Source: an uncultured Bacteroidales bacterium (GTDB lineage Bacteria > Bacteroidota > Bacteroidia > Bacteroidales > DTU049). From it: a stretch of DNA of 64,000 nucleotides. The translations under genes and the position numbers were made by a program. The notes below the pieces were generated by a model. It did no database searches and was not told where the DNA came from. It saw only the letters and a program-made list of their open reading frames with translations. Positions 1 through 64,000 of the stretch are shown in pieces (the stretch's first letter is position 1; the number at the start of each line of letters is the position of its first letter). The stretch spans positions 10,772-74,771 of the forward strand of contig CAYRXH010000005.1 in NCBI GenBank assembly GCA_964428185.1. Reading direction: 5' to 3'.

Positions 1-3000
1 TATTCAAAATTCTGGCGATAAAATAAAGAATATATATGATGTTGATCCTGCAACATTAAAAAGATATGATATTGATGAAGGTAAAGTAGGAGAAATTCAG
101 CAAAAGGCAAGTTCTGCTTGGAATATGGCAGGATTTTTTAATTATCATAATAGTCATTCTAATAATGTTCAAGAAACCCCAACAGCAAGAAAAATTGCTA
201 GTGCTACTGGACATAAATTTAATTATGGAGATTATGTTTCTACTGACATATATATGACTGATACACCTGGTATGTTGTTTGGCATGAGATATATGACTGA
301 TGAAGAATTAGCAGAGTTAAGGGATACTAAGTGGAATAAAGAATTGATAAAAAAATATGGTAAAGATTTAGTGAATTATTCGGCAGATGGTGCTGGTGAA
401 ATTGTAACAGTTAATGGTGAAACGCTTTTGTTATGGAAATCATTAACGTATGATGAAAATGGTATGCCACATTGGGAATGGGTGGATTTAAATAATTCTC
501 AAATACAAGGTCGTTTAAGACCTATATATGGACCAACTCCAATGTCAAGAACAGGATTTGGGGCATTTTCTAAAGGTTTATTTAATGTTATTGCTCAAGT
601 ACCTTCTATAGTTGGTTCAGCTATGGAGCAAATAGAAAATGCTATACTGTTAGGAGTTGATGAATTTATTGATTTGAACCCTAATGAATATTATATTGAA
701 AGTGTCGATGATAAAAGACCTTCTTATCTTTTACAAAATTTATCAGGAATGTTTATGTTCCATAATAGTTACAGAGGACAGCTTGATAGTTCATTTGGTA
801 GTGAGGGGTTTATGTTTAGTGCTGGAAATGTGATTGGTCAAGTTGCAGTTATGATAGCGTTATCAGCATTTTTAACTCCTGCGGCTGGATATTTATATGC
901 TGGTTTGAGTGCTGGCGATTCATTTAATCAAGTAGCAAAAGAAAGTAATGTTCCTGTTGATCAAAGACTTGCTATGTATGCTGGTAGTGTGATAACAGCT
1001 TTAGCTGTTGAAAGATTTGGTAGAATGATTGGATTAAGTCCTTTTGAACAATTTGGAGTAAGATCTGGCGTGTATAAAGGAATTACACAATATGCAAAAG
1101 AAATGGCGGAAAAGAGAACGGGAATTACAATACAACGAATGTATGAGGCATCTTTGAAGGATAAGAAGATATGGCAAAAATTATATATGAAAAATTTTTA
1201 CAAGCAAACATTTTCAAAATATGCCATGTATAATGCAATGGGTTCAGTGGAGGCGACATTAAGGCAATCAACTGGAGAAGGATTAGAAGAAGTTATGCAA
1301 CTTCCGCTTGATAATTTAATGTATGCTGTTCATGATTATGTAAATCAAGAAGAAATATTATATAGTCAAATAGCAGATGTAGAAGAAAGTAAGAGAAAAT
1401 TTTTATTGGATTATGATTATCGTGACAGTATGCTTAGAAATTATGTAAGAAATACATTTACATTAGGAAACATGTCATCACACTTTATACTAGGTTTTAT
1501 AGGTGGTTTAGGTGGTAGTTCAGTTGGTATGGCAATTAGAAAGTTGTCAAAAGACCCTAGCATAAAGAATCATAGGGAAATGAATTTGCTTACATTATAT
1601 ATGATATCTAAAGGCAATATAGAAAAGATAGAGAAAGCGGCTAAAGAATTATATTTAGGAAAAAAAGGAGGAAAAGCTCCATTATCTTTTACTCATACAG
1701 ATGGAACTACGCCAGTTAATATAGGAGATAAAAGTTTAAATGAAATAGCATATGAAGCATTTTTACAAGATATTAAATCTGTAAAACATATAATTGAAGA
1801 ATTAAAATTAAATTCTTTTAATATTAATGGGTCAATGGCTAGAGATAAAGAATTTTTACATGACGTATTAAATTTAAGTAATGAATACTTTATAGCTAAG
1901 ACCAAAGTAGAAAAGTTAAATGAAGAAATAGCAATATTACGTAATGAAAAAGGAAATGAAAGTACTATACAGTCTAAGGAAAAGGAGCTTGCAGATGCTA
2001 CTGCAAATATGAACGATGTTAAATCTAAAATACATGAATATACAACACCTGAATCAAACAGAAAACCATTTAGTAAACAAGCAAATGATAGAATAAGGGC
2101 ATATGCTTATGCAGAAGAAATATCTAAACAACAGTTAAAACAATTACGTGATAATCATGAGAAACTGTTAAAAGAAAAAAAGATAAAACCAGGAAGCAAA
2201 AAAGAGAAAGAGTTATTGCATAATATTGCATTAGAGGTTATGCAAAGTATGCCTAAATATAATGAAGTAAAGAAAACATGGACTAGTGTTGGTGAAAATT
2301 TTAATAAAGATGTATTAGAAGACCATAATAATAGTGTTAATGAGTTAGTATCAATATTTGATTCAATTGAGATTAGTATTTCTGAAGCACTTAAAAAAGC
2401 AGATCCTAGTGTTAATCTTAGTGGTGTACGTTTATCATCTATTATTGAACAAGGTAATATGTTACTATCAAGGATAGCAGAAAGAAAATATATTGATTTA
2501 CATAAGCAATTAGCAGCATCAGAAGGAATGGAATATGTTGTTGATCCAGATTTAGATGTAAGTGATTTAACATATGAAGCAGCACTTGAATTAAGAAATA
2601 ATATAAATAAAACATTTAGCGATAAAGGATTAAGATATTCTAATAAAGATGATGCAAATATTGATTTAATAAATATATTAGAATTGTATGCAGGTAAAGG
2701 AGGACTTGTTATTGATGGAAGTACTCAAAATGGACAGATATTGTTGGATTTATTAAGTAGAAATGGTTTTGAGTTTAATAGGATTTCAAAAGAAATAGAT
2801 AGTGGCAAATTGCCTGGTATAGAGAAAAATATTAATCATGTAGATAGCAATATTAGCATATCTAGTCCTGGTAAAGAAGGAAATAAATTGAATTTTTATG
2901 TTGCAGATTCATCCAAAATGTCCATTGAGGAAATATTATATTTACGTGGATTAATGATATACAATAACGTAAGAAATAATATTTTGGATGAAAATGGAAA

Positions 3001-6000
3001 TGTGAAAAAGGTAGATGTAGATATTGAGGCTAATATGATTGCATTAGATAATGTGATAGATGCATTAGCATTAATAAAAGCTAGGAGAGTATTTGATAGT
3101 GCGATGGGCAAGGTTAAAGAAAATGTACTTGATTTTCGTCAGGATAAAGATGGAGAAAGAATATATGATGAAGATGTACTTACTAATGATGATAAGATAG
3201 CAAATGAAGCTATAAAAGAAGAAATAGAAGTTTTAGAAAATGATGTTAATAAACTTATAGAACAATTAAAAGAAACAGATGTATATAAAAATTCTATAGC
3301 TGAAATTATTGCTTCATCAGAAGCTAAGAGAAAATTAGGTTTTTGGATAACAGCATTAACAGATGGTAATGAACCTTTGACAGCTGGTGTTCAGTTGTTA
3401 AAAAAAGCAAAGATTGGCAATATTGAATATTTGATAAAAGAGCTTATTGGGTTTAATAAGAAACTCATTAGAGAAGAAAATGAACTTAGAGAAAATGGAT
3501 ATAATACAGATAAAATGTCTCAAAGAAATAGAGTATTAATTAATAGTGCTATTGAAGTATTAGAAAGAGCAATATTTAAAGCGTACACAGATGTTGAAAA
3601 TCCTGGTGCAAAAGAATATATTAAAGAATGGATTAAGTTGCAGATGGATATCTATTTTACCCCAGTGATGAATGATAGTAATTCAAAGAATGTTTATTTC
3701 CTTAATTATTTTAGAAATCATATGGCGTATAATATAGTGGACCCATTACATCAAGGAGTGTCAAGTATAAAAGACGCATTTACTGAAGGTAAAAAAGCAC
3801 AAAACTATAATCCATCATATCATTGGATGGTTAATTATTTGCACACTATGATTAATAGTGATATGAGTTTACTTAAAAATAATATAACTTCAGCAATAGA
3901 AAATTTAAATACATATATTCCTTCACTTGAACAACAGTTAGTACAGATTTATATACAATCTGTTTTACAAAAAAAATATATTGATGACTTTGTTATTCAA
4001 TATGATATGGGAAAATATAAGCAAGCTATAGGAATGGTAGATGAGAATGGAGAAGTTGTAACTATAGAAAAAGCTAAGGAAATATATGCAAAGATGCAAG
4101 ATGGAAACTTAAAAACGGAGTATGCAAAGGTTATAGCAAAATATGAATCATCAATGTATCCTAAGTTTGAAAACGATGATACTATGTTTATGAATCATGG
4201 TGTAACATTAGTAGGAAATGCAGGAACTGGTAAAACAGAGATGACAGGATTAAGTGCGTTGATATATGCAATTAATAATGGGTTAAGTCATGTAAAATTA
4301 TCTGTTGTAGCGTCTGATATAGATTTGATAGAAAAGATTACAAATTCTATTAATAGAGTATTTGGAGAATATAATAAAAATAGTGAACAAAAAATAACAT
4401 TTGAAGTTAAAAAATCTTTATTGCAAGATGTATTATCTAAAGATGGTAATTCTGATGATAATTCATACATTATTAATTCATCTGATTTGGTTATTTTAGA
4501 TGAAGCAGGAAGATTGGATGATCAAATGTTGAAAAAAATAAGAAAATTACATAAAGCATCAAATATTAATAAACATACTGGATTTTTATTTTTAGGAGAT
4601 AATCAACAGATACAAGTGCATCCAAAAGATATGTCTGCTCAAGCATCAGGGATGAATGTAGCTATGCAAACAATTCATACTATGCCATTACAATATTCGT
4701 TTAGGAGTGGTAATACTATAATAAGTGAACTGAACAGGTGGTGGGGTGAAAGAGTATTTTCTTCACAATGGGTTGGTAATCTTGTTCCTACGCCTCCTAC
4801 AATGTATTATGAGGAATCATCTGATGGTATAAGAGATGGTGGTAAATATTATTCTTCAATAGATGAAATTGTAGAAGATTATATAAAAAGAAGAAAAGCG
4901 ATTGGTGAAAAAGCAATAATTGTATTTGAAACACAAGAAGCATTTGATGAGTATAGGAAAAAACATCCAGGTGTATTTAGTAATGATATAAGCGGAGTAA
5001 GGGTACTATATAATAATTTGCTTAGCACTGACCCTAATTTGTTACGTTCTATTCAGGGAGGAGAAGTTTCAGAAGTATATGTAGCAATAGAACCTGCAGA
5101 TACTCGTAATAGATTAGTGCCTGTTGATAAGACTGTATATCCAATGATGATGACAACTGCAACATCTAGGGCAATGAGATTTGTTGGTTCAATCATGGAT
5201 AATGCTAAATCATTAAATAAAAAAACAGATAAATCTTTTAAGATATACGAAAAACCTACTTCAGATAAAATTAAAGAAATAGCAGAAGCTAATAAAGAAT
5301 TAATAAGATTAGAAAATAAAAATGAGTTTCCAGACCTTCATCGTATAGTATTTTATAGTAGATATAATTATTTGTATGAAGACGAAGGAAAAGAGGAAGA
5401 CGAAGGAAAAGAGGAAGACGAAGGAAAAGAGGAAGACGAAGGAAAAGAGGAAGACAAAGGAAAAGAGAAAGACAAAGGAAAAGAGAAAGACAAAGGAAAA
5501 AAGGAAGGCGAAGGAAAAGGGAAAAGAAAATCTACAAATAAAAAAACAAAGAAAGAAAATAAAAAGAATTTTATTTTTCAAGAATCAGGATATAAAGCAA
5601 TGGCATATATTAATGGAGAATCAGTATCTGTTACTGTATTATTCCATTATATGGAAGGAGATGTGGAAAAGGTAATGACAGCAGAGCATGGTCCTTTATT
5701 AATTGATAATTTAATTGAAAAAAATCCAATAACAGAAGAAGCATATAGATCAGATACATATGTTAGTAGAGATAATTATAATTATGCAATAACGCCAGGA
5801 GTAGTATCAGAATCTGATTGGAATAAGGTATCATCAAAAAATAAACTTGTATTAGGCAAAATAAAGGCTATTAAGACAAAATTATTACAGGGTGCATATG
5901 ATGGGTCACTTTTAAAAGATTCTTCGTCTAAAGTCATTAAAATAATATATTCAAATATTCCCGAAAATTATGTAAATGCTGTTAGTCATGAATATAAAAA

Positions 6001-9000
6001 AGATGTTGAGGTTAAAACTGTTGGTTTCTATAATCAAATAAAGATTATGGTTAATATTAATATGCTAAATATTCAGAATGAAGAAGAATATAATTTAATT
6101 AATTCAATGGCGGATTCTGAAGGATGGGTTCAAGTAGGAAATGTTTATACATTTAACAATGGTTCATCAGATATATCAGATACTGCTGTTATTGAAAAAA
6201 TGAAATCTGAATATAAGTCATCTTATGTTTCTTCATCAAATACATCTATAGATAAACAATTAGATGGTGTTTATAGGATGGCAAATTATTTTAAAGGAGG
6301 AAAAACATATACATCTGAAGAATTTAAAGATATATTGGGAGATGATCATGTACATATGACACATCATATGGCTTCGTCAGGTATTGTACCAGTCGATGCA
6401 TTAGATATAGATTCAGCAATGAATCCAAGTATGAGTGAAGACAAGAAGATTATTATTACATTTTTGTCGAAAAATAAATTTGGGAGCGATATAGTAGCAA
6501 TTGCAAACACAATTAATTTGAAAGACAAAACAGAAATGGATCATAATTATTTAACTGTACTAAAAGAAGATATCGAAATATTAAAACAGTTAAAATCTGG
6601 CGTAATAACAGATGAAGAATATAAAAAACTTTCAGACAATATAGCATTGCGAATGATGTATATTGCCGCTAATAGGTCTGCTGTTGGTATGACAACGCAA
6701 TTTAATGCAAAATTGAGATTAGATGATGTAACAACATTATCTTACATAAAAGAATATATAGAAAGGCTTGAAGACTTTTTAAAAGATAGTAATAATCATG
6801 AACAATTATATGTTCCTGCATGGGATAAAGGTGAAATAAAATTTAATAATTTATATACAAGAGTGTTTGGTATAACAAATAATATGTTTATAGATGTAAA
6901 TAAATTAGGAGATATGCCAAAACCAAAAGATAGTGGTTCAAGATTAGAAAGTGCTGATTCAAGTTTAAGAGATACTGGTATAGATACAAAAGATACTGAT
7001 TTAGATACAAAACCAAAAGAACCATCTATTGATAAAAGTACAGAATCATTGAAAAAGAAAACAAGGGCATTCATGGAGAGAGATAATTCTGAAGTGGAGT
7101 GGGTTGATATTACAAATGAAATTATTGATTTAGCTGTTTCACAAATAGGTCAAAGTGAATTTGATAATATTGTATGGAATACAGATAAATTTAGAAAGGG
7201 AGTTGTTGGTGCTATATCTAATGCTAAAATGCATATTAAAATGCATAATGGAAAAATTGCAAAAGGTGTTATTCAACATGAGATATTTCATTTAATATTT
7301 AGATATGGTATAACTAATGAATCAAGAGTTAGAGTTATTGAACAATATAAAAGCAACCAAATTGCAAAAGGTAATTATTCTGTAGAAAATAAAACTTACG
7401 ATGATATAGAAGAAATGATGGCAAATGAATTTATGGCGATGGAAACAGAACCTGAGCCTACTTCATTATGGGGAAAACTCGTAAGATTTATGAGAAGATT
7501 GGTAGATCGTTTTATGGCATTTTTTACTGACCAAACTAAAGTATCTTCTTATGATTCCTTAGTAAAATATATTCAAAAAGGGTATTATGCAAATAAAATA
7601 AATGTTGATCGTTCAATTGTTTATGGTGATGCATATATGGAAGAAATAGACAATTCAGAAAACTATGAAGAATATGATAATAGCGAAGATCAATTAAATA
7701 ATGAAGAATTATTAGAAGTATATGAAATGTTTAAAGACAATACTTCTAAAGTAATGATAAGTAAGTTCGCAAAAAATGCTATATTAAATGGTACAATATA
7801 TGGACAAGGTGATGGTTCTAATGTTCATATATCAATAGAAGATTCTATAAATGAACTAAAGCAAGAAATAAAAAATACGTTAAAAAATTCTAATGAAAAT
7901 ACATTTAAAATTAGAAATCCAGAAACAGGGCAGATATATGATATAAGAACTATGTCGCCAACAGAATATAAAAGAATTGTTCCAGAACATTTAAGAGATT
8001 ATGATTTGTATTTTTATGGATTATTTTATGGATTAAGTGATAAAAAACTAGATAACAGGATTAATGCGTTTGTTAAAACATTATTTCCTAATGCCAAGAC
8101 AAAACAAGATTATAATATATTGTTTAGAGAATCTAATTTGAAGCCTGCCATAGAAACAATGTCAAATCCTATACGAGATTTGTTGTCAGGACTTGTTGTT
8201 GAAATGTTTACATATAAAGAGGTAAGAAAGAATACATATTTAGATACAGATAGTGGTTCTAAATTATATTCTAATCTTCCATATATAAATAACAATGCTA
8301 TTTATAAGATTGCAGGTATTATTTCTGAAGCTGTAGCGTTAGGTAGGATTAAAACTACAAATATTGAAGAAGGATTAATTCAGATGGCTAAGGAAATAGA
8401 AAATGCTGCGTTATCAGAAGTTAAAGTTAAAGGTGCTTCTCATTATAATTTTATGGCAGATCAATTGATGACTGTTGCTAAATATTTGTATAATGAAGCA
8501 GACATAAATAATTCTAACCCAACATCTATATGGGGTAGAATGAAAAAAACTGATAATAAATTAGTAAAATCTCATTTAGAAATGTTTGTGGTGGCGTTTA
8601 AGGTTCAAATGCAGTCTATCACAAGAAGAAATGTTGCTTTAATAAATACTAGAACTGGTATAAGATTTAAAGATAGTTCAGAGCTTGGTATATATAAATC
8701 TAATAAAAAGAATTCTATTATTAAAAAAATATATGATAATGGTTCAACATATACAGAAAAGGCTATACAATTATTTAGTAGAACAAGTTTAACACAAAAA
8801 TATCATGTCAGGAAAGATGGAGAAGGTGTATCAATTTATGGAAGAACTACTGATGGGGAACTACCATTAGTAACATTTAAAACTACATATAATGGTGTGG
8901 TGTTGGCAGAATATAATAAAGATATTCAACCTTCATTTATGGCACATTATTTTTCTGAAATATTAAATAGTATAGGGTTTTGGACAAGGACAACTGAAAT

Positions 9001-12000
9001 GTTGGATATTTTGGAAAATTATGTTAAGTATTCGGGTGCTATAGGTAATGTAATGCATAACAGTAGCGGTCGATTTTTGCCAGTTACTGTTGCAGGTTTT
9101 TTAACATCTGTGCAATTAGGTACTCAAGGACAATACATAAAAAATCTTATTAGTAAGATTAATAAGACTACTGCAGGACATCCTGTTAGAGATGGGGGTA
9201 TTGGACAAGCAATAGATTTTGTTTCTGATTTATGGATTCCTGTGTTTAGAAGTAGAGACCCAAAAAATATAAGTAATGGTTTACAAAAGAAAATAGATGA
9301 TTTAATAGGTGTTCTTAAATATAATGATATATATTCAAAAGAACTTGAAGAAAAAATAACACCTGTACTTAATTCAATTAAGGAAATATCTCAGTTTTAT
9401 AGAGAATTAATTGAACAATTTAGAGGTTCAAAAAATTTAACCTCTGATATAGATATAATGAATGTTCCTGAAGAAGATATTAATGTTGAAGAACAAAGAA
9501 ATAATATTACTCCATCTCCTTTGAATTTTGATATTACTTTTAATGTTCTATATGAAGTTTCACATGAGATGAAAATGTCACATAACAAGAATTACAGAAT
9601 TGATGGTACTGTTGATGCATATAATGTTCAAAGTGGTAATTCAGCAAAAGTTGTAAAGCAATTTGTAGGAAGTAGGGCACTTCCAAAAAAATATTCAAGA
9701 TTAAGAAAAGCAAAAGCAGAAGTTCGATATGCTTCAGAAAATAGAAATAGAGCATTAACTATGTTATTTAATCCTCTATTTCCTAGTGATAATGATGATC
9801 CACTGATTGATGTATATCAAATGGCGCATGTAACAGATTATGTAGAATATGGAAGGGGTGTTACTGATATGGAGCCAGGAGATGCTTTAATGGCAGAATT
9901 AACAGCTGTTATTACAGGATTAAAAAAAGATGATGCTATTATAGGTAAAAGTGTGTTTGGAGATAATAATCATCTATTTTTATATGAAGTTGAAGGTAAT
10001 ATGAAATATTATCTCCTTCAAGCATTAGCAGAGACTACTAGCGGAAAACCAATAAATTTAAATGAGAATGTATCATTAAATAATCCTATGAAATATACAT
10101 TGAAATTGTTAAAAAACGCTTTTATGTCATGCCATGTATCTCATGTCAATAGTGTTTTAAATTTATTGGATTCAATGAAGTCATTGCTTGTTAAGACCAA
10201 TATAGAAAGTTCAGCCAAAGGAGAACAAGATTACCTTATTGAGTTAGGTCTTGTAACAGGTCTTATTGAATATGTAGGAAAATTTGCGGTTTATAGTAAG
10301 AATCTTGAAGAAACAGCACACGAATATCATTTCAAGGATGTTATACTGAGAATGAATGACATATTAAAAAGACTTGAAACAATTTATGGAGATTCTAAAA
10401 ATACGTATGATAAGTTATTGGAGATGGGAGCAGTGGATGGTAAAGACATAAAATTATCTAATGGTAAATTAATTTTAGGTACAGCAGCTTCATTTAATAC
10501 ACAATCAGTATATAAAGAGAAAGGAGGATTTGAAAGATTTACAGTAGATGATTATGTATATAATGGTGTGAGCATGTATGGAACAGATAAGACAGAATCA
10601 ATAATGAAGTTCAATCCTACTACCATGAAAGAAGCTACAGATAAATTATGGGGGATGTTTGGGGTAGAAATGAATATTTATCAAAATTATATATATAATG
10701 TATTAAAACAGAATAGAACAAACAAAGATGTTAATAAGTTCTTTAGTTCAATAATTGGAACTGATGGTTCAGGAGTTATATTAAGAAAAGGAACAAATGA
10801 AGCTCCTATTTATAATCCTGGTATGTTTTTTTATTATTTGTATTATCATTTTGTTAATCAAGCAATGGATCATGCAATATCAGGGCATGCATTTAATTAT
10901 ACATCTCCAGAAGTAAATTCAATAAGAAAGAAAATGTTTGAAACTCCAGGAGAAAATGCAACTGCATCAGAAACAGGATTAGGAGAAACATATAAAGTAG
11001 CAATATTAAAAGATACAGAAATACCTGTAATGGTAGAAATGTATAATATGGCTGTAGAAGATTCAGAAAAGGTTACTGTTGAAGAAATAGCAACAATAAC
11101 GGATGGTGCTTCAATAGATACAGCAATAGGTAGAATGTTATTATTGAACAGTTTTGGAAATAAATTATCAGGATTAACAGCTACAGCATTAAAGTTTGCT
11201 TATGCAGACTATAATTGGCATACTGATGAAGTTGTTATTAAAAAAGATAGTCAATTATCTATTACACCTGAAGATGTATTACTATCTCCTGAAAAACATC
11301 TTGCATTAGAATATATTGCTTTAGCTCAATTCGATAAGTCGTTGGCAGATAAATTTATTGAAATATATAGTGATAATGTAAATAAAGGAAAAAGAAGGGA
11401 TCATGCATTTGCTGCTGCTGTGGAATATGCATATAATGTTATACAGGATATGCGAAAATCAAATCCAAAAATAATAGAAAATGTTATTGTTTCAATAACA
11501 CATCCTTCTGCTATTAAAATAGGTGCAAGGAATGTTAATAATATTACTTTGGATAATATTTTAGAAGCAAAACAACTAAATACAATTAGTCTTCATACTG
11601 AAAGTTTAAGAATGATTTTTAATCCTGATAGTGAAATTGAGAATAGCAGAGGTGAAGTATTATTTAAACAGGCATATCATTTAGGAAGCGGAGCACTTAA
11701 TCCTGATGATGCATTACAAATGGAAACTGAATTATCTGTGGCTATATTAAAGTCAATGGAAAAATTAGGGATGAATAAAGATGGTAAGTTGGATGAAGCC
11801 AATTTTACTGCAAAATCTATTATGGAAAAAGCATTGTCGAAAACTAGAACAGGGATGGAACAAACTATGACAGTTGGAACTGCAATAGATTTATTAGATG
11901 CCACAAGAAAACGCTTTGACTTGATTCAATTTGCTAATATAAATTCTAAGGTAATACAGTCATTAAGTAAAATGATAACAGAATCATCTGCTAAAATAAG

Positions 12001-15000
12001 GTTTACTGGAACAGGATATAACCAAGTTGTGGATGTTTTATATAAAGTATATGATGTTACCATATTAAACGATGATGGTTATAAAAGTACAATGACTGTT
12101 ACTAAAAATGGACTTGATACTTTAATGCAAAGATATTCAGCAGATAAATTAACTATTTCAAAGCCAAGAGCATTGAAAGAAATGGGAGTGAAAAATGGAA
12201 AAGCAACGAGAGGTGAAGTTATTGCTCAAACAGTTAATATGCATAAATTTGGTATTAGACCTGGCGAACATTACATGGCAGAGCTTATGCTTATGGATGT
12301 AAAAGTGCAGGATAAAGTACTAACAATTAATATTATGGATATTAGCGAAGATGGAATGTATAATGGGGTAAAAATATTTAATGAAAAAGGTAATATTAAA
12401 GATGTTAAAAATGCAACATTATTGGAAACTGAAGGTTCTAAAGAGTTTGCTAATCATCTTGATAAGATAAATAGTTTTAAAAAATCATTAGATTTACAGT
12501 TATATAGAAAGCCAACATCTACATTATCATCTGGTGGTTTATATGTTGTTGTTGAATTTAGGTCTGATAATAGTGCCATAACATCAAGCAAAAAAATTGC
12601 ATGGGATGATTCTGACTTTGATATTGACCGTTTATATGGATATGAATATTCATTGGATGATTATGTACATGATAAAAAAACTGGGGAAAAAGAATATACT
12701 CATGGAGTGCACTTGGACAATGTATTAACAATGATTAACAAAGCATATGATAATTTAGCAGCAAATGGTGATCTAAGAGTTTCCATATCAACAAAACAAT
12801 TAGAAGAACTTGATGTAGTTAAAAATCACAATAAGATTAAAAGTTCCATAAATACTCCACAATCTTCTCATACAATTAGACAGCAAAATTATGAAGGGAA
12901 AAAAGCTATTGATAGATATGCAAATATCTTAACAACAACTGCAATGTTGATAAAAATTGCAAAGATGGGTGATTTATCAAAAAATATTTTACACAATGAA
13001 TCCTATGATGGGATATTTGAACAGGCTTCAAATATAGTAAGAAATTTTTTCAATGTTAGTAACTATAAAGATATTATTCAAAAAGCTATTTTATTACAGG
13101 CAGCAATTGATAATGTTAAACAAGCTATGCTTGGGAAAACGGGATTAAGTCGTCATGCTACCAATGAGATAACAGCTATGCTTTATGGTAATAATTCAAT
13201 GAAAAGAATTGTTAAATTTATGAATCATCCTTTGGTAAGAGAAATATATGACGAAATAGATCGTAATAATAGATTAACAACTAATGGAAGAATAACAACA
13301 ACATTTATGTTATTGGCAAAGAAAGCATATGTTGAATCTGGTGGAAAGAGTTATTTTTTTGAAAAACCTGATAATATTAATGAAATACAAAATAAATTCT
13401 ATAAACTTAAAACACAAGATCAAATATTAGCACAGTATCACAATATGGTTAAAGGAATAGAATCATCAGAGAAATTGAGTGATGAGAAAAAACAACAGGC
13501 TGTTCAAAGAGCTTTTCTTTATTTACAAAATTCATTAGGTCATGAAAAAGAAATAAGAAAATATGTTTATTATATTTTACAGCAATATTCATTGGCTGGT
13601 GAGATATTTAAAAGAATAACATTTTTGACTGATGTAATGGATGGGGTAAAATCAAAATCATATGAAGAAGATAGTCTTATTAGGTTAGTTGAAAATGCCT
13701 TTGGAAAGCCATTTGATTCGATTGATTTTACAGAAGCAGGATTTGGAAAAGAATTATTGAATCATGATGATGAAGTTGTAGATAGATTAGTAAAATGGGA
13801 GGCTGTTAATAATGATATTTATATTAGAATGGAAGATGAAGTAAAGGGAGCTTATTTATTCATGATAGAACACATAAATAAAATTTTTAAGATAGGTAAT
13901 TTGTTTCAGGTTATGCCATTAATGAGAACTCATGCAATGATCCATCAATATAGAAATAGTATTGTATCTGAAACCATACATACTAATTCAAAGCAAATAG
14001 AAGACATAAGACAGAGGATAATGAAAAATTTAGGAATTGGTATATCTACAAATAAATCTCGTTTTTATGCCTTTCAAAATGCTATAAACAGTATGTTTTT
14101 ATCTGAAGCGTTTAATAAGTTTATTGATTCTCATCCAATATTTTCATCTGGCTTTAATATGGAATATTTTGAACTTATAGAAGGTGGAATTAAAGTAAAT
14201 GAAAACAATGAAGGATATAAAAATATAGATTTGAGGTCAGCTATTACAGGTCGTAGTAGATTTATTAAAAGATTTCCATCTTATATTATGAATTTTGCAG
14301 AATATCTTAATGCACTAAATTTTGCCAATCTTGTGCTTTCACGTGATCCTAAAAATCAACGTGCAATAGAAACAAGAGATATGATTATTTCAAATTTAAA
14401 AAATAGTTATTATGTTAAAGATACTACTGCTATAGAAGAATCACTAAAAAAATTTCAAGGAGATAACTTTTTTAATTATGTAACAGTATATGGTGAAAAT
14501 TATAATCAATTGTTGGTAATAAGAGATTCTGTTCAGTTGAGAGAAAGTGTAACTATGTTTATGTCTATACAGGAAATGTTTAGAGCATTACCCGAAGAAA
14601 TAAGAGATATGTTTGCTATATATGAATTAATATTAAATGAAATGAAGATAAAAAAATCTTCATTATATGATGTTATTGGTCCAGATATATTTGAAAAGTT
14701 AGTTCCTTATTTTCCCACAGCACAACAATTTTTAGAAAATGCTTCTTTTGATACTATATTGGAGAACATAGCACTAAGTGATGATATATTATATGCAGAG
14801 TATAATGAAGATAGTGATACTGTCAAATCAAAGCTCCTTGAACGAATGAAATTGACAGATACTAAAAAAACATATATAAAAAATAAAACAGTAAAAAAAT
14901 ACAATAATAAAGATGAGATTGTTAAATTAGTTGGTATAGATGAAGTAACAGATGAAGGAAGATCATTTGAATTTATTGGTATGCCTGTATGGAATGTTGC

Positions 15001-16327
15001 AGTAAAGAATGCATTGCCACATAGTAAAACAGAAAGGATGGGATCTGTTGATCGTGTAATGAAAAATCTAAATGAAAAACAAATAGCAGAATTAATTACC
15101 AAAGGTTCTACAAGAGTAGAATTATACAGAGGACATAATTATACACCAGATGATAAAAAGATAGAACAAGAGTATGTTACATATATGACTAATGCGGGAA
15201 TACGTGTAGTAATTACTGCAGTGAATGAAACAAATATTTATATAAGAGCAACAGAAGAAGAACAAGTAATTCCAATGGAAATTAAAGTTGAAGAAAAACA
15301 AAAACCAGAAGGAATTGCAACAGTTCATGATAAAGCTAAAGAAGTTGTGGGAATAAATGAATCAATCAATGATAATTTTGTTGGAAAGGGAAATTATTAT
15401 GTACACGTAAGAGATTCTAATTTTAAAAGGCTAAGAGTAACTACAGTATTAAATTCACAAACAGACATTAATAATGTACTTAAAGATGTTTCATATGATG
15501 AAATGAATTTAAGGACTAAACTTGCAATTAGTGATGGCAATATAGCAGACAGAGTGTTAAAACAATTTATACCAATGTTGCCAAATGTAATTCTTGTAGA
15601 AGAATATGCTAAGATTGTAAATTCTCCTATAATTGATGAGTTTGTTAAAGTTGTTAAGGAAGAATATGGTAAGTTAGGCATTGATAATCCAATCATTGAA
15701 TATATTAACAATGATACTATGTTGAGAGCTATAGGTGTAGAATATATTAGAGCTATAATGTTAAGTAGAAAACTTAATGATATACAAAGTATTGTTAATC
15801 CTGGTGGTAGAGTTAGTGTAGTTGGACTTAATGACATATCAGCATTTAAAAAGTATGGCAATATGGAGGTACAAGGAACAACAGATACAGTATTTATAAC
15901 AAGAGAAAAAGGGATGTTTGTTCATTATGTATTAGACTATAAGACATATAAAGCAGATGTTAAAGGTCTTGAATCAGATGCAATGAATAAAGCGATGCAA
16001 CAAGTAAAAACATATTCTGATATGATAACTTCAACATATCAAATTAGACCTGGTGGATATATGGTAATGAAAGTTATGAAGTTATCAGAATTTATTAAAC
16101 AAACTAGAATAAGGTTTGAAGAAGGAAAAGTAAAAGTTGATGGAATACCAAATAATATGGTATTTTTGAAAGCTGAAAAGTATAATTCTATGGATATGAA
16201 AAAACATATAGAAGATATTCAGAAAACAACTAATGAAATCAATGATTTATTAAGTTCAGAAGTTAATGCTCAGGTTATATCAGATATAAAGAAAAATAAT
16301 GGAGAAGCTAATAATATAAATTGCTAA
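1..16327 (+). CDS. Giant multidomain virion-RNAP polyprotein (crAss-type two-barrel RNA polymerase fused to hydrophobic N-terminal segments, SF1 helicase-like ATPase, zincin motif and RecB-like nuclease). The 5' end is probably outside the window.
   Basis: The ORF track gives 125..16327 (5400 aa). The same frame (codons from nt 2) has no stop back to the window edge. Motifs read in the translation: GNAGTGKT, ILDEAG, GDNQQ, HEIFH, RKPTSTLSSGG...DSDFDIDR, D..DYK..QVKTY. Confidence 0.85.
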   Translation, partial: IQNSGDKIKNIYDVDPATLKRYDIDEGKVGEIQQKASSAWNMAGFFNYHNSHSNNVQETPTARKIASATGHKFNYGDYVSTDIYMTDTPGMLFGMRYMTDEELAELRDTKWNKELIKKYGKDLVNYSADGAGEIVTVNGETLLLWKSLTYDENGMPHWEWVDLNNSQIQGRLRPIYGPTPMSRTGFGAFSKGLFNVIAQVPSIVGSAMEQIENAILLGVDEFIDLNPNEYYIESVDDKRPSYLLQNLSGMFMFHNSYRGQLDSSFGSEGFMFSAGNVIGQVAVMIALSAFLTPAAGYLYAGLSAGDSFNQVAKESNVPVDQRLAMYAGSVITALAVERFGRMIGLSPFEQFGVRSGVYKGITQYAKEMAEKRTGITIQRMYEASLKDKKIWQKLYMKNFYKQTFSKYAMYNAMGSVEATLRQSTGEGLEEVMQLPLDNLMYAVHDYVNQEEILYSQIADVEESKRKFLLDYDYRDSMLRNYVRNTFTLGNMSSHFILGFIGGLGGSSVGMAIRKLSKDPSIKNHREMNLLTLYMISKGNIEKIEKAAKELYLGKKGGKAPLSFTHTDGTTPVNIGDKSLNEIAYEAFLQDIKSVKHIIEELKLNSFNINGSMARDKEFLHDVLNLSNEYFIAKTKVEKLNEEIAILRNEKGNESTIQSKEKELADATANMNDVKSKIHEYTTPESNRKPFSKQANDRIRAYAYAEEISKQQLKQLRDNHEKLLKEKKIKPGSKKEKELLHNIALEVMQSMPKYNEVKKTWTSVGENFNKDVLEDHNNSVNELVSIFDSIEISISEALKKADPSVNLSGVRLSSIIEQGNMLLSRIAERKYIDLHKQLAASEGMEYVVDPDLDVSDLTYEAALELRNNINKTFSDKGLRYSNKDDANIDLINILELYAGKGGLVIDGSTQNGQILLDLLSRNGFEFNRISKEIDSGKLPGIEKNINHVDSNISISSPGKEGNKLNFYVADSSKMSIEEILYLRGLMIYNNVRNNILDENGNVKKVDVDIEANMIALDNVIDALALIKARRVFDSAMGKVKENVLDFRQDKDGERIYDEDVLTNDDKIANEAIKEEIEVLENDVNKLIEQLKETDVYKNSIAEIIASSEAKRKLGFWITALTDGNEPLTAGVQLLKKAKIGNIEYLIKELIGFNKKLIREENELRENGYNTDKMSQRNRVLINSAIEVLERAIFKAYTDVENPGAKEYIKEWIKLQMDIYFTPVMNDSNSKNVYFLNYFRNHMAYNIVDPLHQGVSSIKDAFTEGKKAQNYNPSYHWMVNYLHTMINSDMSLLKNNITSAIENLNTYIPSLEQQLVQIYIQSVLQKKYIDDFVIQYDMGKYKQAIGMVDENGEVVTIEKAKEIYAKMQDGNLKTEYAKVIAKYESSMYPKFENDDTMFMNHGVTLVGNAGTGKTEMTGLSALIYAINNGLSHVKLSVVASDIDLIEKITNSINRVFGEYNKNSEQKITFEVKKSLLQDVLSKDGNSDDNSYIINSSDLVILDEAGRLDDQMLKKIRKLHKASNINKHTGFLFLGDNQQIQVHPKDMSAQASGMNVAMQTIHTMPLQYSFRSGNTIISELNRWWGERVFSSQWVGNLVPTPPTMYYEESSDGIRDGGKYYSSIDEIVEDYIKRRKAIGEKAIIVFETQEAFDEYRKKHPGVFSNDISGVRVLYNNLLSTDPNLLRSIQGGEVSEVYVAIEPADTRNRLVPVDKTVYPMMMTTATSRAMRFVGSIMDNAKSLNKKTDKSFKIYEKPTSDKIKEIAEANKELIRLENKNEFPDLHRIVFYSRYNYLYEDEGKEEDEGKEEDEGKEEDEGKEEDKGKEKDKGKEKDKGKKEGEGKGKRKSTNKKTKKENKKNFIFQESGYKAMAYINGESVSVTVLFHYMEGDVEKVMTAEHGPLLIDNLIEKNPITEEAYRSDTYVSRDNYNYAITPGVVSESDWNKVSSKNKLVLGKIKAIKTKLLQGAYDGSLLKDSSSKVIKIIYSNIPENYVNAVSHEYKKDVEVKTVGFYNQIKIMVNINMLNIQNEEEYNLINSMADSEGWVQVGNVYTFNNGSSDISDTAVIEKMKSEYKSSYVSSSNTSIDKQLDGVYRMANYFKGGKTYTSEEFKDILGDDHVHMTHHMASSGIVPVDALDIDSAMNPSMSEDKKIIITFLSKNKFGSDIVAIANTINLKDKTEMDHNYLTVLKEDIEILKQLKSGVITDEEYKKLSDNIALRMMYIAANRSAVGMTTQFNAKLRLDDVTTLSYIKEYIERLEDFLKDSNNHEQLYVPAWDKGEIKFNNLYTRVFGITNNMFIDVNKLGDMPKPKDSGSRLESADSSLRDTGIDTKDTDLDTKPKEPSIDKSTESLKKKTRAFMERDNSEVEWVDITNEIIDLAVSQIGQSEFDNIVWNTDKFRKGVVGAISNAKMHIKMHNGKIAKGVIQHEIFHLIFRYGITNESRVRVIEQYKSNQIAKGNYSVENKTYDDIEEMMANEFMAMETEPEPTSLWGKLVRFMRRLVDRFMAFFTDQTKVSSYDSLVKYIQKGYYANKINVDRSIVYGDAYMEEIDNSENYEEYDNSEDQLNNEELLEVYEMFKDNTSKVMISKFAKNAILNGTIYGQGDGSNVHISIEDSINELKQEIKNTLKNSNENTFKIRNPETGQIYDIRTMSPTEYKRIVPEHLRDYDLYFYGLFYGLSDKKLDNRINAFVKTLFPNAKTKQDYNILFRESNLKPAIETMSNPIRDLLSGLVVEMFTYKEVRKNTYLDTDSGSKLYSNLPYINNNAIYKIAGIISEAVALGRIKTTNIEEGLIQMAKEIENAALSEVKVKGASHYNFMADQLMTVAKYLYNEADINNSNPTSIWGRMKKTDNKLVKSHLEMFVVAFKVQMQSITRRNVALINTRTGIRFKDSSELGIYKSNKKNSIIKKIYDNGSTYTEKAIQLFSRTSLTQKYHVRKDGEGVSIYGRTTDGELPLVTFKTTYNGVVLAEYNKDIQPSFMAHYFSEILNSIGFWTRTTEMLDILENYVKYSGAIGNVMHNSSGRFLPVTVAGFLTSVQLGTQGQYIKNLISKINKTTAGHPVRDGGIGQAIDFVSDLWIPVFRSRDPKNISNGLQKKIDDLIGVLKYNDIYSKELEEKITPVLNSIKEISQFYRELIEQFRGSKNLTSDIDIMNVPEEDINVEEQRNNITPSPLNFDITFNVLYEVSHEMKMSHNKNYRIDGTVDAYNVQSGNSAKVVKQFVGSRALPKKYSRLRKAKAEVRYASENRNRALTMLFNPLFPSDNDDPLIDVYQMAHVTDYVEYGRGVTDMEPGDALMAELTAVITGLKKDDAIIGKSVFGDNNHLFLYEVEGNMKYYLLQALAETTSGKPINLNENVSLNNPMKYTLKLLKNAFMSCHVSHVNSVLNLLDSMKSLLVKTNIESSAKGEQDYLIELGLVTGLIEYVGKFAVYSKNLEETAHEYHFKDVILRMNDILKRLETIYGDSKNTYDKLLEMGAVDGKDIKLSNGKLILGTAASFNTQSVYKEKGGFERFTVDDYVYNGVSMYGTDKTESIMKFNPTTMKEATDKLWGMFGVEMNIYQNYIYNVLKQNRTNKDVNKFFSSIIGTDGSGVILRKGTNEAPIYNPGMFFYYLYYHFVNQAMDHAISGHAFNYTSPEVNSIRKKMFETPGENATASETGLGETYKVAILKDTEIPVMVEMYNMAVEDSEKVTVEEIATITDGASIDTAIGRMLLLNSFGNKLSGLTATALKFAYADYNWHTDEVVIKKDSQLSITPEDVLLSPEKHLALEYIALAQFDKSLADKFIEIYSDNVNKGKRRDHAFAAAVEYAYNVIQDMRKSNPKIIENVIVSITHPSAIKIGARNVNNITLDNILEAKQLNTISLHTESLRMIFNPDSEIENSRGEVLFKQAYHLGSGALNPDDALQMETELSVAILKSMEKLGMNKDGKLDEANFTAKSIMEKALSKTRTGMEQTMTVGTAIDLLDATRKRFDLIQFANINSKVIQSLSKMITESSAKIRFTGTGYNQVVDVLYKVYDVTILNDDGYKSTMTVTKNGLDTLMQRYSADKLTISKPRALKEMGVKNGKATRGEVIAQTVNMHKFGIRPGEHYMAELMLMDVKVQDKVLTINIMDISEDGMYNGVKIFNEKGNIKDVKNATLLETEGSKEFANHLDKINSFKKSLDLQLYRKPTSTLSSGGLYVVVEFRSDNSAITSSKKIAWDDSDFDIDRLYGYEYSLDDYVHDKKTGEKEYTHGVHLDNVLTMINKAYDNLAANGDLRVSISTKQLEELDVVKNHNKIKSSINTPQSSHTIRQQNYEGKKAIDRYANILTTTAMLIKIAKMGDLSKNILHNESYDGIFEQASNIVRNFFNVSNYKDIIQKAILLQAAIDNVKQAMLGKTGLSRHATNEITAMLYGNNSMKRIVKFMNHPLVREIYDEIDRNNRLTTNGRITTTFMLLAKKAYVESGGKSYFFEKPDNINEIQNKFYKLKTQDQILAQYHNMVKGIESSEKLSDEKKQQAVQRAFLYLQNSLGHEKEIRKYVYYILQQYSLAGEIFKRITFLTDVMDGVKSKSYEEDSLIRLVENAFGKPFDSIDFTEAGFGKELLNHDDEVVDRLVKWEAVNNDIYIRMEDEVKGAYLFMIEHINKIFKIGNLFQVMPLMRTHAMIHQYRNSIVSETIHTNSKQIEDIRQRIMKNLGIGISTNKSRFYAFQNAINSMFLSEAFNKFIDSHPIFSSGFNMEYFELIEGGIKVNENNEGYKNIDLRSAITGRSRFIKRFPSYIMNFAEYLNALNFANLVLSRDPKNQRAIETRDMIISNLKNSYYVKDTTAIEESLKKFQGDNFFNYVTVYGENYNQLLVIRDSVQLRESVTMFMSIQEMFRALPEEIRDMFAIYELILNEMKIKKSSLYDVIGPDIFEKLVPYFPTAQQFLENASFDTILENIALSDDILYAEYNEDSDTVKSKLLERMKLTDTKKTYIKNKTVKKYNNKDEIVKLVGIDEVTDEGRSFEFIGMPVWNVAVKNALPHSKTERMGSVDRVMKNLNEKQIAELITKGSTRVELYRGHNYTPDDKKIEQEYVTYMTNAGIRVVITAVNETNIYIRATEEEQVIPMEIKVEEKQKPEGIATVHDKAKEVVGINESINDNFVGKGNYYVHVRDSNFKRLRVTTVLNSQTDINNVLKDVSYDEMNLRTKLAISDGNIADRVLKQFIPMLPNVILVEEYAKIVNSPIIDEFVKVVKEEYGKLGIDNPIIEYINNDTMLRAIGVEYIRAIMLSRKLNDIQSIVNPGGRVSVVGLNDISAFKKYGNMEVQGTTDTVFITREKGMFVHYVLDYKTYKADVKGLESDAMNKAMQQVKTYSDMITSTYQIRPGGYMVMKVMKLSEFIKQTRIRFEEGKVKVDGIPNNMVFLKAEKYNSMDMKKHIEDIQKTTNEINDLLSSEVNAQVISDIKKNNGEANNINC
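809..1012 (+). other. Gly/Ala-rich hydrophobic (membrane-insertion-like) segments in the giant protein
   Basis: FMFSAGNVIGQVAVMIALSAFLTPAAGYLYAGLSAG and LAMYAGSVITALAV. A further segment, HFILGFIGGLGGSSVGMAI, lies at about 1481-1540. These resemble channel-forming ejection or tape-measure segments. Confidence 0.4.
4214..5180 (+). other. SF1 (RecD-like) helicase/ATPase-like module in the giant protein
   Basis: Walker A GNAGTGKT (nt 4214-4237, aa 1364-1371 counted from the ATG at 125). Walker B VILDEAG (DE at 4499-4504). FLGDNQQIQ at about 4595. C-terminal TTATSRAMRFV resembles SF1 motif VI (TRA-type). Confidence 0.6.
5378..5521 (+). repeat. In-frame tandem repeat, 8 x 18 bp, encoding a charged EDEGKE to KDKGKE linker
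   Basis: gaagacgaaggaaaagag occurs 4 times perfectly, followed by 4 progressively diverged copies (E to K substitutions). Protein reads EDEGKEEDEGKEEDEGKEEDEGKEEDKGKEKDKGKEKDKGKKEGEGKG. Confidence 0.95.
7277..7291 (+). other. HExxH zincin metalloprotease motif (HEIFH) in the giant protein
   Basis: VIQHEIFHLIFRYG is followed about 45 aa later by IEEMMANEFMAM, a possible third-ligand Glu (gluzincin-like arrangement). Confidence 0.5.
12614..12628 (+). other. DxDxD catalytic metal-binding motif (DFDID) of a two-barrel RNA polymerase
   Basis: LYRKPTSTLSSGGLYVVVEF...KKIAWDDSDFDIDRLYGY parallels the beta-prime pattern RQPSLH...NADFDGD. aa 4164-4168 counted from the ATG at 125. Confidence 0.75.
15884..16015 (+). 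other. RecB/Cas4-type PD-(D/E)xK nuclease core at the C-terminus of the giant protein
   Basis: GTTD(5254)TVFITREKGMFVHYVLD(5271)YK(5273)TYK, then QQVKTY (QxxxY, 16001-16015). Confidence 0.6.
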
Positions 16328-16331
16328 TTAT

Positions 16332-19300
16332 ATGGAATGTGTATTATATAATGGACAGGTAATATCTCAACAAATATTTGAAGATAAGATAAGGGATGAA
16401 ATATTTAATAGAGCAAAAGCATATAATGCTTCATTATATATTCCTGTTAAAAATGGATTAAATGATACTATATCAAAAATACAAAATGAAACATTAACAG
16501 AAACAGATAGTTATATAAATGAAGATATAAAGAAAAGAGCAGATACAATTGAATTATTGCAATATAAGTATGAGCAGTTATCTGGAACAAATCCTACTAA
16601 TATTACAAAGAGTTTATTAAATTATGTACAACAGAAGTTAAATGTTACTACACAAAAAGCCTTACAGGGGGTATTTAAGCACATTGGAGATAGGAATAAT
16701 GTATTAATTCATTTTCATAATAAAACGCCACAGTATCGAGATAAACAAGTTTTAGGATGGTATTCTGATGGTGATATTAATTATAATGCAAATGAGATTA
16801 CAATAGATACCTATATGCATGAATTTTCTCATTTATGGATGAAGGTATTAAAGTCTAAAGATATAAATACATATGATGAAATTATTCAAAAGGTAGAAAA
16901 TTTTTTAAAATCTGATACTCCTTTTGCTAAACTTGTTAATAAAAGATTAGCATCATATCCTAATGAATCTGTTGCGGAAGAAGCAGCAGCAATAATTGCT
17001 GGATTTGTATCATTGCCTGCTTTTATGAAGTTTGTATCTAATGAATTATCATTAAATGATATGAGTTATTCCGAAATAGTAGAATTATTTGGGGATAATA
17101 TAGCAAATATATATATGCATGTGAGAAATGAATTTGATATGATATCTTCATTGTCTGATATAGATATACCATCATCAAACTTGTATTCAATATTTAATGC
17201 GTTTGTTAATGATATATTTAATGGTAACAATCCTTTTGAAATTTATGGGGAGACATTAGAACAATTAAAAGTACAAGGAGATTTAAATGGGTACATGGAA
17301 AATAATGTTGGTACTGAAAATATTATTACTACTATATCTGACTTTAAGAATGCTTTAAAAAATGATGTTATTAAAAGAAAAGAATTTGAAGAAATGACTT
17401 CTGTTGAGATTGAAGATTTTATCAAGTCTCATTTTAATAAGTTTTCATATAAGAAGATTAATGGACAATGGGTGTGGAGTATGATGGGATATGAAATAGA
17501 AATAGATGTTACTAAAGATGGAATAACACCTGAAAGTATATCTTCTATTAAAAATTTAGTTTTAACAGTTACAGATAAACAATTGGATACATGGATTGAA
17601 GTAGGTAATAAAATTGCAGCAACACAATCAAGCAGAAGGATATCACCTACAAATAATCCTGCTGCTGATGTTATATTAGATACTTTTAAAACAAGATATG
17701 GTAATACAAAGTATAATGTATCAACTGCAAAAAAAATTGCAGATATAATGGGATTTAGTACAGGAGTTCATGATGTATTTAGATTAGAAGATATTGTACA
17801 AAAATATCCTAGTGTTTTTGGTTTTATTGATAAAAATCTTATTAAAGAATTAAATGTTTTAGTAGTATTACATAACGACCCAAGAGGAGATGATCCATCT
17901 GTTCAAATATCATTGTTTTCTCTTGAAAAAATTGTTAATCATATAAGTCCATCAAAGGAAAAAAATATTTTTAATAAATTTGAATCAGTACAAGATAAAG
18001 ATGTTATTAAGCATGGAGCAGCATTAAGAAATAATTCATCATCTATTAATAATTTAATGCTTGGATTTGTTGTTGCTCATTTAGCAAACAATATTAAGAA
18101 TTTACGAATAAGAACAATTGCAACATTAGAGATGACAAGAGAGTTTAGACCTGCTCCAATAGAATTAAATGTATTAATGAAAGCAATTGGATATATAAAA
18201 AATGTTCCTGCATTATTTAATTTGATACAAAATGAAGAAATTAAAAATATTATAGAGAAAGCTAATGATAATAAATATACTTGGCTTAATCAAAGTGCTG
18301 AAGACAAACTTAAAACATTTTACTATAATGGAGTGTATTATTCATCAGATACAGAAGAATTTATAAAAGGGAAATCTACAGAATATTTTTCAATGACCAA
18401 AACTGAAAAGAAAAGTTTTCTTAGAGCAAGAATGAAGTACTTAGAAAATTATTATGGAACATCATCTTCATCTGCACTTATGGCTGACCCTGAATATAAG
18501 TTAATAGCAAATGAATATAAAAGTCTTGACGATATTGGTTATTCAGTTGAGCAGCTGAATCAGGCTGCAGAAAAAGAAATGGGATTTAGACATGAAATAA
18601 TAAAAAAATTAGCATTACCACATAATATAAAATCTGATGTTGTTCAATGGGCAATTAATTCAATACAGACAAATGAAAGATTGGTAATTCATCATTTTAG
18701 GAAATACAGAGATGAATTTCATAAAGTGTTAAAACCTGTATGGAAAAACAGAACAAGTGTATTGCCTAAGATGAGTGATATTGGTTCAAAGACATTTGAA
18801 CATATGTTTATTACAAAAGAACAAGATGGAATAAAATTTAAATTACCATATATATATTTTAATGGTCATGAAATATTTAAAGGCATGACTGAATCACAAA
18901 AAAGAGAAGAACTTAATAGATTGAATTTAACAGAAGATGATTTAGCACTTGGTGATTTTATTATGGAGGCTGTTGAAAATGCTTTGATAGAGGCTGAATT
19001 TATAGACTTACAGAATGCGGCAACAAATGTAGATCAAGCAAATAAAGTTACCAAAGCAGAAGCAAAAGAATCAATATTAAAAAAAGGATGGAGAAAAGAA
19101 ACAGGACAAGTATTTGTAATTTCAAAATCAGCTTCTGAATTAACAGCATCTGGCAAAATTAAAGCAGGTTATGAAAGATTTAAACAACAATCTGTTGATA
19201 TAAATACAATATTTGAGGATCAAGTTTTAGTTGAAGAATTAGGAACGCTAAGAAATACATTTAGTAATCAATTGTCCCATGATATATTATTACAAATGGC

Positions 19301-20873
19301 AGGAATAGAGTATCAAGGTGACAATAAATATAGGTTATTTGACAAAGAAAAAAATGATAGAATGTCAACTAATCTAGAAACAATTACTAATTATGCTGTG
19401 ATGTCATCTATAAGACAATTAATACACTCAAGAGAATCTGAATTTGTATATAAAGCAGCATTAGCTATGATAAATGATATGTGGCAATTTGCAGCAAGTA
19501 ATGATAAAAAATCATATGAAAGATTAAAAGAATATTTAGAAGAATATTGGGAATCAATGGTTAAAGGAAAAAGAATTGATGGAGAACTAACCTTATGGAT
19601 GGGGAAAAAATCTCCTAAAGTTAATATTATGGCAGGAGTTGATATGGCTACACGTGCTATGAGTTTTTCATTAATAGCATATAGACCTAAATTAGTATTA
19701 AAGTCATTTTCATATAATTTATTTAATGCTATTTTATGGGGGGCTGGTAATATATTTGGAAGGGGAGAAGGATTGCCTACATTAACAGACATAATGAAAG
19801 CGTCTGCTATATATGCTAGGGAATATGAAAGAGTTGTACATTGGGCTTCTTTTTATCAAATTGCAAATGCAAGCGCATATGAAACATTAAATTCTGCTGT
19901 GCAAAATGTATCTAAAAAATATGCGCTTAATGATCAAGTTGGATATATCGCATTGCAATTTACTGATGAAGCATGGAGACATATTGTAATGTTATCTTAT
20001 TTAATAAAAGATGGTTCATGGGATGCTCATACATACCATATAGACGAAAATGGAAATGGTGTTATAAAGTATGATGAAAAAAATGATAAAAGATTGTATG
20101 AAGATGGAGTATTAACAGAAAAAGGAAAAGTTTTAAAAGCAGCTATAAAAAATGACCTTGTAGAGCAAGGATTAATGGATGAATCAGATACAGAATTAAA
20201 ATATGGTTATGATATGCAGGAAGCTGTTATGATGAAAACTTTAGCGGATAAATGGGTTATAGGTTCTATGTCAGCTGATGCTGCAGCAAACATAACACAT
20301 GATATTTTAGGAAGACAATTTGCTAAATTCAGAAGATTTGTATTTGATAATTTAGCAAATATGGGTTTAGGAACAGACCCTGGATTGTCTAGAGTATTAT
20401 CAAGAAGGGTTGTTAAACAAGATGAAGAAGGTAATTATTATTCTGTAAAAGAGATGAGAGAGGTTGTGGGTGTTATACAATCTTGGATACAAGCATTTAA
20501 TGTATTTAAAGAACACAGATTTAAAGGATTTTCAGAATTACAAAATTTATCAGAAGCAAGTAAAGCTAATTTATCTCGTTCATTATTATGGATAGTATTA
20601 TTGCTAATTTTAAAAGCATTATTTGGTAAATTTAGAGATGAAGATGAAAGAAGAAGATATTATCTTGACTTACATAGATGGTTAATAGATACAAGTGTAT
20701 GGAACAATGTATCAGATATAGAAAGGTCTCCATTTCCAATGTATGGAGCATTTCAAAGATTTATAGAAACAGGAATTAATGATCCTATTAGATTATTATA
20801 TTATTTACCAGGAGGAGGATTAGTAAAAGATACACAAGAAATTATTAATTCATTTGAAAAAGAAAATAAATAA
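16332..20873 (+). CDS. Large virion/ejection-associated protein (1513 aa) with an N-terminal HExxH zincin motif and a C-terminal hydrophobic segment
   Basis: The ORF starts 4 nt after the giant ORF stop. YMHEFSHLWMK is followed about 50 aa later by VAEEAAAIIAGF. A TM-like segment LLWIVLLLILKALFG lies near the C-terminus. Confidence 0.8.
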   Translation: MECVLYNGQVISQQIFEDKIRDEIFNRAKAYNASLYIPVKNGLNDTISKIQNETLTETDSYINEDIKKRADTIELLQYKYEQLSGTNPTNITKSLLNYVQQKLNVTTQKALQGVFKHIGDRNNVLIHFHNKTPQYRDKQVLGWYSDGDINYNANEITIDTYMHEFSHLWMKVLKSKDINTYDEIIQKVENFLKSDTPFAKLVNKRLASYPNESVAEEAAAIIAGFVSLPAFMKFVSNELSLNDMSYSEIVELFGDNIANIYMHVRNEFDMISSLSDIDIPSSNLYSIFNAFVNDIFNGNNPFEIYGETLEQLKVQGDLNGYMENNVGTENIITTISDFKNALKNDVIKRKEFEEMTSVEIEDFIKSHFNKFSYKKINGQWVWSMMGYEIEIDVTKDGITPESISSIKNLVLTVTDKQLDTWIEVGNKIAATQSSRRISPTNNPAADVILDTFKTRYGNTKYNVSTAKKIADIMGFSTGVHDVFRLEDIVQKYPSVFGFIDKNLIKELNVLVVLHNDPRGDDPSVQISLFSLEKIVNHISPSKEKNIFNKFESVQDKDVIKHGAALRNNSSSINNLMLGFVVAHLANNIKNLRIRTIATLEMTREFRPAPIELNVLMKAIGYIKNVPALFNLIQNEEIKNIIEKANDNKYTWLNQSAEDKLKTFYYNGVYYSSDTEEFIKGKSTEYFSMTKTEKKSFLRARMKYLENYYGTSSSSALMADPEYKLIANEYKSLDDIGYSVEQLNQAAEKEMGFRHEIIKKLALPHNIKSDVVQWAINSIQTNERLVIHHFRKYRDEFHKVLKPVWKNRTSVLPKMSDIGSKTFEHMFITKEQDGIKFKLPYIYFNGHEIFKGMTESQKREELNRLNLTEDDLALGDFIMEAVENALIEAEFIDLQNAATNVDQANKVTKAEAKESILKKGWRKETGQVFVISKSASELTASGKIKAGYERFKQQSVDINTIFEDQVLVEELGTLRNTFSNQLSHDILLQMAGIEYQGDNKYRLFDKEKNDRMSTNLETITNYAVMSSIRQLIHSRESEFVYKAALAMINDMWQFAASNDKKSYERLKEYLEEYWESMVKGKRIDGELTLWMGKKSPKVNIMAGVDMATRAMSFSLIAYRPKLVLKSFSYNLFNAILWGAGNIFGRGEGLPTLTDIMKASAIYAREYERVVHWASFYQIANASAYETLNSAVQNVSKKYALNDQVGYIALQFTDEAWRHIVMLSYLIKDGSWDAHTYHIDENGNGVIKYDEKNDKRLYEDGVLTEKGKVLKAAIKNDLVEQGLMDESDTELKYGYDMQEAVMMKTLADKWVIGSMSADAAANITHDILGRQFAKFRRFVFDNLANMGLGTDPGLSRVLSRRVVKQDEEGNYYSVKEMREVVGVIQSWIQAFNVFKEHRFKGFSELQNLSEASKANLSRSLLWIVLLLILKALFGKFRDEDERRRYYLDLHRWLIDTSVWNNVSDIERSPFPMYGAFQRFIETGINDPIRLLYYLPGGGLVKDTQEIINSFEKENK
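16818..16832 (+). other. HExxH zincin motif (HEFSH) in the 1513-aa protein
   Basis: DTYMHEFSHLWMKVL, aa 163-167. It has the same HExxH...EE-x-A-A arrangement as at nt 7277. Confidence 0.5.
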
Positions 20874-20879
20874 AATATT

Positions 20880-22076
20880 ATGGCACATAATCAATCTTTA
20901 CAATTTATTATTATACAAGGCGGAACTTGTGATTATATTAATGTACGTGAACAGGCTCTTTGGGAATCTGCTGAATTACCAGTAGAAAGAGAAGATGTTG
21001 GATTAGCACTATTTTATGTTCATCCTATTTCTGGGTTAATAGGTTGTGATTTAAGTAATCCTGGAAATAACAATACGAATGCAGAATGGACAGTTCCAAT
21101 AGTAAATACGGGACAGTATCATGTTTATATGTTTGCTGTTATGAGATGGACACCAGGTAGTGTATGGGATCAAGGGAGTATAGTATATCATAATGGATAT
21201 TTTTGGCAAAGTTTAGTATTAACAAATAATGAACCTACAGATATTAGTCCCGATTGGGAACAGTTAGATTGTACTAATTTTAATGAATTTAATATATATT
21301 GTACAAATAGTGTTCCTGTACCATTTGAATCAGCATATTTTACATCTATATATAATAGTGAATGTGTAAGTGCTAGGATATATAATATTGCGTGTAATAG
21401 TTATGTAGTTCAAAACATAGCAGCACCTGATATAAACCAGCAACCAAACTTTTTATTACCAATATTAATAAAAGTATGGAATTTGTCCATGACTGAAGAA
21501 GTTATGGAATGTATATATGTTGATGTTATGGCAGGAGAAACATTTTCTAACATTCAATTACCAAATAATGATGGAGTTTATATTATAGAAGTAGGTTATG
21601 GAAGTTATACAAATGTTGTATGGGATAATAATAATCCACCTAATATGATATCATATGAAATAGTAAGAAATTGTGTATTTAATGCAGATTTGCCAACAAA
21701 TCAATATGTAGTATATGGAATATGTAATATAGAATCATGTTGGAAAGCCTTATATGATAAGATAATGTGTAAACCAATAGACCCATGTTGTCAAAGTTGT
21801 GACCCAGAGGAAAAAGAAGAAATAGAAAATTTTAGATATACATTAAATATGATTAATGCATTATGGTTTAATTTAATGTCATATATTGAATTAGAACAAG
21901 GGATATATATGCATATGTATAATATTTACAGTATAAACGGAGAAGTCATAGACCCTGTTAGAATGAATTTTATACAACATATAGCAGATACAATAGAAAA
22001 AATAAATGAATTAACAAATAGATGTGGTGATTGTAATGGCACTCAAAGTAATATAAGTAATTGTACTGAATGTTAA
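20880..22076 (+). CDS. Cys-rich structural protein with a CBM5/12-like carbohydrate-binding motif (candidate receptor-binding or tail protein)
   Basis: WTPGSVWDQGSIVYHNGYFWQSLVLTNNEPTDISPDWEQL resembles the W..Y..G..V.Y.G..Y.......P......W pattern. The C-terminal third holds many Cys (CKPIDPCCQSCDPEE, CGDCNG, CTEC). Confidence 0.45.
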   Translation: MAHNQSLQFIIIQGGTCDYINVREQALWESAELPVEREDVGLALFYVHPISGLIGCDLSNPGNNNTNAEWTVPIVNTGQYHVYMFAVMRWTPGSVWDQGSIVYHNGYFWQSLVLTNNEPTDISPDWEQLDCTNFNEFNIYCTNSVPVPFESAYFTSIYNSECVSARIYNIACNSYVVQNIAAPDINQQPNFLLPILIKVWNLSMTEEVMECIYVDVMAGETFSNIQLPNNDGVYIIEVGYGSYTNVVWDNNNPPNMISYEIVRNCVFNADLPTNQYVVYGICNIESCWKALYDKIMCKPIDPCCQSCDPEEKEEIENFRYTLNMINALWFNLMSYIELEQGIYMHMYNIYSINGEVIDPVRMNFIQHIADTIEKINELTNRCGDCNGTQSNISNCTEC

Positions 22077-22088
22077 GGAGGATATAAT

Positions 22089-22562
22089 ATGTTTGATATA
22101 GTAGAATATAGTAAAACATTTAATTGTTGTGGCAAGCAGTATTTAACGCAGTTAGAATATATTAAAACACGTTATTATACTATTGTACTAACAAAAGATA
22201 AACAGTTTAAAGAAAAAAATTACATTAAAGAATTATATGGTAAAAGAGAAAACAATTGGAATGATTTAAATATTATTCATTATTTTTGGAACTTGATGTC
22301 ATTGATGTATAGATATCAAACTAGATATTATAATCAATATCTATTGAATATAATTACATATGACGAAGTACCTAACGCATTATGGTATAGAGATGAGTTT
22401 AATTTAGAATGTATTAGAAAAACATTGAAATGTATAGGAATAGATATATTACCATTGTTAAGTCTTATAGGTTTAAATTACGTAATACAAATTAAAGATG
22501 GTATTGATTATATGGCAATAGTTCCGAATATGACCTCAAGACCTGATTTTTGGGTAAGATAA
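22089..22562 (+). CDS. Hypothetical protein (157 aa)
   Basis: ORF tightly packed in the rightward operon. No motif recognised. Confidence 0.6.
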   Translation: MFDIVEYSKTFNCCGKQYLTQLEYIKTRYYTIVLTKDKQFKEKNYIKELYGKRENNWNDLNIIHYFWNLMSLMYRYQTRYYNQYLLNIITYDEVPNALWYRDEFNLECIRKTLKCIGIDILPLLSLIGLNYVIQIKDGIDYMAIVPNMTSRPDFWVR

Positions 22563-22658
22563 TATTAAAAAGACAAAGAATAAGGAATAAAGAAAAAGAA
22601 TTAGTTTAAATATTAAAAAATACACATATTAAATTAAAAGAATTAAAAACATAAAATT

Positions 22659-24254
22659 ATGGCTATTTACAAAAAACAACATTTTCACACTGGTCCCGAT
22701 GGAGCTGCTGGGATATTATTTAGAACAGGTAATTTCCCCCGTTCAACAGTATTTAAAGATTTATTTGAATCTGTATTGTTTAAATTAAATCCTGAAGATA
22801 GTGCAACACATGATGTTGCAGGACATTCAAGAATAGAAACAGATCAAAGAGCAATATTAAGAAGTCTTGAAGTTGGTGATGGGTTTACACGATTTGTACA
22901 ATCTCATCATTTACCTGTTGTAATAGCTGCACCTAGTGGACAACATGTATTACATAGTTCAGTTAATAATGGTGATATAGGTGTAGATGAATATATATAT
23001 AGTTACAATAGTGGAGAAACAAGAATGGATTATTTAGTAAGGAGTAGATTATCATTTATATCTTCTAATAATTCCATTGTAATAACACCAAATGGAGAAG
23101 GAGAATATGATTTTCATGTTAATCCTGCTTATAGTGATACATATATGGTAATAATGAATGCAGGTGATAATAATCCTGATTATATAGGTAATAAAATAGA
23201 TACATCATTATATGTAACACCATCAACATTGTTAGGAGTTAATCATGGTAATACAGATACAGTATTAATAAATACAACTCCTAATGGAATATTAGCAAAT
23301 GTTAATTATCAAAATACTAATAGTATAAGTATAGGTGAAGATGCTTTAGGATTATATGCAAATTTAATATTAGATGGCAATACATTGAGTGTTGGTGTAA
23401 ATGGAGTAAAAGTTACAAAACCATGTAATGATATTATTAGTAGCAATAATTCATTAGCAACATCATATAATGTTGTAACTGGTGTATGGGATATAACATT
23501 ATCTTCGTTGATAGGAAGTATAGGAACTCATGATGTTCAACTGTCAGATGGTAATGGTGGTTTTACATGTGTTACAGCACCAAATAATATAAGATTTAAA
23601 TTTGATGCATTTCATGGTGGTGTTTATTTAGGGACATTATTACCTACAAATGGAGTATCAAATGCTACTTCATTTACAATTGGATATAATCAAAATAATA
23701 ATTCTTATTCTTCGTACATGTGTGGAAGAACGAATAATAATACAGGTAATAGTTCAATCATATATGGTCAAGGAGCAATTAATGATATACCATTAGCATT
23801 AGTAAGAGGATTTTCTGAAATATATGGTCCCCCAGAATTAATGTTGGGAAAAAGACAAGAGGGTTCATTTCCAATGATTCGTTTGACTGCTAATGCCGAA
23901 CCTTCATATATGGAATTAGTTAATACTGGAATTACTAATATAAATATTACATTAAATACAGTATGGAGGGTCGAAATTGATATGTTAGCAAATGGTAATG
24001 GCACACCAGCAAGTGCTATATGGAGTAAAGTAGTATTTGGCATAAGAAATATTAATAACAATGTTGAATTTGTTGGTAATCCAAATGTTACAGGTATATT
24101 GCCTGAATATTCAGATTTTACTGATAATATTAGTTTTGGCATACAAATTAATATGACAAATATAAGAATATTTGTTGTTGGATTAAATACAGAAGATATT
24201 ATTTGGGGAGCAATAGTAAGATATGTACGTATAGGAACAGATATTCCTATTTAA
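22659..24254 (+). CDS. Putative tail fibre / receptor-binding protein (531 aa)
   Basis: Last gene of the virion block. The composition is N/G/T/S-rich and beta-rich. The call rests on position only. Confidence 0.4.
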   Translation: MAIYKKQHFHTGPDGAAGILFRTGNFPRSTVFKDLFESVLFKLNPEDSATHDVAGHSRIETDQRAILRSLEVGDGFTRFVQSHHLPVVIAAPSGQHVLHSSVNNGDIGVDEYIYSYNSGETRMDYLVRSRLSFISSNNSIVITPNGEGEYDFHVNPAYSDTYMVIMNAGDNNPDYIGNKIDTSLYVTPSTLLGVNHGNTDTVLINTTPNGILANVNYQNTNSISIGEDALGLYANLILDGNTLSVGVNGVKVTKPCNDIISSNNSLATSYNVVTGVWDITLSSLIGSIGTHDVQLSDGNGGFTCVTAPNNIRFKFDAFHGGVYLGTLLPTNGVSNATSFTIGYNQNNNSYSSYMCGRTNNNTGNSSIIYGQGAINDIPLALVRGFSEIYGPPELMLGKRQEGSFPMIRLTANAEPSYMELVNTGITNINITLNTVWRVEIDMLANGNGTPASAIWSKVVFGIRNINNNVEFVGNPNVTGILPEYSDFTDNISFGIQINMTNIRIFVVGLNTEDIIWGAIVRYVRIGTDIPI

Positions 24255-24273
24255 TATTGAGAGTAATTTTATT

Positions 24274-24304
24274 AAAAAAAAGGTGCTGAAAAATATCAGC
24301 ACCT
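24274..24304 (-). terminator. Intrinsic terminator at the convergence of the rightward and leftward blocks (potentially bidirectional)
   Basis: 9-bp stem AGGTGCTGA (24281-24289) / TCAGCACCT (24296-24304) with a 6-nt loop. An A7 run precedes it on the + strand, which gives a T-run after the hairpin on the - strand. Confidence 0.75.
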
Positions 24305-24397
24305 TAATGGTTAACAATATAACATGAAACACAATTATTATCGAGTAATGAATAAATATAAAGTTATATTTATTCAAACATTGATAATAAATCATTT

Positions 24398-24643
24398 TTA
24401 ATCTTGTTTTATCAAAATAAGTTTGCTTTTGTAACCTTTGCTTAGTTTATAATATTCGTCTGTTGTCATAAACTGATTCCAATCATTGCCTGTCCACCAA
24501 TAGGATTGGTCGAATTCTTCTTGTATCATCGGAAATGTTCTGTACTTTATTCCGTCAACTTTGAAGGTGTGGGTACGTTCTTTTCGGTTGGAACTGATGA
24601 ATTCAAACTCTCTTTTAGTAATACTTTGTTTGTATGTTTTCAT
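24398..24643 (-). CDS. Hypothetical protein (81 aa), last gene of the leftward block
   Basis: ORF with its own consensus promoter 34 nt upstream and the terminator downstream. Confidence 0.55.
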   Translation of the reverse strand: MKTYKQSITKREFEFISSNRKERTHTFKVDGIKYRTFPMIQEEFDQSYWWTGNDWNQFMTTDEYYKLSKGYKSKLILIKQD

Positions 24644-24676
24644 TATTTTGATTTTTTAGGGTTATTAATTATGATA

Positions 24677-24708
24677 CAAATATACAACAATTAATTTTAA
24701 TATCCAAA
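24677..24708 (-). promoter_or_regulatory. Bacteroidota-type promoter (-7 TATATTTG, -33 TTTG)
   Basis: On the - strand, TATATTTG (24677-24684) matches TAnnTTTG. TTTG (24705-24708) lies 20 nt upstream. The ATG is at 24643. Confidence 0.55.
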
Positions 24709-24717
24709 TTTTAGTTG

Positions 24718-25005
24718 TTAATTATATGTTAAAGTTTTTTGTTTTGAATTAAAGAAATTAACTACTCTTAACACATCAACGAAGCAGCACGTCTCTCTTG
24801 TCTGTTCATTATAGACAAGCTCTGAACGTGTTACCTTATAATTCCAACCAAACCCGATTGCGCCGAACACTTCAGTCATCTTCTCAATCCGCCATTGCGG
24901 ATTGATGTCTGTCTTACCTCTCAGCCGTCCGCCATCTATTACACGCTGTGCATCTGAAGGGACTTCTCTTAATTTTTTGTATAATTCTAAATTTTTTGTT
25001 TCCAT
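24718..25005 (-). CDS. Rad52/Sak-like single-strand annealing protein, N-terminal fragment (probably a truncated remnant)
   Basis: LREVPSDAQRVIDGGRLRGKTDINPQWRIEKMTEVFGAIGFGWNY resembles the N-terminal half of Rad52-family phage annealing proteins as I remember them. Composition switches from GC-rich to AT-rich at about 24771, and the ORF stops 17 codons later. Confidence 0.4.
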   Translation of the reverse strand: METKNLELYKKLREVPSDAQRVIDGGRLRGKTDINPQWRIEKMTEVFGAIGFGWNYKVTRSELVYNEQTRETCCFVDVLRVVNFFNSKQKTLTYN

Positions 25006-25020
25006 AATATTTAATTTTTT

Positions 25021-25839
25021 TTAATAAAATAATTCAACAAACTTATTATCTTCGTTTAACACGTATGTTGTGTCTGGTAGTATGCCGTCTTTGCCTACAT
25101 AACCTTTGACAGGCTTATAGGTGTCTTCATTAGCATCATAATAATCCAGCGATAGCACAGACCCGTTACCACCCCTCACACTTGAACCTACTCCGCCCTT
25201 AACTATTGAGTTGTCGCCGCCGACAACACCTGAATAGAGCCCGCCATATAATAATGATTCATTGCCACCAATGACAATAGACCCGTTGCCGCCCATGACA
25301 ACAGACCCGTTGCCGCCCATAACCTTAGACCAGTCAAGTCCTGCTACTATTGTTTCATCACCACCTACAATTAAAGAGAAGTTACCCGCTTTCATATACG
25401 TTAATTTTCCGCCGATAATTACAGCGTAGTCACCACCTATAGCCTTCTCTCCAATGCCTAACCTAACGATTGCACCAATTATACCTATGTGCCCATACAC
25501 GCTTGCAATAAGTTCTGTAGCTGTCAGTCTATCACCCACATACACTACTGTGCCCCCTTTGAACTTTATTAGTCCGTCCAGTGGTATTATGCCTGCTTCT
25601 TCTACTTCAAGAACAACCCATAAGGCTTCATCGCTCCAATCGAACAACGTACCATCACCACATCCCTTTAACGCTCCGTGCAAGCCGTTACCACATTCAG
25701 GGGTAAGCTCCCAGTCGGGAGCTTCTACCCAGCCTGATTGTGGATACTGAAAGCCTTTACGTGAACGATTGTTCTTGTCATTAGTCCGCAACACTAATAC
25801 GTGTCCGTCTTTTACTTTGAATTCTTTTTTTGTTTCCAT
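25021..25839 (-). CDS. Octapeptide-repeat solenoid protein, GC-rich paralog (12 GGxxSxhx units)
   Basis: I prefer the start METKKEFKVKDGHVLVL (25839), which is homologous to the starts of the 37377..38453 and 38528..39277 products. The N-terminal domain, repeats and C-terminal cap are shared. Confidence 0.8.
   Translation of the reverse strand: METKKEFKVKDGHVLVLRTNDKNNRSRKGFQYPQSGWVEAPDWELTPECGNGLHGALKGCGDGTLFDWSDEALWVVLEVEEAGIIPLDGLIKFKGGTVVYVGDRLTATELIASVYGHIGIIGAIVRLGIGEKAIGGDYAVIIGGKLTYMKAGNFSLIVGGDETIVAGLDWSKVMGGNGSVVMGGNGSIVIGGNESLLYGGLYSGVVGGDNSIVKGGVGSSVRGGNGSVLSLDYYDANEDTYKPVKGYVGKDGILPDTTYVLNEDNKFVELFY
25150..25437 (-). repeat. 12 uninterrupted octapeptide units (GGDYAVII ... GGNGSVLS)
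   Basis: Read directly from the translation. Confidence 0.9.
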
Positions 25840-25903
25840 GATTTTTTTTTGGTTATAAATTACATTCCACTGCAATAGTGGCACAACTCTTTATTTTCAA
25901 CTT

Positions 25904-26428
25904 CTACCGAGAACATACATCGCATACATGCTCATCACCATCAGTGGCATGCAGCTTGTGAGCGTGCAATCCGCATGTGTCACACACACGTAAGTTAAGG
26001 TTTTCGGTGCAAGATGGACAATAACGTGAACCATCTATTGCATCGTTCATTGTGTACTTGTATATGTATTTTTCGCATCTGTCGCATACTATGCAATACT
26101 TATGCAAGCAATCTTCGCAATAGTCACCGTCACTTGTTTTGAAAAGGGTTGTGTGGAGATATTTACAGCAATTGCACAAGGACAGGCCACGTTTCTCAGC
26201 GCAATCCGCACAAAGGGGGTGTTTGTTGTCTATCCATGCAACATCATCTTCATAAAAGTTTCCTTCGCAGCAATCGCAAGCAACAAGCCCCATCTCATCG
26301 TAACAACTCCAACATGCGATACCTCTTGGGGTATCATCATAGAAATCAATACTTACATTTATGCTTCTTCCGCAGATTTCACATTTGATTTCTTTGTCAT
26401 TAATTTCAATTTCATTTTTTGTTTTCAT
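25904..26428 (-). CDS. Protein made of five tandem zinc-ribbon (CxxC...CxxC) units
   Basis: CEIC..CWSC / CDCC..CADC / CNCC..CEDC / CDRC..CPSC / CDTC..CDVC, each unit about 33 aa. GC-rich. Confidence 0.7.
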   Translation of the reverse strand: MKTKNEIEINDKEIKCEICGRSINVSIDFYDDTPRGIACWSCYDEMGLVACDCCEGNFYEDDVAWIDNKHPLCADCAEKRGLSLCNCCKYLHTTLFKTSDGDYCEDCLHKYCIVCDRCEKYIYKYTMNDAIDGSRYCPSCTENLNLRVCDTCGLHAHKLHATDGDEHVCDVCSR

Positions 26429-26530
26429 AATTTTTAGATTTATTGGGGTTATTAATTTTTTTTGTTATTAGTATGTTCCTTTTTGTTTGTATGTTTTTAT
26501 GTTCATAAATTTATTTTATAATTGATTAAA

Positions 26531-26932
26531 TTAGATGAATTGTTTATAGTAAATATCGTATTCATTGCTAAAGCTATATACAATATTTTCTTCAACAATA
26601 ATACGTATTGATTCATTAATTAATTCTGAAGATTGATTAATTTTATATTGTGATTTTAATTCTTTTAATTTAGATATGGAATCACTACAATAAATAGCAT
26701 CTTCAACAATAAAAGACCTTTTATTATCACATACTTCTTCACTTTTCCATATTTCAACAAATGGGAATTTGTTTTTCTTGATTGGATAGGTTAGGTCACC
26801 ATAATAACAATTATCTATGACTGCAAATAATGAAGGTTTATCTGTACCATGTTCAATACTTCTTACAATATGTCCTATAATTGTATCTGGATATTTCTTT
26901 TTAATATCAGATACCTTGATATTAAATGCCAT
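26531..26932 (-). CDS. Hypothetical protein (133 aa)
   Basis: ORF only. Confidence 0.55.
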   Translation of the reverse strand: MAFNIKVSDIKKKYPDTIIGHIVRSIEHGTDKPSLFAVIDNCYYGDLTYPIKKNKFPFVEIWKSEEVCDNKRSFIVEDAIYCSDSISKLKELKSQYKINQSSELINESIRIIVEENIVYSFSNEYDIYYKQFI

Positions 26933-26995
26933 AGTATTTATTAAATTATTTTGGTTGTGTTAATTACTTTTGTACTATTTTGATTTAAATGTAAG

Positions 26996-27496
26996 TTAAT
27001 TAACAAAACTCATTAACAAGTCATGTATTATACTTTGGTCATATAAATTATATGATTTAGAATACTTTGAATAATTTAATGTAATTGTATTTATTTTGTA
27101 ATTTATTAATAATTTTAAATCATGTTCAGATAATTCACATATAAATGGAGGAACACTATTGTCAGTTGGGCATATAGGTTCATTTGCAATATCTGTAAAT
27201 AGTTTAAATGACATATTATTTACAAAGTTAATTTGAATAAATGAATGTTTTGTTATGCAACCAAGATAATCATCATGAGAGATAAAATATAATAAATAAA
27301 CATAACCACCACCCTTTACACAGTTACATGCTTCCACAGCAAAACAGTATAATTTGTCATCTTCACTAATTGATATTATGTCTGTTCCTCTCCACATAAT
27401 ATCTTCTTCAACAAAAACTTCACATTTTGTAATTGGATATTGTGCAAACAAGATGTGAGAATAAATAAATAATAGTGTAAATAATAAATTTTTCAT
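26996..27496 (-). CDS. Secreted hypothetical protein (signal peptide)
   Basis: The N-terminus MKNLLFTLLFIYSHILFAQ looks like a cleavable signal peptide. Confidence 0.55.
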   Translation of the reverse strand: MKNLLFTLLFIYSHILFAQYPITKCEVFVEEDIMWRGTDIISISEDDKLYCFAVEACNCVKGGGYVYLLYFISHDDYLGCITKHSFIQINFVNNMSFKLFTDIANEPICPTDNSVPPFICELSEHDLKLLINYKINTITLNYSKYSKSYNLYDQSIIHDLLMSFVN

Positions 27497-27508
27497 AAAT
27501 AAATATAA

Positions 27509-27760
27509 TTAAGGGTTTGACAAATAGGCTTTACCAACATCTGTTATATCATAAAATATAACATCTTGACTTATTTCAACAGGAGATATTGAAGATGTAT
27601 AATATAATATTTCAAAATCTAAACTTGTAATACGATATTGGTTTTCTAATTTAAAATTAATCAATGATGTTGAGTTTTTATCTTTTGCAATAGTATAACC
27701 ATTGATTAAATATTCAAGTATCCATAATTGTTTTTTTAAATCCATAAATGTATGAATCAA
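27509..27760 (-). CDS. Hypothetical protein (83 aa)
   Basis: ORF only. Confidence 0.45.
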   Translation of the reverse strand: MIHTFMDLKKQLWILEYLINGYTIAKDKNSTSLINFKLENQYRITSLDFEILYYTSSISPVEISQDVIFYDITDVGKAYLSNP

Positions 27761-27789
27761 ATAATAATTTTTTTAAGTTACATAATTAA

Positions 27790-28017
27790 TTAATTTAAGC
27801 TGACAAAACAAAATTTATTATTATTTATCCAGTTTTTAATTTTATTTTCTGATTTAATTTTATCACCTTCAGATAATATATAGTTATTTGTTTTGAGATT
27901 TTCTTTGTCAAGCCATAAAATTTTATCAGTAATAAAGTCGTAATAACATTTCCATAACGAGTTGTATTTGATAAAACTTACTGTAACTAAATTGTTTTTT
28001 ATGAAATATTTATTCAT
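27790..28017 (-). CDS. Hypothetical protein (75 aa)
   Basis: ORF. It shares a 4-nt ATGA overlap with the upstream gene. Confidence 0.45.
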   Translation of the reverse strand: MNKYFIKNNLVTVSFIKYNSLWKCYYDFITDKILWLDKENLKTNNYILSEGDKIKSENKIKNWINNNKFCFVSLN

Positions 28018-28217
28018 ATGATAAAAGAAATTAATTCGATAGTATCTTTTTTTACATATCTCATATTACTCTTAATATAGTTATATTTATTTTTTTGAAA
28101 TGGAGTAATAATCAATATAATTAAAATAGTATTTACATAAAATAGTCCTGCTGATAAAAATATCATTATTATACTTGGCAGTAACATAGTGTATTTTAAT
28201 AAATAATAATAGAGCAT
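28014..28217 (-). CDS. Small membrane protein (two TM segments)
   Basis: LLPSIIMIFLSAGLFYV and TILIILIITPF are hydrophobic stretches. Confidence 0.45.
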   Translation of the reverse strand: MLYYYLLKYTMLLPSIIMIFLSAGLFYVNTILIILIITPFQKNKYNYIKSNMRYVKKDTIELISFII

Positions 28218-28244
28218 AATGTTTTTTTTACAAAGTTAGTAAAT

Positions 28245-28505
28245 TTATTTTGTTAGAAATTTTAATAAGTCGTAAACAAATTTGGAATTGTAGTATCTAC
28301 TGTTGTTTATTGTTAAATAAACAGATTCTTTAGTGAATTTCATAAAAAGAAATTCAGCATTAGCTTCATTCATAATTCCGTCATAACAAATGTAATTGTT
28401 TAGTAAAATTCCAACTATATACCCATGAATATATAGGTCATGAAAGCCATCATAGCAAATATATCCATGAGTATTAATAGCTGAAATATTAGAGGTTGTG
28501 ATCAT
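28245..28505 (-). CDS. Hypothetical protein (86 aa)
   Basis: ORF. It overlaps the upstream clamp-like gene's 3' end by 4 nt. Confidence 0.45.
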   Translation of the reverse strand: MITTSNISAINTHGYICYDGFHDLYIHGYIVGILLNNYICYDGIMNEANAEFLFMKFTKESVYLTINNSRYYNSKFVYDLLKFLTK

Positions 28506-29932
28506 AACATTGGCATTAGAAGAAATTTATCATCAATAACAATAGCATCACTATTTTTCAAAAACTTAAATGATAGAGAACCATTACAATGTTTTAAAAT
28601 TGTCAGCATAAATTTATGGTTAAAATTGATGTTAAATAATAAAGATGAATCTGTGTTAGTTTCAGTATCGACAAAATAATTTTCAAGGTTTTTCAAATCT
28701 TCTTGACTTCCAAAATGAATTAATTTGTCTGGTTGTAATATTTTATATTCATAGTGAGAATCTGTAGATGATTCATCTTTATGACAAATTCTTTGCATTA
28801 CACTATATTGATTTATTTCATCATCACTGTTAATAATAGAATTTGAATCGACATAAAATACATCTTTTATATCTTTAGTGCAAATTTTTAGTGATTTAGG
28901 ATTTAGTAATACTATTTTTTCATCATTTGTTTCAGCAAAAACATTTGAATTATCAATTTTGTTAAAAACATAGTATTGATATTTAGCAATGTTCATATTT
29001 GTAATACTGTTTATTTCATAATAATTTTCTATTATATAAGAATAGAATTTATTAAATTGAATAAAAGTATTTAATTTGTTTTTATAAAACAAATTCTGTT
29101 CTATATCAGGTGCGTTAACTTGAAAGTGAGTTGGATTTAATAAATCAATTGTTAGTGTAATTTTATCAAGTGTATTAAAAGATTTAATATCATTTAATAT
29201 ACTTTTAAGTTTTTCTGTTTCTATAACAGATTTAAACATAAAAGAATTAGGGATAACACTTTTAACATTTAATTTGTGAGGTGTTACATTGTTGATTCTA
29301 ATCCATACATCTTTTAGTTTAATATGAACATAATAATCATCATCATTTGTTTTGCTAAAAGTAAATGGAATAATTTTACAATCTAATAATTTAATAATCT
29401 TTTTAAGTGAATTAGGAATTGTAATATTAAAGTTAGTTGTTTTAGGTAAATAATCATAACACATATAATGTGCATCAGTGCCAACAAACATATCTTGGTT
29501 TATGATTATACCACATAAAGTAGGTTTTAAATCATCATTAGATGTAAAATCAAACATTCTTAATACTTTGTCTTTTGAAAGGTTAATATTTTCAGATTCA
29601 ATAAATTCTGGGTCTTTAAATAATTCATTAACAGATGAAAATTCATTTTTATTAATATCAGTTAATTTTATATTTAATACCTTATTTGATAATGTAGATG
29701 AATCTGGATTGAATGTAAGATTTGTATTGTTTGATGTGACAATTTGTTTAAGAGTTTTTAATGGAACATTGAATTCATGTTCATAATAATCATTAAGAAA
29801 TATTTCAATATATATTTTACGATTAGTATATCTAATTATATTTTCTTTAATATAAACATTATCTGAAAAATCTGATTTAAAGTGTTTGCTATAAGCACTG
29901 TCAATTAATTTAATTGCTTGTTTTAAATTCAT
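28502..29932 (-). CDS. Divergent DNA polymerase sliding clamp (DnaN/beta-like)
   Basis: DDLKPTLCGIIINQDMFVGTDAHYMCY parallels rp.L.Gv.i...l..vATDGHRLA. NITIPNSLKKIIKLL, and PHKLNVKSVIPNSFMFKSVIETEKLKSILNDI parallels fPdy..viP...v....l...l. Confidence 0.5.
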   Translation of the reverse strand: MNLKQAIKLIDSAYSKHFKSDFSDNVYIKENIIRYTNRKIYIEIFLNDYYEHEFNVPLKTLKQIVTSNNTNLTFNPDSSTLSNKVLNIKLTDINKNEFSSVNELFKDPEFIESENINLSKDKVLRMFDFTSNDDLKPTLCGIIINQDMFVGTDAHYMCYDYLPKTTNFNITIPNSLKKIIKLLDCKIIPFTFSKTNDDDYYVHIKLKDVWIRINNVTPHKLNVKSVIPNSFMFKSVIETEKLKSILNDIKSFNTLDKITLTIDLLNPTHFQVNAPDIEQNLFYKNKLNTFIQFNKFYSYIIENYYEINSITNMNIAKYQYYVFNKIDNSNVFAETNDEKIVLLNPKSLKICTKDIKDVFYVDSNSIINSDDEINQYSVMQRICHKDESSTDSHYEYKILQPDKLIHFGSQEDLKNLENYFVDTETNTDSSLLFNINFNHKFMLTILKHCNGSLSFKFLKNSDAIVIDDKFLLMPML

Positions 29933-29943
29933 AGTTTTGAATA

Positions 29944-30525
29944 TTAAAGATTAAAGAATAATTTTACTTCAAACAATCGTCTTTCATATATTCTACGATT
30001 ATTCATATTAAAACTTGTCCATGAATTAATAATCAAAGATGTATCATAATTTGGAATAATGTTATATTTTTGTTCAATAAGATGATTGTGAAAAGTTGAA
30101 TTACGAATAGCAGATGGTTTAACATTATAGTATAACATTGCCATTGCTAATGCTTTGTTTCCTGTTAAGAAGTATGTTTTAGATACATAAATTATGCGTT
30201 TATGAAAATCTGAATTTAATAATGAATCTGCTTCATGTAAAGAAATATTATCAGGCTTATATGGATATTGATGTCCATATCCTATGTACCAAAATGTATC
30301 ATTTGGTAATTGATATGGTTCTAATCTTAATCCTTCATATTTCTTTATATTTTCAATAGCTAAATCATAATTTACGTTATTAAGAACAAGATTTATATCA
30401 TATTCTTTACTAATTATATTTTTAGGAAGTTCGTTATTTATTAAATATGATATAAAACATAATCCTGAAATAAAAATTGCTATTACTGTAAGGAGAAAAA
30501 ATGAGACAATGTTTTTATTTTCCAT
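29944..30525 (-). CDS. Membrane-anchored GH24 (T4-type) lysozyme
   Basis: IKKYEGLRLEPYQLPNDTFWYIGYGH matches the T4 lysozyme EGLRL..Y.D..G..TIG.GH block. An N-terminal TM segment IVSFFLLTVIAIFISGLCFISYLI is present. I prefer the MENKN start at 30525, which overlaps dnaB by 11 nt. Confidence 0.7.
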   Translation of the reverse strand: MENKNIVSFFLLTVIAIFISGLCFISYLINNELPKNIISKEYDINLVLNNVNYDLAIENIKKYEGLRLEPYQLPNDTFWYIGYGHQYPYKPDNISLHEADSLLNSDFHKRIIYVSKTYFLTGNKALAMAMLYYNVKPSAIRNSTFHNHLIEQKYNIIPNYDTSLIINSWTSFNMNNRRIYERRLFEVKLFFNL

Positions 30526-31933
30526 AATCGTGAATAAATTTAAAATCAGAGTATTGTAAATCTGCAAAAAATCTAAATATTCCTGTTGAGCCGTTTCTAT
30601 TTTTTGTTATTTCTGCAACACCTAATTTCATTAAAATATCTTTTGATTCAGGATATGCATCAATAAGGTCGGGATAATTAGCAAATCTGTTTAGAAGCAT
30701 AATTTGTGTTGAAGCGTCTCTAATTCTTGTAGAGCCTTTGAAATGTTTTTCTCTTGGTCTATAGGCAGTTTTTAGATTAGTAGTATCTAGTTGTTCATCA
30801 GTAAAGTGATGAAGAACTATAATATAAGACTTAATTTTATTAACATAACAAGCATTTCTGATATTATATATTTCTCTTGCAATAGTATCATCAATTCTTA
30901 CTTGATTTTCTTTATTTCCATGATCGTTGAGTAACATTAGATTATCAATTATTAAGATATTAAATCTATCTGGTCTTTTAGAAACAAAAGCCTTGTATTC
31001 TGTGTTAATATCAATAATTGATCTTGGTTGTTCTACAATATCAACATCATATTTAGAGAAAATATTTCTATAGGATAATACAGTATGAAGTTCAAGTTCA
31101 GACATTTTATAGTTCTTACCTTCCATCTGTTCATCTGTTAATCCTATCATTGGTGAAAGAAAACATCTAACAAGTTTATTTGCATCATCTTCTAAACTGT
31201 ACCATTTTATACTTATTCTATCAGAGTTATATTTTAAGAGTTCTCTTATAAGAGCAATAACGAGTCTTGTTTTTCCTGAACCTGATTTACCACCAATTAA
31301 TAATGTATTATTTTCTGATATTAAGGCAAATTTGTCAATAACTTCATTATTAAATGGTATCCATTGCTCTTTTAATAAATTATCGTTATTATGAATATTA
31401 TAGATATTCATAATGACATCATCTATATTTTTAGAAAACTCTTTTTGTTCCAACATTCTTGTCCATTCTACTAATTTAGTTAATGAACTGTTTGTTACAG
31501 AAATTATATCAAATGGGTCATTGTTGTCAAATGATTTATTAACAGCATTATGACAAATGTTGATAATTTCTCTTAAAATATACTTTTCTACGATGTATAA
31601 AGCATATTTAACAGTGTCATTAGCGTATAAAAAGTTTCTTGTTAAATCCATTATATATGATGCACCACCTACTTGTTCTAGTTTACCAATGTCACGGAGT
31701 TTTTGTATAATATAAGATATTTCAATAGGTTCATCAGATTGAAATAAATTAGATAGTACAGTAAAAATTATTTGATGTGCTTCTTTGAAAAAGTGAAATG
31801 GTTTAATTATGTTAATTGTGAAATGAAATGTTTTAGGATTAGAAATAATCATACCTAAATATGTAGCTTCAATATCAACACATTCAGGTAATTTTTTTTC
31901 AAAATCCTGAAAAAGTTTAATAGATTTTGTCAT
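30515..31933 (-). CDS. dnaB: DnaB-like replicative DNA helicase
   Basis: The N-terminal EATYLGMIISNP resembles the DnaB N-domain. Walker A LIGGKSGSGKTR, Walker B IIDNLMLL. Length is 472 aa. Confidence 0.7.
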   Translation of the reverse strand: MTKSIKLFQDFEKKLPECVDIEATYLGMIISNPKTFHFTINIIKPFHFFKEAHQIIFTVLSNLFQSDEPIEISYIIQKLRDIGKLEQVGGASYIMDLTRNFLYANDTVKYALYIVEKYILREIINICHNAVNKSFDNNDPFDIISVTNSSLTKLVEWTRMLEQKEFSKNIDDVIMNIYNIHNNDNLLKEQWIPFNNEVIDKFALISENNTLLIGGKSGSGKTRLVIALIRELLKYNSDRISIKWYSLEDDANKLVRCFLSPMIGLTDEQMEGKNYKMSELELHTVLSYRNIFSKYDVDIVEQPRSIIDINTEYKAFVSKRPDRFNILIIDNLMLLNDHGNKENQVRIDDTIAREIYNIRNACYVNKIKSYIIVLHHFTDEQLDTTNLKTAYRPREKHFKGSTRIRDASTQIMLLNRFANYPDLIDAYPESKDILMKLGVAEITKNRNGSTGIFRFFADLQYSDFKFIHDYGK

Positions 31934-32291
31934 ATTCTTCTCTTAATTTATCAAGGTCGCCAAAAATATAAATACTTCTAGGGTCTTTTCTGGAAATTTT
32001 GTTAAAATTTTGCAAGTGCATTTGACTATTTAAGAAATCTATTGGAGATTTAAGTCTTTCATCTTTTGGGATAAAATCTTTATTAGCTGAAGAATATTTG
32101 GCATTCCACCATAGTACATAAGATTCGTATTTATTAATGATATAATCTGCATCTATTAATTTATCTTCAAATGTATAACCACAAACAGATTGCATTTCAT
32201 ATTTTAATAAATTTAAATCTATTGGTTCAGGATTAATAGCATGCATTTTATTTACATCATACATTGTAATTGTAACTTTAACTTTTTCCAT
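31917..32291 (-). CDS. Hypothetical protein (124 aa)
   Basis: ORF only. Confidence 0.5.
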   Translation of the reverse strand: MEKVKVTITMYDVNKMHAINPEPIDLNLLKYEMQSVCGYTFEDKLIDADYIINKYESYVLWWNAKYSSANKDFIPKDERLKSPIDFLNSQMHLQNFNKISRKDPRSIYIFGDLDKLREEYDKIY

Positions 32292-32293
32292 AG

Positions 32294-32872
32294 TTAGTAT
32301 TTTAATAATTTAATTTTGCTAATAGCGAAAAGTGAATGATCAATTTCTGGTAAAAGGTCAAGTTCGGTTGAATTAATAATGTTTTCAAAATAATCTATGA
32401 TGGCGTCTAATGGATAAAAATTATTTACATTACAAATAATAACCCCATGATTATCTTTGTTTACTTCATATCCTAGAGGATATGGCCAAATATAGTCCAT
32501 GTTATCATCCTCAAAATAGTTATATTTTACCATAAGGTCTTGGATGATTTGAACAGCATTAATAAAGTCAAATTTTCTGTGTGAATCTCTTAGGAAATAA
32601 AAACCTACTTTCCATATTTTATCATTTTTAAATAAGTTTTGGATTTCTACTTTATTTTGTACATACACATGACCATAATTTTTGTAATATGTTTCAACAG
32701 TTTTTGATGGTCCTAATCTTTTAAATTCTTTTAACACATAAGAATTATCATGTGTATCGTCAGTAACCCATTTTTTATACGTTTGTATTTCCTTACTGTT
32801 TTTAAGAGAAGGAATGTTCCCATTTAGGAACACTCCTTTATTAATAATTAAATTTAACAAATCTCTATTCAT
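32294..32872 (-). CDS. RusA-like Holliday junction resolvase
   Basis: IPSLKNSKE plus VGFYFLRDSHRKFDFINAVQIIQDLMVKYNYFEDDN parallels E. coli RusA PPSNNRYY ... [35 protein letters not shown]. Confidence 0.5.
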   Translation of the reverse strand: MNRDLLNLIINKGVFLNGNIPSLKNSKEIQTYKKWVTDDTHDNSYVLKEFKRLGPSKTVETYYKNYGHVYVQNKVEIQNLFKNDKIWKVGFYFLRDSHRKFDFINAVQIIQDLMVKYNYFEDDNMDYIWPYPLGYEVNKDNHGVIICNVNNFYPLDAIIDYFENIINSTELDLLPEIDHSLFAISKIKLLKY

Positions 32873-33738
32873 AATGATGTTATGTTTTCGTTAATAAAGG
32901 ATAAAAAGATAGAACTAAATTCTGTGTTTTGACTAATGATATTAGATATTTCCATTGATTGTGGCTTATGAAGGTTAGTACCTATATTATATACTTCGTA
33001 TCCAGATAGAGTGTTATTGTTTGAGATTGAAAGAGATGATAATATATTTTCTGTAAATTTGGAAATCTGTCCTTGATTTAGAGCATATATATTTTTATCA
33101 TTGATATAATTTTTAATAGTATTAGAATCTTTTTCAACTCTAATAGCTGTTAATAAGCCAATAAATTGAAAACAGTTGTCTAAAGAAAATTCAATATTTT
33201 TTAGTTTATTAATTGTATTTTCATGAAAATATATATGTTCTTCATGTTTATAAATCCAATCAGAGACGATATCAAACATGTGTGTTAATTTAATATTTTT
33301 AGTTGATAAATAGTTATCATAATTAAAGATAGATAAATTATTACATATTTTGATATTTGCCCCTATTGCTATTTCAATACTATTTTGGTGATATGATATA
33401 GCAATTTTAGTGTTCCATTCATCATTACCTGTTTCAATTGAAAATCCAGTTATTAATCTTCTAAACACATGAGCTTCTATAGATTTTTCACCTTTAATTT
33501 GTTCTACATAAGGCAATACTGAAACACCTGGAATTTTAGAAGGGCCACTATTTGAAACATATATATCTTCTATATTAGCAATAAATCTTTTATTAATAAT
33601 ATTACTTACATTGTCAATTACATCTACATGTGACATTCCATGTACAGATTTGCCACTAATCATTTTTTCATCTAATGACAATTTTAGTTCATCAAAAGAG
33701 ATGATTTCATAGCCATCTTTGAAATTCAATTTTTTCAT
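32869..33738 (-). CDS. Hypothetical protein, possibly DUF932-like
   Basis: AISYHQNSIEIAIGANIKICNNLSIF weakly recalls the DUF932 core (..S.D.s.a..i..G..v.vC.N). Confidence 0.3.
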   Translation of the reverse strand: MKKLNFKDGYEIISFDELKLSLDEKMISGKSVHGMSHVDVIDNVSNIINKRFIANIEDIYVSNSGPSKIPGVSVLPYVEQIKGEKSIEAHVFRRLITGFSIETGNDEWNTKIAISYHQNSIEIAIGANIKICNNLSIFNYDNYLSTKNIKLTHMFDIVSDWIYKHEEHIYFHENTINKLKNIEFSLDNCFQFIGLLTAIRVEKDSNTIKNYINDKNIYALNQGQISKFTENILSSLSISNNNTLSGYEVYNIGTNLHKPQSMEISNIISQNTEFSSIFLSFINENITSL

Positions 33739-33756
33739 AATTAAAATTTTAATAAG

Positions 33757-34743
33757 TTAAACAACTTTAATATTAATTGCTTCCTGACATGAACCTGTAT
33801 TTTTAGGATTATGAGGACAATCTTTACAATTATTGAAAGAACCAATTTGAGGAAATTCTGTGTCAAAGCAATATGTTAGTTCTATAATAGTTTGTTTGAT
33901 TCTTGCATGCATCATTTTGATGTCATCTTCATCTGGGTTGTGCATGAATATTTCTTGGTTCATGTTTTTAGAATAATCAAAGACCCAATATAAGCATGTT
34001 TTTCCTGATAAAAAGTTATATATGTCAAATTGAATATGATCCATATACTCAGGTTTACCCCAAGCATATGGACCAAATGAATTATTAATGTTTTCTGTTA
34101 GTTTAAGGTCAATTACACAATCAATAAATTCATTTTGATGATAAATGGGATGTACGATATCGACAATACCTTTTATATAAAATGTAAATCTATCATCATA
34201 TTCAGTTTGATAATTGATTTTGTATTTGATTTGTGTATTTATACCAGGAAGTATATTTATTCCATATTGTTGGCAAAGCCGTTTAAATTCTATAGCTTGA
34301 TTTTCAATGCGTATTTGGTCTAGGGTTTTTTGTCCTAATGGTTTTACAGTTCTTGGCAAATCCAATATTTTATCATTACTTGATGTACCACCTAAACACA
34401 ATGTTTCAAAGTAATTACCTTTTAACATTGGTAAAGATTTTATGACAGAATGAGATTTGATAATAAAACAAGTATATATTTTAAAAGGACAATAATTTAA
34501 TACTGTTCCTTTATTAGTAGTAAATTGTTTTATTAAACTTTGAGAGATATTAATAATTGGTTTGCCATTATCATATTTTAATACAGCATTGGTATTATAT
34601 TTGACACTATCGATAGTGTTATCATTTTTAGCATTGCCAAAAGCAACAGGAATAGTAGCAAATTTAGTATTTTTTTCATCGTTTTTAATATTATCATCAG
34701 TTATTGGGTTTTTTTTTAGATATTTATCAAAGATAGAATTCAT
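33757..34743 (-). CDS. Cas4/RecB-like PD-(D/E)xK exonuclease with a Cys cluster
   Basis: GIVDIVHP...CVIDLKLT...HIQFDIY gives D..DxK..QxxxY. A C-terminal CKDCPHNPKNTGSC and an N-terminal Cys are present. Confidence 0.6.
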   Translation of the reverse strand: MNSIFDKYLKKNPITDDNIKNDEKNTKFATIPVAFGNAKNDNTIDSVKYNTNAVLKYDNGKPIINISQSLIKQFTTNKGTVLNYCPFKIYTCFIIKSHSVIKSLPMLKGNYFETLCLGGTSSNDKILDLPRTVKPLGQKTLDQIRIENQAIEFKRLCQQYGINILPGINTQIKYKINYQTEYDDRFTFYIKGIVDIVHPIYHQNEFIDCVIDLKLTENINNSFGPYAWGKPEYMDHIQFDIYNFLSGKTCLYWVFDYSKNMNQEIFMHNPDEDDIKMMHARIKQTIIELTYCFDTEFPQIGSFNNCKDCPHNPKNTGSCQEAINIKVV

Positions 34744-35180
34744 GATTTTAGTTTATTTTCAAACTCATTTTTTAATTTGATAGATATTTCACAAAGTCTG
34801 TATGCAGTTTCTTCTATTTTATTAATATCAAGTTTACTGTGACAGACAAGCATTATGGCATTTGAAATTGCATTACCTACCATTGGTCCAACAGTATCAA
34901 GTGGTCTGGAGAAATTGGTATGAGGATTTTTTGGAACAGGGGTATTATCAGTTTTAATAGGAGTTATTTTATAGTATTTTTCGTTATTAGAGTTTAATTT
35001 TAATTCCATATTATAACTAATCAAATCTCCTTTGATAAATTTAGTTTGTTCTTTGGATTGAGAAATATATTCGCCTGTATCTCCATTTTCAAAACTAATT
35101 TTGTGAACATAGAAAGAGCCATAATTGTTACTAAATTCTCTTTCAAATTTTACTTCTAATACTTTGCTTTGTTTAATCAT
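34740..35180 (-). CDS. Hypothetical protein (146 aa), possibly an OB-fold DNA-binding protein
   Basis: ORF with a beta-rich N-terminal half. No firm motif. Confidence 0.3.
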   Translation of the reverse strand: MIKQSKVLEVKFEREFSNNYGSFYVHKISFENGDTGEYISQSKEQTKFIKGDLISYNMELKLNSNNEKYYKITPIKTDNTPVPKNPHTNFSRPLDTVGPMVGNAISNAIMLVCHSKLDINKIEETAYRLCEISIKLKNEFENKLKS

Positions 35181-35211
35181 TGGTTTAGGTTTTAATGGTT
35201 AATAAAAAATA

Positions 35212-35219
35212 CAAAGTTA
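35212..35219 (-). promoter_or_regulatory. Bacteroidota-type -7 promoter element (TAACTTTG)
   Basis: The - strand reads TAACTTTG 32 nt upstream of the ATG at 35180. No clear -33 TTTG. Confidence 0.35.
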
Positions 35220-35352
35220 AATATAAATACTAAGATATTAAAGGAAAATTTGTTAAATTATATTTTATTATATGTTTTAATATTTTAGTATTTATGAGTA
35301 TGGGATTATATTATGTAATTTAATTTAATTTAATTAGTGGTTTAGATTAATT

Positions 35353-35412
35353 TTAAGAGGACTTTATTATAAAGATAGTATCAGGTACTACTTCGTGATA
35401 AAGTCCTCTTAA
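35353..35412. repeat. 15-bp perfect inverted repeat with a 30-nt loop
   Basis: TTAAGAGGACTTTAT (35353-35367) / ATAAAGTCCTCTTAA (35398-35412). The loop holds a small AGTA-tcagg-TACT hairpin. No flanking T-run on either strand. Confidence 0.8.
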
Positions 35413-35436
35413 AAACGTTTAAAATGGATAAAATGA

Positions 35437-37206
35437 CTATTCTTCTATTAGGGCTTCTACTTTTAATCCACCTTGTGGAATAACTTTTTCTAATAAAACA
35501 ATAGCTTTATTATTAACAGCTAGTTCATGCAAAATCTTTAATCTTTCATTATCAAAACTTTCACCTCTACCAACCAAAAGAATAGGAAAATGAGAATTAA
35601 GTTTTAAAAGTATCTTGCATGCAATTATCATTTGTTTAGATTGAGATATTTGTGTATCAGATAATGGTAAATAATCATTATCATGAAGAACGTAAATACA
35701 ATCATCTTCTATTTTAATATCTTCTAATATAGGATTATTTTTAATTAGTAATTTTTTCTGTTCTCTTAGTGATTCTATCTTTTCATCTAATTCTTGTTTA
35801 GCAATGGAACATTCATAGTATTTCTTTTGTGCTTCTTCATAATCTTGATACTTATAGAGTGTTGAATTTATTAATTTTTCCATTTCCAATGCTTGAAGAT
35901 ATTTTTCTTCTAAGATATCATCAGGAACAAAGTTAAGTTCTGATAGTTCTTTAGTTATTTCATCTTTCTTAATGTTATATCTTCTTTCAATATCAGTTTT
36001 TTCTTCAATTAAGTTATTATATTCATTTTTTAAGTCATTGATAGTTTTATTAATAATATCAATTCTTTGATTGATTTTATTAATAATATCATCATATGAT
36101 GTTTTTATAAGTTCAAGATTATCATTAAGAGATTGCATTTTTATAGAAATAGATTTCTTTTCTTCATATTCTGTTTTTGTCTTTTTTATTTCGTCTTCTA
36201 TTTCTAAAATATCTTTTGATATTAGTTCTTTTTCAGTGTCTGTTATATTTATTTCTTTTAATCTTTTAGAATAGTGTGCTATATCAGTGTATATGGGTGT
36301 TCGTAAATCATAATTAATTTTTTCTTTTTCTGTTAGGTCAAGATATAGATTACGAACATTTTCATCTAGACATTTAAGGAATATTTCGGATTGTTTTTTT
36401 CTGCCTTCTGCTGTTTTTCCCCATGATACAAATTCTTCAGCGGTAAAGTCTTGATATGAGAATATGTCTCTTATAGAAGTTATAGAATGTGTTCTTATAC
36501 CTTTATTATTTACCATTGTAAATTTGACTTTACCATCTTTATGAGCTTCCATTGTCACTGAATATGTATTTCCGTCAGGGGTATCAATAATACCTGTTAT
36601 CAAAGACTCTTGTTCGCCTATGGATACTGGTATTTTTGTATCATTCTTTGCTTTTATTAAACTTTTGAAGGCTTCTAATATAGACGATTTTCCTACTTCG
36701 TTTTGTCCAGATATTATATATACATTACTATTATTCAATTCTACATTTAAGTTCTTTATTAACTTATAGTTCTTAATGTGAAATTTTATATTGAATGTAT
36801 AATCATTATCTGTGGTTGTTTCATTTTCATTAATCAATGATGATGGTATTTCTTCTTTTGAAGGATTATTATTAGAAGAAATACTTTCTTCTTCAGGTGA
36901 GGAAGAAAGTATTTCAGGTGTATCAGGGCTATTGATTACAAGAACATCATTTTCATCAATATTAACCAGTTCAAAATAGGTTTCATCTAATTCTGTATCT
37001 GAGAAATTATTATGTACTATACTGAAATATTTGTTATATTCATCCAGTACATCAATAATATGAATATAAGAATCATATTTTTTACTGTATAGAATCATAC
37101 CTTTTTTAAGAGGCAAGAAAGTTTTAAAATAAAATTCTTCTTTTAATGCTAAGTGATTATTGTCTGTTTCTTTTATTTTTGAGATTTTGACAATTATTGT
37201 TTTCAT
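35437..37206 (-). CDS. SMC/Rad50/SbcC-like coiled-coil ATPase
   Basis: Walker A IISGQNEVGKSS, a long coiled-coil middle region, and C-terminal ILLVGRGESFDNERL (Walker B / D-loop-like). Confidence 0.55.
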   Translation of the reverse strand: MKTIIVKISKIKETDNNHLALKEEFYFKTFLPLKKGMILYSKKYDSYIHIIDVLDEYNKYFSIVHNNFSDTELDETYFELVNIDENDVLVINSPDTPEILSSSPEEESISSNNNPSKEEIPSSLINENETTTDNDYTFNIKFHIKNYKLIKNLNVELNNSNVYIISGQNEVGKSSILEAFKSLIKAKNDTKIPVSIGEQESLITGIIDTPDGNTYSVTMEAHKDGKVKFTMVNNKGIRTHSITSIRDIFSYQDFTAEEFVSWGKTAEGRKKQSEIFLKCLDENVRNLYLDLTEKEKINYDLRTPIYTDIAHYSKRLKEINITDTEKELISKDILEIEDEIKKTKTEYEEKKSISIKMQSLNDNLELIKTSYDDIINKINQRIDIINKTINDLKNEYNNLIEEKTDIERRYNIKKDEITKELSELNFVPDDILEEKYLQALEMEKLINSTLYKYQDYEEAQKKYYECSIAKQELDEKIESLREQKKLLIKNNPILEDIKIEDDCIYVLHDNDYLPLSDTQISQSKQMIIACKILLKLNSHFPILLVGRGESFDNERLKILHELAVNNKAIVLLEKVIPQGGLKVEALIEE

Positions 37207-37357
37207 GGTTATGATGTTTTTGATTAATTAATTCATTTAATTGAACAAGTTCTTCAATACAATCTGAACATATTGTATATTCTCCTGGGTAATATGCATG
37301 ATTGCATCTTAAACAAACTATTTTCTTTTTGTTTTTTGGATTATGTAAGTTTTTCAT
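37157..37357 (-). CDS. Small zinc-ribbon protein (66 aa)
   Basis: MKNLHNPKNKKKIVCLRCNHAYYPGEYTICSDCIEEL (CxxC-x11-CxxC). It starts at an internal ATG of the listed ORF 37157..37567 and overlaps the downstream gene start by 50 nt. Confidence 0.35.
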   Translation of the reverse strand: MKNLHNPKNKKKIVCLRCNHAYYPGEYTICSDCIEELVQLNELINQKHHNHENNNCQNLKNKRNRQ

Positions 37358-37376
37358 ATTTTCTTTTACTATAATT

Positions 37377-38453
37377 TTATTTTTTGTTTTTGTGGTTATT
37401 TTGTTTAATGGTAAAATTATTATTATTATCAAGAATATATTCAGTATTTGGCAATATATTGTTTTCACCCACATAAACTGTGACAGTCCTAATAACATTA
37501 TACGAATCTCTGTATTCAAGTGATAACATTGAATTATCGCCGCCTTTAACACTCGAACCGATACCACCTTTTAGTTTGGAATTATTGCCACCTGATATGA
37601 TAGAATGGTCACCACTGTTAATAATAGTATCATTTCCACCACTTACTATTGAGCCATAATCTGTTGTAATAAAAGAATAATCACCACCTTGAACTTCTGC
37701 CCAGTTTCTACAAGTAATAACAGATCTATTACCTCCTGTTGCTGTGGATTGCATGCCTCCTGAGATTACAGATTCATTACCACCTGTTATTATTGTGCCA
37801 GAACCACCTGTAATGAATGAATTATTACCTCCTTCAATAAAGGATTTATTACCTCCTGTAATTGTTGAATAGTTTCCACCTTTAACTTTTGACCAGTGAC
37901 CTCCTACGATTACAGAATCATTACCACCTGTAACAGTAGAGCCATTCCCTCCCCTAATAATAGACATGTTGCCGCCAGTTACTTGAGAAAGGTCGCCTCC
38001 TATGACGTTAGAAAAATCACCTCCTTTGATTATAGAATAGTCTCCTCCAACAGCAACTTCTCCGTTACCTACAACAATTGTAGCTCCTATTATACCTATA
38101 TTACCATAGACATTTGCTATAATGTTTGTAGCTGTTTCTCTATCTCCTACATATATTACATTGCCACCTTTAAATTTAACTTTACCATTAAGGTCTATGA
38201 TTCCTTTTTCTTTTACTTCTAATACCATCCATAATGCATCATCGTTTGTATAAAATAAAGTACCATCACCTCGTCCTTTTAAAGCACCGTGCAAACCTTT
38301 GCCAAAAATAGGTGAAGGATTCCAATCAGGTGCTTCTACCCAACCTGACATAGGATATTGAAAATGTTCAAAATTGGAACAATTATTTTTATCATTTGTT
38401 CTTAATACTAATACATGACCTTTTTTTACTTTAAACTCTTTTTCTCTTTTCAT
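37377..38453 (-). CDS. Octapeptide-repeat solenoid protein (22 GGxxSxhx units)
   Basis: Its N-terminal domain is homologous to the 25021..25839 and 38528..39277 products. It has 22 uninterrupted octads (aa 136-311) and the conserved C-terminal cap. Confidence 0.85.
   Translation of the reverse strand: MKREKEFKVKKGHVLVLRTNDKNNCSNFEHFQYPMSGWVEAPDWNPSPIFGKGLHGALKGRGDGTLFYTNDDALWMVLEVKEKGIIDLNGKVKFKGGNVIYVGDRETATNIIANVYGNIGIIGATIVVGNGEVAVGGDYSIIKGGDFSNVIGGDLSQVTGGNMSIIRGGNGSTVTGGNDSVIVGGHWSKVKGGNYSTITGGNKSFIEGGNNSFITGGSGTIITGGNESVISGGMQSTATGGNRSVITCRNWAEVQGGDYSFITTDYGSIVSGGNDTIINSGDHSIISGGNNSKLKGGIGSSVKGGDNSMLSLEYRDSYNVIRTVTVYVGENNILPNTEYILDNNNNFTIKQNNHKNKK
37521..38048 (-). repeat. 22 uninterrupted octapeptide units (GGDYSIIK ... 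GGDNSMLS)
   Basis: Counted in the translation. There are no indels between units. Confidence 0.9.
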
Positions 38454-38527
38454 ATTGCTTTTTTTAAAGTTAAACCCAAATCCATCATTATTGATTCTAA
38501 TGACAGATTTGGGTTAAAAATGAATTA

Positions 38528-39277
38528 TCAACAATTTAATGAAAAATTATTGTTTATATCTAATGTGTAATATACATTTGGTCTTAGTCCATTTTCTCCA
38601 ACCTTTGCAACAAAAGATTTACCAACAGAATTTTTTAGTATTATGGTAGTATTATTTCCCCCAGATGCTATTGTTCCATAGTCTCCTATTATTATTGAGT
38701 CTTCTCCAACTTTTACTTCACAATATTTATCTGCATATACAACTGAACTGTTACCTCCTGTTATTGTTGAGTTATGACCTCCCATTATAGTTGTATCATC
38801 TCCTCCTTTTAATATAGATTCACCACCTCCTTTTATTAAACAGTTATTACCACCTGTTAAATTTGACATATAACCTCCTGTTATTATTTGAATATCTCCT
38901 GTTGTTGCTTCCAATCCTATTACTCCTATGTTACCATATACATTGGATATAATAGTTGCTGCTGTTCGCATGTTACCAGAATATAATATAGTACCCATTC
39001 TGAAACGTACAAAACCATCATATTCTATTATATCTTGTTCAGATACTTCTAATACTGACCATATTGAATCTTCACTATAATTTAATAAATGTCCATTACC
39101 ACAACCTTTTAACATACCTTCTAAACCACCAATACGTGTTTGTGAATAAAAATTTTCGTCTTCTATAATTCCTAATCTCGGAAATTGAATACCATGACGA
39201 GAACAATTATTTTTGTCATTTGAACATAATACTAATACATGACCTTCTTTTAACTGAATTTTATTTATTGTTTCCAT
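38528..39277 (-). CDS. Octapeptide-repeat solenoid protein (10 units)
   Basis: METINKIQLKEGHVLVLCSNDKNNCS..., octads at aa 134-213, C-terminal cap VGENGLRPNVYYTLDINNNF. Confidence 0.8.
   Translation of the reverse strand: METINKIQLKEGHVLVLCSNDKNNCSRHGIQFPRLGIIEDENFYSQTRIGGLEGMLKGCGNGHLLNYSEDSIWSVLEVSEQDIIEYDGFVRFRMGTILYSGNMRTAATIISNVYGNIGVIGLEATTGDIQIITGGYMSNLTGGNNCLIKGGGESILKGGDDTTIMGGHNSTITGGNSSVVYADKYCEVKVGEDSIIIGDYGTIASGGNNTTIILKNSVGKSFVAKVGENGLRPNVYYTLDINNNFSLNC
38639..38878 (-). repeat. 10 octapeptide units (GGYMSNLT ... GGNNTTII)
   Basis: Read from the translation. Confidence 0.85.
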
Positions 39278-39315
39278 TTCTTTTTTTCTCCTATTATTTT
39301 GTTAAATTATTATTT

Positions 39316-39735
39316 TTATTTTTTATTAAATTCTAAAAACATTTGTGGCTCAAATAAAAATCTTGATGAACCATTTAATAACTTAGAATTACATAGCTGT
39401 GAGATAAATACATAATTTGATATGTCTTCTCTTAGAGATTTATAAGTTATTATGTACCTATTACGATATATAGAGATAAATCCATGACGCCTCTTACCAT
39501 TGCATAAATCCTTCTCTAATATTATATCATAATATTTCTTCTCCCTTATAACACCATTAAATATATTTATTATACTATCCTCTGTCTTGTACTTGATACG
39601 ATAGTTGAGTAATGTACAGTAACGCTTTAGCAATTCTAATGTGATATTATTACAATATGTACGATCTAAGCGCACAAAATTATTGGAGACCCTTTGTTCT
39701 CCAATAAAATTATCTACAAATTCTGATGTTTTCAT
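39316..39735 (-). CDS. Hypothetical protein (139 aa)
   Basis: ORF only. Confidence 0.5.
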   Translation of the reverse strand: MKTSEFVDNFIGEQRVSNNFVRLDRTYCNNITLELLKRYCTLLNYRIKYKTEDSIINIFNGVIREKKYYDIILEKDLCNGKRRHGFISIYRNRYIITYKSLREDISNYVFISQLCNSKLLNGSSRFLFEPQMFLEFNKK

Positions 39736-39916
39736 AACTCTTATATTTTATGTTATATTATTAATCGGATTTCTATTCTTGATTTTGTTATAAGTAATTT
39801 TATTTAATTTGTTAATGGGTTTTTGTTATTCATATATAATTTCCAAGAAAATTATATAATAATGCAATATTAAGTATTATTATATATATGAAAAACAAAA
39901 TTGGGAAGGAAAGGAT

Positions 39917-39974
39917 TCCCCTGTCAACGAGGGCAAGTGCATAAAAATGTAAATGCTTGATAATCAACAGGGGA
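39917..39974. repeat. Imperfect extended hairpin (8-bp outer stem TCCCCTGT/ACAGGGGA plus an inner GCAAG.GCAT/ATGCTTG pairing)
   Basis: Read directly. It is relatively GC-rich within an AT-rich spacer between leftward genes. Confidence 0.6.
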
Positions 39975-40070
39975 AAATATGATGAGGATAAATGTTAAAA
40001 TCGACAAAAAGTGATAACATTGTATCTCAAAATAGGGGGTTTAGAAAAATTAGTAGAAAGAAATAGTTAA

Positions 40071-40289
40071 TTAGTCATGAATCAGGTGAAAGGGGATAAC
40101 AGCTTCACATGCAGAGATGATTTTGATATCGTCTTCGAGTTGAAGAAGGATGTTGATATCGTCGTTAGTCATGTCCATAAAAGCGATATTAGCAATATGA
40201 TATGCATTTATGGTGTCATGATCTGATGAACAAGAAAGATTACTTTCTTTTAGATCATGTTTGATTTGGAAGTTTTGTTTTGTTTTCAT
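40071..40289 (-). CDS. Small acidic hypothetical protein (72 aa)
   Basis: ORF with 12 Asp/Glu against 5 Lys. Confidence 0.4.
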   Translation of the reverse strand: MKTKQNFQIKHDLKESNLSCSSDHDTINAYHIANIAFMDMTNDDINILLQLEDDIKIISACEAVIPFHLIHD

Positions 40290-40354
40290 GGTATTATCTT
40301 TTTTTATTATTGAATTAAGGAATAAATGATAAATGAACTAATGTGATAAAGAAA

Positions 40355-40448
40355 TGTTATATGTAAGATGAATAAAGTAGTATTATCGCAGATATGTGAA
40401 CTAAGCGTTACAGAAATAATACAGACTTATTGCATCTTACATATAACA
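40355..40448. repeat. 16-bp perfect inverted repeat with a 62-nt loop
   Basis: TGTTATATGTAAGATG (40355-40370) / CATCTTACATATAACA (40433-40448). Confidence 0.85.
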
Positions 40449-40501
40449 AATTAAATAGAGCCGCATCTTATCTTATGATAAGAAAATGAAATGTTTCTTT
40501 T

Positions 40502-40526
40502 AAAAAAACCCCCGAAGGGGCTTTTC
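40502..40526 (-). terminator. Intrinsic terminator (CCCC-UUCG-GGGG followed by a U7 run on the - strand)
   Basis: The - strand reads GAAAAGCCCCTTCGGGGGTTTTTTT immediately after the stop of the 40528..40893 gene. Confidence 0.75.
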
Positions 40527-40527
40527 A

Positions 40528-40893
40528 TTAATTGACCCGAAATTCCACAAATCTTCCTTTCTTGACAACAAGACTTCCATTGACGGGTATCAGTTTCCCT
40601 TCAGTATCTTCAGTCAAGACTTTCCTGCTGTAAAAACTCAGTAAAGCTCCATCCATCTCCATATTGAGCCAAAAATAGTCGTTTCCATTGACATTCTTCT
40701 TGACATCGGAGATACTTGCATTACTGTACAAATAAGTACCATCCTTCAAACGTAAGTCCATCTGAGTTGTCCCATCAATACCACACTGAGGGATCATTAC
40801 CTGATTGATTGGCTGTTGTGGTACAGCCTGATTTGCAAACTGTGCATAATTTCCATAATTTGCAAATTGTCCATTTGTTACTTGTGTTTCCAT
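40528..40893 (-). CDS. Hypothetical protein (121 aa), GC-richer than its surroundings
   Basis: ORF with a Q/N-rich N-terminus (QFANYGNYAQFANQ). A terminator lies directly downstream. Confidence 0.6.
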   Translation of the reverse strand: METQVTNGQFANYGNYAQFANQAVPQQPINQVMIPQCGIDGTTQMDLRLKDGTYLYSNASISDVKKNVNGNDYFWLNMEMDGALLSFYSRKVLTEDTEGKLIPVNGSLVVKKGRFVEFRVN

Positions 40894-40961
40894 GTTTTTA
40901 TGATTTTATTGTTAACCAAAGGTTAGGGGGGTGCAGGGGGGATACTCCGTAAGTCCGTTTG

Positions 40962-40982
40962 AGTTGAGCATTAGTTGAGCAT
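40962..40982. repeat. Tandem AGTTGAGCAT x2 (11-bp period) next to G6-TGCA-G6 (40926-40941)
   Basis: Read directly in the divergent intergenic region 40894-41349. Confidence 0.8.
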
Positions 40983-41285
40983 ATGGCGTTATATATTTTC
41001 ATTTATATTATATCAATTATATCTATCATATTGTGGTTTTGTTTTATTCATATATTATTTATTATATATTTCAATTATTATATATATGTAAAGTTTCACT
41101 ACGTTGTTTGGTGTAAAGTTTAAGATTTCCCGACTTTAAAATCAGGAAATTCCGTCCGCATACCATTTATTACTCACTTGCGGAAATAGAACATGAAGTC
41201 ATTAAATCAATTTGCATTTGGAAAGTGGTACGAACTTAGCCCTAAAATTTTTTCAGAAAACCACTTCAGTATAAAAATAAAGTAT

Positions 41286-41293
41286 TAACTTTG
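41286..41293 (+). promoter_or_regulatory. Bacteroidota-type -7 promoter element (TAACTTTG) for the rightward ASCH cassette
   Basis: TAACTTTGCAAAAGG lies 57 nt upstream of the ATG at 41350. Confidence 0.45.
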
Positions 41294-41349
41294 CAAAAGG
41301 AATTTAAATCAAAGGAAGATATTAAAGTAAACAATTATTCAGTCGGAAA

Positions 41350-41718
41350 ATGAAAGTATTATTGTCCATAAAACCAGAGTTCGCTTTCAAAATCTTTGAA
41401 GGCAAAAAGAAATTTGAATTTCGTAAAGTAATTTTCAAAAATCCAAATGTAAAGACAGTTGTTGTTTACGCGTCATCACCTGTTCAAAGGGTCATTGGAG
41501 AATTTGAAATTGCAGACATCCTAAGTTATGACCCAAGTGAAATTTGGAGACAGACAAAAAAATATTCAGGAATTTCAGAAGATTTTTTCTATGAGTATTT
41601 CGCGAATAGAGAAATTGCACACGCAATAAAAATTAAGAATCCCAAAAAGTATAAACAACCATTACACTTGCAAGACAACTACAATGTTGTTCCGCCACAA
41701 TCGTATGTTTACTTGTAA
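41350..41718 (+). CDS. ASCH-domain (PUA-like) protein
   Basis: MKVLLSIKPEFAFKIFEGKKKFEFRK...VVVYASSPVQRVIGEFEI...IWRQTKKYSGISEDFFYEYF...AHAIKI matches the remembered ASCH pattern (LSIKPeya.kI..G.K..EfRr ... iYat.P...ivG.f.i). Confidence 0.6.
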   Translation: MKVLLSIKPEFAFKIFEGKKKFEFRKVIFKNPNVKTVVVYASSPVQRVIGEFEIADILSYDPSEIWRQTKKYSGISEDFFYEYFANREIAHAIKIKNPKKYKQPLHLQDNYNVVPPQSYVYL

Positions 41719-41747
41719 ACATTACAATTATTATATTAGAATAAAAG

Positions 41748-42257
41748 ATGAAATTCAAACAATCAAAAAACATAAATGGGAAAAATGTATATAAATATTT
41801 AGAAGACCGTCATAGTATGGTAGGAGTAACGGTACGATTATATGATATTAGTAATATTATATCTAAAGAATTAGGATATAGGGAATCAGAGGTTCGTTAT
41901 ATTATAGAGTTTATGTTGCGATATAGTAGTTATATATTAGGATTGGGATATGGATTTCGATTTCGAGAATTTATGGTACATCCTGAATTGAAATACATAG
42001 ATTATTTACGATTTTTAGAAAAAGATATATTATTAAAGTTTTTATTAGAATATGATATGGAGCAAGTATATAGCAATCATCATGGATTAGATAAGAATGT
42101 ATTAGGAGAGATACGGACACAGCGTTTATTATTGCGTAGGTTAAGCATAAGAAATTTTAAGCGTATCATATCTAAGAAGGAAAGTGTACAACTACTAAAG
42201 CGTTTATCAGATAAAAAGCATAGGGGTGGTATAAAGCGATTAAAATTGAATAAATGA
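41748..42257 (+). CDS. Hypothetical protein, possibly HU/IHF-like DNA-binding
   Basis: ISKELGYRESEVRYIIEFMLRYSSYILGLGYGFRFREF loosely parallels the HU pattern ia...gls...v..vl..l...i...L..G..v.l.gfG.F. The tail is basic. Confidence 0.3.
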   Translation: MKFKQSKNINGKNVYKYLEDRHSMVGVTVRLYDISNIISKELGYRESEVRYIIEFMLRYSSYILGLGYGFRFREFMVHPELKYIDYLRFLEKDILLKFLLEYDMEQVYSNHHGLDKNVLGEIRTQRLLLRRLSIRNFKRIISKKESVQLLKRLSDKKHRGGIKRLKLNK

Positions 42258-42324
42258 TCTTTAATATTAAATTAGGAATTATTAATTTAAAAGATAATTT
42301 CTAATAAAATAATTATATAAAATA

Positions 42325-42987
42325 TTAAAAGTTGTAATTAACATAGCAATCAGATTTTAAGAATACCCAGAAGTAAGCATGATATTTACGTGCGTGAATT
42401 TGTTTTTTCCATTTAGAGCCGTTAAAGGCATTAATTCTATTTTTTGCAATAAGTATAAAAAGGTCTTTAGGATAAAATCCTATTTTTAAAGCCATATTCA
42501 TAATTAGAACATGTGAAAAATGATTTTTACCACTTGCGACCACATCTTGGCATTTAAAGACGAGTATTCCATTGCTTTGGAGTATTCTATAAATTTCTTT
42601 AATTGAGTTGTAATAATGATTTTTAAGTTCATCAAAAGAATTATAGGACTCAAATCTTTTAGCAATAATACTACTACCCATTTTATTATTTTTATATGTA
42701 CTACCTGCAATAGTGAAAGGAGGGTCAAACATAACACTTTTCATCGATTGATTTTCAAAAGGTAGGTTAGAGCTATCAGCTTTTAGAACATTATTGTTAT
42801 GAGGATATAAATCTGTTTTATATATAGGTTTAGGTAAATTTTTCCAGAATTGTCCTTTACTATATGTACAATCGAGGTCAAATTTTTCAATATTATAGAG
42901 ATGCATTATATTTCTAATTATTTCTTCATTGCTAAAAGATATTGATATAATTGGTTTAAATCCGAATAAAGTATTTTTAATTTCCAT
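42325..42987 (-). CDS. DNA methyltransferase (N6-adenine/N4-cytosine type, DPPF motif)
   Basis: SVMFDPPFTIAG is a motif IV DPPF. It is followed by NGILVFKCQD. Length 220 aa. Confidence 0.55.
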   Translation of the reverse strand: MEIKNTLFGFKPIISISFSNEEIIRNIMHLYNIEKFDLDCTYSKGQFWKNLPKPIYKTDLYPHNNNVLKADSSNLPFENQSMKSVMFDPPFTIAGSTYKNNKMGSSIIAKRFESYNSFDELKNHYYNSIKEIYRILQSNGILVFKCQDVVASGKNHFSHVLIMNMALKIGFYPKDLFILIAKNRINAFNGSKWKKQIHARKYHAYFWVFLKSDCYVNYNF

Positions 42988-43030
42988 TTATATTTAAATA
43001 ATTAATTATAGAATATATTAATGATTTATA

Positions 43031-43378
43031 TTATCGTTGACTCATGTATTTAGTAACTGTATGCTCAAATTCCTCGAAGCTGTTACAAACAGCAACCATA
43101 TATCCTGCATAATACAGTTTTGTGATTATTTCAGTTTGTGATTTAGTTGGTTTGTTATTTCCTGCCTTTAGCTCAATAAACAATCCTGCATGCACCTTTG
43201 TCTGTTCGGCAATGAACAGGTCAGGGACTCCTGCAAGCACACCCTCTGCCTTCATCCTTACAGCGGTAACCTTGTTCCTATGCCCGCCGTTGGGTATGGC
43301 AAAGATAAGGCTATCGGGGTACTGATACCTGAACCACCTTACACATGCCACTTGTAAGTTATGCTCTCTTTGTATCAT
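43031..43378 (-). CDS. VRR-NUC domain nuclease
   Basis: EHNLQVACVRWF...FAIPNGGHR......MKAEGVLAGVPDLFI....GLFIELKAGNNKPTKSQ..I...L...GY.VAVCNSFEEF fits the VRR-NUC layout (PNGG, G.PD, ElK, Q). GC-rich. Confidence 0.65.
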   Translation of the reverse strand: MIQREHNLQVACVRWFRYQYPDSLIFAIPNGGHRNKVTAVRMKAEGVLAGVPDLFIAEQTKVHAGLFIELKAGNNKPTKSQTEIITKLYYAGYMVAVCNSFEEFEHTVTKYMSQR

Positions 43379-43382
43379 GGTA

Positions 43383-43754
43383 TCATGTTATATTATTCCA
43401 TGTTCTTCCGTCGTAAGTAACGACGTTATTAAACAAATCAATAATTATGCTATCATCTATCCAATCAAACTCATAAATATATTTATTTAATAAGCACATA
43501 TTTATTGGGCTTATATATAAATATCTGTTTTCACGAGCCATAAGAATAAGTTTAATAAAATTCATAAATTCTTTTATTATATATCTTTCTGCAGGATTAA
43601 CTCCATAAAATGTTTTTTCTTTATTACCTAAAAAATGAAGTTCTACTTTGTATTTTCGGACGTTGTACTGAACAGTAGAATACATTGTTGCAACCTTTAT
43701 ACCGTTATGATTGTAGGTTGTAAGGTTTCGTTCTTCTTTTTTTTGCAAAATCAT
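43383..43754 (-). CDS. Hypothetical protein (123 aa)
   Basis: ORF with a 4-nt overlap with the upstream gene. Confidence 0.5.
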   Translation of the reverse strand: MILQKKEERNLTTYNHNGIKVATMYSTVQYNVRKYKVELHFLGNKEKTFYGVNPAERYIIKEFMNFIKLILMARENRYLYISPINMCLLNKYIYEFDWIDDSIIIDLFNNVVTYDGRTWNNIT

Positions 43755-43981
43755 AAGTACCTCCTGACTGTTAATTCTGCTTCTGTTAATTTCCTTCTGG
43801 GGGGTCTCTTGGTGTAATTAAGGCACATAACCGCTGTGGCGTTGTCTATCAAGACAGGATTATGTGGTGACAACACGCAATTATTAGCCACGCCCCTGCT
43901 AATGTGGCAATGAACACATGTTAAGCAACACTTGATGCGTGTGCCCTTATCAGTCACGTATTGCTGTGCCTTCAGGAGCAT
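43751..43981 (-). CDS. Small Cys-rich hypothetical protein (76 aa)
   Basis: KCCLTCVHCH...NNC...MC. GC-rich. Confidence 0.45.
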   Translation of the reverse strand: MLLKAQQYVTDKGTRIKCCLTCVHCHISRGVANNCVLSPHNPVLIDNATAVMCLNYTKRPPRRKLTEAELTVRRYL

Positions 43982-43984
43982 CGA

Positions 43985-44215
43985 CTATTTTTTTAGAATT
44001 CTAAAAACCTCGTCTGTCGTTGTCCCTATGTATTCAGCAATTTGTTCCACCCACTCTGCCTTGAAGATGCGTACATCTTCGTTCATGAGTTTGCGGAATT
44101 GTTCACGCCCCGAAGGGGTGTTGCTGTATAGCATACGCCACAATTCTCTCTTGCACGTCCGCCTGTCTATGCCTCTGTCTCGGCAATAACTTACTATATT
44201 TCTGATTTTGTACAT
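43985..44215 (-). CDS. Small helix-turn-helix-like protein (76 aa)
   Basis: The C-terminal VEQIAEYIGTTTDEVFRILKK looks like an HTH. GC-rich. Confidence 0.4.
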   Translation of the reverse strand: MYKIRNIVSYCRDRGIDRRTCKRELWRMLYSNTPSGREQFRKLMNEDVRIFKAEWVEQIAEYIGTTTDEVFRILKK

Positions 44216-44292
44216 AATGATGTATTTATTGTTAAACCATAAATTAAATTCAATTTTTTATATTTATCTTTCATACCAATACGCAATGTTTA

Positions 44293-45237
44293 TTATGCAT
44301 AAATATTATTAACATATTTTTCTGCTAAGAAAATATAATCATTATACTCTATTATTTGTTTTTTTGTATAACCTTTTTCTTTTCCAATTTTTTTAATATT
44401 TGTTTTCCAAAAATCAATTGAATATATATGACATCCTATTTTAATTTCTGAATGAGAGGCTAAGTTAAAAAAGTCCTTACTGCCGTGTATTAACAGAGGA
44501 GAAACATTCCACATGTCGTTTTTTATTAGAGCATCACCGTAAACATTAGCAAAGCCACAAATTATTGCATTACCATAAACACTGGCATTTCCATATATTC
44601 TTGCGTTTCCATATATACATGCATTATCAAAAACACATGCATAACCAAAGATTTTAGCATTGTCATATACTTTCGTATCCCCATATACTTTTGCATTTTC
44701 AGAAATATTTACATCCCCAAATACTCTTGCACTGCCAAATATTCTTGCATTATCTGATATTCTTGCGTTATCTAATAATCTTGAATTATCATAAATTTTT
44801 GCATTATCAAGTATTATTACATTGCCAAAAACATTTGCATTTCCTGTAATTTTTACATTACCCGATACTTTTGCATTATCATATACATTCGCATTATCAT
44901 AAACACAAGCATTACCTGAAATTCTAGCATTTCCAAAAATAACAGCATTATTAAATATTTCTACATCATCGTATATTTTTGCACTTTCAAATACTTTGGC
45001 ATTCCCAAAGATTTTTACATTGTCATATATCTTTGCATTACCTGATATCGAAGCATTGTCATATACACATGCATTATCTGTTACCCATGAGTTATCATTT
45101 TGATTTAAATTATTTTCTGATTGTATCCATCCGCCTTTATCACCTTTTTTAATATCACAAAAATCTCGAATTGCTTCAATTTGTATCAATGTTATACCAT
45201 TGACCTCTTTTGTTGTGTTTGTTAGTTTATACTTCAT
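44293..45237 (-). CDS. Hexapeptide-repeat (left-handed beta-helix type) protein, first gene of the leftward block
   Basis: 31 uninterrupted hexads (TDNACV YDNASI SGNAKI ... YGDALI, aa 53-238). They are flanked by a 52-aa N-terminal and a 76-aa C-terminal non-repeat domain. Confidence 0.8.
   Translation of the reverse strand: MKYKLTNTTKEVNGITLIQIEAIRDFCDIKKGDKGGWIQSENNLNQNDNSWVTDNACVYDNASISGNAKIYDNVKIFGNAKVFESAKIYDDVEIFNNAVIFGNARISGNACVYDNANVYDNAKVSGNVKITGNANVFGNVIILDNAKIYDNSRLLDNARISDNARIFGSARVFGDVNISENAKVYGDTKVYDNAKIFGYACVFDNACIYGNARIYGNASVYGNAIICGFANVYGDALIKNDMWNVSPLLIHGSKDFFNLASHSEIKIGCHIYSIDFWKTNIKKIGKEKGYTKKQIIEYNDYIFLAEKYVNNIYA
44524..45081 (-). repeat. 31 hexapeptide units, consensus (Y/F)(G/D)NA(K/R)(I/V)
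   Basis: Counted in the translation. Confidence 0.9.
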
Positions 45238-45340
45238 TTAATTTTGTTGTTTTAAACATTTTTAATTTATTATGGTTGTTTTTGTATTTATTAGGATATG
45301 CTTTTATATTGTGAGGTTTTTAAAATAATTAATTACAACA

Positions 45341-45372
45341 CAAAGATACAATAAAATATAAGGCAATACAAA
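45341..45372 (-). promoter_or_regulatory. Bacteroidota-type promoter for the leftward block (-7 TATCTTTG, -33 TTTG)
   Basis: The - strand reads TATCTTTG (45341-45348). TTTG (45369-45372) lies 20 nt upstream. The motif sits about 100 nt upstream of the ATG at 45237. Confidence 0.5.
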
Positions 45373-45470
45373 TATTATTATGTTAAAATAGTGTTAAAAA
45401 ATATGAGTAAATAATTATGTTTTTATGTTGTAGTTAAAATAAAGGTAAAAACAAAGTTTGGTTAGTTAGA

Positions 45471-45486
45471 TAATATTTAAATATTA
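45471..45486. repeat. 16-bp perfect A/T palindrome TAATATTTAAATATTA
   Basis: Read directly. Confidence 0.9.
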
Positions 45487-45512
45487 ATTAATTTAAATTT
45501 AAAAATCAATGC

Positions 45513-45583
45513 TTATAATATATAATAATTATATAATTATATTTATTATATAATTATTATAATATATAATTATATATAAATTA
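45513..45583. repeat. 71-nt tract of pure A/T built from TATAAT/TATAATTAT variants
   Basis: No G or C between 45513 and 45583. Confidence 0.9.
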
Positions 45584-45714
45584 GATATTATAATAATATC
45601 TAGTTATAATATCTAGTATAATATCTAGTATAATATCTAGTTATAATATCTAGTATAATATCTAGTTATAATATCTAGTTATAATATCTAGATCTAGTAT
45701 CTAGTATTATAATC
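45582..45714. repeat. Iteron array: a 21-bp palindrome, then seven 12/13-bp units CTAGT(T)ATAATAT, ending in the CTAGATCTAG palindrome
   Basis: CTAG starts at 45600, 45613, 45625, 45637, 45650, 45662, 45675, 45688, 45694 and 45701. Every full unit contains TATAAT. An A12 run follows at 45715-45726. Confidence 0.9.
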
Positions 45715-45839
45715 AAAAAAAAAAAATTAAATAATTAATGAGATGTTGTATTAAGGTGCATAAATACAAAAAATAAAAAAAAGAATAAAAAAATCAAAAT
45801 ATGATTAAAATAAATTTGGTAATAAAAAAAAAATGTTTT

Positions 45840-45846
45840 TACTTTG
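45840..45846 (+). promoter_or_regulatory. Near-consensus Bacteroidota -7 element (TACTTTG, one nt short of TAnnTTTG) for the rightward block
   Basis: TTTTTACTTTGCAAATGG lies 34 nt upstream of the ATG at 45880. It shares the TTTGCAAA core with the elements at 41286 and 47435. Confidence 0.35.
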
Positions 45847-45879
45847 CAAATGGATATGAACAATAAAATTTAAATAAGT

Positions 45880-46413
45880 ATGAAAGTTTATGCAGCAAGA
45901 GGATATGTAGAATCTTTACATTATGAAGATATAGAGTTTATAGATACAAAATCTGGGACAGAAACAATAAAAACAATTAAAAAGTTAGAATGTAGAATAA
46001 GAACTATTGAAGATGATATAATACTTCCTATTACATTTTGGGGGCAAAAATCTATGGATTTGTTTTTAGATATTCAAGAAGGTTCACCAGTTGTTTGTTC
46101 TTTTGCTATTGCATCAAAATATTACAAAGATAGATATTATATTAACCTTAAAGGATATAAAATAGAACGTTATCTTGGATTAACTGCTGATGAAAAAGAA
46201 GAAAGAAGTGCTAAGCATAGACAACAGATTGCGGATAACAAGAAAGAAGTGGAAAACAGAACACTTGAATATATAGACCCTATATATGGTAACAAAACTG
46301 CACAAGAAATAGCTGAAATGATGAATGATACAGAAAATTGGGAAAGTGAAGATGATTTGAAATATAAACAAAATACTGTAAACAAACATGATGATGAAAA
46401 ATTACCATTTTAA
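45880..46413 (+). CDS. ssb: Single-stranded DNA-binding protein (OB fold with an acidic C-terminal LPF tip)
   Basis: ITFWGQKSMDLFLDIQEGSPVVCSFAIASKYY parallels the SSB v.vwgk.Ae....l.KGs.v.veG.l....w. The protein ends ...HDDEKLPF, like the canonical DDDIPF tail. Confidence 0.55.
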   Translation: MKVYAARGYVESLHYEDIEFIDTKSGTETIKTIKKLECRIRTIEDDIILPITFWGQKSMDLFLDIQEGSPVVCSFAIASKYYKDRYYINLKGYKIERYLGLTADEKEERSAKHRQQIADNKKEVENRTLEYIDPIYGNKTAQEIAEMMNDTENWESEDDLKYKQNTVNKHDDEKLPF

Positions 46414-46438
46414 TAAACAGATATATAATTAAAATATT

Positions 46439-46780
46439 ATGAATATGAACAAAGTTATTTTAAGAGAAAATGTAATATTGGGAGAACTAATAGATGTAAA
46501 ACCTAAAGATAGTACAATTATTTTGCCTAATGAAAAACAAAAGGATAAATATTTTTTTGATGAACATCCAATTCAAGTTAAAGTAAAATATGTTGGTATA
46601 AACAAAGAAACATATTCTTTTTTTGATGGAAAGACTGGCACACCATATAAAATAAAACCAGGTGATATTTTATATCTTGATAGATTTCCTTCCGAAAACG
46701 AATATGTACTTTTGAATAAAAATATATATGTAAAAGTTTTAGTTGGTAATATTTTATGTGTTATTTCTGAAAAAGAATAA
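46439..46780 (+). CDS. Possible GroES/Gp31-like co-chaperonin
   Basis: KVILRENVILGELIDVKPKDSTIILPNEKQ and IKPGDILYLDRF...YVKVLVGNILCVI loosely align with GroES (RPLHDRVIVKR...GGIVL; VKVGDIVIF...ILAIV). Confidence 0.3.
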   Translation: MNMNKVILRENVILGELIDVKPKDSTIILPNEKQKDKYFFDEHPIQVKVKYVGINKETYSFFDGKTGTPYKIKPGDILYLDRFPSENEYVLLNKNIYVKVLVGNILCVISEKE

Positions 46781-46845
46781 AACATTTTACCTATATTGCA
46801 ACCATAATGAAATAAATTTAGTATTAATCAAAAAATAAAGTTAAT

Positions 46846-47280
46846 ATGAAAAATCTTACAAAAGCAGAATTACTACAAAAATTGGTAGTTGAATTATCTA
46901 AAAATAGTTTATATTCAAAATCAATTTTTAAAAAATATGAAAAAATAGGATTAGAGATTCGCAATCTTGACACTAAATTAGTTGATATTGAAAATAAATT
47001 AAAAAAAGAAATTGTAGATGTTAATCCTGAAATGACAGTAGAAAAGATAAATGAATATGTGAAAACAAATAAAATTCCATCAAAACAAAGACCAATTATA
47101 GAAAAGATGATTAGTGAAGTCTATAAAGAAATGCATAATCATACAGTTAATATCCCAAAATTTAATTGGATAGATTTAAGAAAAATGAATGTAGGTATGG
47201 TAGATTTGTTGAAAAGTTATGGATTAGTAGATGAAAGGAAATTTATGTTTTTATTTAAAACTCATAATCGAGTCATATAG
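46846..47280 (+). CDS. Hypothetical protein (144 aa)
   Basis: ORF with a strong terminator directly downstream. Confidence 0.55.
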   Translation: MKNLTKAELLQKLVVELSKNSLYSKSIFKKYEKIGLEIRNLDTKLVDIENKLKKEIVDVNPEMTVEKINEYVKTNKIPSKQRPIIEKMISEVYKEMHNHTVNIPKFNWIDLRKMNVGMVDLLKSYGLVDERKFMFLFKTHNRVI

Positions 47281-47323
47281 AAAATCCTATTGTTCATATC
47301 CTTATTTACATGTCGGATTTTCA

Positions 47324-47352
47324 AGGAGTGTAATTTTACACTCCTTTTTTTA
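47324..47352 (+). terminator. Intrinsic terminator inside the rightward block
   Basis: AGGAGTGTA (47324-47332) / TACACTCCT (47337-47345), a 4-nt loop, then TTTTTTT. Confidence 0.8.
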
Positions 47353-47409
47353 TTCTTATTCTGAAAATAAATTATATTTTTTATTATAATTTAATTTTTT
47401 TTAAAAAAA

Positions 47410-47442
47410 TTTGTTTATACAAAATTATGTTTTATATATTTG
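47410..47442 (+). promoter_or_regulatory. Bacteroidota-type promoter (-33 TTTG, -7 TATATTTG)
   Basis: TTTG at 47410-47413, a 21-nt spacer, TATATTTG at 47435-47442, then the ATG at 47470. Confidence 0.55.
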
Positions 47443-47469
47443 CAAAAAGAACATTATATAACTTGGAAT

Positions 47470-47796
47470 ATGGAATATAAGAAAAATTGGATAGAAGAAG
47501 GTATGGAGGTTGCCCACAAAGATAATCCTCAACAAAAGTTGATTGTTAATAGAATTATAAGACAAAATAAACCAATAAAAGTTCAAGAAAATAATGATTG
47601 GGTTACAGTTACAAAATCATTTGTTATAGCTGTTGAGGTGCATTGGTGGGAGAAAGATTTAGATACAGGTCAAAACAAATTACAAACTGCAAAGTTCCAT
47701 ACAAGATTGCTAATCCCTTGGCAAGTAGCTATGGAGTCTTTTACTAAAGGGGTTCATGTAATCGAAAATTTTATCAAAAGAATAAATAAAATATGA
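47470..47796 (+). CDS. Hypothetical protein (108 aa)
   Basis: The ORF track starts at a TTG (47440) that lies inside the promoter -7 element. The ATG at 47470 (MEYKKNW) is more plausible. Confidence 0.55.
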   Translation: MEYKKNWIEEGMEVAHKDNPQQKLIVNRIIRQNKPIKVQENNDWVTVTKSFVIAVEVHWWEKDLDTGQNKLQTAKFHTRLLIPWQVAMESFTKGVHVIENFIKRINKI

Positions 47797-49559
47797 AAAT
47801 ATCTAAAAAAAACAAAAATAGTTTAAGAAGTGGTGGTAGAGAATATTTCTTTTATCAAAAGAAGTTTCTTGGAATAAATGATCAATTAATGGAGTTAGAT
47901 GGTGCAACAGGTGTAAAACCTGTAGATGGTAAATTTATTGATGCTTCTTATATTGCTAATTTAAATATTATTTTGGAAGGCGAAAATTATAGATATATTG
48001 ATGCAGACAAGACTCCTCTTGAAAATGGAAATAGATTAGTAACAACTTACAATGCTGCGAAAACAGCAACCCCAAATGGTCTTCCTTTGTCAATTGACAA
48101 TCCAATAAATATTTTAGTATCTCCTGGTAAATATCAATTTGATAATACGTTTAGATTAGATACTTCTTATATCAACATTAAATGCTTAACTAATGAAGCT
48201 GAAATTTATTTAGTAGGCTCATCAGGTATTTACATAGAAGATGATATAGTTACTCATTTAAAAGGTGTGGATGCAAGAGGATTAACTATGGCTAATGGAC
48301 AAGAAATTAATTTATTGGTAATGAATCCTAATACAATTATTGAAAATTGTTATGCAAACAGTAATTCTTTTGGATATAGCACTACAGATGCAATAATTTT
48401 AAGCGGAACTTTTAAAAATGTTACTTCAGGAGACAATTCATTTGGTCGTTCAACATCAGGAAGTGTTTATTTGCATGGAAAATATGAAGATATAACTTCT
48501 GGTGATTATTCGTTAGGTTGTAGCGATAGTGGATATGTGGACATAGCTGGGGTAATTAGGAATTTAAACATAGGTTCTTTATGTGTGGGTATTACTGATA
48601 ATGGTCTTGTACGTTTACATTCTTTTATTGAAAATGTAATATGTAGATTTAAATGTTTTGGTGTATCAATGAATGGAAATGTAGAGGTTCATTGTCATGC
48701 AAAAAATGTAATGGTTATTTTAGGTGGAGGATGCTTTGGTAGTTCTATTGGAGGAAATGTGACTTTGCAAAATGTGGTATTGGAAAATATAATTTTAATA
48801 AATGTAAAAGGTGGCGATAGTTCATTTGGATATAGTTCTTCAGGTACTGTAGTTATTAATAATTCAAAGTTTAAAAATTGCAAAACATCAAAACTTAATT
48901 TTTGTAATAGTTTTGGATATTCTGGCTCTAATACAGTAACAATAGAAAATACAATAGTAGAAAATTGTTGGGGAGGAAGTTCATGTTTTGGGGTTGGTGG
49001 ATTAGATGTGTTAATATCTTATACAACAGTCATAGGAACTGAATTTGTATCATGTTGTATATCATCAAATGGAAATGTTTTAAATACTGCAAAATTTAGA
49101 GATTGTAAAATTTTAGAGTTTAGTCCATCAAATAACTTTAATGGAGAACTAGTAAACTGTATATTAGAAGCAGGTTCTTTATCAAGTGGATATATGTATG
49201 GAAGAATTATTAATTGTGTCTTTGAACTGGGTACAGGAATTTTCCCCGATCCTGTTGGAAAATGTCAAGGTGTTACTATTGTTAATCCAGGAACAGGATA
49301 TAATACTGGCGAAATATTAACAGTTGTTGGTGGAACAGGTGTGCCTGCAACATTACATGTAGATATGGCAGTTGGTGGTGCGATATTACAAATATCTATT
49401 ATAAGTGGAGGAGCATATACTGAAAAACCTATTAACCCAGTTCTTACAACAGGATCATCAATTAATGATGCTTTATTTGATTTAAGTAATTGGGAGGAAG
49501 GATGTGTGGTACAATGTGTAAATGGAGACAACACCATTAGTACTAAATATGTAGTCTAA
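47793..49559 (+). CDS. Beta-helix fibre / tailspike-like protein
   Basis: About 22-24-aa periodic repeats with recurring SFGYS/SFGRS/CFGVS/CFGSS motifs across aa 190-400. N-terminal ILVSPGKYQF is a pectate-lyase-like start. C-terminal VTIVNPGTGYNTGE...GGAYTEKP. Confidence 0.5.
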   Translation: MKISKKNKNSLRSGGREYFFYQKKFLGINDQLMELDGATGVKPVDGKFIDASYIANLNIILEGENYRYIDADKTPLENGNRLVTTYNAAKTATPNGLPLSIDNPINILVSPGKYQFDNTFRLDTSYINIKCLTNEAEIYLVGSSGIYIEDDIVTHLKGVDARGLTMANGQEINLLVMNPNTIIENCYANSNSFGYSTTDAIILSGTFKNVTSGDNSFGRSTSGSVYLHGKYEDITSGDYSLGCSDSGYVDIAGVIRNLNIGSLCVGITDNGLVRLHSFIENVICRFKCFGVSMNGNVEVHCHAKNVMVILGGGCFGSSIGGNVTLQNVVLENIILINVKGGDSSFGYSSSGTVVINNSKFKNCKTSKLNFCNSFGYSGSNTVTIENTIVENCWGGSSCFGVGGLDVLISYTTVIGTEFVSCCISSNGNVLNTAKFRDCKILEFSPSNNFNGELVNCILEAGSLSSGYMYGRIINCVFELGTGIFPDPVGKCQGVTIVNPGTGYNTGEILTVVGGTGVPATLHVDMAVGGAILQISIISGGAYTEKPINPVLTTGSSINDALFDLSNWEEGCVVQCVNGDNTISTKYVV

Positions 49560-49560
49560 T

Positions 49561-49598
49561 ATATGTAATAATAAGAAATATATGTAATAATAAGAAAT
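49561..49598. repeat. Perfect 19-bp tandem duplication (ATATGTAATAATAAGAAAT x2)
   Basis: Read directly, immediately after the fibre gene stop. Confidence 0.9.
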
Positions 49599-49647
49599 AA
49601 AGAAAAGGAGATAGCCAAATCATAATATTAATTTTAATTTAAATTAT

Positions 49648-49953
49648 ATGCTTATTCAAACACAATTATCTTTAACATTAGCTGAAATACTTGGAATAAT
49701 TGGATTATTATCAATGATTGTAGGAGTATGGATTGATGCACGTATTAGAATATCATCTTTGGAAATTAAAATGAAAGGTATAATAAGTATATTAGAATCA
49801 CATATCGAATCTAATGATTCAAAGTTTATAGAATATGCAAAAGAAATGCGAGAACAATCTTGTGAAACAAGAAAAGAAATAAAAGAAATTGCAGAAAGAA
49901 TATATGAACTTCATCTGTTAATAGAAAGAAAAATTAATCAAAAGGAGAAATAA
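49648..49953 (+). CDS. Membrane protein with one N-terminal TM segment and a coiled-coil (lysis-cassette component)
   Basis: LAEILGIIGLLSMIVGVWI is followed by a charged helical tail. Confidence 0.5.
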   Translation: MLIQTQLSLTLAEILGIIGLLSMIVGVWIDARIRISSLEIKMKGIISILESHIESNDSKFIEYAKEMREQSCETRKEIKEIAERIYELHLLIERKINQKEK

Positions 49954-49955
49954 AT

Positions 49956-50366
49956 ATGGATGCAATAATTCAACATTTAATTGAGGCTTTTAAGTATATA
50001 ATTGATTCAGTAGATTGGGTATATTTAGTTATTTATATGCTTACTGCATATATTGTATTAAAGGGTTTTGGTTTACAGAATAAAGAGAAAAAAGAAAAAT
50101 TTACTTTACCTGTATGGTTGTTTAAGACAAGATGGATTGTATTAGGTATAGGTGTTTTTTATGCATTATTATTTTCAATATTAAAAATATTTGATTATCT
50201 AACTTGGCATAATCCAGAAGATGTTCCTTATGGATTTATGGTTTTTTTCTCATTTATTCTAGGGCAATTTTTAAATTTGTATGGAATAGAAAAATTAGTA
50301 GATGCAATTATTGCTGGAGTAAATGTATTTTATAAACATATGTTGAATAAATTTAAAACATCATAG
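49956..50366 (+). CDS. Holin-like protein with three TM segments
   Basis: WVYLVIYMLTAYIVLKGFG, WIVLGIGVFYALLFSILKIF and YGFMVFFSFILGQFLNLYG. It is adjacent to a putative cell-wall enzyme. Confidence 0.45.
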   Translation: MDAIIQHLIEAFKYIIDSVDWVYLVIYMLTAYIVLKGFGLQNKEKKEKFTLPVWLFKTRWIVLGIGVFYALLFSILKIFDYLTWHNPEDVPYGFMVFFSFILGQFLNLYGIEKLVDAIIAGVNVFYKHMLNKFKTS

Positions 50367-50373
50367 TATAGTT

Positions 50374-51012
50374 ATGAATCATTTATTGAATGTCACATAT
50401 GAGCAAATAGAAGCAGTTTATAAAAAATTTGGCTTTAAATTTTTTCAATCAGATAAAAAAGATTATGATATTAATATCTGGGGGATCAGGTCTTGTGATT
50501 TAGAAACTGATGTGTATAATGATGTAATAGGTGTTTCATGGAAATACAAAGGAAAAATTAATCATTACACATTTGCTGCAACTACTGATCCTGGATTATT
50601 TTATCTTAAATATCCAATGTCCGTTAATGGTTCAGCATTGATTGTTCATAATAGACAATATAGAGGAGTATATATGGCAGGTAAACATAATCCATGTTTG
50701 CCAACAGAACATGAGGCATTAAGACAAGTAAAACCTATGTTATATTGGAGAGATAATAATAGAAATTCTTATAGAGATATTGAGAAAGGAAAAATATATG
50801 AAGGTATTTATTATACAAATCTTCATTCAAGGTCTCATAATAAGCCAATGTTACAAACAATAGGCAAGACGAGTGCTGGTTGTCAGGTTATTCAAAACCC
50901 CAAAGATTATTTTAATGATTTTATTCGTATTAGAGATATGGCTGTAAAAAATTGGGGACCATTATTTACATACACTTTGTTTTTTGAAAGAGATATAAAA
51001 GATTTATTATGA
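50374..51012 (+). CDS. Putative peptidoglycan-active enzyme with a YkuD-like His...S-x-G-C signature
   Basis: YTNLHSRSH...IGKTSAGCQVIQ recalls the L,D-transpeptidase-fold catalytic H...(S/T)xGC(I/V)R. It is flanked by membrane proteins. Confidence 0.35.
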   Translation: MNHLLNVTYEQIEAVYKKFGFKFFQSDKKDYDINIWGIRSCDLETDVYNDVIGVSWKYKGKINHYTFAATTDPGLFYLKYPMSVNGSALIVHNRQYRGVYMAGKHNPCLPTEHEALRQVKPMLYWRDNNRNSYRDIEKGKIYEGIYYTNLHSRSHNKPMLQTIGKTSAGCQVIQNPKDYFNDFIRIRDMAVKNWGPLFTYTLFFERDIKDLL

Positions 51013-51314
51013 AAAAATATGGCAACATAATAATTATTATTTTATTAACTATTGTTATATTGTTATATTTTTTTGATTATCATAAAAACTCACAAGAGAT
51101 ATTTGGAAAGATTGATAGTTTAACAAATGTAATAGAAATAAAAAAAGAGTTTGAGGATTCATTATTATTGGAATTGCAAAATATAGAAATTATAGATACA
51201 GAAAAAGTAAATAATTATTATGAGATTAAATATGAAAAAGAAGCATCTATTATTCGTGGGAATAATGTTAACTCGGATATTGAGTTTTTCTCAACATGGT
51301 ACTATTCCCGTTGA
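51009..51314 (+). CDS. Type-II membrane protein (N-terminal TM segment), i-spanin-like
   Basis: NIIIIILLTIVILLYFF is followed by a charged periplasmic-type domain. The start overlaps the previous stop (ATGA). Confidence 0.45.
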   Translation: MKKYGNIIIIILLTIVILLYFFDYHKNSQEIFGKIDSLTNVIEIKKEFEDSLLLELQNIEIIDTEKVNNYYEIKYEKEASIIRGNNVNSDIEFFSTWYYSR

Positions 51315-51645
51315 CGATTTAAAACCATTAGATGTTGTTATATCAAGAGAAGATACACTGATATTACTTAGTGATGATATGCTAAAATCTGTAAACTTAT
51401 TGATCATAAAAAGTAAAATTCAGGATGAACATATTGATAGTTTGAATTATCTTATTCAAAAAAAAAATATAGAAATAGATGATTGTATAACATTATCTAT
51501 ATCACAAAAAGAAACAATTAAACTTCAAGAAGAAAGATATGTTCTTATAGAAGATGAATATTACAAAGAACAGAAAAAGACTAAAACATATAAAACAATA
51601 ATGATTGCTGAACTTGCACTAATTATTGTATTATTGTTGTTTTAG
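51232..51645 (+). CDS. Protein with an N-terminal signal-like sequence and a C-terminal TM anchor, overlapping the previous gene in another frame (spanin-like)
   Basis: MKKKHLLFVGIMLTRILSFSQ at the N-terminus and TIMIAELALIIVLLLF at the C-terminus. It overlaps 51009..51314 by 83 nt. There is no lipobox Cys. Confidence 0.4.
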   Translation: MKKKHLLFVGIMLTRILSFSQHGTIPVDDLKPLDVVISREDTLILLSDDMLKSVNLLIIKSKIQDEHIDSLNYLIQKKNIEIDDCITLSISQKETIKLQEERYVLIEDEYYKEQKKTKTYKTIMIAELALIIVLLLF

Positions 51646-51724
51646 AAATATATGATGATGAATAATTATCATATAATATATTTTACAATAATATGATTTA
51701 TGTTTAAATGAAATAAAAAAGCAT

Positions 51725-52318
51725 ATGCTAAGATATAATGAGAATAATTTAGTTGAATTTATTTATCCTGGAGAAACACTACATGCTTCTGTGGAATTGA
51801 TAAATGAATATAAAGATAATACTGAATTATTACAGAAAGTTTTGGTTTATGTGTTTAATGTATATTCTCCTAATAGTATTTATTCTGAATTTACCCCAGA
51901 GCAAAGAAAAGAACGTGTGTGTTTGGATTTGTTTGATAATAAGATTAAAAAAGAATATTTTGAAAGTAAAACGATTAAATCATTTGTTGATTTGTTTGTA
52001 GAGATGTCAATGACAGCAGTTCAAAGAGATCATGAAAGGTGTAAAAGAGATATTGAAGATTTACATGAATATATATCATCCATTCAATTTGTAAAAAAAC
52101 AAAAGATAAAAAGAAAGATCGTATTTAAAGATGAAGAATTAGGTAGGGAATTTGAAAAAGAAATTGATCTTGTAATTGATATAGATAATTCAGAAGAAAA
52201 GATTAAAGCAATATCTGTTAGAGAAAAATTATACAGTATAGATCAAAGATTGAGAAAACTTGTAGAAGCAGAAAAGATAGAAAAAGAATTAAGTGCAAAA
52301 ACAATGTTTGAACAATAA
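51725..52318 (+). CDS. Candidate small terminase subunit
   Basis: The call rests on position only. It is immediately upstream of TerL and its stop overlaps the TerL start. Confidence 0.3.
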   Translation: MLRYNENNLVEFIYPGETLHASVELINEYKDNTELLQKVLVYVFNVYSPNSIYSEFTPEQRKERVCLDLFDNKIKKEYFESKTIKSFVDLFVEMSMTAVQRDHERCKRDIEDLHEYISSIQFVKKQKIKRKIVFKDEELGREFEKEIDLVIDIDNSEEKIKAISVREKLYSIDQRLRKLVEAEKIEKELSAKTMFEQ

Positions 52319-54375
52319 TGATTTTTGTTGATACAAAAAGATTTCAACCTGTTATTTATGGAAATGATCTTCCACATAGGTATGATTTGTTTCATCATAA
52401 TTATTTAGATATTCCAAACACTGAACCAAGATATATAAAGTATATTAAAGATAATAATATTATAGTAGATAGGACGTGGTGGACAAAACAATATGAAAGA
52501 TGTATTAATGGTTTTACTATTCCAAATGTTGTTGTGAAAGGTGGTGATGCTATAAGAGATGGAATTGATGCTATATGGTTTGATGATAGAATATATCTCC
52601 CACAATTAGATTTTACAATAAGCAATAGAGATATATGGATAACTGGACGGATGTACTTTTATCTTAATTTTTGGAATATAAAAAGAGTTGATTTGAAAAC
52701 CAAAAGAAAAATGATAGGACCTCCACGATTTACATCTTTATCATGGAAAAATTGGATAATAAGAGAGTTGTCGGTACAAAATATGAAAGATTTGTTATGG
52801 GTTAAAAGACGACAATGTGGTTTATCAGAAGAAACAGCAGCAGATATTGCATATGATTATTTATTTATAAAGGATTCTCAAAATGCAATAGTTGCTGGTG
52901 AAGAAAAATATTCTGTTAATACTTTTAAAATGGTTAAACGTGGGATTGAGAGATTAATTAATACACAATTTTACAAATGGAGTAGTATAAATAATAACGA
53001 ATTGTTAAAGTCAAAATATTTTGGTTCTGAAATATATTGTAGAACGGCAAAAGATAATGAACAGGTTTTATCTGGTTTATCTCCAACTAAAGTAATTTAT
53101 GAAGAATCTGGTATTTGGAAAAAAGGATTAGTAAGAACAACGGCAGAATTTGTAAATCAATCATTGGAAGCAGAGGGAATTAAAACAGGACAAAATGTTT
53201 TTATATCTACAGCTGGTGATATAAATGATTCTGTATCTGATATAGAGTATATGTGCTATAATCCTGACGAATTTAATTTGATGAAATTTAAAAATATTTA
53301 TGAAAAAGAACAAAGTGCAAGATATGCAGATGTGGCTTGTTTTATCCCTGGATGGGAATTTGAAATTATAGATGAAGATGGTAATACTCTTAGAAAAGAA
53401 AGTGAAGAAAAGTTAATTGTAGATAGAACATCAAAATCTTCTAAAGATAGATTCCGTGCAATTACAATGAAACCTTTTTATTTATCAGAATTATTTAGTA
53501 ATATTACAGGAGGATATTTTGGAGAAGAAATTATATTTAATCTTAATGAAAGAAAATCTCATTTATATACACATAAAGCATTAATAGTTGCACGCTATTA
53601 CAGGTTAGAATGGAATGATCCAAGAGATTGGAGCAAGGGAGTAACAGCAATAGAAGATGAAGAAGGTGAATTTTATATTATGGAACATCCAATGACTGGT
53701 AAAGATGGATTGGTTTATGAAAATTTATATAAGGCTGGTACAGATAGTTATGATAAGGATGAAGCAAATGAGAGTAATTCTAAAGGTTCTTTATATGTAT
53801 TTAAGGGTTTTTTAAATGCAAATCATTCATATAAAAAGTGGTGTGCAAGGCTTACACAAAGACCTAGAATAGACGAAGGAGGTTCATATAAATTTTATGA
53901 AAATACAATAAAATTAGGAATATACTATAATTTTATTAATCTTATTGAATGGTCAAATATTCGTATCTTTGATTTTTATAAAAAGAATGGAATGGAGTAT
54001 ATATTGAAAGAACGTCCAGATATGGTTATATCAAGATATGTATTGAAATCAAATACTACAAATACATATGGTATAGACCCTTCAACAAAACCACATTGGT
54101 TGGCTATATTAAAAGATTATTTATCAGTAAAAGAAAATATTGATAAAATGGATGATATAGAACAAATAGATGCATTTGCACGTTTTAAATATGATCCGAC
54201 TGGGAAAAAGTATAATTGTGATATTACTATAGCCTCTGCATTATCATTAGTTTGTTATGAAGATGAGACAGAATTACAAACAATAGAACAGGAAGATGAG
54301 AAGATACGAGAAATAATTGGAGTTATGGTTTATACAGAAGATCAATATGGAAATATTAGTCAATTATTAAGATAA
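52318..54375 (+). CDS. terL: Terminase large subunit
   Basis: VKRRQCGLSEETAADI is a Walker A variant (RQ.G.S/T). KVIYEESG is Walker B-like. Length 685 aa, located upstream of the portal. Confidence 0.8.
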   Translation: MIFVDTKRFQPVIYGNDLPHRYDLFHHNYLDIPNTEPRYIKYIKDNNIIVDRTWWTKQYERCINGFTIPNVVVKGGDAIRDGIDAIWFDDRIYLPQLDFTISNRDIWITGRMYFYLNFWNIKRVDLKTKRKMIGPPRFTSLSWKNWIIRELSVQNMKDLLWVKRRQCGLSEETAADIAYDYLFIKDSQNAIVAGEEKYSVNTFKMVKRGIERLINTQFYKWSSINNNELLKSKYFGSEIYCRTAKDNEQVLSGLSPTKVIYEESGIWKKGLVRTTAEFVNQSLEAEGIKTGQNVFISTAGDINDSVSDIEYMCYNPDEFNLMKFKNIYEKEQSARYADVACFIPGWEFEIIDEDGNTLRKESEEKLIVDRTSKSSKDRFRAITMKPFYLSELFSNITGGYFGEEIIFNLNERKSHLYTHKALIVARYYRLEWNDPRDWSKGVTAIEDEEGEFYIMEHPMTGKDGLVYENLYKAGTDSYDKDEANESNSKGSLYVFKGFLNANHSYKKWCARLTQRPRIDEGGSYKFYENTIKLGIYYNFINLIEWSNIRIFDFYKKNGMEYILKERPDMVISRYVLKSNTTNTYGIDPSTKPHWLAILKDYLSVKENIDKMDDIEQIDAFARFKYDPTGKKYNCDITIASALSLVCYEDETELQTIEQEDEKIREIIGVMVYTEDQYGNISQLLR

Positions 54376-54384
54376 TCATTAATT

Positions 54385-56958
54385 ATGAGAATACCAAATC
54401 AGGTTATACCAGAGTCACAAAAGACAAAGTCTTTTGTAGAAAAAACTATTAAAGCAATTGTTATTGGTTGTAAAAATTCGTCAGAAGGAAAGCAAAAAGA
54501 TTATGAATCATGGATGTTATATAATGAACAATTTAATGATAGTGAACATAATTATTTAAGAAAAATTGGTGATTATGTTCTTCCTGCTAAGTTTAGATGG
54601 ATTGGGGTTCAACGACCTAGAATTAATCTTTTAGCCTCTCAAGAAAGTAAACGCCCCTGGGTTTATACTTTACGTGTGGGAGACATGGATTCTAAAAAAG
54701 AAAAAATTATTAATAAGTCAAGATATTTAATTAGTAAAATCGTTTCTCAAATAGAAAGCAAAAAGGTTAATTTGCAAAGACAAATATTGGCTATTCAAAA
54801 TCAAATTGGGAAATTGGAGTTGATGTTACAGCAAGAGCCACAGAATGATGAACATGCAATGCAGTTACAGGAAATTGCACAGAAGATCCCAGAGATTAGA
54901 CTTATCATGCAACAGCATCAAAATATGATTCAAAAGGAAATATTATTTACCGATAAAGAAATAGATGATTTGGATGTTTATTTAAGGATGTCATGGAAAG
55001 ATCAAAAGGAGTTGTATGCTCAGATTTTATCTGATAAACTGAAACTAAAATTAAATTTAAAATCTAAGAAAATAGAAGGTTTTATTGCAAGTTGTGTGAC
55101 AGGTAAGGCAACTTATTATGTTGATTATCATAAAGGAAAAATTTTGCCTGATTTTGAAGTCATAGATGATGTAAAAGTGTATTTTCCTAAAATATCTACA
55201 ATTGATTATATCCAAGATGGTCCCTGGGTTGCAATAGAAGAAGCATATACTCTTGATAAACTTATTGGCTTATTGGGAGATGAGATAAGTCAAGAGGAGA
55301 TTAGTAATCTAGAAGAAAATTTTACATATAATAATTATGATTATAGTGGAGAAAGTACTACAAAAGAAGCATCTATTGGACAAATAAATAGTTATGAAGG
55401 GTCAGAATTAAATTATACAATGATCAGATGTTGGAAAGTATTTTATAAGTCTCCAAGAAAAATATATATAAAATCATCACCAAATCCATATAAGGAAGGA
55501 GCATACTTTAGACATTTTATAGAAGAAGATGAAGTAAAAAATGTGAAAGAGAAAAAAGGAGAGAAACTAGAAGTAAGATATGTTACTGATGTTTATGAGG
55601 GTATATATGTAGAATCATTGGATAAAGTTTTTAAAGCAGGTAAAAAGAAATATAACAGAACTTATTTGGACGATTATACAAAAAAAGATTTACCTGTTTA
55701 TGGATATACATTTTCAAGATTATCTAAAAGACCATATAGTTTGATTAAAGCTACTGCAGAACTTCAAAAATTAATAAATATATTTCATTATCATCGTGAA
55801 CTTTTGCTTGCATTATCAGGAACAAAAGGAACTGTAATAGATTTATCTCAAATACCAAGTGGTATGTCGGTAGAAGAACACCAATATCACAAGAAGAAAG
55901 GTTCATTATATATTCAAACAATATCAAAAGGAGGAAGAAAAATTAATACATCATTTAATCAATGGCAACAGTTTGATGAAACATTATCTCCAGCAATTCA
56001 ATATTTGGATAACATGATTGTTTCAACAGATCAGATGATAGGTTATTTAATGGGTATTGGACCTCAAAGGATGGGACAAGTTGTACAAGGAGATCAAGTA
56101 GGAAAAACACAAATGAGTATTCAACAAAACGCATTAGTAACTGAAATATTATATTATAATCATGATCAATTATTTGGCAAAGCATTTGAAGCAGCTTTAA
56201 ATTTATCAACAAAATATTGTGCTCATGAGGGAGGAATAATATCGAGAGATGATCAAGTACAGGGAGAACAACATGTTATAATACCAAAAGGAATGTTTAA
56301 AAATGTGGAATTTGAAATTAATATAGAAAATAGTACCGAAGAAGAAACATCTTTGTTAGAATTAAAACAGTTGGCAGTACAATCTTATATGGCAGGAAAA
56401 ATTCCTTTTTCAAATTTAGTGTCTATGTATAGATTAAAAGCGTTAAAAGAGTTGGAAGAAAAATATGAATATTTTGAATCTAAGGCTATTGAAGCAGCAC
56501 AAGCAGCAGAAAGTGGTAAAATAAATGAATTAAGAGAAATGGAGAAGCAAAAATTACAAATAGAACAAGAATATAAGGCAATTATTGAAAAACAAAAAGC
56601 TGAATTAGAGTTAATGAATATGCAAATTGAAAAAGAAAAATTAGAATTTGAAAAAGTTAAGTTTGGGGCAGAAATGGAAATTAGAGATAAAGAAATGAGG
56701 TCAAAGATGGCTACAGAATTATATAAGGCTGATAAGGAACATAATGTTGAAATAGAATATTTGGTAGAACAACAGAGACAAGCACAGATAGATGAAAGAT
56801 TAAGAGAAATAGAGTTAAAGCTCGAGGCGTTTTTTAGACAAACAGAAATTTCTATGAAGAATACAAAACAAATGTATGATGTGTTTAATGAGAGAGATAA
56901 ATTAAGAATTGAAGATAGAAAATCTAATATTAAAAGTAAAGAAAAAATAAAAGATTAA
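54385..56958 (+). CDS. Portal protein with a long C-terminal coiled-coil
   Basis: 857 aa, directly downstream of TerL, as in crAss-like phages. The C-terminal 200 aa are E/K/Q-rich coiled-coil. Confidence 0.65.
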   Translation: MRIPNQVIPESQKTKSFVEKTIKAIVIGCKNSSEGKQKDYESWMLYNEQFNDSEHNYLRKIGDYVLPAKFRWIGVQRPRINLLASQESKRPWVYTLRVGDMDSKKEKIINKSRYLISKIVSQIESKKVNLQRQILAIQNQIGKLELMLQQEPQNDEHAMQLQEIAQKIPEIRLIMQQHQNMIQKEILFTDKEIDDLDVYLRMSWKDQKELYAQILSDKLKLKLNLKSKKIEGFIASCVTGKATYYVDYHKGKILPDFEVIDDVKVYFPKISTIDYIQDGPWVAIEEAYTLDKLIGLLGDEISQEEISNLEENFTYNNYDYSGESTTKEASIGQINSYEGSELNYTMIRCWKVFYKSPRKIYIKSSPNPYKEGAYFRHFIEEDEVKNVKEKKGEKLEVRYVTDVYEGIYVESLDKVFKAGKKKYNRTYLDDYTKKDLPVYGYTFSRLSKRPYSLIKATAELQKLINIFHYHRELLLALSGTKGTVIDLSQIPSGMSVEEHQYHKKKGSLYIQTISKGGRKINTSFNQWQQFDETLSPAIQYLDNMIVSTDQMIGYLMGIGPQRMGQVVQGDQVGKTQMSIQQNALVTEILYYNHDQLFGKAFEAALNLSTKYCAHEGGIISRDDQVQGEQHVIIPKGMFKNVEFEINIENSTEEETSLLELKQLAVQSYMAGKIPFSNLVSMYRLKALKELEEKYEYFESKAIEAAQAAESGKINELREMEKQKLQIEQEYKAIIEKQKAELELMNMQIEKEKLEFEKVKFGAEMEIRDKEMRSKMATELYKADKEHNVEIEYLVEQQRQAQIDERLREIELKLEAFFRQTEISMKNTKQMYDVFNERDKLRIEDRKSNIKSKEKIKD

Positions 56959-56964
56959 AAAATA

Positions 56965-56997
56965 TTTGTTTTGTATTATTAAATATTTATATCTTTG
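56965..56997 (+). promoter_or_regulatory. Bacteroidota-type promoter (-33 TTTG, -7 TATCTTTG)
   Basis: TTTG at 56965-56968, a 21-nt spacer, TATCTTTG at 56990-56997, then the ATG at 57015. Confidence 0.5.
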
Positions 56998-57014
56998 TAA
57001 AAAAAAAATTAATT

Positions 57015-58100
57015 ATGACACCGATATATGATTTTATAAAAAATAAAAAAGATTCTAATAGAAAGAATAAAAAAAAAGATGAAGTATATACAATGGATGT
57101 TGAAGCATTTAATAAAGCAATTGTAACACTTGACCATGAATATGGAATAAATGTTACTGATTTATTGAATAGTAATAATGGAAAATATAATGAAAGGACA
57201 GCTACAATAAAATATACTGGTAAAAAAAATGACGATCTTGCATTTAGAGATTTTCAAAAATCTGTAGTGTTGATTGAAAATATTGCAAAAGGTGGAATAC
57301 TTTCATCTAATGAACATGAACAAATATATACAAAGGTTTATGGAAAATATGATAAAAGTTATTATAAACCTAGAAGAAATGTAGATTATGTTGGAACTAC
57401 TGAACCTACAGTTACTGAACCTACAGTTACTGAACCTACAATTACTGAACCTACAGTTACTGAACCTACAATTACTGAACCTACAATTACTGAACCTACA
57501 GTTACTGAACCTACAGTTACTGAACCTACAGTTATTGAACCTACAGTTATTGAACCTACAGTTATTGAACCTACAGTTACTAAACCTACTACTTCTAGAT
57601 CAAATAAAAAAGAAGATAAAAATGTTGTTAAGTTACCAGTTAAATCACCTGTTGTTGAACATGATACTGAGGCATATGAAAATTATTTTGTAAGAGTAAT
57701 TATATACGGGAGGGAAAATGCGGATAAATTAAATAATCGATTTGCACCATTATCTGCTGGGGAAAAACTTTGGTATAATGAATTTATGAAAAGTACTCTT
57801 AGAAAAAATTTGGATATACCTGATAATGCTACGCCAAGAGAAGTTGCTAAATTGATGCAGTTTACTGGTGACCAAATATATCGACCTGAAGCAATGTTTA
57901 AATCTACTGCAAGAGGAGAAGAAAGTGAAATGGCAAAATTAGCAAGGATGGCTGATACAATATATTCTCCATCTGAAATTGTGACTACAATGTATAAGAA
58001 GAATCAGGAAAATGCTGCTGCAAATAAGGCGGCGAACACAAAGCCAAAATCTAATCCAAATGAATCATTATATAGTATATATACTAGAAGAAGAAAATAA
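57015..58100 (+). CDS. Head-module protein with a 13-unit TEPTV pentapeptide repeat
   Basis: ORF between the portal and the scaffold-like gene. See the repeat feature. Confidence 0.6.
   Translation: MTPIYDFIKNKKDSNRKNKKKDEVYTMDVEAFNKAIVTLDHEYGINVTDLLNSNNGKYNERTATIKYTGKKNDDLAFRDFQKSVVLIENIAKGGILSSNEHEQIYTKVYGKYDKSYYKPRRNVDYVGTTEPTVTEPTVTEPTITEPTVTEPTITEPTITEPTVTEPTVTEPTVIEPTVIEPTVIEPTVTKPTTSRSNKKEDKNVVKLPVKSPVVEHDTEAYENYFVRVIIYGRENADKLNNRFAPLSAGEKLWYNEFMKSTLRKNLDIPDNATPREVAKLMQFTGDQIYRPEAMFKSTARGEESEMAKLARMADTIYSPSEIVTTMYKKNQENAAANKAANTKPKSNPNESLYSIYTRRRK
57399..57593 (+). repeat. In-frame 15-bp tandem repeat, 13 units (TEPTV/TEPTI/IEPTV)
   Basis: actgaacctacagtt and single-base variants. 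Protein reads TEPTVTEPTVTEPTITEPTV...IEPTVTKPTT. Confidence 0.95.
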
Positions 58101-58179
58101 ATATAGAGTAATAAATTTTTTACCAATATAATACAAATTAGTTAATAATAATATATTTTAACTTTAAAATATTATAGCT

Positions 58180-59124
58180 ATGGAAAATAATCAAGAACAA
58201 GAAAATATGTTATCATATGAACAAGAGGATGATTTAATGTCGTCATTAGCAGGTTATCCTGTTAGTACATCAAATGAGCCTGAAAAGAATATTGAGGGAC
58301 AAAATTTGGCTAATGAAAAGGTTGTTAATGATGGTAATAATAATCAAAATCAACAAGTAGAAAAAACTGATGAACAAAATCAAGATTATGCGAACTATCC
58401 TGAATATATGATTAACTTGTATGATCTCCCAGAAGATTTACAAGAATATGTCGTTGCTTCAAGAGAAGATAATTTTGATGTAGATAAATTCAGAGCAGAT
58501 ATTAAAAAAAGAAATGATCTTTTAGCATTAGGAAATAAAGAGTTCTATGAGGCGTATTTAAGAGCAAATCATTTTAAATCAGAACAAAATCCTGATGGGG
58601 TATTGGAAACTGATGAAGATGTAGCAAAGGAATTAGCAAGATTATCTCCATTGGAATTAAAAATTAAGGTAAACGAAATGAAGCAAGAGCTTCGACAACA
58701 TTTAGATAGCAAAAGAAAAGAAAGATTAGATAAATTAGCTTCTGAGCCATTATTTGATGAAGAAGAATATAAACAAAGTGTAGAAGAAGTAATATTAAGA
58801 AATAACAATGTTAAGGAATTTTTTGGCTTTCAATTCAACGAAGTTGAAAAGAAAGAAATAGATGAAGCATTCCGAACATATACACGAATAGATCCCTCAA
58901 CAGGTAAGGCTTTAATTCATGACATAATAGAGGATGATGATATGCTTTACAAAGTAATAGCTTTCATTCATAAAGGAGAGTCAGGAATAAAAAGCAAGAT
59001 TAGTGAGAGAATAGAATTAGCAAAACAAAAAATTATGGAAAAATTAGGTGTTGAGCCTACAGAAACAGGTGGAGGTACAATTGCAGGGATTCCAACAAGA
59101 GTGAATCCAGATTTTTTTATTTAA
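58180..59124 (+). CDS. Scaffold-like acidic coiled-coil protein
   Basis: Acidic, helical, and immediately upstream of the major capsid gene. Confidence 0.4.
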   Translation: MENNQEQENMLSYEQEDDLMSSLAGYPVSTSNEPEKNIEGQNLANEKVVNDGNNNQNQQVEKTDEQNQDYANYPEYMINLYDLPEDLQEYVVASREDNFDVDKFRADIKKRNDLLALGNKEFYEAYLRANHFKSEQNPDGVLETDEDVAKELARLSPLELKIKVNEMKQELRQHLDSKRKERLDKLASEPLFDEEEYKQSVEEVILRNNNVKEFFGFQFNEVEKKEIDEAFRTYTRIDPSTGKALIHDIIEDDDMLYKVIAFIHKGESGIKSKISERIELAKQKIMEKLGVEPTETGGGTIAGIPTRVNPDFFI

Positions 59125-59139
59125 TTAAAAGTAATAATT

Positions 59140-60579
59140 ATGAGATTACTTCCAGGACAACCAACGCATATTGCAAATCAAAGTATTGATAGTTTATCGT
59201 TGATGAAAAATGCTGTAGCGAATCCTGACGTTCTTCCTACAGTATTTGAATTGTTTAAAGATGAGTACACTCCTCTTTCAACTATTTTGAACGTCAAAGG
59301 AATGAAAACAAAGGGACTTTATGATGGTTTTTCAGGTTCACACTATAGAGTTGTTAAATCAAATGTTGTTCAATATTTGATTAAACATTCAGATCGTGTA
59401 AAACTTCATTTTGTTAAAGGACCTAATGGAACAACGTTTGAATGTGATGCTTATCCTAACGAGCCAGGTAAAAATCAGTCTATTGTTTACTGTTATTTTG
59501 ATACTAACTGGGCAGGACCTAAAGAGGTTATTGAATTAAACGATAATGAAACAAAAATATATGTAATTGATGACCAGCCTCCTGTTGAAGTTGGTGGTGC
59601 ATGGAGACATATGTGTCGTATTGTAAGCAATAATGTTGATTCATTTATTAATCCTGTGCTTATGGAAGAAAATTCTGAAGCAGCAGTGGTTTATACAATG
59701 TATGAACATGATTTTTCTGAAACAGGTAATGAGAAATATACCTTTGATTCTTATGGACAGGCATACATGACACTTCAACGTCTTAAATATTCATATTCAG
59801 GGACAGCAGAAGCTACAACTGTAGATAAATACTGGACAATGCACAAAGGGCATTCGACATGGTTATCATATGCTGAAAAAGTGATGTTAGAAAGAGCAGC
59901 AAAATATCATGAATATGCAACTATTTTTGGTAAAGGAACAGTTGCTATTGATGGTACTATCTTAATGAAGGACAAACAAGGACGAGAAATTATGGCAGGT
60001 GATGGTATTTTGTATCAAGGTGATGGAGCTTATGAATATCCATACAATATGTGGACTATGAAATTTTTAGAAGCTATTATGGAAGATGCTGACCTTCGTG
60101 CAGATTCTAATGGAAAGTTGGAAATTGTGTTTATTGGTGGGCAGAAATGTATTAATGGTTTTTCTAGATTAATGCGTGAATCAGGATTTACTACACAAAA
60201 CAATAATGTTGTAGGTGATGCTGAAAAGAAAGGTATAAATAATGATTATGAATATTATGAATTTGGTGGTGTAAGAATTATTCCTAAGCGTTGGAGATGG
60301 TTTGATTCTGAAGAAAGACCACACAAAGAGCTTTCAGATGGAACAAGAAAAGGTTCATGGGATGGTATTTTTATACCTCTTGGAAAAACTTCTTCTGGTG
60401 ATAATCAGATTGAACTTGTTCAATTAAGACCTCCTAAATCTGGTGCTGTTCATGGTATCAATAAGGGTGGTGGAGAAATGAGTAATTCTGTTGATGGTTC
60501 ACATCATCACTTTTTGTTCCAATCAGGAGTTATTTTAAGAGCAAAAGTTCAGAGAATTTTCAGACCTTATAATTCATAA
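59140..60579 (+). CDS. Major capsid protein
   Basis: 479 aa. The position (TerL-portal-x-scaffold-MCP) and size fit crAss-like HK97-fold MCPs. No search was run. Confidence 0.6.
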   Translation: MRLLPGQPTHIANQSIDSLSLMKNAVANPDVLPTVFELFKDEYTPLSTILNVKGMKTKGLYDGFSGSHYRVVKSNVVQYLIKHSDRVKLHFVKGPNGTTFECDAYPNEPGKNQSIVYCYFDTNWAGPKEVIELNDNETKIYVIDDQPPVEVGGAWRHMCRIVSNNVDSFINPVLMEENSEAAVVYTMYEHDFSETGNEKYTFDSYGQAYMTLQRLKYSYSGTAEATTVDKYWTMHKGHSTWLSYAEKVMLERAAKYHEYATIFGKGTVAIDGTILMKDKQGREIMAGDGILYQGDGAYEYPYNMWTMKFLEAIMEDADLRADSNGKLEIVFIGGQKCINGFSRLMRESGFTTQNNNVVGDAEKKGINNDYEYYEFGGVRIIPKRWRWFDSEERPHKELSDGTRKGSWDGIFIPLGKTSSGDNQIELVQLRPPKSGAVHGINKGGGEMSNSVDGSHHHFLFQSGVILRAKVQRIFRPYNS

Positions 60580-60607
60580 TAGTATTAATTAGAAAATAAG
60601 TATAAAG

Positions 60608-61828
60608 ATGGAAGATCAAAGAGTAATAGTACGTATAGTTGCTCAAGACAAGCGATATACTAAAATGCATTATAGATCAGTTCCAACATGGAAAGAGAAT
60701 TGGAGTACATATCTTACTGGTCAACATATTAATCCTGAAGAAAAATCTACATTAGGAAATCTTAGTGTTGAACAAATGCTTGGAAAACAGCCATTAACTA
60801 AAGAGCAACGAGAAAAATTTGGCTATGTAATTAATCCTGAAGATGGATTATTGATTAAACATAATTCTCGTTATGATATTACTTTAGATGAAAATGGTAA
60901 TCCCTTAAATCATAAAGATTATTGGGAAGTTGAGTACATGAAATATCAATCGGTTGTAGCACTATCAAAGATGGAATTTAATGTAGATGTTCATAGATTT
61001 TATATAGAAAACAAGATTGCAGAAGCGAAAAAAAGTATATCTAAGCGTGAAAAAGTATATAAAGCTGTAGAGATGTTTCGTTCAAATCTGACTATGGAGA
61101 AAATGTATGACATATCTTTAATGCTAAACTATTATGTTCCTACTTTTAGAGTAGATCCAAAAAAGATATCTAAGGTTGTATTAGAAGAAATGATCTATGA
61201 GCAATGTGAAAAGAATCCTGATGATGTTTTGAAATGTTTTGGTCCAAATTCACAAATGGAAACATATATTCTAAAAATGTGCGATGTAGGCATATTAAGA
61301 AGAATGGGGAATGACTTCTTTTATGGAGATACATTTGTAGGACAGGGCTTAGAGAAGGTACAAGCCTTCATGACTAAGGAAGATAACCGTGCTACAGTTA
61401 ATAAATGGGCCTCCTTAATGAAAGGAGATCAGTTCATTAGTGGTGGTGATAAAGCAGGAAAAGCAGAATCAGAAATCTTAAACATATTTGCTGAAGGATT
61501 ATCTGCTATTATTTCAGGAGATGCGTCTAAAATAGCTTATGTAAAGAAAAGATTAGTAGAATTAAATGCTACTGCTTATCTTGAGAAGCTACAAGAAGCA
61601 GCAACAAAAGCAGAATCAGATTCTTCAAATAGAAAAGATAGAAATATTAATGAAGATAATACATCTAATGATACCAATTATAGCGAAGATAATGCTGTAC
61701 CATCGTTGTTAACGTTGAAGCAGCAAGCTGGAAGATTGGGTATTGAAAAAGATGTTTATCAGAACATGAATCAGGAAGAATTGTTTAGATATATTGAAAA
61801 TTATAAGTCACAAAACAAAAAACAGTAA
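60608..61828 (+). CDS. Head-associated structural protein (406 aa)
   Basis: Position after the MCP. Confidence 0.4.
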   Translation: MEDQRVIVRIVAQDKRYTKMHYRSVPTWKENWSTYLTGQHINPEEKSTLGNLSVEQMLGKQPLTKEQREKFGYVINPEDGLLIKHNSRYDITLDENGNPLNHKDYWEVEYMKYQSVVALSKMEFNVDVHRFYIENKIAEAKKSISKREKVYKAVEMFRSNLTMEKMYDISLMLNYYVPTFRVDPKKISKVVLEEMIYEQCEKNPDDVLKCFGPNSQMETYILKMCDVGILRRMGNDFFYGDTFVGQGLEKVQAFMTKEDNRATVNKWASLMKGDQFISGGDKAGKAESEILNIFAEGLSAIISGDASKIAYVKKRLVELNATAYLEKLQEAATKAESDSSNRKDRNINEDNTSNDTNYSEDNAVPSLLTLKQQAGRLGIEKDVYQNMNQEELFRYIENYKSQNKKQ

Positions 61829-61839
61829 AACATTAGTTC

Positions 61840-62613
61840 ATGATACTAACTGTTACTGATATGTATAAGGCTTTTTTAGCTGGCATAAAGAAGGAACAAA
61901 CCACAATTGCTCCTCCATCTACATTTAACCAACTCATAAATGAGGAACAGGATAAATGGTTTAAGGAGAAAGTATATGCTGTGGAGTTAGATCAAAAGAG
62001 AATTGATGATTTGCAAGTTTTACGTGTTGTAACAGATGGAGTATATGAGTATTCTGGAATAGTCCTTAATCCAATAGGACCTGATACTTATAATGGGTAT
62101 GTTTTTACACTTCCTATTAATCCTGCTCAACATATTAATAATATGTGGGCAGGAGTGCCTCCATTGGCTACTCAACAAACATATCCTCGTTATAGAAGAT
62201 TATTAAATATAGAATTTAAAATAAGATATAATGATAATGAGTGTGAGTTAATAGGAATATCGGAATGGTTAAAAGCACATATTATGAGGTCTGACCAGTT
62301 ATCCGAGATAAAGGAAAATCCTTATAGAAAGCCAAAGGATAGTAGATTATATTATGAAATCATAAATAATAAGATACGTCTTATAACTGGCACATCAAGT
62401 ACAGGGGTTGGAATGAAGTTGGAATATTTGCGTTATCCCGATGTAATAACTTTTGTGGCGATTAATGATCCTTTGAACGTTGATTGTGAGTTATTGCCTG
62501 AACAACAACAAGAAATTGTTGATAGAGCAGTCGTAACTTATATTGAACGTTCAAAGAATCCGAGATATCAGACAATAAGCATAGAACAACAAAAAAATCA
62601 AATTTTTAAATAA
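61840..62613 (+). CDS. Head/neck structural protein (257 aa)
   Basis: Position only. Confidence 0.4.
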   Translation: MILTVTDMYKAFLAGIKKEQTTIAPPSTFNQLINEEQDKWFKEKVYAVELDQKRIDDLQVLRVVTDGVYEYSGIVLNPIGPDTYNGYVFTLPINPAQHINNMWAGVPPLATQQTYPRYRRLLNIEFKIRYNDNECELIGISEWLKAHIMRSDQLSEIKENPYRKPKDSRLYYEIINNKIRLITGTSSTGVGMKLEYLRYPDVITFVAINDPLNVDCELLPEQQQEIVDRAVVTYIERSKNPRYQTISIEQQKNQIFK

Positions 62614-62630
62614 TTTAAAATAGGAGTAAT

Positions 62631-64000
62631 ATGGCAAATAACACAGGTGGTGTATTAACATCTTCAACACAAAGTTTTCTTTTTAATTCTGCAATTACAG
62701 CAGCAGATTTAGGTGGTTACAGAGACTCAGTCACTGGTGATCCAGTATTAATATTTAAAAAACTTGGGTATTCAATTTATAGTATTAATAGAAATGCAAA
62801 AGTTTATTTAACATGTAATGATCCTGGTGCGTGGAAAGCGTTACTTGTAACCATGAATCCTCATTGTCCTTGTGATGAATGTAATTATGAATACGGATTT
62901 AAAATTGTTTCAAAAGTACAAATGCCAGGACATAAAAATTCTATTTCTAACTTTCTCACAAATACTTATTTTAGTAAGATGGAATCAGTAGAATGTGATC
63001 AGGGTTATATAGAACAGAGTCTAATTTTGAAAATGGAAGATAATTTAATCAATCAGATTAATTCTTATGAACCATTTAATCAAGATGGACTGATGCCAGC
63101 ACAATATGCAACTCGTTATTATGTAATCGAAGATACTGATACTTCAGATGCTTCAACACTTACAGTTACTATTGATGGTATTGATTATGTAATTTCATCT
63201 ACTGTACCTAATGAAACACTTGTAGAAGCTATTAATAATAATGCAGGTATTGCAGGTAGAGTAAAAGCAATATATCTTACCAATCCATCAGGTTCGACAT
63301 ATCAATTTGCTGTTTTTGGTGAAATTCTTGGTGTAGGAGATATGTTTACAGTAACTGCAGGGACAGATACAAATATTGAACAACGGTCTATTATGATTTT
63401 AAGCAGAGATAAAAGATTTAATATTTCTGTTGAAATTAATAATAGTGTTGGATTTGTTGATGGTATAAATATTGCTAAAATTTATATGAACGATGGTTCT
63501 GCAATGGATGAATATTGTATTACATTTCGTGATAGTATAGGAGGAGATTCAAGAGCATTAAATTCTGTTTGTTGTTCAGATAATGCGTTTACACCAAATA
63601 CAGTTCAGTATGAGAATGTAAATACATGGCATTTAACTACAAATGGTTATGATATTTATGCATATAGTGAAGATGATGATGCATATATTTCATATGAACC
63701 TGGTAATTATACTGTTCAATTAGGAACAAAATATGGAATGTGGGAAATACTAAGTAATGATAAAGTGTTTGAAGTATTTTCACATAGTCCTAATTTTGGT
63801 GGACTTTCTCAACAGGTTAGAAAAAAATATCCATTGGAAGATACAAGGTATTGTAAAATTGATATTGTTTGGGAACTTCCAATTGCTGATTTAGTTGGTT
63901 CTAATCATATGAATTCAAGGAGAGGTTCTGTTTCAATGTATTTTCCTATGATGCATGCGTGTGATGTTAATTTTAATAGTGCAAATCCAATGGGTACAGG
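62631..64000 (+). CDS. Structural protein, 3'-truncated by the window edge
   Basis: The ATG at 62631 (MANNTGGVLTSSTQ...) opens a frame that I translated to nt 64000 without meeting a stop. It is absent from the ORF track because no stop lies in the window. Confidence 0.6.
   Translation, partial: MANNTGGVLTSSTQSFLFNSAITAADLGGYRDSVTGDPVLIFKKLGYSIYSINRNAKVYLTCNDPGAWKALLVTMNPHCPCDECNYEYGFKIVSKVQMPGHKNSISNFLTNTYFSKMESVECDQGYIEQSLILKMEDNLINQINSYEPFNQDGLMPAQYATRYYVIEDTDTSDASTLTVTIDGIDYVISSTVPNETLVEAINNNAGIAGRVKAIYLTNPSGSTYQFAVFGEILGVGDMFTVTAGTDTNIEQRSIMILSRDKRFNISVEINNSVGFVDGINIAKIYMNDGSAMDEYCITFRDSIGGDSRALNSVCCSDNAFTPNTVQYENVNTWHLTTNGYDIYAYSEDDDAYISYEPGNYTVQLGTKYGMWEILSNDKVFEVFSHSPNFGGLSQQVRKKYPLEDTRYCKIDIVWELPIADLVGSNHMNSRRGSVSMYFPMMHACDVNFNSANPMGT

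Follow-up and report, generated by a model that had tools for sequence, protein, structure and literature searches.

A giant open reading frame that probably joins a gp47-like cargo part, a virion RNA polymerase and a nuclease in a divergent crAss-like phage

The window analyzed here, a stretch of 64,000 nucleotides, opens with a single frame of 5,441 sense codons. Is a frame of this length one gene, and what would its product do for the phage that carries it? An initial annotation made from the sequence read the frame as a fusion of a crAss-type virion RNA polymerase (RNAP) to helicase-like, zincin and nuclease modules. In this study, we compared the open reading frame (ORF) and its product with homologues, domain profiles and the cargo proteins of phi14:2 and crAss001. 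Our main reading, to which we give a probability of about 0.8, is that the ORF is the main "transcription block" gene of a highly divergent crAss-like podophage and encodes one polypeptide of ~5,480 aa with four parts. The predicted order of the parts is a hydrophobic and long-helical N-terminal region; a gp47-like part with an SF1B module, a charged linker and an HExxH...E module; the RNAP; and a PD-(D/E)xK nuclease. The roles proposed for them in packaging, ejection, cleavage and accessory enzymology are inferred.

Extent and soundness of the open reading frame

The ORF lies on the plus strand at 2..16327, is truncated at its 5' end by the window edge and has a sole stop codon, TAA, at 16325-16327. 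Residues are numbered from nt 2. Translation and a six-frame stop count agreed with the earlier description of a frame open from nt 2 to this TAA; the other five frames over the same stretch contain 196-823 stops each. Since the DNA is only 28% G+C, an open frame of this length is beyond chance, with P ~ e^-199 even at the lowest observed stop density.

Homologues were obtained by an exhaustive HMMER search and by pattern scans of IMG/VR. Three full-length homologues, P0002, P0003 and P0005 (5,278-5,631 aa; Logan, JGI and ENA assemblies), are collinear with the window protein over its whole length, the first 1,800 aa included, at 22-36% identity. The first ATG of the frame is at nt 125, and the true start had been placed upstream of the window. 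The homologue alignments, which extend further 5', bear this out. Residue 2 of the window protein pairs with residue 44 of P0002, and residue 14 pairs with residue 46 of P0003; ~35-45 N-terminal residues should thus lie outside the window, and the whole protein should measure ~5,475-5,485 aa. On its own contig, the start codon of P0002 is 14 nt past the preceding gene; in the contigs of P0002 and P0003, the gene just ahead of the giant one encodes ~700-760 aa. Searches by exact pattern for the DNA upstream of window position 1, in viral, metagenome and genome sequence collections, returned no match.

Several searches with the ORF gave little or nothing. Neither half matched PHROGs, the whole ORF gave weak P-loop matches only against Pfam, and single-sequence phmmer found no match in the PDB. 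No match was obtained by tblastn or megablast among 50,697 GenBank phage records, nor with two ORF segments used as single-protein queries in a related-locus search of IMG/VR.

The single giant ORF is real and not an artefact. A chimeric contig or a missed frameshift that hides at least two genes is very improbable, although the initial 5.4 kb of the ORF lies beyond the cover of the retrieved independent contigs, and Crassvirales RNAP genes are at times broken by stops or frameshifts (PMC7886860). Against such an error stand the zero in-frame stops across 5,441 codons of AT-rich DNA, the 100% identity of window 10880-24832 to two independent Logan assemblies, and the end-to-end collinearity of the three full-length homologues from separate sources.

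Modules of the predicted protein

The N-terminal region contains the Gly/Ala-rich hydrophobic segments reported earlier, at 809..1540 on the plus strand (aa 270-337 and 494-513, read from the sequence). A transmembrane-like Kyte-Doolittle score was reached by aa 269-300 only, and the Gly/Ala pattern is kept in the family consensus. These segments may insert into a membrane or form a channel. By hhalign, the N part showed no detected relationship with phi14:2 gp67 (E 0.31), phi14:2 gp68-71 or crAss001 gp44-46, and the first ~1,300 aa are without an assigned homologue.

The next part, aa ~1300-2650 (3899..7951, plus strand), appears homologous to gp47, an RNAP-associated virion cargo protein of crAss001. 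The hhalign comparison gave 93% probability (E 3.4e-7) and was collinear with gp47 residues 472-2329, whereas seven controls gave E >= 0.3; we hold this homology with moderate confidence. Within this part, aa ~1390-1740 (4169..5221, plus strand) form a predicted SF1 (RecD/Dda-like) helicase-type ATPase module, identified by motifs, Pfam and PDB profiles. Walker A (GNAGTGKT) is at aa 1405 (nt 4214) and ILDEAG at aa 1498 (nt 4493), followed by motif III (GDNQQ) at aa 1532, motif V (QG) and motif VI (TSRA) at aa 1721. All motif positions given in the initial annotation were found in place; for ILDEAG, the earlier 4499 is the position of its DE. In a four-sequence family alignment, motifs I (GxxGxGKT), II (DE), III (GDxxQ), V and VI are ordered and invariant. 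Walker A is present in all six IMG/VR relatives, where the SF1 module matches with E values of 1e-14 to 1e-20.

Profile searches point the same way. All four family members match Pfam AAA_30 and AAA_19, the best with E 4.3e-11; for the copy in the window, the AAA_30 score is 27.2 bits at a cutoff of 27. Against the PDB, the module profile matched 9kwf_B and RecD (1w36_D), the latter with E 0.003. For the C-terminal domain of the module, UvrD_C_2 was found in one of four members (E ~1e-3), and a weak 9kwf_B match falls at motifs V/VI. The proposal of a P-loop NTPase of SF1/RecD order is upheld by the AAA_30 matches, by RecD among the top PDB matches and by the invariant motifs, and an SF1B (RecD/Dda-type) ATPase/helicase module that is apparently active is the assignment that we adopt. 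Past the module, at 5378..5523 on the plus strand, an 18-bp tandem repeat encodes a charged linker, (EDEGKE)n/(DKGKEK)n. TRF gave 8.2 copies with 93% matches, in agreement with the eight copies at 5378-5521 counted previously. Homologues carry a non-repetitive acidic linker at this position.

An HExxH...E module lies at 7139..7681 on the plus strand, with HEIFH at 7277-7291 (aa 2426) and the distal Glu (aa 2471) at 7412-7414. H2426, E2427, H2430 and E2471 are invariant in 10 aligned sequences, crAss001 gp47 included. The module HMM matched gp47 aa 2122-2316 with E 4.9e-7, which makes the module homologous to the gp47 C-terminus. No Pfam peptidase family was matched in any of the 10 members, and the best PDB profile matches were unrelated; astacin reached E ~4, over the HExxH helix only. 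Of the earlier claim of a zincin domain, the conserved HExxH and distal Glu stand, but Pfam and PDB profiles lend the family assignment no support. The module is best described as zincin-like by motif, and is not assigned as a member of a zincin family.

Residues ~2650-5130 (7949..15391, plus strand) correspond to a crAss-type two-barrel virion RNAP, homologous to phi14:2 gp66 and crAss001 gp50. With the family profile, hhalign gave 97.5% probability (E 7.7e-12), collinear over gp66 28-2133. With an enlarged profile it gave 99.1% (E 1e-18) over gp66 428-2156, and eight negative controls gave E >= 0.43. The enlarged HMM matched gp50 with E 8.7e-10. The link to gp66 and gp50 comes from the profile-profile comparison and the enlarged HMM only; a plain HMM search of PDB sequences with the RNAP-region family profile gave no match, gp66 included.

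The motifs of the catalytic beta'-like barrel are at 12506..12628 on the plus strand: YRKPTS (R-x-P-T) is followed 30 residues on by SDFDID. RKPTSTLSSGG begins with residue 4169 (nt 12506) and DSDFDIDR with residue 4203, and DFDID occupies 12614-12628. SDFDIDRLY (aa 4204-4212; DFDID 4205-4209) pairs at top confidence with gp66 1361-DFDID-1365, and gp50 has DFDVD. The R, P, S, D, D and D of the barrel motifs are invariant in all eight aligned sequences (the family, gp66 and gp50). These motifs resemble NRAPTLH...NADFDGD of bacterial beta'. An AF2 model of aa 3600-4480, built from a six-sequence alignment, had a mean pLDDT of 43.6 and is too poor to weigh; its Foldseek search of the PDB returned nothing at E <= 0.001. 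The profile-profile evidence and the alignment of the catalytic motif with that of gp66 strongly favor the earlier identification of a crAss-type virion RNAP. By sequence, aa 2650-5130 are predicted to be a complete DNA-dependent RNAP of the gp66/gp50 type with an intact DFDID metal site; the two-barrel fold is assigned through profile homology to gp66.

The C-terminal domain, aa 5130-5441 (15389..16324, plus strand), is a predicted PD-(D/E)xK nuclease of the RecB family. Its core, D5295, D5312-Y-K and Q5334-x3-Y, lies at 15884-16015 (D5295 at nt 15884; DYK begins with residue 5312, and QVKTY, which begins with residue 5334, spans nt 16001-16015), and D5295, D5312, K5314, Q5334 and Y5338 are invariant in four sequences. 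Three of four members match Pfam PDDEXK_1, the best with E 1.3e-9; at 19 bits (E 1.4e-3), the copy in the window falls short of the 22-bit cutoff. An AF2 model of the domain had a pLDDT of 66.8, and its best Foldseek matches were Cas4 SSO0001 (E 2.8e-5), RecE, AddAB, MGME1, RecB and Dna2, with TM-scores of just 0.2-0.35. The nuclease profile had no meaningful match among PDB sequences. The Pfam and Foldseek results agree with the earlier reading of a terminal RecB-like nuclease. The Cas4/AddB subgroup, which has a four-cysteine Fe-S cluster, was considered and rejected: the 312-aa domain has one Cys, its final residue, which is conserved. The domain is thus classed by sequence as RecB/RecE-like without a Cas4-type four-cysteine cluster.

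Genome context and fusion states among relatives

A separate gene of 1,513 aa follows at 16332..20873 (plus strand), starting 4 nt past the giant ORF, and the intervening stop codon is conserved. Its product is the orthologue of the RNAP-associated proteins phi14:2 gp65 and crAss001 gp49 (hhalign 97.2%, E 2.9e-11) and carries an HExxH of its own (HEFSH, aa 163). It is also homologous to the C-terminal part of the giant ORFs in IMG/VR (E ~1e-41). Three co-directional genes of 398, 157 and 531 aa (20880..24254, plus strand) close the block. No family match was found for their products, but the gene order is syntenic in the P0002 contig (5631-1580-390-156-266), and the N-terminus of the 531-aa protein matches the gene downstream of an IMG/VR giant.

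The terminase large subunit (TerL), portal and major capsid protein (MCP) matched PHROG and are crAss-related; TerL is ~25% identical, to Crassvirales only. In the P0002 contig, which has the same downstream synteny, a protein matching the Pfam muzzle family crAss_MUZ is encoded just upstream of the giant gene. By these homologies, the genome context is crAss-like.

The initial annotation proposed that proteins which are separate elsewhere are fused here, and the profile comparison with crAss001 and phi14:2 agrees: the N part resembles gp47, and the middle resembles gp66/gp50. The third partner, gp65/gp49-like, is unfused and has its own gene in the window. Relatives in IMG/VR carry an SF1 P-loop, HExxH, DxDxD and a second HExxH in this order in one frame, and IMGVR_UViG_3300028415_000003 is a three-protein fusion of 6,605 aa. 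The nuclease is absent from P0005 and from all six IMG/VR giants that cover the nuclease region. In P0001, RNAP and nuclease form a stand-alone gene of 3,011 aa, and in phi14:2 and crAss001 the parts are encoded as separate genes. The stand-alone gene of P0001, together with the relatives in which the gp65-like protein is additionally fused, supports the module boundary. Two-part fusion (the window), three-part fusion, stand-alone RNAP-nuclease and three separate genes (cultured phages) are natural "experiments" on where transcription-block proteins join or split.

Proposed role and comparison with known systems

The early genes of phi14:2 are transcribed by gp66, which is active as a virion RNAP; orthologues of gp65, gp66 and gp67 are fused in some phages and are probably cleaved (bioRxiv 10.1101/2020.03.07.982082). 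The cargo detected in virions of crAss001 includes gp47, gp49 and gp50 (PMC10172136). Virion presence and rifampicin-resistant, DNA-dependent synthesis of early-gene RNA are known for phi14:2 and crAss001 only (bioRxiv 10.1101/2020.03.07.982082; PMC10172136). If it behaves like its counterparts in these two phages, the giant protein would be made late and packed into the capsid as cargo, and would be extruded through the tail, partly unfolded, ahead of or with the DNA. Once in the cell, it would transcribe the early genes without the host RNAP. The helicase module would most plausibly aid opening or translocation of the incoming DNA template, and the nuclease might act on DNA ends, host or template. 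The HExxH module may cut the polyprotein at a junction near aa 2570-2690, or may attack cell-wall or host targets.

Cleavage is the step on which the readings part. It is possible, at somewhat under even odds, that the protein stays uncleaved as one giant multi-enzyme whose helicase, RNAP and nuclease work in cis on the incoming genome, with an HExxH module directed at peptidoglycan or host proteins and not at the polyprotein. The N4 virion RNAP, of 3,500 aa, works uncleaved. The fusion and its domain order have been kept over the deep divergence of the family, and the persistence of the 6,605-aa three-part fusions suggests that joining the parts covalently can be tolerated or brings a benefit; for zincin domains in virion RNAP proteins, the literature allows both options (bioRxiv 10.1101/2020.03.07.982082; PMC5512222). 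However, the separate genes of phi14:2 and crAss001 and the stand-alone gene P0001 show that the parts can function unlinked, and a protein of ~620 kDa would have to pass a tail channel narrower than 50 Å (PMC10172136).

The same accessory modules could also have another purpose. It is unlikely that the helicase and nuclease serve a "polyvalent protein" as effectors against the host or its defences, for example by degrading host DNA or countering restriction, and ride on the RNAP cargo outside the transcription machinery, although virion-delivered polyvalent proteins with such domains are a described theme (PMC5512222). The nuclease is dispensable in relatives, given its patchy presence among them, and the P-loop of crAss001 gp47 appears degenerate, so that both modules look accessory. 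The SF1 motifs, however, are intact in all ten of the family members and IMG/VR relatives that span the region, which argues for a core role in the clade, and no defence-related context was seen. More speculative still is the idea of a self-contained "entry machine", perhaps an uncleaved ~620 kDa protein, in which, in this uncultured clade, a working SF1B motor and a nuclease of the RecB type are covalently attached to the injected RNAP; in cultured crassviruses such as crAss001, gp47 would keep only a dead remnant of the motor. The helicase would reel in or open the genome for the polymerase, and the nuclease would clear host or blocked DNA. We retain the transcription-block gene encoding a four-part virion polypeptide as the preferred reading.

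This reading adds a deeply divergent lineage to the crAss-type virion RNAPs, and the intact SF1B module, set against the seemingly degenerate P-loop of gp47, suggests a testable function for the unexplained gp47/gp67 cargo. The general picture is unchanged: fusion of the RNAP into giant polyproteins that also hold protease-like and nuclease domains is already a recognized crAss-like hallmark. The fusion is present in the window, but such polyproteins, and the hypothesis that a zincin cleaves them, are already published (bioRxiv 10.1101/2020.03.07.982082; bioRxiv 10.1101/295642; PMC10136315; PMC7886860), and the architecture is thus in part already described. Giant ORFs of the crAssphage type reach 15 kb or ~6,000 aa in the literature.

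A close published counterpart is known from uncultured crAss-like phages, in which orthologues of gp67, gp66 and gp65 are joined into a "huge polyprotein" with the module order of the window ORF. The window ORF differs in joining only two of the three; its RNAP is succeeded by a nuclease and a conserved stop, and the gp65-like protein has a gene of its own. PDDEXK domains within large transcription-block proteins are described for some crAss-like phages by Yutin et al. (2021; PMC7886860). These are likewise nucleases embedded in giant transcription-associated proteins; in the window, the domain makes up the last 310 aa of the protein that bears the RNAP.

Among cultured phages, crAss001 gp47 (2,341 aa) shares with the window protein the profile homology and a C-terminal HExxH...E module. 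It is without a Pfam helicase match or a Walker A, and its residues at the aligned positions, GIPGFRST and FDKAGR, have the look of a degenerate P-loop. In the window protein, every SF1 motif is intact. phi14:2 gp66 (2,180 aa; crystal structure) and crAss001 gp50 (2,412 aa) are the counterparts of the RNAP part, which is collinear over nearly all of gp66. They share an SDFDID[KR][LM]Y-type motif and invariant R-x-P, G..Q, AN and L..D..K, and their genes occupy the same genomic place as the window ORF, last in the late/structural array and ahead of the strand switch. However, gp66 and gp50 are separate genes, whereas the window RNAP is fused to ~2,650 aa (gp47-like) N-terminally and to the nuclease C-terminally, and core identity is only ~17-18%.

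Polyvalent proteins are delivered by the virion and unite zincin-like peptidases with helicase, nuclease and RNAP domains, and autoprocessing by the zincin domain has been proposed (Iyer et al., 2017; PMC5512222). The domain composition of the window protein fits this class; its delivery with DNA is inferred from crAss001 and phi14:2 only. Like polyvalent proteins and the N4-type virion RNAP, the window protein is very large and multidomain and joins a polymerase to peptidase, helicase or nuclease domains. The helicases of polyvalent proteins are mostly SNF2/SF2 (PMC5512222), whereas the window module is SF1B. The RNAP of N4 belongs to the T7-like single-subunit enzymes and has no relation to the two-barrel type of crAss-like phages. 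Phage P23-45 is similar by description, with a two-barrel RNAP in a virion protein of ~5,000 aa (bioRxiv 10.1101/2022.12.01.518664); P23-45 is a siphovirus, and there the fusion partner is the tail tape measure, unlike the partners in the window protein.

Extent and reality of the giant open reading frame

The giant ORF contains 5,441 sense codons from nt 2 of the window (plus strand) and ends in the TAA at 16325-16327, as the initial annotation had read it. The remaining five frames of this 16.3-kb stretch contain 196-823 stops; given DNA of approximately 28% G+C, chance is ruled out as the source of the open length. The first ATG lies at nt 125, and the 41 codons 5' of it are coding. In the alignment with two full-length homologues, window residue 2 pairs with P0002 residue 44 and window residue 14 with P0003 residue 46, and the P0002 start codon lies 14 nt past the preceding gene on its own contig. 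Hence, approximately 35-45 residues of the giant protein lie outside the window, as had been proposed from the upstream codons, and the complete protein should be approximately 5,480 aa.

The Logan assemblies SRR11582163 and SRR11582162 were 100% identical to window 10880-24832; the gene called in them stops at the contig ends (3,615 and 3,082 aa, respectively). With aa 3550-4749 as the query, exhaustive searching by HMMER found seven relatives of the giant protein. Three of the seven are complete (5,631, 5,567, and 5,278 aa; Logan, JGI, and ENA assemblies) and align along the entire length of the window protein with 22-36% identity. The giant ORF is not an artefact. All motifs listed initially were located, with coordinate mismatches due only to the choice of the indexed residue. 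The charged 18-bp tandem repeat is also present within the ORF (5378-5523, 8.2 copies).

Phage context

Terminase (52318-54375), portal (54385-56958), and major capsid protein (59140-60579) genes and a minus-strand replication module were assigned using PHROGs and tblastn. The terminase is approximately 25% identical to those of Crassvirales, with nothing closer. Among the genes that directly precede the giant gene on the P0002 contig are those for a muzzle protein (Pfam crAss_MUZ) and, faintly, a crAss ring protein. Together, these genes identify the window phage as a distantly related crAss-like phage, with the giant ORF lying where other crAss-like phages have their 'transcription block' (gp67-gp66-gp65 in Cellulophaga phage phi14:2; gp47, gp50, and gp49 in Bacteroides phage crAss001). 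The homologue contigs repeat the gene order of the window: the giant gene, a gene of approximately 1,500-1,600 aa beginning at the giant gene's stop or just past it, and then genes of approximately 390 and 156 aa.

ARAGORN found no tRNA genes in the 64-kb window. Stop usage in the 31 window ORFs of at least 150 aa (TAA 24, TGA 5, TAG 2) gave no sign of the stop-codon reassignment that some crAss-like phages have. G+C peaks at 0.36 in 24001-26000 (approximately 0.28 elsewhere), coinciding with a coding-strand switch and a GC-skew reversal. A frame open for at least 460 codons (62619-64000) reaches the 3' end of the window, so another large late gene is truncated there. Three paralogous minus-strand genes (25021-25884, 37377-38453, and 38528-39277) match phrog_18079, to which PHROGs assigns no function (E 1e-34, 3e-32, and 1.5e-15). 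A 314-aa minus-strand protein (44293-45237) matches the function-less phrog_7964 (2e-93) and phrog_5070 (5e-83), each in two separate segments, suggestive of an internally duplicated protein.

Modules of the giant protein

The RNA polymerase (RNAP) part spans aa ~2650-5130. Direct searches against PHROG, Pfam, PDB, and GenBank phages gave no match to it, as expected, since crAss-like RNAP enzymes are described as extremely divergent (PMC7886860). The family profile matched the alignment of the virion RNAPs gp66 and gp50 with an hhalign probability of 97.5% (E 7.7e-12). The match is collinear along gp66 residues 28-2133, and the DFDID motifs superpose with maximum confidence (DSDFDIDRLY in the window, GSDFDIDKMY at gp66 position 1361, and GSDFDVDKLY in gp50). 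With six IMG/VR relatives added, the probability rose to 99.1% (E 1e-18), against E ≥ 0.43 for eight control proteins from the same phages, which upholds the RNAP identity claimed earlier. crAss001 gp50 was also matched by plain HMM search (E 8.7e-10, nominal database 1e5). Invariant in the joint alignment are R-x-P (YRKPTS), S-D-x-D-x-D, G..Q, A-N, and L..D..K. In the double-psi barrel of cellular RNAP beta', R-x-P-T is followed by DFDxD approximately 30 residues on (NRAPTLH...NADFDGD), and the window RNAP part has a like arrangement. The AF2 model of the RNAP core, built from six sequences only, had a pLDDT of 43.6, and Foldseek gave nothing meaningful with it. A partial RNAP-core relative, P0007 (NCBI HNX01553.1), is listed as a hypothetical protein from a Candidatus Cloacimonadota MAG; this source may point to the clade's habitat or host range, or may stem from faulty binning.

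Upstream, the profile of aa ~1300-2650 is collinear with crAss001 gp47 residues 472-2329 (probability 93%, E 3.4e-7; controls E ≥ 0.3), and phi14:2 gp67 was not detected with it. gp47 is a 262-kDa RNAP-associated protein present in crAss001 virions (PMC10172136). Within this part, aa ~1390-1740 are predicted to form an SF1 ATPase module, in agreement with the RecD-type motif order noted initially. The RecD-like N-domain models AAA_30 and AAA_19 of Pfam matched all four family members (best E 4.3e-11; 27.2 bits for AAA_30 in the window copy, cutoff 27), and UvrD_C_2 matched one. The top PDB profile matches were 9kwf_B and E. coli RecD, and SF1 motifs I, II, III, V, and VI are invariant in the family alignment. 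Six IMG/VR relatives carry the module with an intact Walker A (E 1e-14 to 1e-20). In the cultured phages, gp47 and gp67 gave no SF1 model match and have no Walker A. Where the window protein (aa 1400-1505) has intact Walker A (LVGNAGTGKT) and Walker B (DLVILDEAGR) motifs, hhalign placed GLVGIPGFRST and DVIMFDKAGR of crAss001 gp47 (aa ~495-620). These residues suggest a decayed P-loop, and gp47 may thus carry the remnant of an inactivated SF1 ATPase.

The HEIFH motif (aa 2426) and Glu 2471 are invariant in ten sequences, including the gp47 C-terminus, and the HMM of this module matched gp47 (E 4.9e-7). The proposed zincin therefore stands as a conserved HExxH with a distal Glu; Pfam and PDB profile searches gave no link to known zincins. 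The label 'zincin-like' is applied here from the motif and from how the literature assigns the related gp65 family.

At the C-terminus (aa 5130-5441), three of the four members have a match to PDDEXK_1 (best E 1.3e-9); in the window copy it scored 19 bits, below the 22-bit cutoff. D5295, D5312, K5314, Q5334, and Y5338 are invariant. The AF2 model (pLDDT 66.8, core ~80) had Cas4 SSO0001, RecE, AddAB, MGME1, RecB, and Dna2 as top Foldseek matches (E down to 2.8e-5, probability ~1, low TM-scores). The RecB-like nuclease core was thus recovered. Unlike Cas4/AddB, the domain has one cysteine only and so lacks their iron-sulfur cluster. It is absent from P0005 and from the six IMG/VR giants spanning that region; P0005, the most distant full-length member, has an unrelated C-terminal domain of approximately 220 aa instead. 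Every family member has a cysteine among its last three residues (..NINC, ..ETEC, ..KICK, ..ETCIK, ..VNCK). In the window protein it is the last codon of the ORF (16322-16324), and it is kept in P0001, P0002, P0003, and even the nuclease-less P0005.

Fusion variability, proposed mechanism, and comparison with known crassviruses

The adjacent gene (16332-20873, 1,513 aa) is the gp65/gp49 orthologue (hhalign 97.2%, E 2.9e-11) with its own HExxH. The IMG/VR relatives, located via RNAP motifs, have an RNAP-bearing frame open for at least 5,566-6,132 codons inside the fetched loci. Along this single frame, the SF1 module is followed by the first HExxH, by DxDxD, and then by a homologue of the window's 1,513-aa protein (E ~1e-41). 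When extended, IMGVR_UViG_3300028415_000003 gave a complete 6,605-aa ORF (joined coordinates 7902-27782), with the SF1 module, two HExxH modules, RNAP, and gp65-like region, exceeding the 'up to about 6,000 aa' of reviews. In P0001 (Logan SRR34579708, 3863-12898), RNAP plus nuclease stand alone as a 3,011-aa gene with homology to window aa ~2570-5441. Three small ORFs precede this gene and a class-V aminotransferase-like gene lies nearby on the opposite strand, a context unlike a phage structural block. The building blocks thus occur as three genes (cultured phages), two (window), one (IMG/VR clade), or the RNAP part alone, so a true boundary between modules lies near aa 2570-2690. The idea that separate genes are fused here holds for the gp47-like and gp66/gp50-like parts.

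The window carries a single conserved ORF with intact catalytic motifs of RNAP, SF1 ATPase, and PD-(D/E)xK nuclease. Profile comparison shows it to be homologous to two proteins that have been detected in the virions of cultured crassviruses. By analogy with these phages, the giant protein would be expressed late, packaged as capsid cargo, and extruded partly unfolded, and its RNAP part would transcribe early genes. Speculatively, the helicase module could assist template opening or DNA internalisation, the nuclease could act on host DNA or DNA ends, and the HExxH module could cleave the protein itself at the gp47-like/RNAP junction. The main rival to this scheme is that the giant protein works uncleaved.

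A review of Crassvirales names RNAP genes of up to approximately 6,000 aa as a hallmark (PMC10136315), and 'polyvalent' proteins, which have many domains, are delivered by the virion, and undergo processing by zincin-like peptidases, are a general concept (PMC5512222). The mechanism initially put forward is therefore essentially a published hypothesis. The giant fusion itself would be no surprise to a specialist. The running text of the papers cited here does not name an SF1 helicase in crAss giant proteins; no newness is claimed for this module. The giant ORF is a very divergent, new version of the known crAss-type fused virion RNAP polyprotein, distinguished by its two-of-three fusion, a predicted intact SF1B motor, and a putative C-terminal RecB-like nuclease.

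Follow-up and report, generated by a model that had tools for sequence, protein, structure and literature searches.

Described crAss systems and the present locus

PD-(D/E)xK domains in the giant proteins of the crAss transcription block were reported by Yutin et al. 2021 (PMC7886860), and domains homologous to the one considered here were found in crAss001 gp47 (aa ~1783-1845), cr1_1 gp77 (aa ~805), ProJPt-Bp1 gp16 (N-terminal, ~160-310), DAC15 gp078, the IAS virus RNAP subunit and others. An earlier note on this DNA, for which a nuclease covalently attached to a virion RNA polymerase (RNAP) was not known to have been described, was therefore mistaken as to novelty. Of the crAss001 proteins, gp47, gp49 and gp50 have been detected in virions, gp47 by mass spectrometry (PMC10172136). 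With fused crAss-like RNAP polyproteins (equivalents of phi14:2 gp65-gp66-gp67), one ORF joins zincin and RNAP into a product that presumably travels in the virion and is ejected; Drobysheva et al. 2021 dealt with such fusions, with a zincin as the possible agent of their cleavage, and with a vRNAP whose in vitro template is ssDNA only. The giant ORF described below shares this organization and differs from those polyproteins in being extremely divergent and in ending in a nuclease domain.

The window, a stretch of 64,000 nucleotides, is from a very divergent crAss-like phage contig. TerL, portal and MCP match crAss-type PHROGs, TerL being 25% identical to that of Suoliviridae and other Crassvirales, and GC content is 28% in the contig as against 38% in the rest of the MAG. 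A tblastn search of the giant protein against 50,697 phage records gave no match.

Organization of the giant ORF

The giant ORF occupies nt 1-16327 of the forward strand, the frame being open from nt 2 to a TAA at 16325-16327, and comprises 5400 aa when counted from the ATG at 125, the numbering used here. In the contig sequence an ATG 173 nt before the window opens the same frame; it is likely the true start and gives 5499 aa. The ORF is very probably a fused version of the virion transcription block, and its domains, all on the forward strand, run from a helicase-like module through a zincin and the RNA polymerase to a RecB-family nuclease of ~250 aa at the end of the protein. The helicase-like P-loop NTPase domain (aa 1357-1497, nt 4193-4615) is matched by Pfam ResIII (E 8e-6), DEAD (6e-5) and AAA_30 (6e-5). 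The zincin-type HEIFH motif (aa 2385-2389, nt 7277-7291) marks a module common to the giant, crAss001 gp47 and cr1_1 gp76, with BLASTP E values of 6.5e-6 for aa 2379-2488 against the zincin region of cr1_1 gp76 and 3.7e-4 for the giant's zincin region against crAss001 gp47. The catalytic motif of a crAss-type RNA polymerase, read from the sequence as DFDID (aa 4164-4168, nt 12614-12628), has its counterparts in the DYDID of the ortholog, the DFDVD of crAss001 gp50 and cr1_1 gp76 and the DFDID of phi14:2 gp66.

The nuclease domain is at approximately aa 5095-5345 (nt 15407-16159), and is followed at nt 16160-16327 by a predicted helical tail, modelled with low confidence (AF2 pLDDT 36-45), that ends in a conserved terminal Cys (..NINC) just before the TAA. 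Another transcription-block ORF, of 1513 aa (nt 16332-20873, forward strand), begins in another frame 4 nt past the giant's stop, and residue 3 is its sole Cys.

As in the crAss relatives, the nuclease is in a giant virion cargo gene block beside a DFDxD polymerase and a zincin, and it is of the same family, with GxxD, DxKT and QxxxY motifs, though its identity to the crAss large-protein domains is only 12-20%. The difference is in placement. Here the nuclease forms the very C-terminal end of the polypeptide bearing DFDID, whereas in crAss001 it is upstream of the zincin within gp47, with the polymerase motif in gp50, and cr1_1 and ProJPt-Bp1, the closest phages that can be compared, encode it one gene downstream of the RNAP. 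What sets the present case apart is the gene boundary: both here and in one ortholog the stop codon comes after the nuclease and not before it, and the nuclease is therefore translated as a tail of the RNAP polypeptide. No similarity of the 1513-aa downstream ORF to gp16 or gp77 was demonstrable, so that positional equivalence to these two proteins is a matter of domain order alone.

Evidence for a RecB-family nuclease domain

The motifs to which the earlier note drew attention, GTTD, DYK and QQVKTY, are where it had placed them, at nt 15875-16015 in the same open frame, and it numbered D5254 and K5273 correctly from the ATG at 125. Motif II is G5251-x-x-D5254 (GTTD, aa 5251-5254, nt 15875-15886), motif III is D5271-Y-K5273 followed by T5274 (nt 15935-15943, within LDYK at aa 5270-5273, nt 15932-15943), and motif IV is Q5293-x-x-x-Y5297 (nt 16001-16015, within QQVKTY at aa 5292-5297, nt 15998-16015), on a helix after strand 3. 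In an alignment of 12 nuclease domains the G and D of motif II, the K of motif III and the Q of motif IV are invariant and the D of motif III nearly so, with the Y of motif IV kept in the ortholog. An acidic residue in a strand 17 residues before motif II, D5237 (nt 15833-15835), is shared with the ortholog, is E or D in four of five aligned sequences and has the spacing of a Glu in ProJPt-Bp1 gp16; it may have a metal-binding role. A motif I His, as in RecB-like nucleases, is not evident in the domain.

Taken bare, the pattern (D-x(8-30)-[DE]xK-x(10-45)-QxxxY) does not exceed chance, shuffled copies of the 5400-aa protein having a mean of 4.5 matches each and 89% of the copies having at least one. 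With the GxxD prefix included the chance rate falls to 0.3 per protein, and with DxK[TS] required as well it falls to 0.037; this strict form is found only once in the giant protein.

Among 1.8 billion protein representatives there is a single ortholog, P0003 (3011 aa, Logan SRR34579708, an independent assembly), to which the C-terminal 2887 aa of the giant align end to end at 26% identity. Every motif residue is kept, GxxD, DxK and QxxxY included, and the continuity of RNAP and nuclease is the same through to the terminal Cys. The tail of the ortholog matches phrog_298, "exonuclease" (E 5.6e-7), as do the nuclease domains of crAss001 gp47 (8e-8), cr1_1 gp77 (1e-15) and ProJPt gp16; the window's own sequence gave no direct match in the phrog_298 search. 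With Pfam, PDDEXK_1 was the top match for both the window domain (E 0.0013-0.0055) and the ortholog (E 0.0081), the score of the former against PF12705 (19.2 bits) being below the curated cut-off of 22, above which the Pfam search gave no match for the domain. A PDB sequence search with the nuclease region also gave no match. When window and ortholog together were compared by hhalign with the 12 crAss large-protein nuclease domains, the score was 47.8 (Prob 89.7, E 1.9e-6), against 20.6 for the highest-scoring of 150 column-shuffled queries and 14.6 for the reversed query; the window domain alone, without the ortholog, scored 24.6 (E 0.007). Positions shared with crAss domains extend beyond the catalytic motifs, for instance to an E-x-G and an I-P after strand 4.

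The AF2 model has a nuclease core of pLDDT 77-88 with α-β-β-β-α-β topology and the motif IV helix at model residues 108-130. Overall it is moderate (mean pLDDT 63.7, pTM 0.56, TM-scores about 0.35), and arose only with known family members added to the alignment, a first model from two sequences having had a pLDDT of 33. A Foldseek comparison of the C-terminal domain, as proposed in the earlier note, retrieved RecB-family nucleases: AddA (1.4e-4), Cas4, RecE, MGME1, RecB, AdnA and Dna2 from PDB, and from BFVD 44 matches at E<=1e-3, nearly all of them PD-(D/E)xK nucleases, crAss proteins included. By virtue of the motif conservation in the ortholog, its PHROG match, the hhalign comparison and the fold search with the AlphaFold model, the last ~250 aa of the giant are confirmed as a true RecB-family PD-(D/E)xK domain, as the earlier note had supposed, with the case leaning on one ortholog. 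The whole is very probably a fused crAss virion polyprotein ending in a RecB-family nuclease of a known crAss family.

Relation to other nucleases

The predicted α-β-β-β-α-β core, the motif II Asp, DxK(T) and QxxxY are shared with AddA/AddB, RecB, AdnAB, RecE, MGME1 and Dna2 (PF12705), from which the domain differs in its score below the Pfam gathering level and its lack of a recognisable motif I His. It is not joined to an SF1 helicase motor in the way canonical for AddAB and RecBCD; the one helicase-like domain of the giant is ~3800 residues upstream. Superfamily and catalytic motifs are also common to the Cas4/AddB-type nucleases with their four-Cys Fe-S cluster. However, the sole Cys of the giant's C-terminal nuclease domain is the last residue of the protein, and since the Cys cluster is absent the label Cas4-type, previously given to the domain, was rejected.

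A Cas4-like protein is nevertheless encoded in the replication block, where a stand-alone gene of 328 aa (nt 33757-34743, reverse strand) has the second PD-(D/E)xK signature that had been pointed out. Across its 55 homologs G109, F112, E113, D195, D212-x-K214 and Q238...Y242 are invariant and four Cys of Cas4-like type (C85, C306, C309, C319) nearly so, and eight of the 55 match Pfam PDDEXK_1 (best E 5.9e-7). The proposal that the two domains carry the same signature does not extend to demonstrable kinship: the hhalign score between them, 20.4, does not rise above the 20.6 reached by the top one of 150 column shuffles, a yardstick made against a different profile, that of the crAss nuclease domains. 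As judged by sequence comparison, no close relationship between the 328-aa protein and the giant's C-terminal domain is detectable.

Predicted activity and alternative readings

With D5254, D5271, K5273, Q5293 and Y5297 all intact, the domain is predicted, with fair probability, to be a catalytically active metal-dependent DNA nuclease. A PD-(D/E)xK fold that is kept but catalytically dead or repurposed, serving to bind DNA or ssDNA, to signal packaging or to form a structural tail of the RNAP cargo, is the best of the alternatives, though an unlikely one. The unrecognisable motif I His and the weak profile scores would fit it, as would the long helical tail, whose conserved final Cys suggests a linking role; moreover, a Leu replaces the acidic residue of (D/E)xK in the MT835470-like clade (14 IMG/VR contigs), which suggests that catalysis can be lost within the family. 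Retention of the three motifs between orthologs only 26% identical, together with the four residues invariant in 12 domains, is instead the pattern expected under selection for catalysis.

In bunyaviruses (L protein) and influenza virus (PA) the virion polymerase has a cap-snatching endonuclease of the PD-(D/E)xK type fused or attached to it. The covalent or physical attachment of such a nuclease to a virion-carried polymerase is a parallel, though in these RNA viruses the substrate is RNA and the nuclease N-terminal, and homology is implied at superfamily level only. By analogy, the giant's nuclease could be an endonuclease directed at RNA that, in coupling with the polymerase, processes, cleaves or terminates transcripts, and besides the covalent link a bunyavirus cap-snatching endonuclease is among the weaker Foldseek matches (7ewu_A, E 0.03). 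This is very improbable: exo- and endonucleases of DNA (AddA, RecE, Cas4, MGME1, RecB, phage exonucleases) head the structural and the profile matches, bacterial mRNAs are without caps, and most relatives carry the domain on a polypeptide other than the polymerase. Least probable of all, and already largely refuted, is a chance motif match with no nuclease fold behind it, for which the commonness of the bare pattern, the Pfam and PDB sequence results and the poor first model might speak, against the margin of the hhalign score over its shuffles, the ortholog's phrog_298 match, Foldseek lists dominated by RecB-family nucleases and the non-catalytic positions in common with crAss domains.

Function and significance

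Judging its virion location by homology only, the domain would rather probably be packaged and leave the virion together with the RNAP, perhaps once the zincin has cleaved the polyprotein. It might act on DNA as infection begins; the earlier note had put forward attack on host DNA or processing of the incoming genome end. Tentatively, the domain might resect or nick the genome as it enters, so that the polymerase has a single-stranded template; cutting of host DNA is an equally tentative option. The nuclease of the giant is a new example of a published crAss domain, with a shifted gene boundary.

The phage and its giant reading frame

The contig holding the window, C5 (CAYRXH010000005.1), is 77.8 kb long, has 28% GC and no terminal overlap, and lies in a 2.85-Mb MAG whose other contigs have ~38% GC. 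Among its genes, those for the terminase, the portal and the major head protein have crAss-type PHROG matches, with TerL ~25% identical to counterparts in Suoliviridae and other Crassvirales, and C5 probably represents an incomplete phage genome that was binned with the MAG, not a prophage. The giant ORF is open from nt 2 of the window to a TAA at 16325-16327, yielding 5400 aa from the ATG at 125 (the numbering used here unless the longer form is named). The contig extends this frame 173 nt beyond the window's left edge, to an ATG that gives a product of 5499 aa. At this likely true start (C5:10599-10660) the coding sequence opens with MR and a run of 16 Asn, which makes the ATG at 125 an internal one.

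The one ORF combines a helicase-like P-loop domain (aa 1357-1497), an HEIFH zincin motif (aa 2385) and, at aa 4164-4168, DFDID, which crAss-type virion RNA polymerases have as their catalytic motif. It thus corresponds to the transcription block in its fused, 'polyprotein' form, as described by Drobysheva et al. The zincin surroundings match gp76 of phage cr1_1 (E 6.5e-6) and gp47 of crAss001 (E 3.7e-4). Direct similarity to crAss001 gp50 around the polymerase motif is weak (E 0.05-0.37); DFDxD within a giant protein encoded by a crAss-like genome, the mark of a crAss-type virion RNA polymerase (vRNAP), is present as DFDID. In the N-terminal half, a low-complexity hexapeptide run of DEGKEE / DKGKEK repeats occupies window positions 5381-5540 (aa ~1753-1805), and neither motif nor profile searches of that half found a second nuclease of the gp47 type.

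A nuclease domain at the end of the polymerase protein

The C-terminal stretch of the giant reads NMEVQGTTDTVFITREKGMFVHYVLDYKTYKADVKGLESDAMNKAMQQVKTYSDM. An earlier note, made from the sequence only, had proposed a RecB/Cas4-type nuclease core here, and its residues and numbering are right: the first residue of GTTD is aa 5251 (nt 15875) and that of QQVKTY aa 5292 (nt 15998). By itself the bare pattern, D...[DE]xK...QxxxY at these spacings, is weak evidence: shuffled copies of the giant have a mean of 4.5 occurrences. Requiring GxxD in front brings the mean down to 0.3 per shuffled giant, and requiring DxK[TS] as well, to 0.037. In the giant itself, most chance matches to the loose motif come from the DEGKEE / DKGKEK run.

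Direct searches gave little. PDDEXK_1 (PF12705), in the runs that list it, is the top Pfam match for the giant's tail (E 0.0013-0.0055, 17.1-19.2 bits), short of the curated gathering threshold of 22 bits, which the ortholog dealt with below (16.6 bits) does not reach either. No relevant match emerged from PDB sequences in single or profile searches with the tail, none from 50,697 phage records queried by tblastn and megablast with the C-terminus, the RNAP core and 12 kb of DNA, none for the tail in a word-indexed protein search, none from IMG/VR scans with the tail or a two-sequence alignment, and none from seven crAss genomes scanned with the two-sequence HMM. PF12705 and phrog_298, run against all six frames of the genome itself, did not detect the domain and retrieved only host AddAB-like genes.

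An exhaustive phmmer comparison of the last 500 aa with 1.84 billion representatives yielded a single relative, P0003 (3011 aa, E 3.9e-20), from a 14-kb Logan contig (SRR34579708). As query in the word-indexed search, P0003 retrieved only itself. It aligns with giant aa 2514-5400 from near its own first residue to its last, and so is an RNAP-plus-tail protein without the giant's N-terminal half. At 26% identity, G5251, D5254, D5271, K5273, Q5293 and Y5297, together with the upstream acidic D5237, are all kept. PDDEXK_1 is again the top Pfam family for its tail (E 0.008, 16.6 bits), matching a 232-aa tail and not a 384-aa construct, and the P0003 tail also matches phrog_298, 'exonuclease', at E 5.6e-7; the window sequence by itself has no direct phrog_298 match.

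Structure prediction by AF2 from 375 aa and the two-sequence alignment gave a pLDDT of just 33. A second run, with a 12-row alignment built from IMG/VR loci, gave a mean of 63.7, with 77-88 in the core, where helices lead into three strands bearing GxxD and DxK, then the helix with QxxxY and finally strand four. This is the a-b-b-b-a-b arrangement of a restriction-endonuclease-like fold, in a moderate model derived from an alignment that contained family members. Motif II (D5254) and motif III (D5271-x-K5273), invariant or nearly so across the 12 aligned domains, are on adjacent model strands, 72-86 and 89-99, and motif IV (Q5293...Y5297), with its Q invariant in the 12, is in the helix after strand 3 (model residues 108-130). 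The alignment is unstable in the region of motif I, the His or acidic residue of the N-terminal helix, where relatives have G(T/S)xxH or D, and the giant and P0003 a conserved YIR(A/S)IM helix. Foldseek matches of the model in the PDB comprise AddA (1.4e-4), Cas4, RecE, SSO0001, MGME1, RecB, AdnA and Dna2, with AddA, Cas4, RecE, MGME1 and RecB in the E range 1e-4 to 1e-2; against BFVD viral models there are 44 at E<=1e-3, nearly all PD-(D/E)xK nucleases and with pieces of crAss giants among them.

The RecB-type reading is thus supported by motif conservation in the ortholog and its phrog_298 match, by Foldseek and by the profile-profile score, well above shuffles, that is described next. That the tail is a RecB-family PD-(D/E)xK domain can be held with high confidence, the AF2 model being only moderate and family members having entered the alignment behind it.

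Relation to nucleases in other crAss-like large proteins

Phrog_298 also matches a domain in crAss001 gp47 (E 8e-8 and 2e-9), cr1_1 gp77 (1e-15) and ProJPt-Bp1 gp16, the last exceeding the Pfam cut-off (E 4.6e-9). Twelve such large-protein nuclease domains, from Steigviridae, Suoliviridae and unclassified records, formed the hhalign target, to which the window-plus-P0003 profile aligned over motifs II-IV with Prob 89.7, E 1.9e-6 and a score of 47.8; the maximum of 150 column shuffles was 20.6 (mean 12.6, sd 2.1) and the reversed query scored 14.6. Singly, and in the same register, the window sequence scored 24.6 (E 0.007, weak) and P0003 39.6. The similarity is accompanied by likeness of setting: in both cases the virion transcription block has the nuclease in one of its giant genes, next to a DFDxD polymerase.

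The earlier note suggested that a nuclease covalently attached to a virion RNA polymerase was not known to have been described, and this claim to novelty is not supported: PDDEXK domains in crAss giants are published, with crAss-like phages typically encoding one to three PDDEXK nucleases (Yutin et al. 2021, PMC7886860), as a 2023 review repeats. 'Exonuclease' is, moreover, the annotation in the GenBank record of the cr4_1 giant. The tail, whose gene boundary has shifted, is a very divergent new example of a published kind of domain and falls short of defining a system of a new class.

Elsewhere among these loci, large crAss-like IMG/VR contigs resembling MT835470 (L028 / L109-L122, 80-151 kb) form a clade whose version of this nuclease domain has Leu where (D/E)xK has its acidic residue, in GSIDLIV...HLYLFKSS...YQLGFY, and this copy may be inactivated. 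The nuclease-domain frames of cr4_1 (L026), MT835645 (L027), L075 and L076 have 1-7 in-frame stop codons, which fits the stop-codon reassignment known from some crAss-like phages.

Domain order and the moved stop codon

In crAss001, gp47 has the nuclease (1783), with GEVD and YDVK as its motif residues, and then the zincin (2157), with the DFDVD polymerase motif in gp50. The zincin (2001) precedes DFDVD (3445) in cr1_1 gp76, and the next gene, gp77, has the nuclease (805); ProJPt-Bp1 gp17 carries DNDGD (2373) and is followed directly by gp16, which has the nuclease at its start. In the window, the order is zincin, DFDID, nuclease and TAA; after a gap of 4 nt, a 1513-aa ORF begins at its ATG in another frame. 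Comparison of these orders reveals that polymerase-then-nuclease is common to the window, cr1_1 and ProJPt-Bp1 and that only the stop codon has moved: in the two phages the nuclease is in the gene after the polymerase, whereas here a nuclease with intact motifs lies before the giant's stop. As RNAP-nuclease continuity recurs in the independent assembly from which P0003 derives, the fusion is not an assembly error.

Cysteine is scarce in this region. The 5499-aa form of the giant has two, at 3435 and at 5499, its last residue, and five consecutive putative cargo proteins (181, 588, 765, 5499 and 1513 aa; 8546 aa) at C5:5904-31644, which takes in window positions 1-20873 and contig sequence upstream, have only three, the third being residue 3 of the 1513-aa ORF (MEC...). 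Cys makes up ~1% of the phage's other ORFs, and the single Cys of P0003 is its penultimate residue. The pattern suggests an ejected chain free of Cys, possibly with a disulfide that joins the tail of the giant to the head of the protein after it.

A separate Cas4-like nuclease

The 'Cas4-type' part of the earlier label does not suit the giant. Cas4 has four conserved Cys, one N-terminal and three C-terminal, for its Fe-S cluster; these are absent from the core of the giant's domain, which has no cysteine save the last residue of the protein. The stand-alone 328-aa gene at 33757-34743 (- strand) does have four Cys of the Cas4-like kind: among 55 homologs, GxxFE, D195, D212xK214 and Q238xxxY242 are invariant, and C85, C306, C309 and C319 nearly so. 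The 328-aa protein itself has no match in Pfam, PHROG or NCBIfam, though 8 of the 55 homologs reach PDDEXK_1 (PF12705), and standard annotation would call the gene hypothetical. The proposal that the phage encodes two such domains stands insofar as both RecB-type motif sets are present, and fails in that the giant's tail is neither Cas4-type nor detectably close to the 328-aa protein. Close paralogy of the two is rejected, as hhalign of the giant's domain against the 328-aa family gives 20.4, within shuffle noise.

Possible activity and role

Survival of the D, DxK and QxxxY residues at an identity of only 26% makes catalysis by the domain likely and a dead domain with a structural role improbable. 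Presence in the virion and ejection are known only for phi14:2 (Drobysheva et al.) and crAss001 (PMC10172136), with gp47, gp49 and gp50 of the latter being virion cargo proteins by mass spectrometry, and by homology to such cargo proteins the nuclease of this uncultured phage is, on balance, also expected to be packaged and ejected. Its release by the zincin is possible.

A role in damaging host DNA is one alternative. Another is that the nuclease would serve as a template-preparation partner of the vRNAP, resecting or nicking the leading end of the entering genome after ejection and so creating the single-stranded DNA that crAss-type vRNAPs would need. The idea is attractive because gp66, the vRNAP of phi14:2, accepts DNA for transcription in vitro only when it is single-stranded or denatured (Drobysheva et al.). 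The polymerase-then-nuclease order of cr1_1 and ProJPt-Bp1, covalent here, would then reflect functional coupling, and the terminal Cys of the almost Cys-free giant may serve as a tether to the cargo protein that follows. Taken as a whole, template preparation is a speculative and rather unlikely proposition.

Short of any specific role, the nuclease has been kept, catalytic residues intact, in a lineage with one ortholog among 1.84 billion representatives, and its position right after the polymerase persists despite the moved gene boundary. Retention and persistence together argue for a functional tie between the domain and the injected transcription machinery, which bears on how crAss-like virion RNA polymerases reach their template in the cell.

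Follow-up and report, generated by a model that had tools for sequence, protein, structure and literature searches.

Accessory modules in the mosaic genomes of phages include the morons, the "more DNA" units of the HK97/HK022 type (PMC3594210), and relaxed recombination between phages has been identified as a source of this mosaicism (PMC3945230). The Rad52-like annealing proteins of phages are represented by Sak of the lactococcal phage ul36 and its relatives (PMC2896510, PMC3945230). Each of these systems has a counterpart at 24.4–26.4 kb of the DNA analyzed here, a stretch of 64,000 nt (the window) that is part of the very AT-rich 77.8-kb contig of a very divergent crAss-like phage with a Bacteroidia host. 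As with HK97/HK022-type morons, the base composition of the island is foreign relative to its flanks, it is situated at an operon end where nothing is disrupted, its 81-aa gene has its own (predicted) promoter and terminator, and its small genes are of unknown function and spread among unrelated phages. Unlike morons, it has the full promoter-gene-terminator layout at the last gene only, with the other three embedded in the operon, its recipient is not a lambdoid temperate phage but a divergent crAss-like virus, and one of the imported genes is broken. As in relaxed recombination, a sharp joint inside a gene separates unrelated sequences, although, unlike in the described cases, no homologous or microhomologous partner sequence could be demonstrated at the joint. 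We consider it most probable (roughly 0.75) that the segment reached the end of the leftward operon in one or two imports, with mid-GC phages as the donors. On this view the island is ordinary phage mosaicism, a known kind of event that is seen unusually clearly in this genome and that reveals no new mechanism. That a module import ends inside a Rad52-like gene at this operon end had been proposed in the initial annotation, and the change point, truncation, codon usage and paralogy all agree with it.

Table 1. Features of the island and its borders (window coordinates; a dot denotes no strand).
Feature	Position	Strand	Remarks
10-bp hairpin then T-run	24280–24305	-	In the gap where the rightward and leftward blocks converge
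81-aa gene, small family in Microviridae and tailed-phage contigs	24398–24643	-	GC3 0.366, 5.5 SD above other genes
AT-rich spacer between GC-rich core and 81-aa gene	24644–24771	.	13–20% G+C (30-nt values); change point at upstream edge, 24772
Bacteroidota-type promoter match, TTTG-N20-TATATTTG	24677–24708	-	Full consensus, 33 nt upstream of the 81-aa ATG
17 out-of-family codons and stop closing the 95-aa ORF	24718–24771	-	Within the AT-rich spacer; GC3 0.056
Rad52-fold single-strand annealing protein gene remnant	24772–25005	-	Codons 1–78; ends in the middle of core strand β2
272-aa DUF7666 and octapeptide (GGxxSxhx) β-solenoid protein	25021–25839	-	GC-rich paralog of resident genes
174-aa protein, five tandem zinc ribbons (CxxC-16..20-CxxC)	25904–26428	-	Cys pattern; first gene of the island; GC3 0.394
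Leader motif TTAATAACCCCAA	26443–26455	-	Upstream of the zinc-ribbon gene
Near-copy, approximately 20 nt long, of the initial codons of the 81-aa gene, ATAAAAACATACAAACAAAA compared with ATGAAAACATACAAACAAAG	26481–26501	-	Families D10 and D11; 1857 nt upstream of the original (24624–24644)

In 300-nt windows the G+C content rises from 0.20–0.30 to 0.42–0.47 across approximately 25.0–26.4 kb, and a two-change-point likelihood fit over 22–29 kb placed a GC-rich core at 24772–26331, with a G+C content of 0.429 inside and 0.248 outside (log-likelihood gain 91.7; range of the left edge 24753–24787, of the right edge 26323–26398). Because the zinc-ribbon gene opens with AT-rich codons, the right joint is placed no finer than 26323–26530. 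By G+C the core is the top 1.56-kb window of the entire contig, 4.8 SD above the mean (runner-up 0.349). The same shift is evident in codon usage: G+C at third codon positions (GC3) in the four island ORFs (0.344 in the 95-aa ORF and 0.385 in the solenoid gene, other values in Table 1) exceeds that of the 33 other phage genes (mean 0.161, SD 0.037, maximum 0.237) by 4.9–6.2 SD. A synonymous-codon likelihood comparison preferred a 38%-GC model based on the co-binned Bacteroidia genome over the phage model in all four island ORFs (by 14.7 to 42.1 log units), and the phage model was preferred in 12 of 13 control ORFs (the remaining one scoring +2.4). The GC3 of the co-binned host genome is 0.345 ± 0.039, compared with 0.34–0.39 for the island. 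Such sharp borders, atypical composition and atypical codon usage are those of a horizontally acquired island. We also considered whether the Gly- and Cys-richness of the products is the cause of the high G+C, and rejected it on the basis of GC3 and because the two resident paralogs of the solenoid gene (37377–38453 and 38528–39277) are AT-rich, with GC3 of 0.18 and 0.10. The initial annotation had described a GC-rich island spanning 24.40–26.43 kb; the strong shift it noted appears in sliding windows, the change-point fit and codon usage alike, and GC3 is high in all four ORFs, but the rise in bulk G+C begins at approximately 24772 rather than 24398, and the 81-aa gene belongs to the island at its third codon positions but has a bulk G+C of only 0.33.

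The left edge of the core lies within the 95-aa ORF, in which GC3 drops from 0.41 in codons 1–78 to the value of the spacer codons, and the end of the Rad52 homology and the G+C change point are the same base, 24772. We conclude from the ending of the annealing-gene stump at this position that it marks a recombination joint. The homology extends from residue 1 or 5 to residue 78, and past "FVDVL" nothing in the ORF resembles any family member. Matches were obtained to phrog_7838 (E 2.9e-14) and phrog_7792 (E 2.7e-14), in each instance to positions 1–65 of 242–255, to positions 1–74 of 192 in the family profile and, by tblastn, to gp39 of Ruminococcus phage phiRg519T2 ("Rad52/22 family SSAP," 200 aa), the nearest named member here. 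A protein-library search returned 1460 matches, 732 of them at E ≤ 1e-10, with alignments stopping near residue 78, and at the viral loci with a Rad52-like match the alignment ended at query residue 78 in 67 of 80. Family members have 200–280 aa and a core conserved to approximately residue 145; to their N-termini the stump is 48–59% identical (best foreign match 59%), yet it holds only about half of this core and is without the GTGGS loop, strand β3 and the KMALTDA helix, the GTGGS and KMALTDA blocks being conserved in the family. Hence the earlier claims that this ORF resembles the N-terminal half of a Rad52/Sak-type protein for about 78 residues, that its composition flips near nt 24771 with a stop 17 codons later, and that it is a cut gene all held when it was aligned to full-length relatives. 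The possibility that it is a normal short member of the family was ruled out, as short database matches proved to be heterogeneous broken fragments with unrelated tails. Also ruled out was that the C-terminal half is encoded elsewhere (split gene or frameshift), as a search of every frame of the contig and the co-binned genome found no C-terminal remnant of the annealing gene.

The Rad52-like family has no matching model in Pfam or NCBIfam, and a sequence-profile search of the PDB with the family gave no match; fold comparison alone succeeded. An AlphaFold2 model of a full-length homologue (37-sequence alignment, pLDDT 81.6) had as its top eight PDB matches the N-terminal domain of human RAD52 (probability 1.00, E 8e-7 to 7e-5, TM 0.42–0.54), and by this model the family is predicted to have the RAD52 N-terminal β-β-β-α fold. 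Since half of strand β2, strand β3 and the long helix of this core are missing, the 95-aa product would be a dead remnant that, judged by its sequence, cannot be an annealing protein, and for annotation purposes the ORF should carry no recombinase label. Host defenses that sense phage recombinases have been described (PMC11846896), and one can conceive of the stump being kept and expressed as a mini-protein that poisons the Rad52-type ring assembly of rival phages or as a decoy for such defenses; we regard this as highly improbable. One hint in its favor is that broken family members in the protein library also tend to end directly after this "FVDI" strand: of 35 breaks located from profile position 73 onward, 17 fall at 73–84, a pattern that clustering and ranking bias could explain.

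Upstream of the stump is the solenoid gene, whose start codon is likely the ATG at 25839 since this is in register with the starts of its paralogs. Residues 15–111 match PF24703 with 27.8 bits (cut-off 27), making this a DUF7666 protein, and phrog_18079 matches over the full length (E 9.1e-34). Uninterrupted 8-residue Gly-rich repeats (24-nt tandem units at 25262–25331 in the gene) are followed by a C-terminal cap (YVGExGIxPN..Y.L), as in the paralogs and 16 homologues. In these respects the protein is like Bbp36 of Bordetella phage BPP-1 and the "ice nucleation protein" of Burkholderia phage Mica, which have a DUF7666 N-domain, Gly-rich octapeptide repeats whose copy number varies, a conserved C-terminal cap and a place among early or accessory phage genes. 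Identities between the island solenoid and the paralogs are 44%, 39%, and 54%, and the island gene and the two resident copies form one clade with 100/100 support, in agreement with the initial proposal that the island copy is of the same family as the AT-rich copies at 37.4–39.3 kb. Unlike other DUF7666/phrog_18079 proteins, it falls in a tight subclade, which consists of the three phage copies and two metagenomic proteins (N-domain identity 67–76%, the best foreign match being at 76% amino-acid identity), and it is the sole mid-GC copy in this genome, with GC3 of 0.36–0.47 along its whole length. A broader solenoid alignment proved too divergent for scanning. A scan of 185,579 species genomes with the clade alignment and the patterns used gave no member of the subfamily, and a scan of JGI metagenomes with this alignment produced a single distant match, on a 1.6-kb contig. 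We found no mention of DUF7666 in the literature. In a viral contig of 60% GC, a Rad52-like gene shares its strand with solenoid genes, all of them within 5 kb, indicating that the solenoid/Rad52-like neighborhood exists elsewhere.

The zinc-ribbon array attributed to the island was found as five CxxC...CxxC units in the 174-aa protein, recognized by eye and regular expression only; the Pfam double zinc ribbon PF12773 scores 13.7 bits, below its cut-off of 27.3, and the assignment is therefore not that of a curated model. This protein is an orphan, as searches of 5.8 billion proteins and of the phage collection returned no homologue, and its single-sequence AlphaFold model (pLDDT 40) was set aside.

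The 81-aa protein has an 80-aa homologue in Microvirus D_HF4_162 (45% identity, E 5e-15) and relatives at four IMG/VR loci, in viral contigs of 36–42% G+C. Ahead of this gene, on the minus strand, the full consensus Bacteroidota promoter claimed in the initial annotation is present exactly where it was placed. The motif shows no overall enrichment in the window, where 8 matches compare with a chance expectation of 5.05. Just one further full match in the 21-kb leftward block is correctly placed, that of the operon promoter at 45341–45372. As an A-run precedes the downstream hairpin, the latter may terminate transcription in both directions. These predicted promoter and terminator sites are placed around the 81-aa gene as a moron needs, so that the three would together constitute a moron-like unit. 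The leader motif upstream of the zinc-ribbon gene has one other exact copy in the window (TTAATAACCCTAA, 24656–24668), equally far upstream of the 81-aa gene, and both copies sit in a 42-nt repeat of 74% identity (family D12). Together with the start of the 81-aa gene, its near-copy at 26481–26501 could form a flanking direct repeat, but one that is statistically weak in DNA this rich in AT, as by our estimate approximately 0.2 pairs of this kind would be expected in 2.3 kb. Campbell-type insertion via this repeat was considered and rejected because of that statistical weakness.

The layout just described raises the question of whether the island arose in one event or two. If in two, the 81-aa gene, its promoter and its terminator formed an independent moron, which either landed in an imported, intact annealing gene and deleted its 3′ part, or was there first, with the GC-rich core joined upstream later. 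We hold this to be a serious though tentative possibility, and it is a variant of our preferred explanation, not a contradiction to it. It is consistent with the 128-nt AT-rich spacer that divides the two GC3-rich parts, with the complete (predicted) promoter-gene-terminator layout of the 81-aa unit, and with the finding that relatives of the 81-aa gene occur in other viruses (a microvirus and contigs of 12–39 kb) than those of the core genes, an 81-aa homologue being present in none of the 80 Rad52-bearing loci. Conversely, the leader motif TTAATAACCCYAA is confined to the regions upstream of the zinc-ribbon and 81-aa genes, which hints at a common source, and the 81-aa gene has the same GC3 (0.37) as the core genes.

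Under import from mid-GC phages, whether in one event or two, the DNA would have evolved in a genome of approximately 38–43% G+C and been joined, probably by illegitimate or short-homology recombination, to the distal end of the 21-kb leftward (replication/early) operon. The core, from 24772 to approximately 26430, would be a slice of the early/recombination region of another phage, with the gene order zinc-ribbon, DUF7666 solenoid, and then the start of a Rad52-type annealing gene. The downstream crossover would have fallen inside the annealing gene, leaving codons 1–78 followed by 17 junk codons that run into the AT-rich spacer. There is no promoter match ahead of the intact zinc-ribbon and solenoid genes, and they are for this reason presumed to be transcribed by read-through from the operon promoter at 45.3 kb. 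The last gene, foreign by codon usage, would be a moron-type unit with its own promoter and the shared hairpin terminator, acquired either with the core or separately. We infer that the import is evolutionarily recent, as the composition of the island has not yet ameliorated.

As to the donor, the phage could instead have captured non-phage DNA directly from the chromosome of its Bacteroidia host in the course of an infection. The codon usage of the island fits the co-binned genome, and a 51-nt stretch of the phage (41085–41137) is 96% identical to a repeated element that ends two contigs of that genome, making some flow of DNA from host to phage plausible. However, a tblastn search with all of the island proteins found nothing in the co-binned 2.85-Mb genome (94.7% complete) outside the phage contig, the scan of species genomes gave no member of the solenoid subfamily, and the three island genes with homologues match only phage and viral-contig sequences. 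These findings disfavor the host as direct donor, and we consider such capture improbable and a mid-GC phage or prophage the likelier source. Of the original suggestion of import from a host-like, higher-GC genome or prophage, the import and a mid-GC phage or prophage as its source are retained, and a direct host donor is disfavored. No donor or near-identical copy was found, as there were no DNA matches and the best foreign proteins were 59–76% identical. The island with 14 kb of flanking DNA had no match in 50,697 phage records, and IMG/VR scans with the solenoid, the clade alignment and a 531-aa flank protein gave no close relative. No related phage genome was present in any collection searched, the phage terminase was not found in the 22 other genomes of the host's family, and a neighboring 476-aa clamp-like protein is a singleton in large protein databases. 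No integrase or transposase is encoded by the four island ORFs, and PADLOC returned no defense-system match for the island proteins.

Import from a phage also accounts for the locus better than an assembly artefact, i.e., a chimeric join of two phage populations that differ in G+C, which is conceivable in a contig from a metagenome bin but to which we attach very little weight. Both flanks are from one phage, the island genes continue the operon in spacing and orientation, and a chimera needs two mis-joins 1.6–2 kb apart; no exact match shared by the island and the rest of the assembly is longer than a 26-nt low-complexity run, which lies away from the boundaries, and hence there is no repeat to cause a graph mis-join. 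That the genes are native, with G+C-rich codons held by selection for high expression or nucleic-acid structure, can be raised formally for any compositional island; here it has no specific support and is scarcely credible given that the presumed top-expressed genes, the major head protein (59140–60579), portal and terminase, have GC3 of 0.14–0.18, that the resident solenoid paralogs are AT-rich, and that a truncated gene lies exactly at the composition change point.

The value of this locus is as a clean, internally controlled case of gene flow into a crAss-like lineage without sequenced relatives, in which one protein family is found at two codon compositions in one genome and the stump pins one joint to the base. 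The DUF7666 solenoid and 81-aa families travel between crAss-like phages, tailed-phage contigs of temperate size and Microviridae, and the convergent operon end is a permissive landing site. At least two further GC3-rich patches are present in the leftward block, at 40.07–40.9 kb and 43.0–44.2 kb, showing that such imports recur there.

The contig from which the window is drawn (77.8 kb, 28.3% GC) was co-binned with a 2.85-Mb genome of 38.2% GC, whose RpoB reaches 77% identity to that of Bacteroidia MAGs. Terminase, portal and major head protein genes and a 5,400-codon ORF were found on it, and it is a phage. Its terminase has only ~25% identity to those of crAss-like phages (Azobacteroides phage ProJPt-Bp1, cr273_1), and it therefore represents a very divergent crAss-like virus. 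Genes run rightward up to 24254, leftward from 45237 to 24398 and rightward anew from 45880, which places the island at the 3' end of the leftward replication/early block (21 kb), where two gene blocks converge.

The island had been proposed in the initial annotation to be G+C-rich and imported, and its composition is indeed exceptional. In 300-nt windows G+C goes from 0.20-0.30 to 0.42-0.47, and a two-change-point likelihood fit (log-likelihood gain 91.7) delimited a rich core at 24772-26331 with a G+C of 0.429 vs. 0.248 outside; this core tops all windows of its length in the whole contig, at 4.8 SD over the mean (second place, 0.349). The proposed extent of 24.40-26.43 kb held for GC3, which we took as a cleaner measure than bulk G+C and which is high in all four ORFs (81-aa, 0.366; 95-aa, 0.344; solenoid, 0.385; zinc-ribbon, 0.394) relative to 33 other phage genes (0.161 ± 0.037, maximum 0.237), but not for bulk G+C, whose rise begins at 24772 and not 24398. 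The 81-aa gene is foreign-looking at third codon positions only, and 24644-24771 is very AT-rich. In a synonymous-codon likelihood comparison, the four ORFs fit a model derived from 245 long ORFs in the binned genome (GC3 0.345 ± 0.039) better than the phage model by 14.7 to 42.1 log units; among 13 control ORFs, 12 fit the phage model better and one scored +2.4. Selection for G+C-rich codons is an unlikely cause, since GC3 is 0.14-0.18 in the genes for the head protein, portal and terminase, and Gly/Cys richness is ruled out by the AT-rich resident solenoid paralogs (GC3 0.18 and 0.10, vs. 0.36-0.47 over the full length of the island copy). Further small ORFs of the leftward/accessory block, among them one for a VRR-NUC-like protein (phrog_824, E 8e-43), are also GC3-rich, so that patches of this kind number at least three in the phage, the island included. 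The coding DNA directly upstream (27000-30000) is the most AT-rich of the window (20-22% G+C), and the island thus adjoins the compositional minimum of the phage.

Features of the island and of related elements (window numbering)
Feature	Position	Strand	Remark
Hairpin	24305-24280	-	10 bp, with T-run; closes the 81-aa unit
81-aa gene	24398-24643	-	
Promoter match	24677-24708	-	TTTG-N20-TATATTTG; motif match, 33 nt ahead of the 81-aa gene ATG
95-aa ORF	24718-25005	-	Rad52-like codons 1-78 at 24772-25005
Solenoid gene	25021-25839	-	272 aa
Solenoid repeat units	25262-25331		three of 24 nt, 84-91% identical in DNA (GGNGSVVM / GGNGSIVI)
Zinc-ribbon gene	25904-26428	-	174 aa; five CxxC-(16-20)-CxxC units
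Near-copy	26481-26501		~20 nt, of the first codons of the 81-aa gene
Resident solenoid paralogs	37377-38453, 38528-39277		
Other GC3-rich ORFs	40071-40289, 40528-40893, 41350-41718, 43031-43378, 43751-43981, 43985-44215		GC3 0.30-0.52 (0.34-0.52 in all but 41350-41718); phage mean 0.16
Stretch shared with bin	41085-41137		51 nt; 51858-51908 of the contig
Operon promoter	45341-45372		full motif match

The 95-aa ORF aligns with positions 1-65 of two PHROG families that are 242-255 positions long, and with residues 3-74 of gp39 (200 aa) of Ruminococcus phage phiRg519T2, which carries the annotation of a Rad52/22-family single-strand annealing protein. It had 1460 matches in 1.84 billion representative proteins (best, 59% identity); among the matches listed, most are of 200-280 aa with alignments ending near query residue 78-80, and at 67 of the 80 viral loci retrieved with the family alignment the end is exactly at residue 78. 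The conserved core of the family reaches ~residue 145, and the ORF lacks its GTGGS and KMALTDA blocks. As the family was unrecognised by Pfam, NCBIfam or a sequence-profile search of the PDB, we modelled a full-length homologue (37-sequence alignment, pLDDT 81.6), and its eight best PDB matches were all the human RAD52 N-terminal domain (E 8e-7 to 7e-5). Residue 78 sits in the middle of strand 72-83 of the model, so that the stump stops halfway through this strand and is missing the one after it as well as the long helix 114-131. Searching the whole assembly by tblastn with 12 full-length members recovered residues 1-78 only, ending at base 24772; a C-terminal piece was absent from every frame. 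The homology end and the G+C change point are thus one base, across which GC3 falls from 0.41 to 0.056, a coincidence that upholds the proposed truncation at a junction and has the look of a recombination joint. Decay of the gene in place would not yield both at one base, and membership in a family of ~95-aa proteins is ruled out, as the short library matches are heterogeneous broken fragments.

Of the 150 top-ranking relatives of the stump (P0019-P0168), 42 are themselves broken; 35 of the breaks are at profile position 73 or later, and 17 of these fall at 73-84, just past the 'FVDI' strand where the window copy also ends. This concentration of breaks could stem from bias in clustering or ranking, or the site may truly be fragile or prone to insertion. 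Many full-length members carry a CxxC...CxxC zinc ribbon at the C-terminus, following the annealing core.

The solenoid protein matches phrog_18079 end to end and DUF7666 narrowly over the Pfam threshold, and its relatives include Bbp36 of Bordetella phage BPP-1 and an 'ice nucleation protein' of a Burkholderia phage; further members of the family are encoded among small early genes in unrelated phages. By N-domain phylogeny, the island copy groups with the two resident copies and two metagenomic proteins in one clade (support 100/100), in agreement with the family relationship first proposed. The island copy shares 76% identity with a foreign member of this clade and 71% with the resident copy of 358 aa; it is thus no recent internal duplicate, nor is anything known close to it. 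In one viral contig of 60% GC (IMGVR_UViG_3300013426_000044), a Rad52-like gene (5001-5597) is accompanied by solenoid genes ~4.5 kb to either side on the same strand (1-873 and 9544-10413), making an early-region slice of solenoid then annealing protein plausible as the donor layout. Of the 80 loci with a Rad52-like gene, no other has clear solenoid genes in its vicinity; one gave a single marginal match.

The zinc-ribbon protein had no relative among 5.8 billion proteins or in the phage collection. A homologue of the 81-aa protein, 80 aa long and 45% identical, is encoded in an oral microvirus by a gene that lies between those for the pilot protein and the replication initiator (L092, 2965-3207), and four viral contigs (6.5-39 kb, 36-42% G+C) carry relatives; this small family shares the motif W..DWNQF..TDEYY. 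Bacteroidota promoters have the consensus TTTG at -33 and TAnnTTTG at -7, and the one noted initially before the last gene was recovered as a motif match. The motif is not enriched in the window (8 observed vs. 5.05 expected), and the full match (TTTG plus TAnnTTTG) precedes only two of 22 leftward genes checked, at the 81-aa gene and at the operon promoter. No full match lies ahead of the zinc-ribbon, solenoid or stump ORFs, which are thus presumably transcribed by read-through from upstream; a TAAGTTTG box alone, lacking the TTTG element, lies 40 nt ahead of the 95-aa ORF, within the solenoid gene. The placement of the predicted promoter and hairpin gives the 81-aa gene a moron architecture (PMC3594210). 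A 13-nt leader motif, TTAATAACCCYAA, has exactly two copies in the window, at equal distance upstream of the zinc-ribbon and 81-aa genes; together with the near-copy upstream of the zinc-ribbon gene it is suggestive of how the pieces joined, though too weak for a model.

The island is best read as DNA imported from one or two mid-GC phages and received at a permissive operon end; the crossover would have fallen inside the annealing gene. Truncation at the composition joint, codon usage and the solenoid clade support the import first proposed, which may be recent, the one sign of this being a lack of amelioration. The host-like donor then envisaged is disfavoured: host chromosomal DNA is an unlikely source, as the rest of the binned genome contains no homologue of any of the four island genes and a scan of species genomes with the solenoid clade gave none. 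A chimeric assembly is likewise improbable, because the longest exact word common to the island and the rest of the assembly is 26 nt and both flanks belong to the same phage. Neither a donor nor a related phage was found in the phage records, viral contigs, metagenomes, species genomes and large protein databases searched. Phage mosaicism and moron acquisition are known processes (PMC3594210, PMC3945230), of which the island is a well-resolved case in an otherwise unsampled crAss-like lineage.

Two side observations concern the solenoid repeats and the host. In the island solenoid gene, the 24-nt units suggest recent repeat gain by slippage, and bring to mind that Bordetella phage BIP-1 has a variable repeat region annotated across its homologue of this gene. 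The 51-nt stretch, the sole DNA common to the phage contig and the bin, is neither a tRNA nor matched in Rfam; it is 96% identical to the extreme ends of two contigs of the binned genome (C40, 21660-21710; C125, 1-51), which mark a repeated element of the host where its assembly is interrupted, and its sharing supports the binned Bacteroidia genome as the host of the phage.
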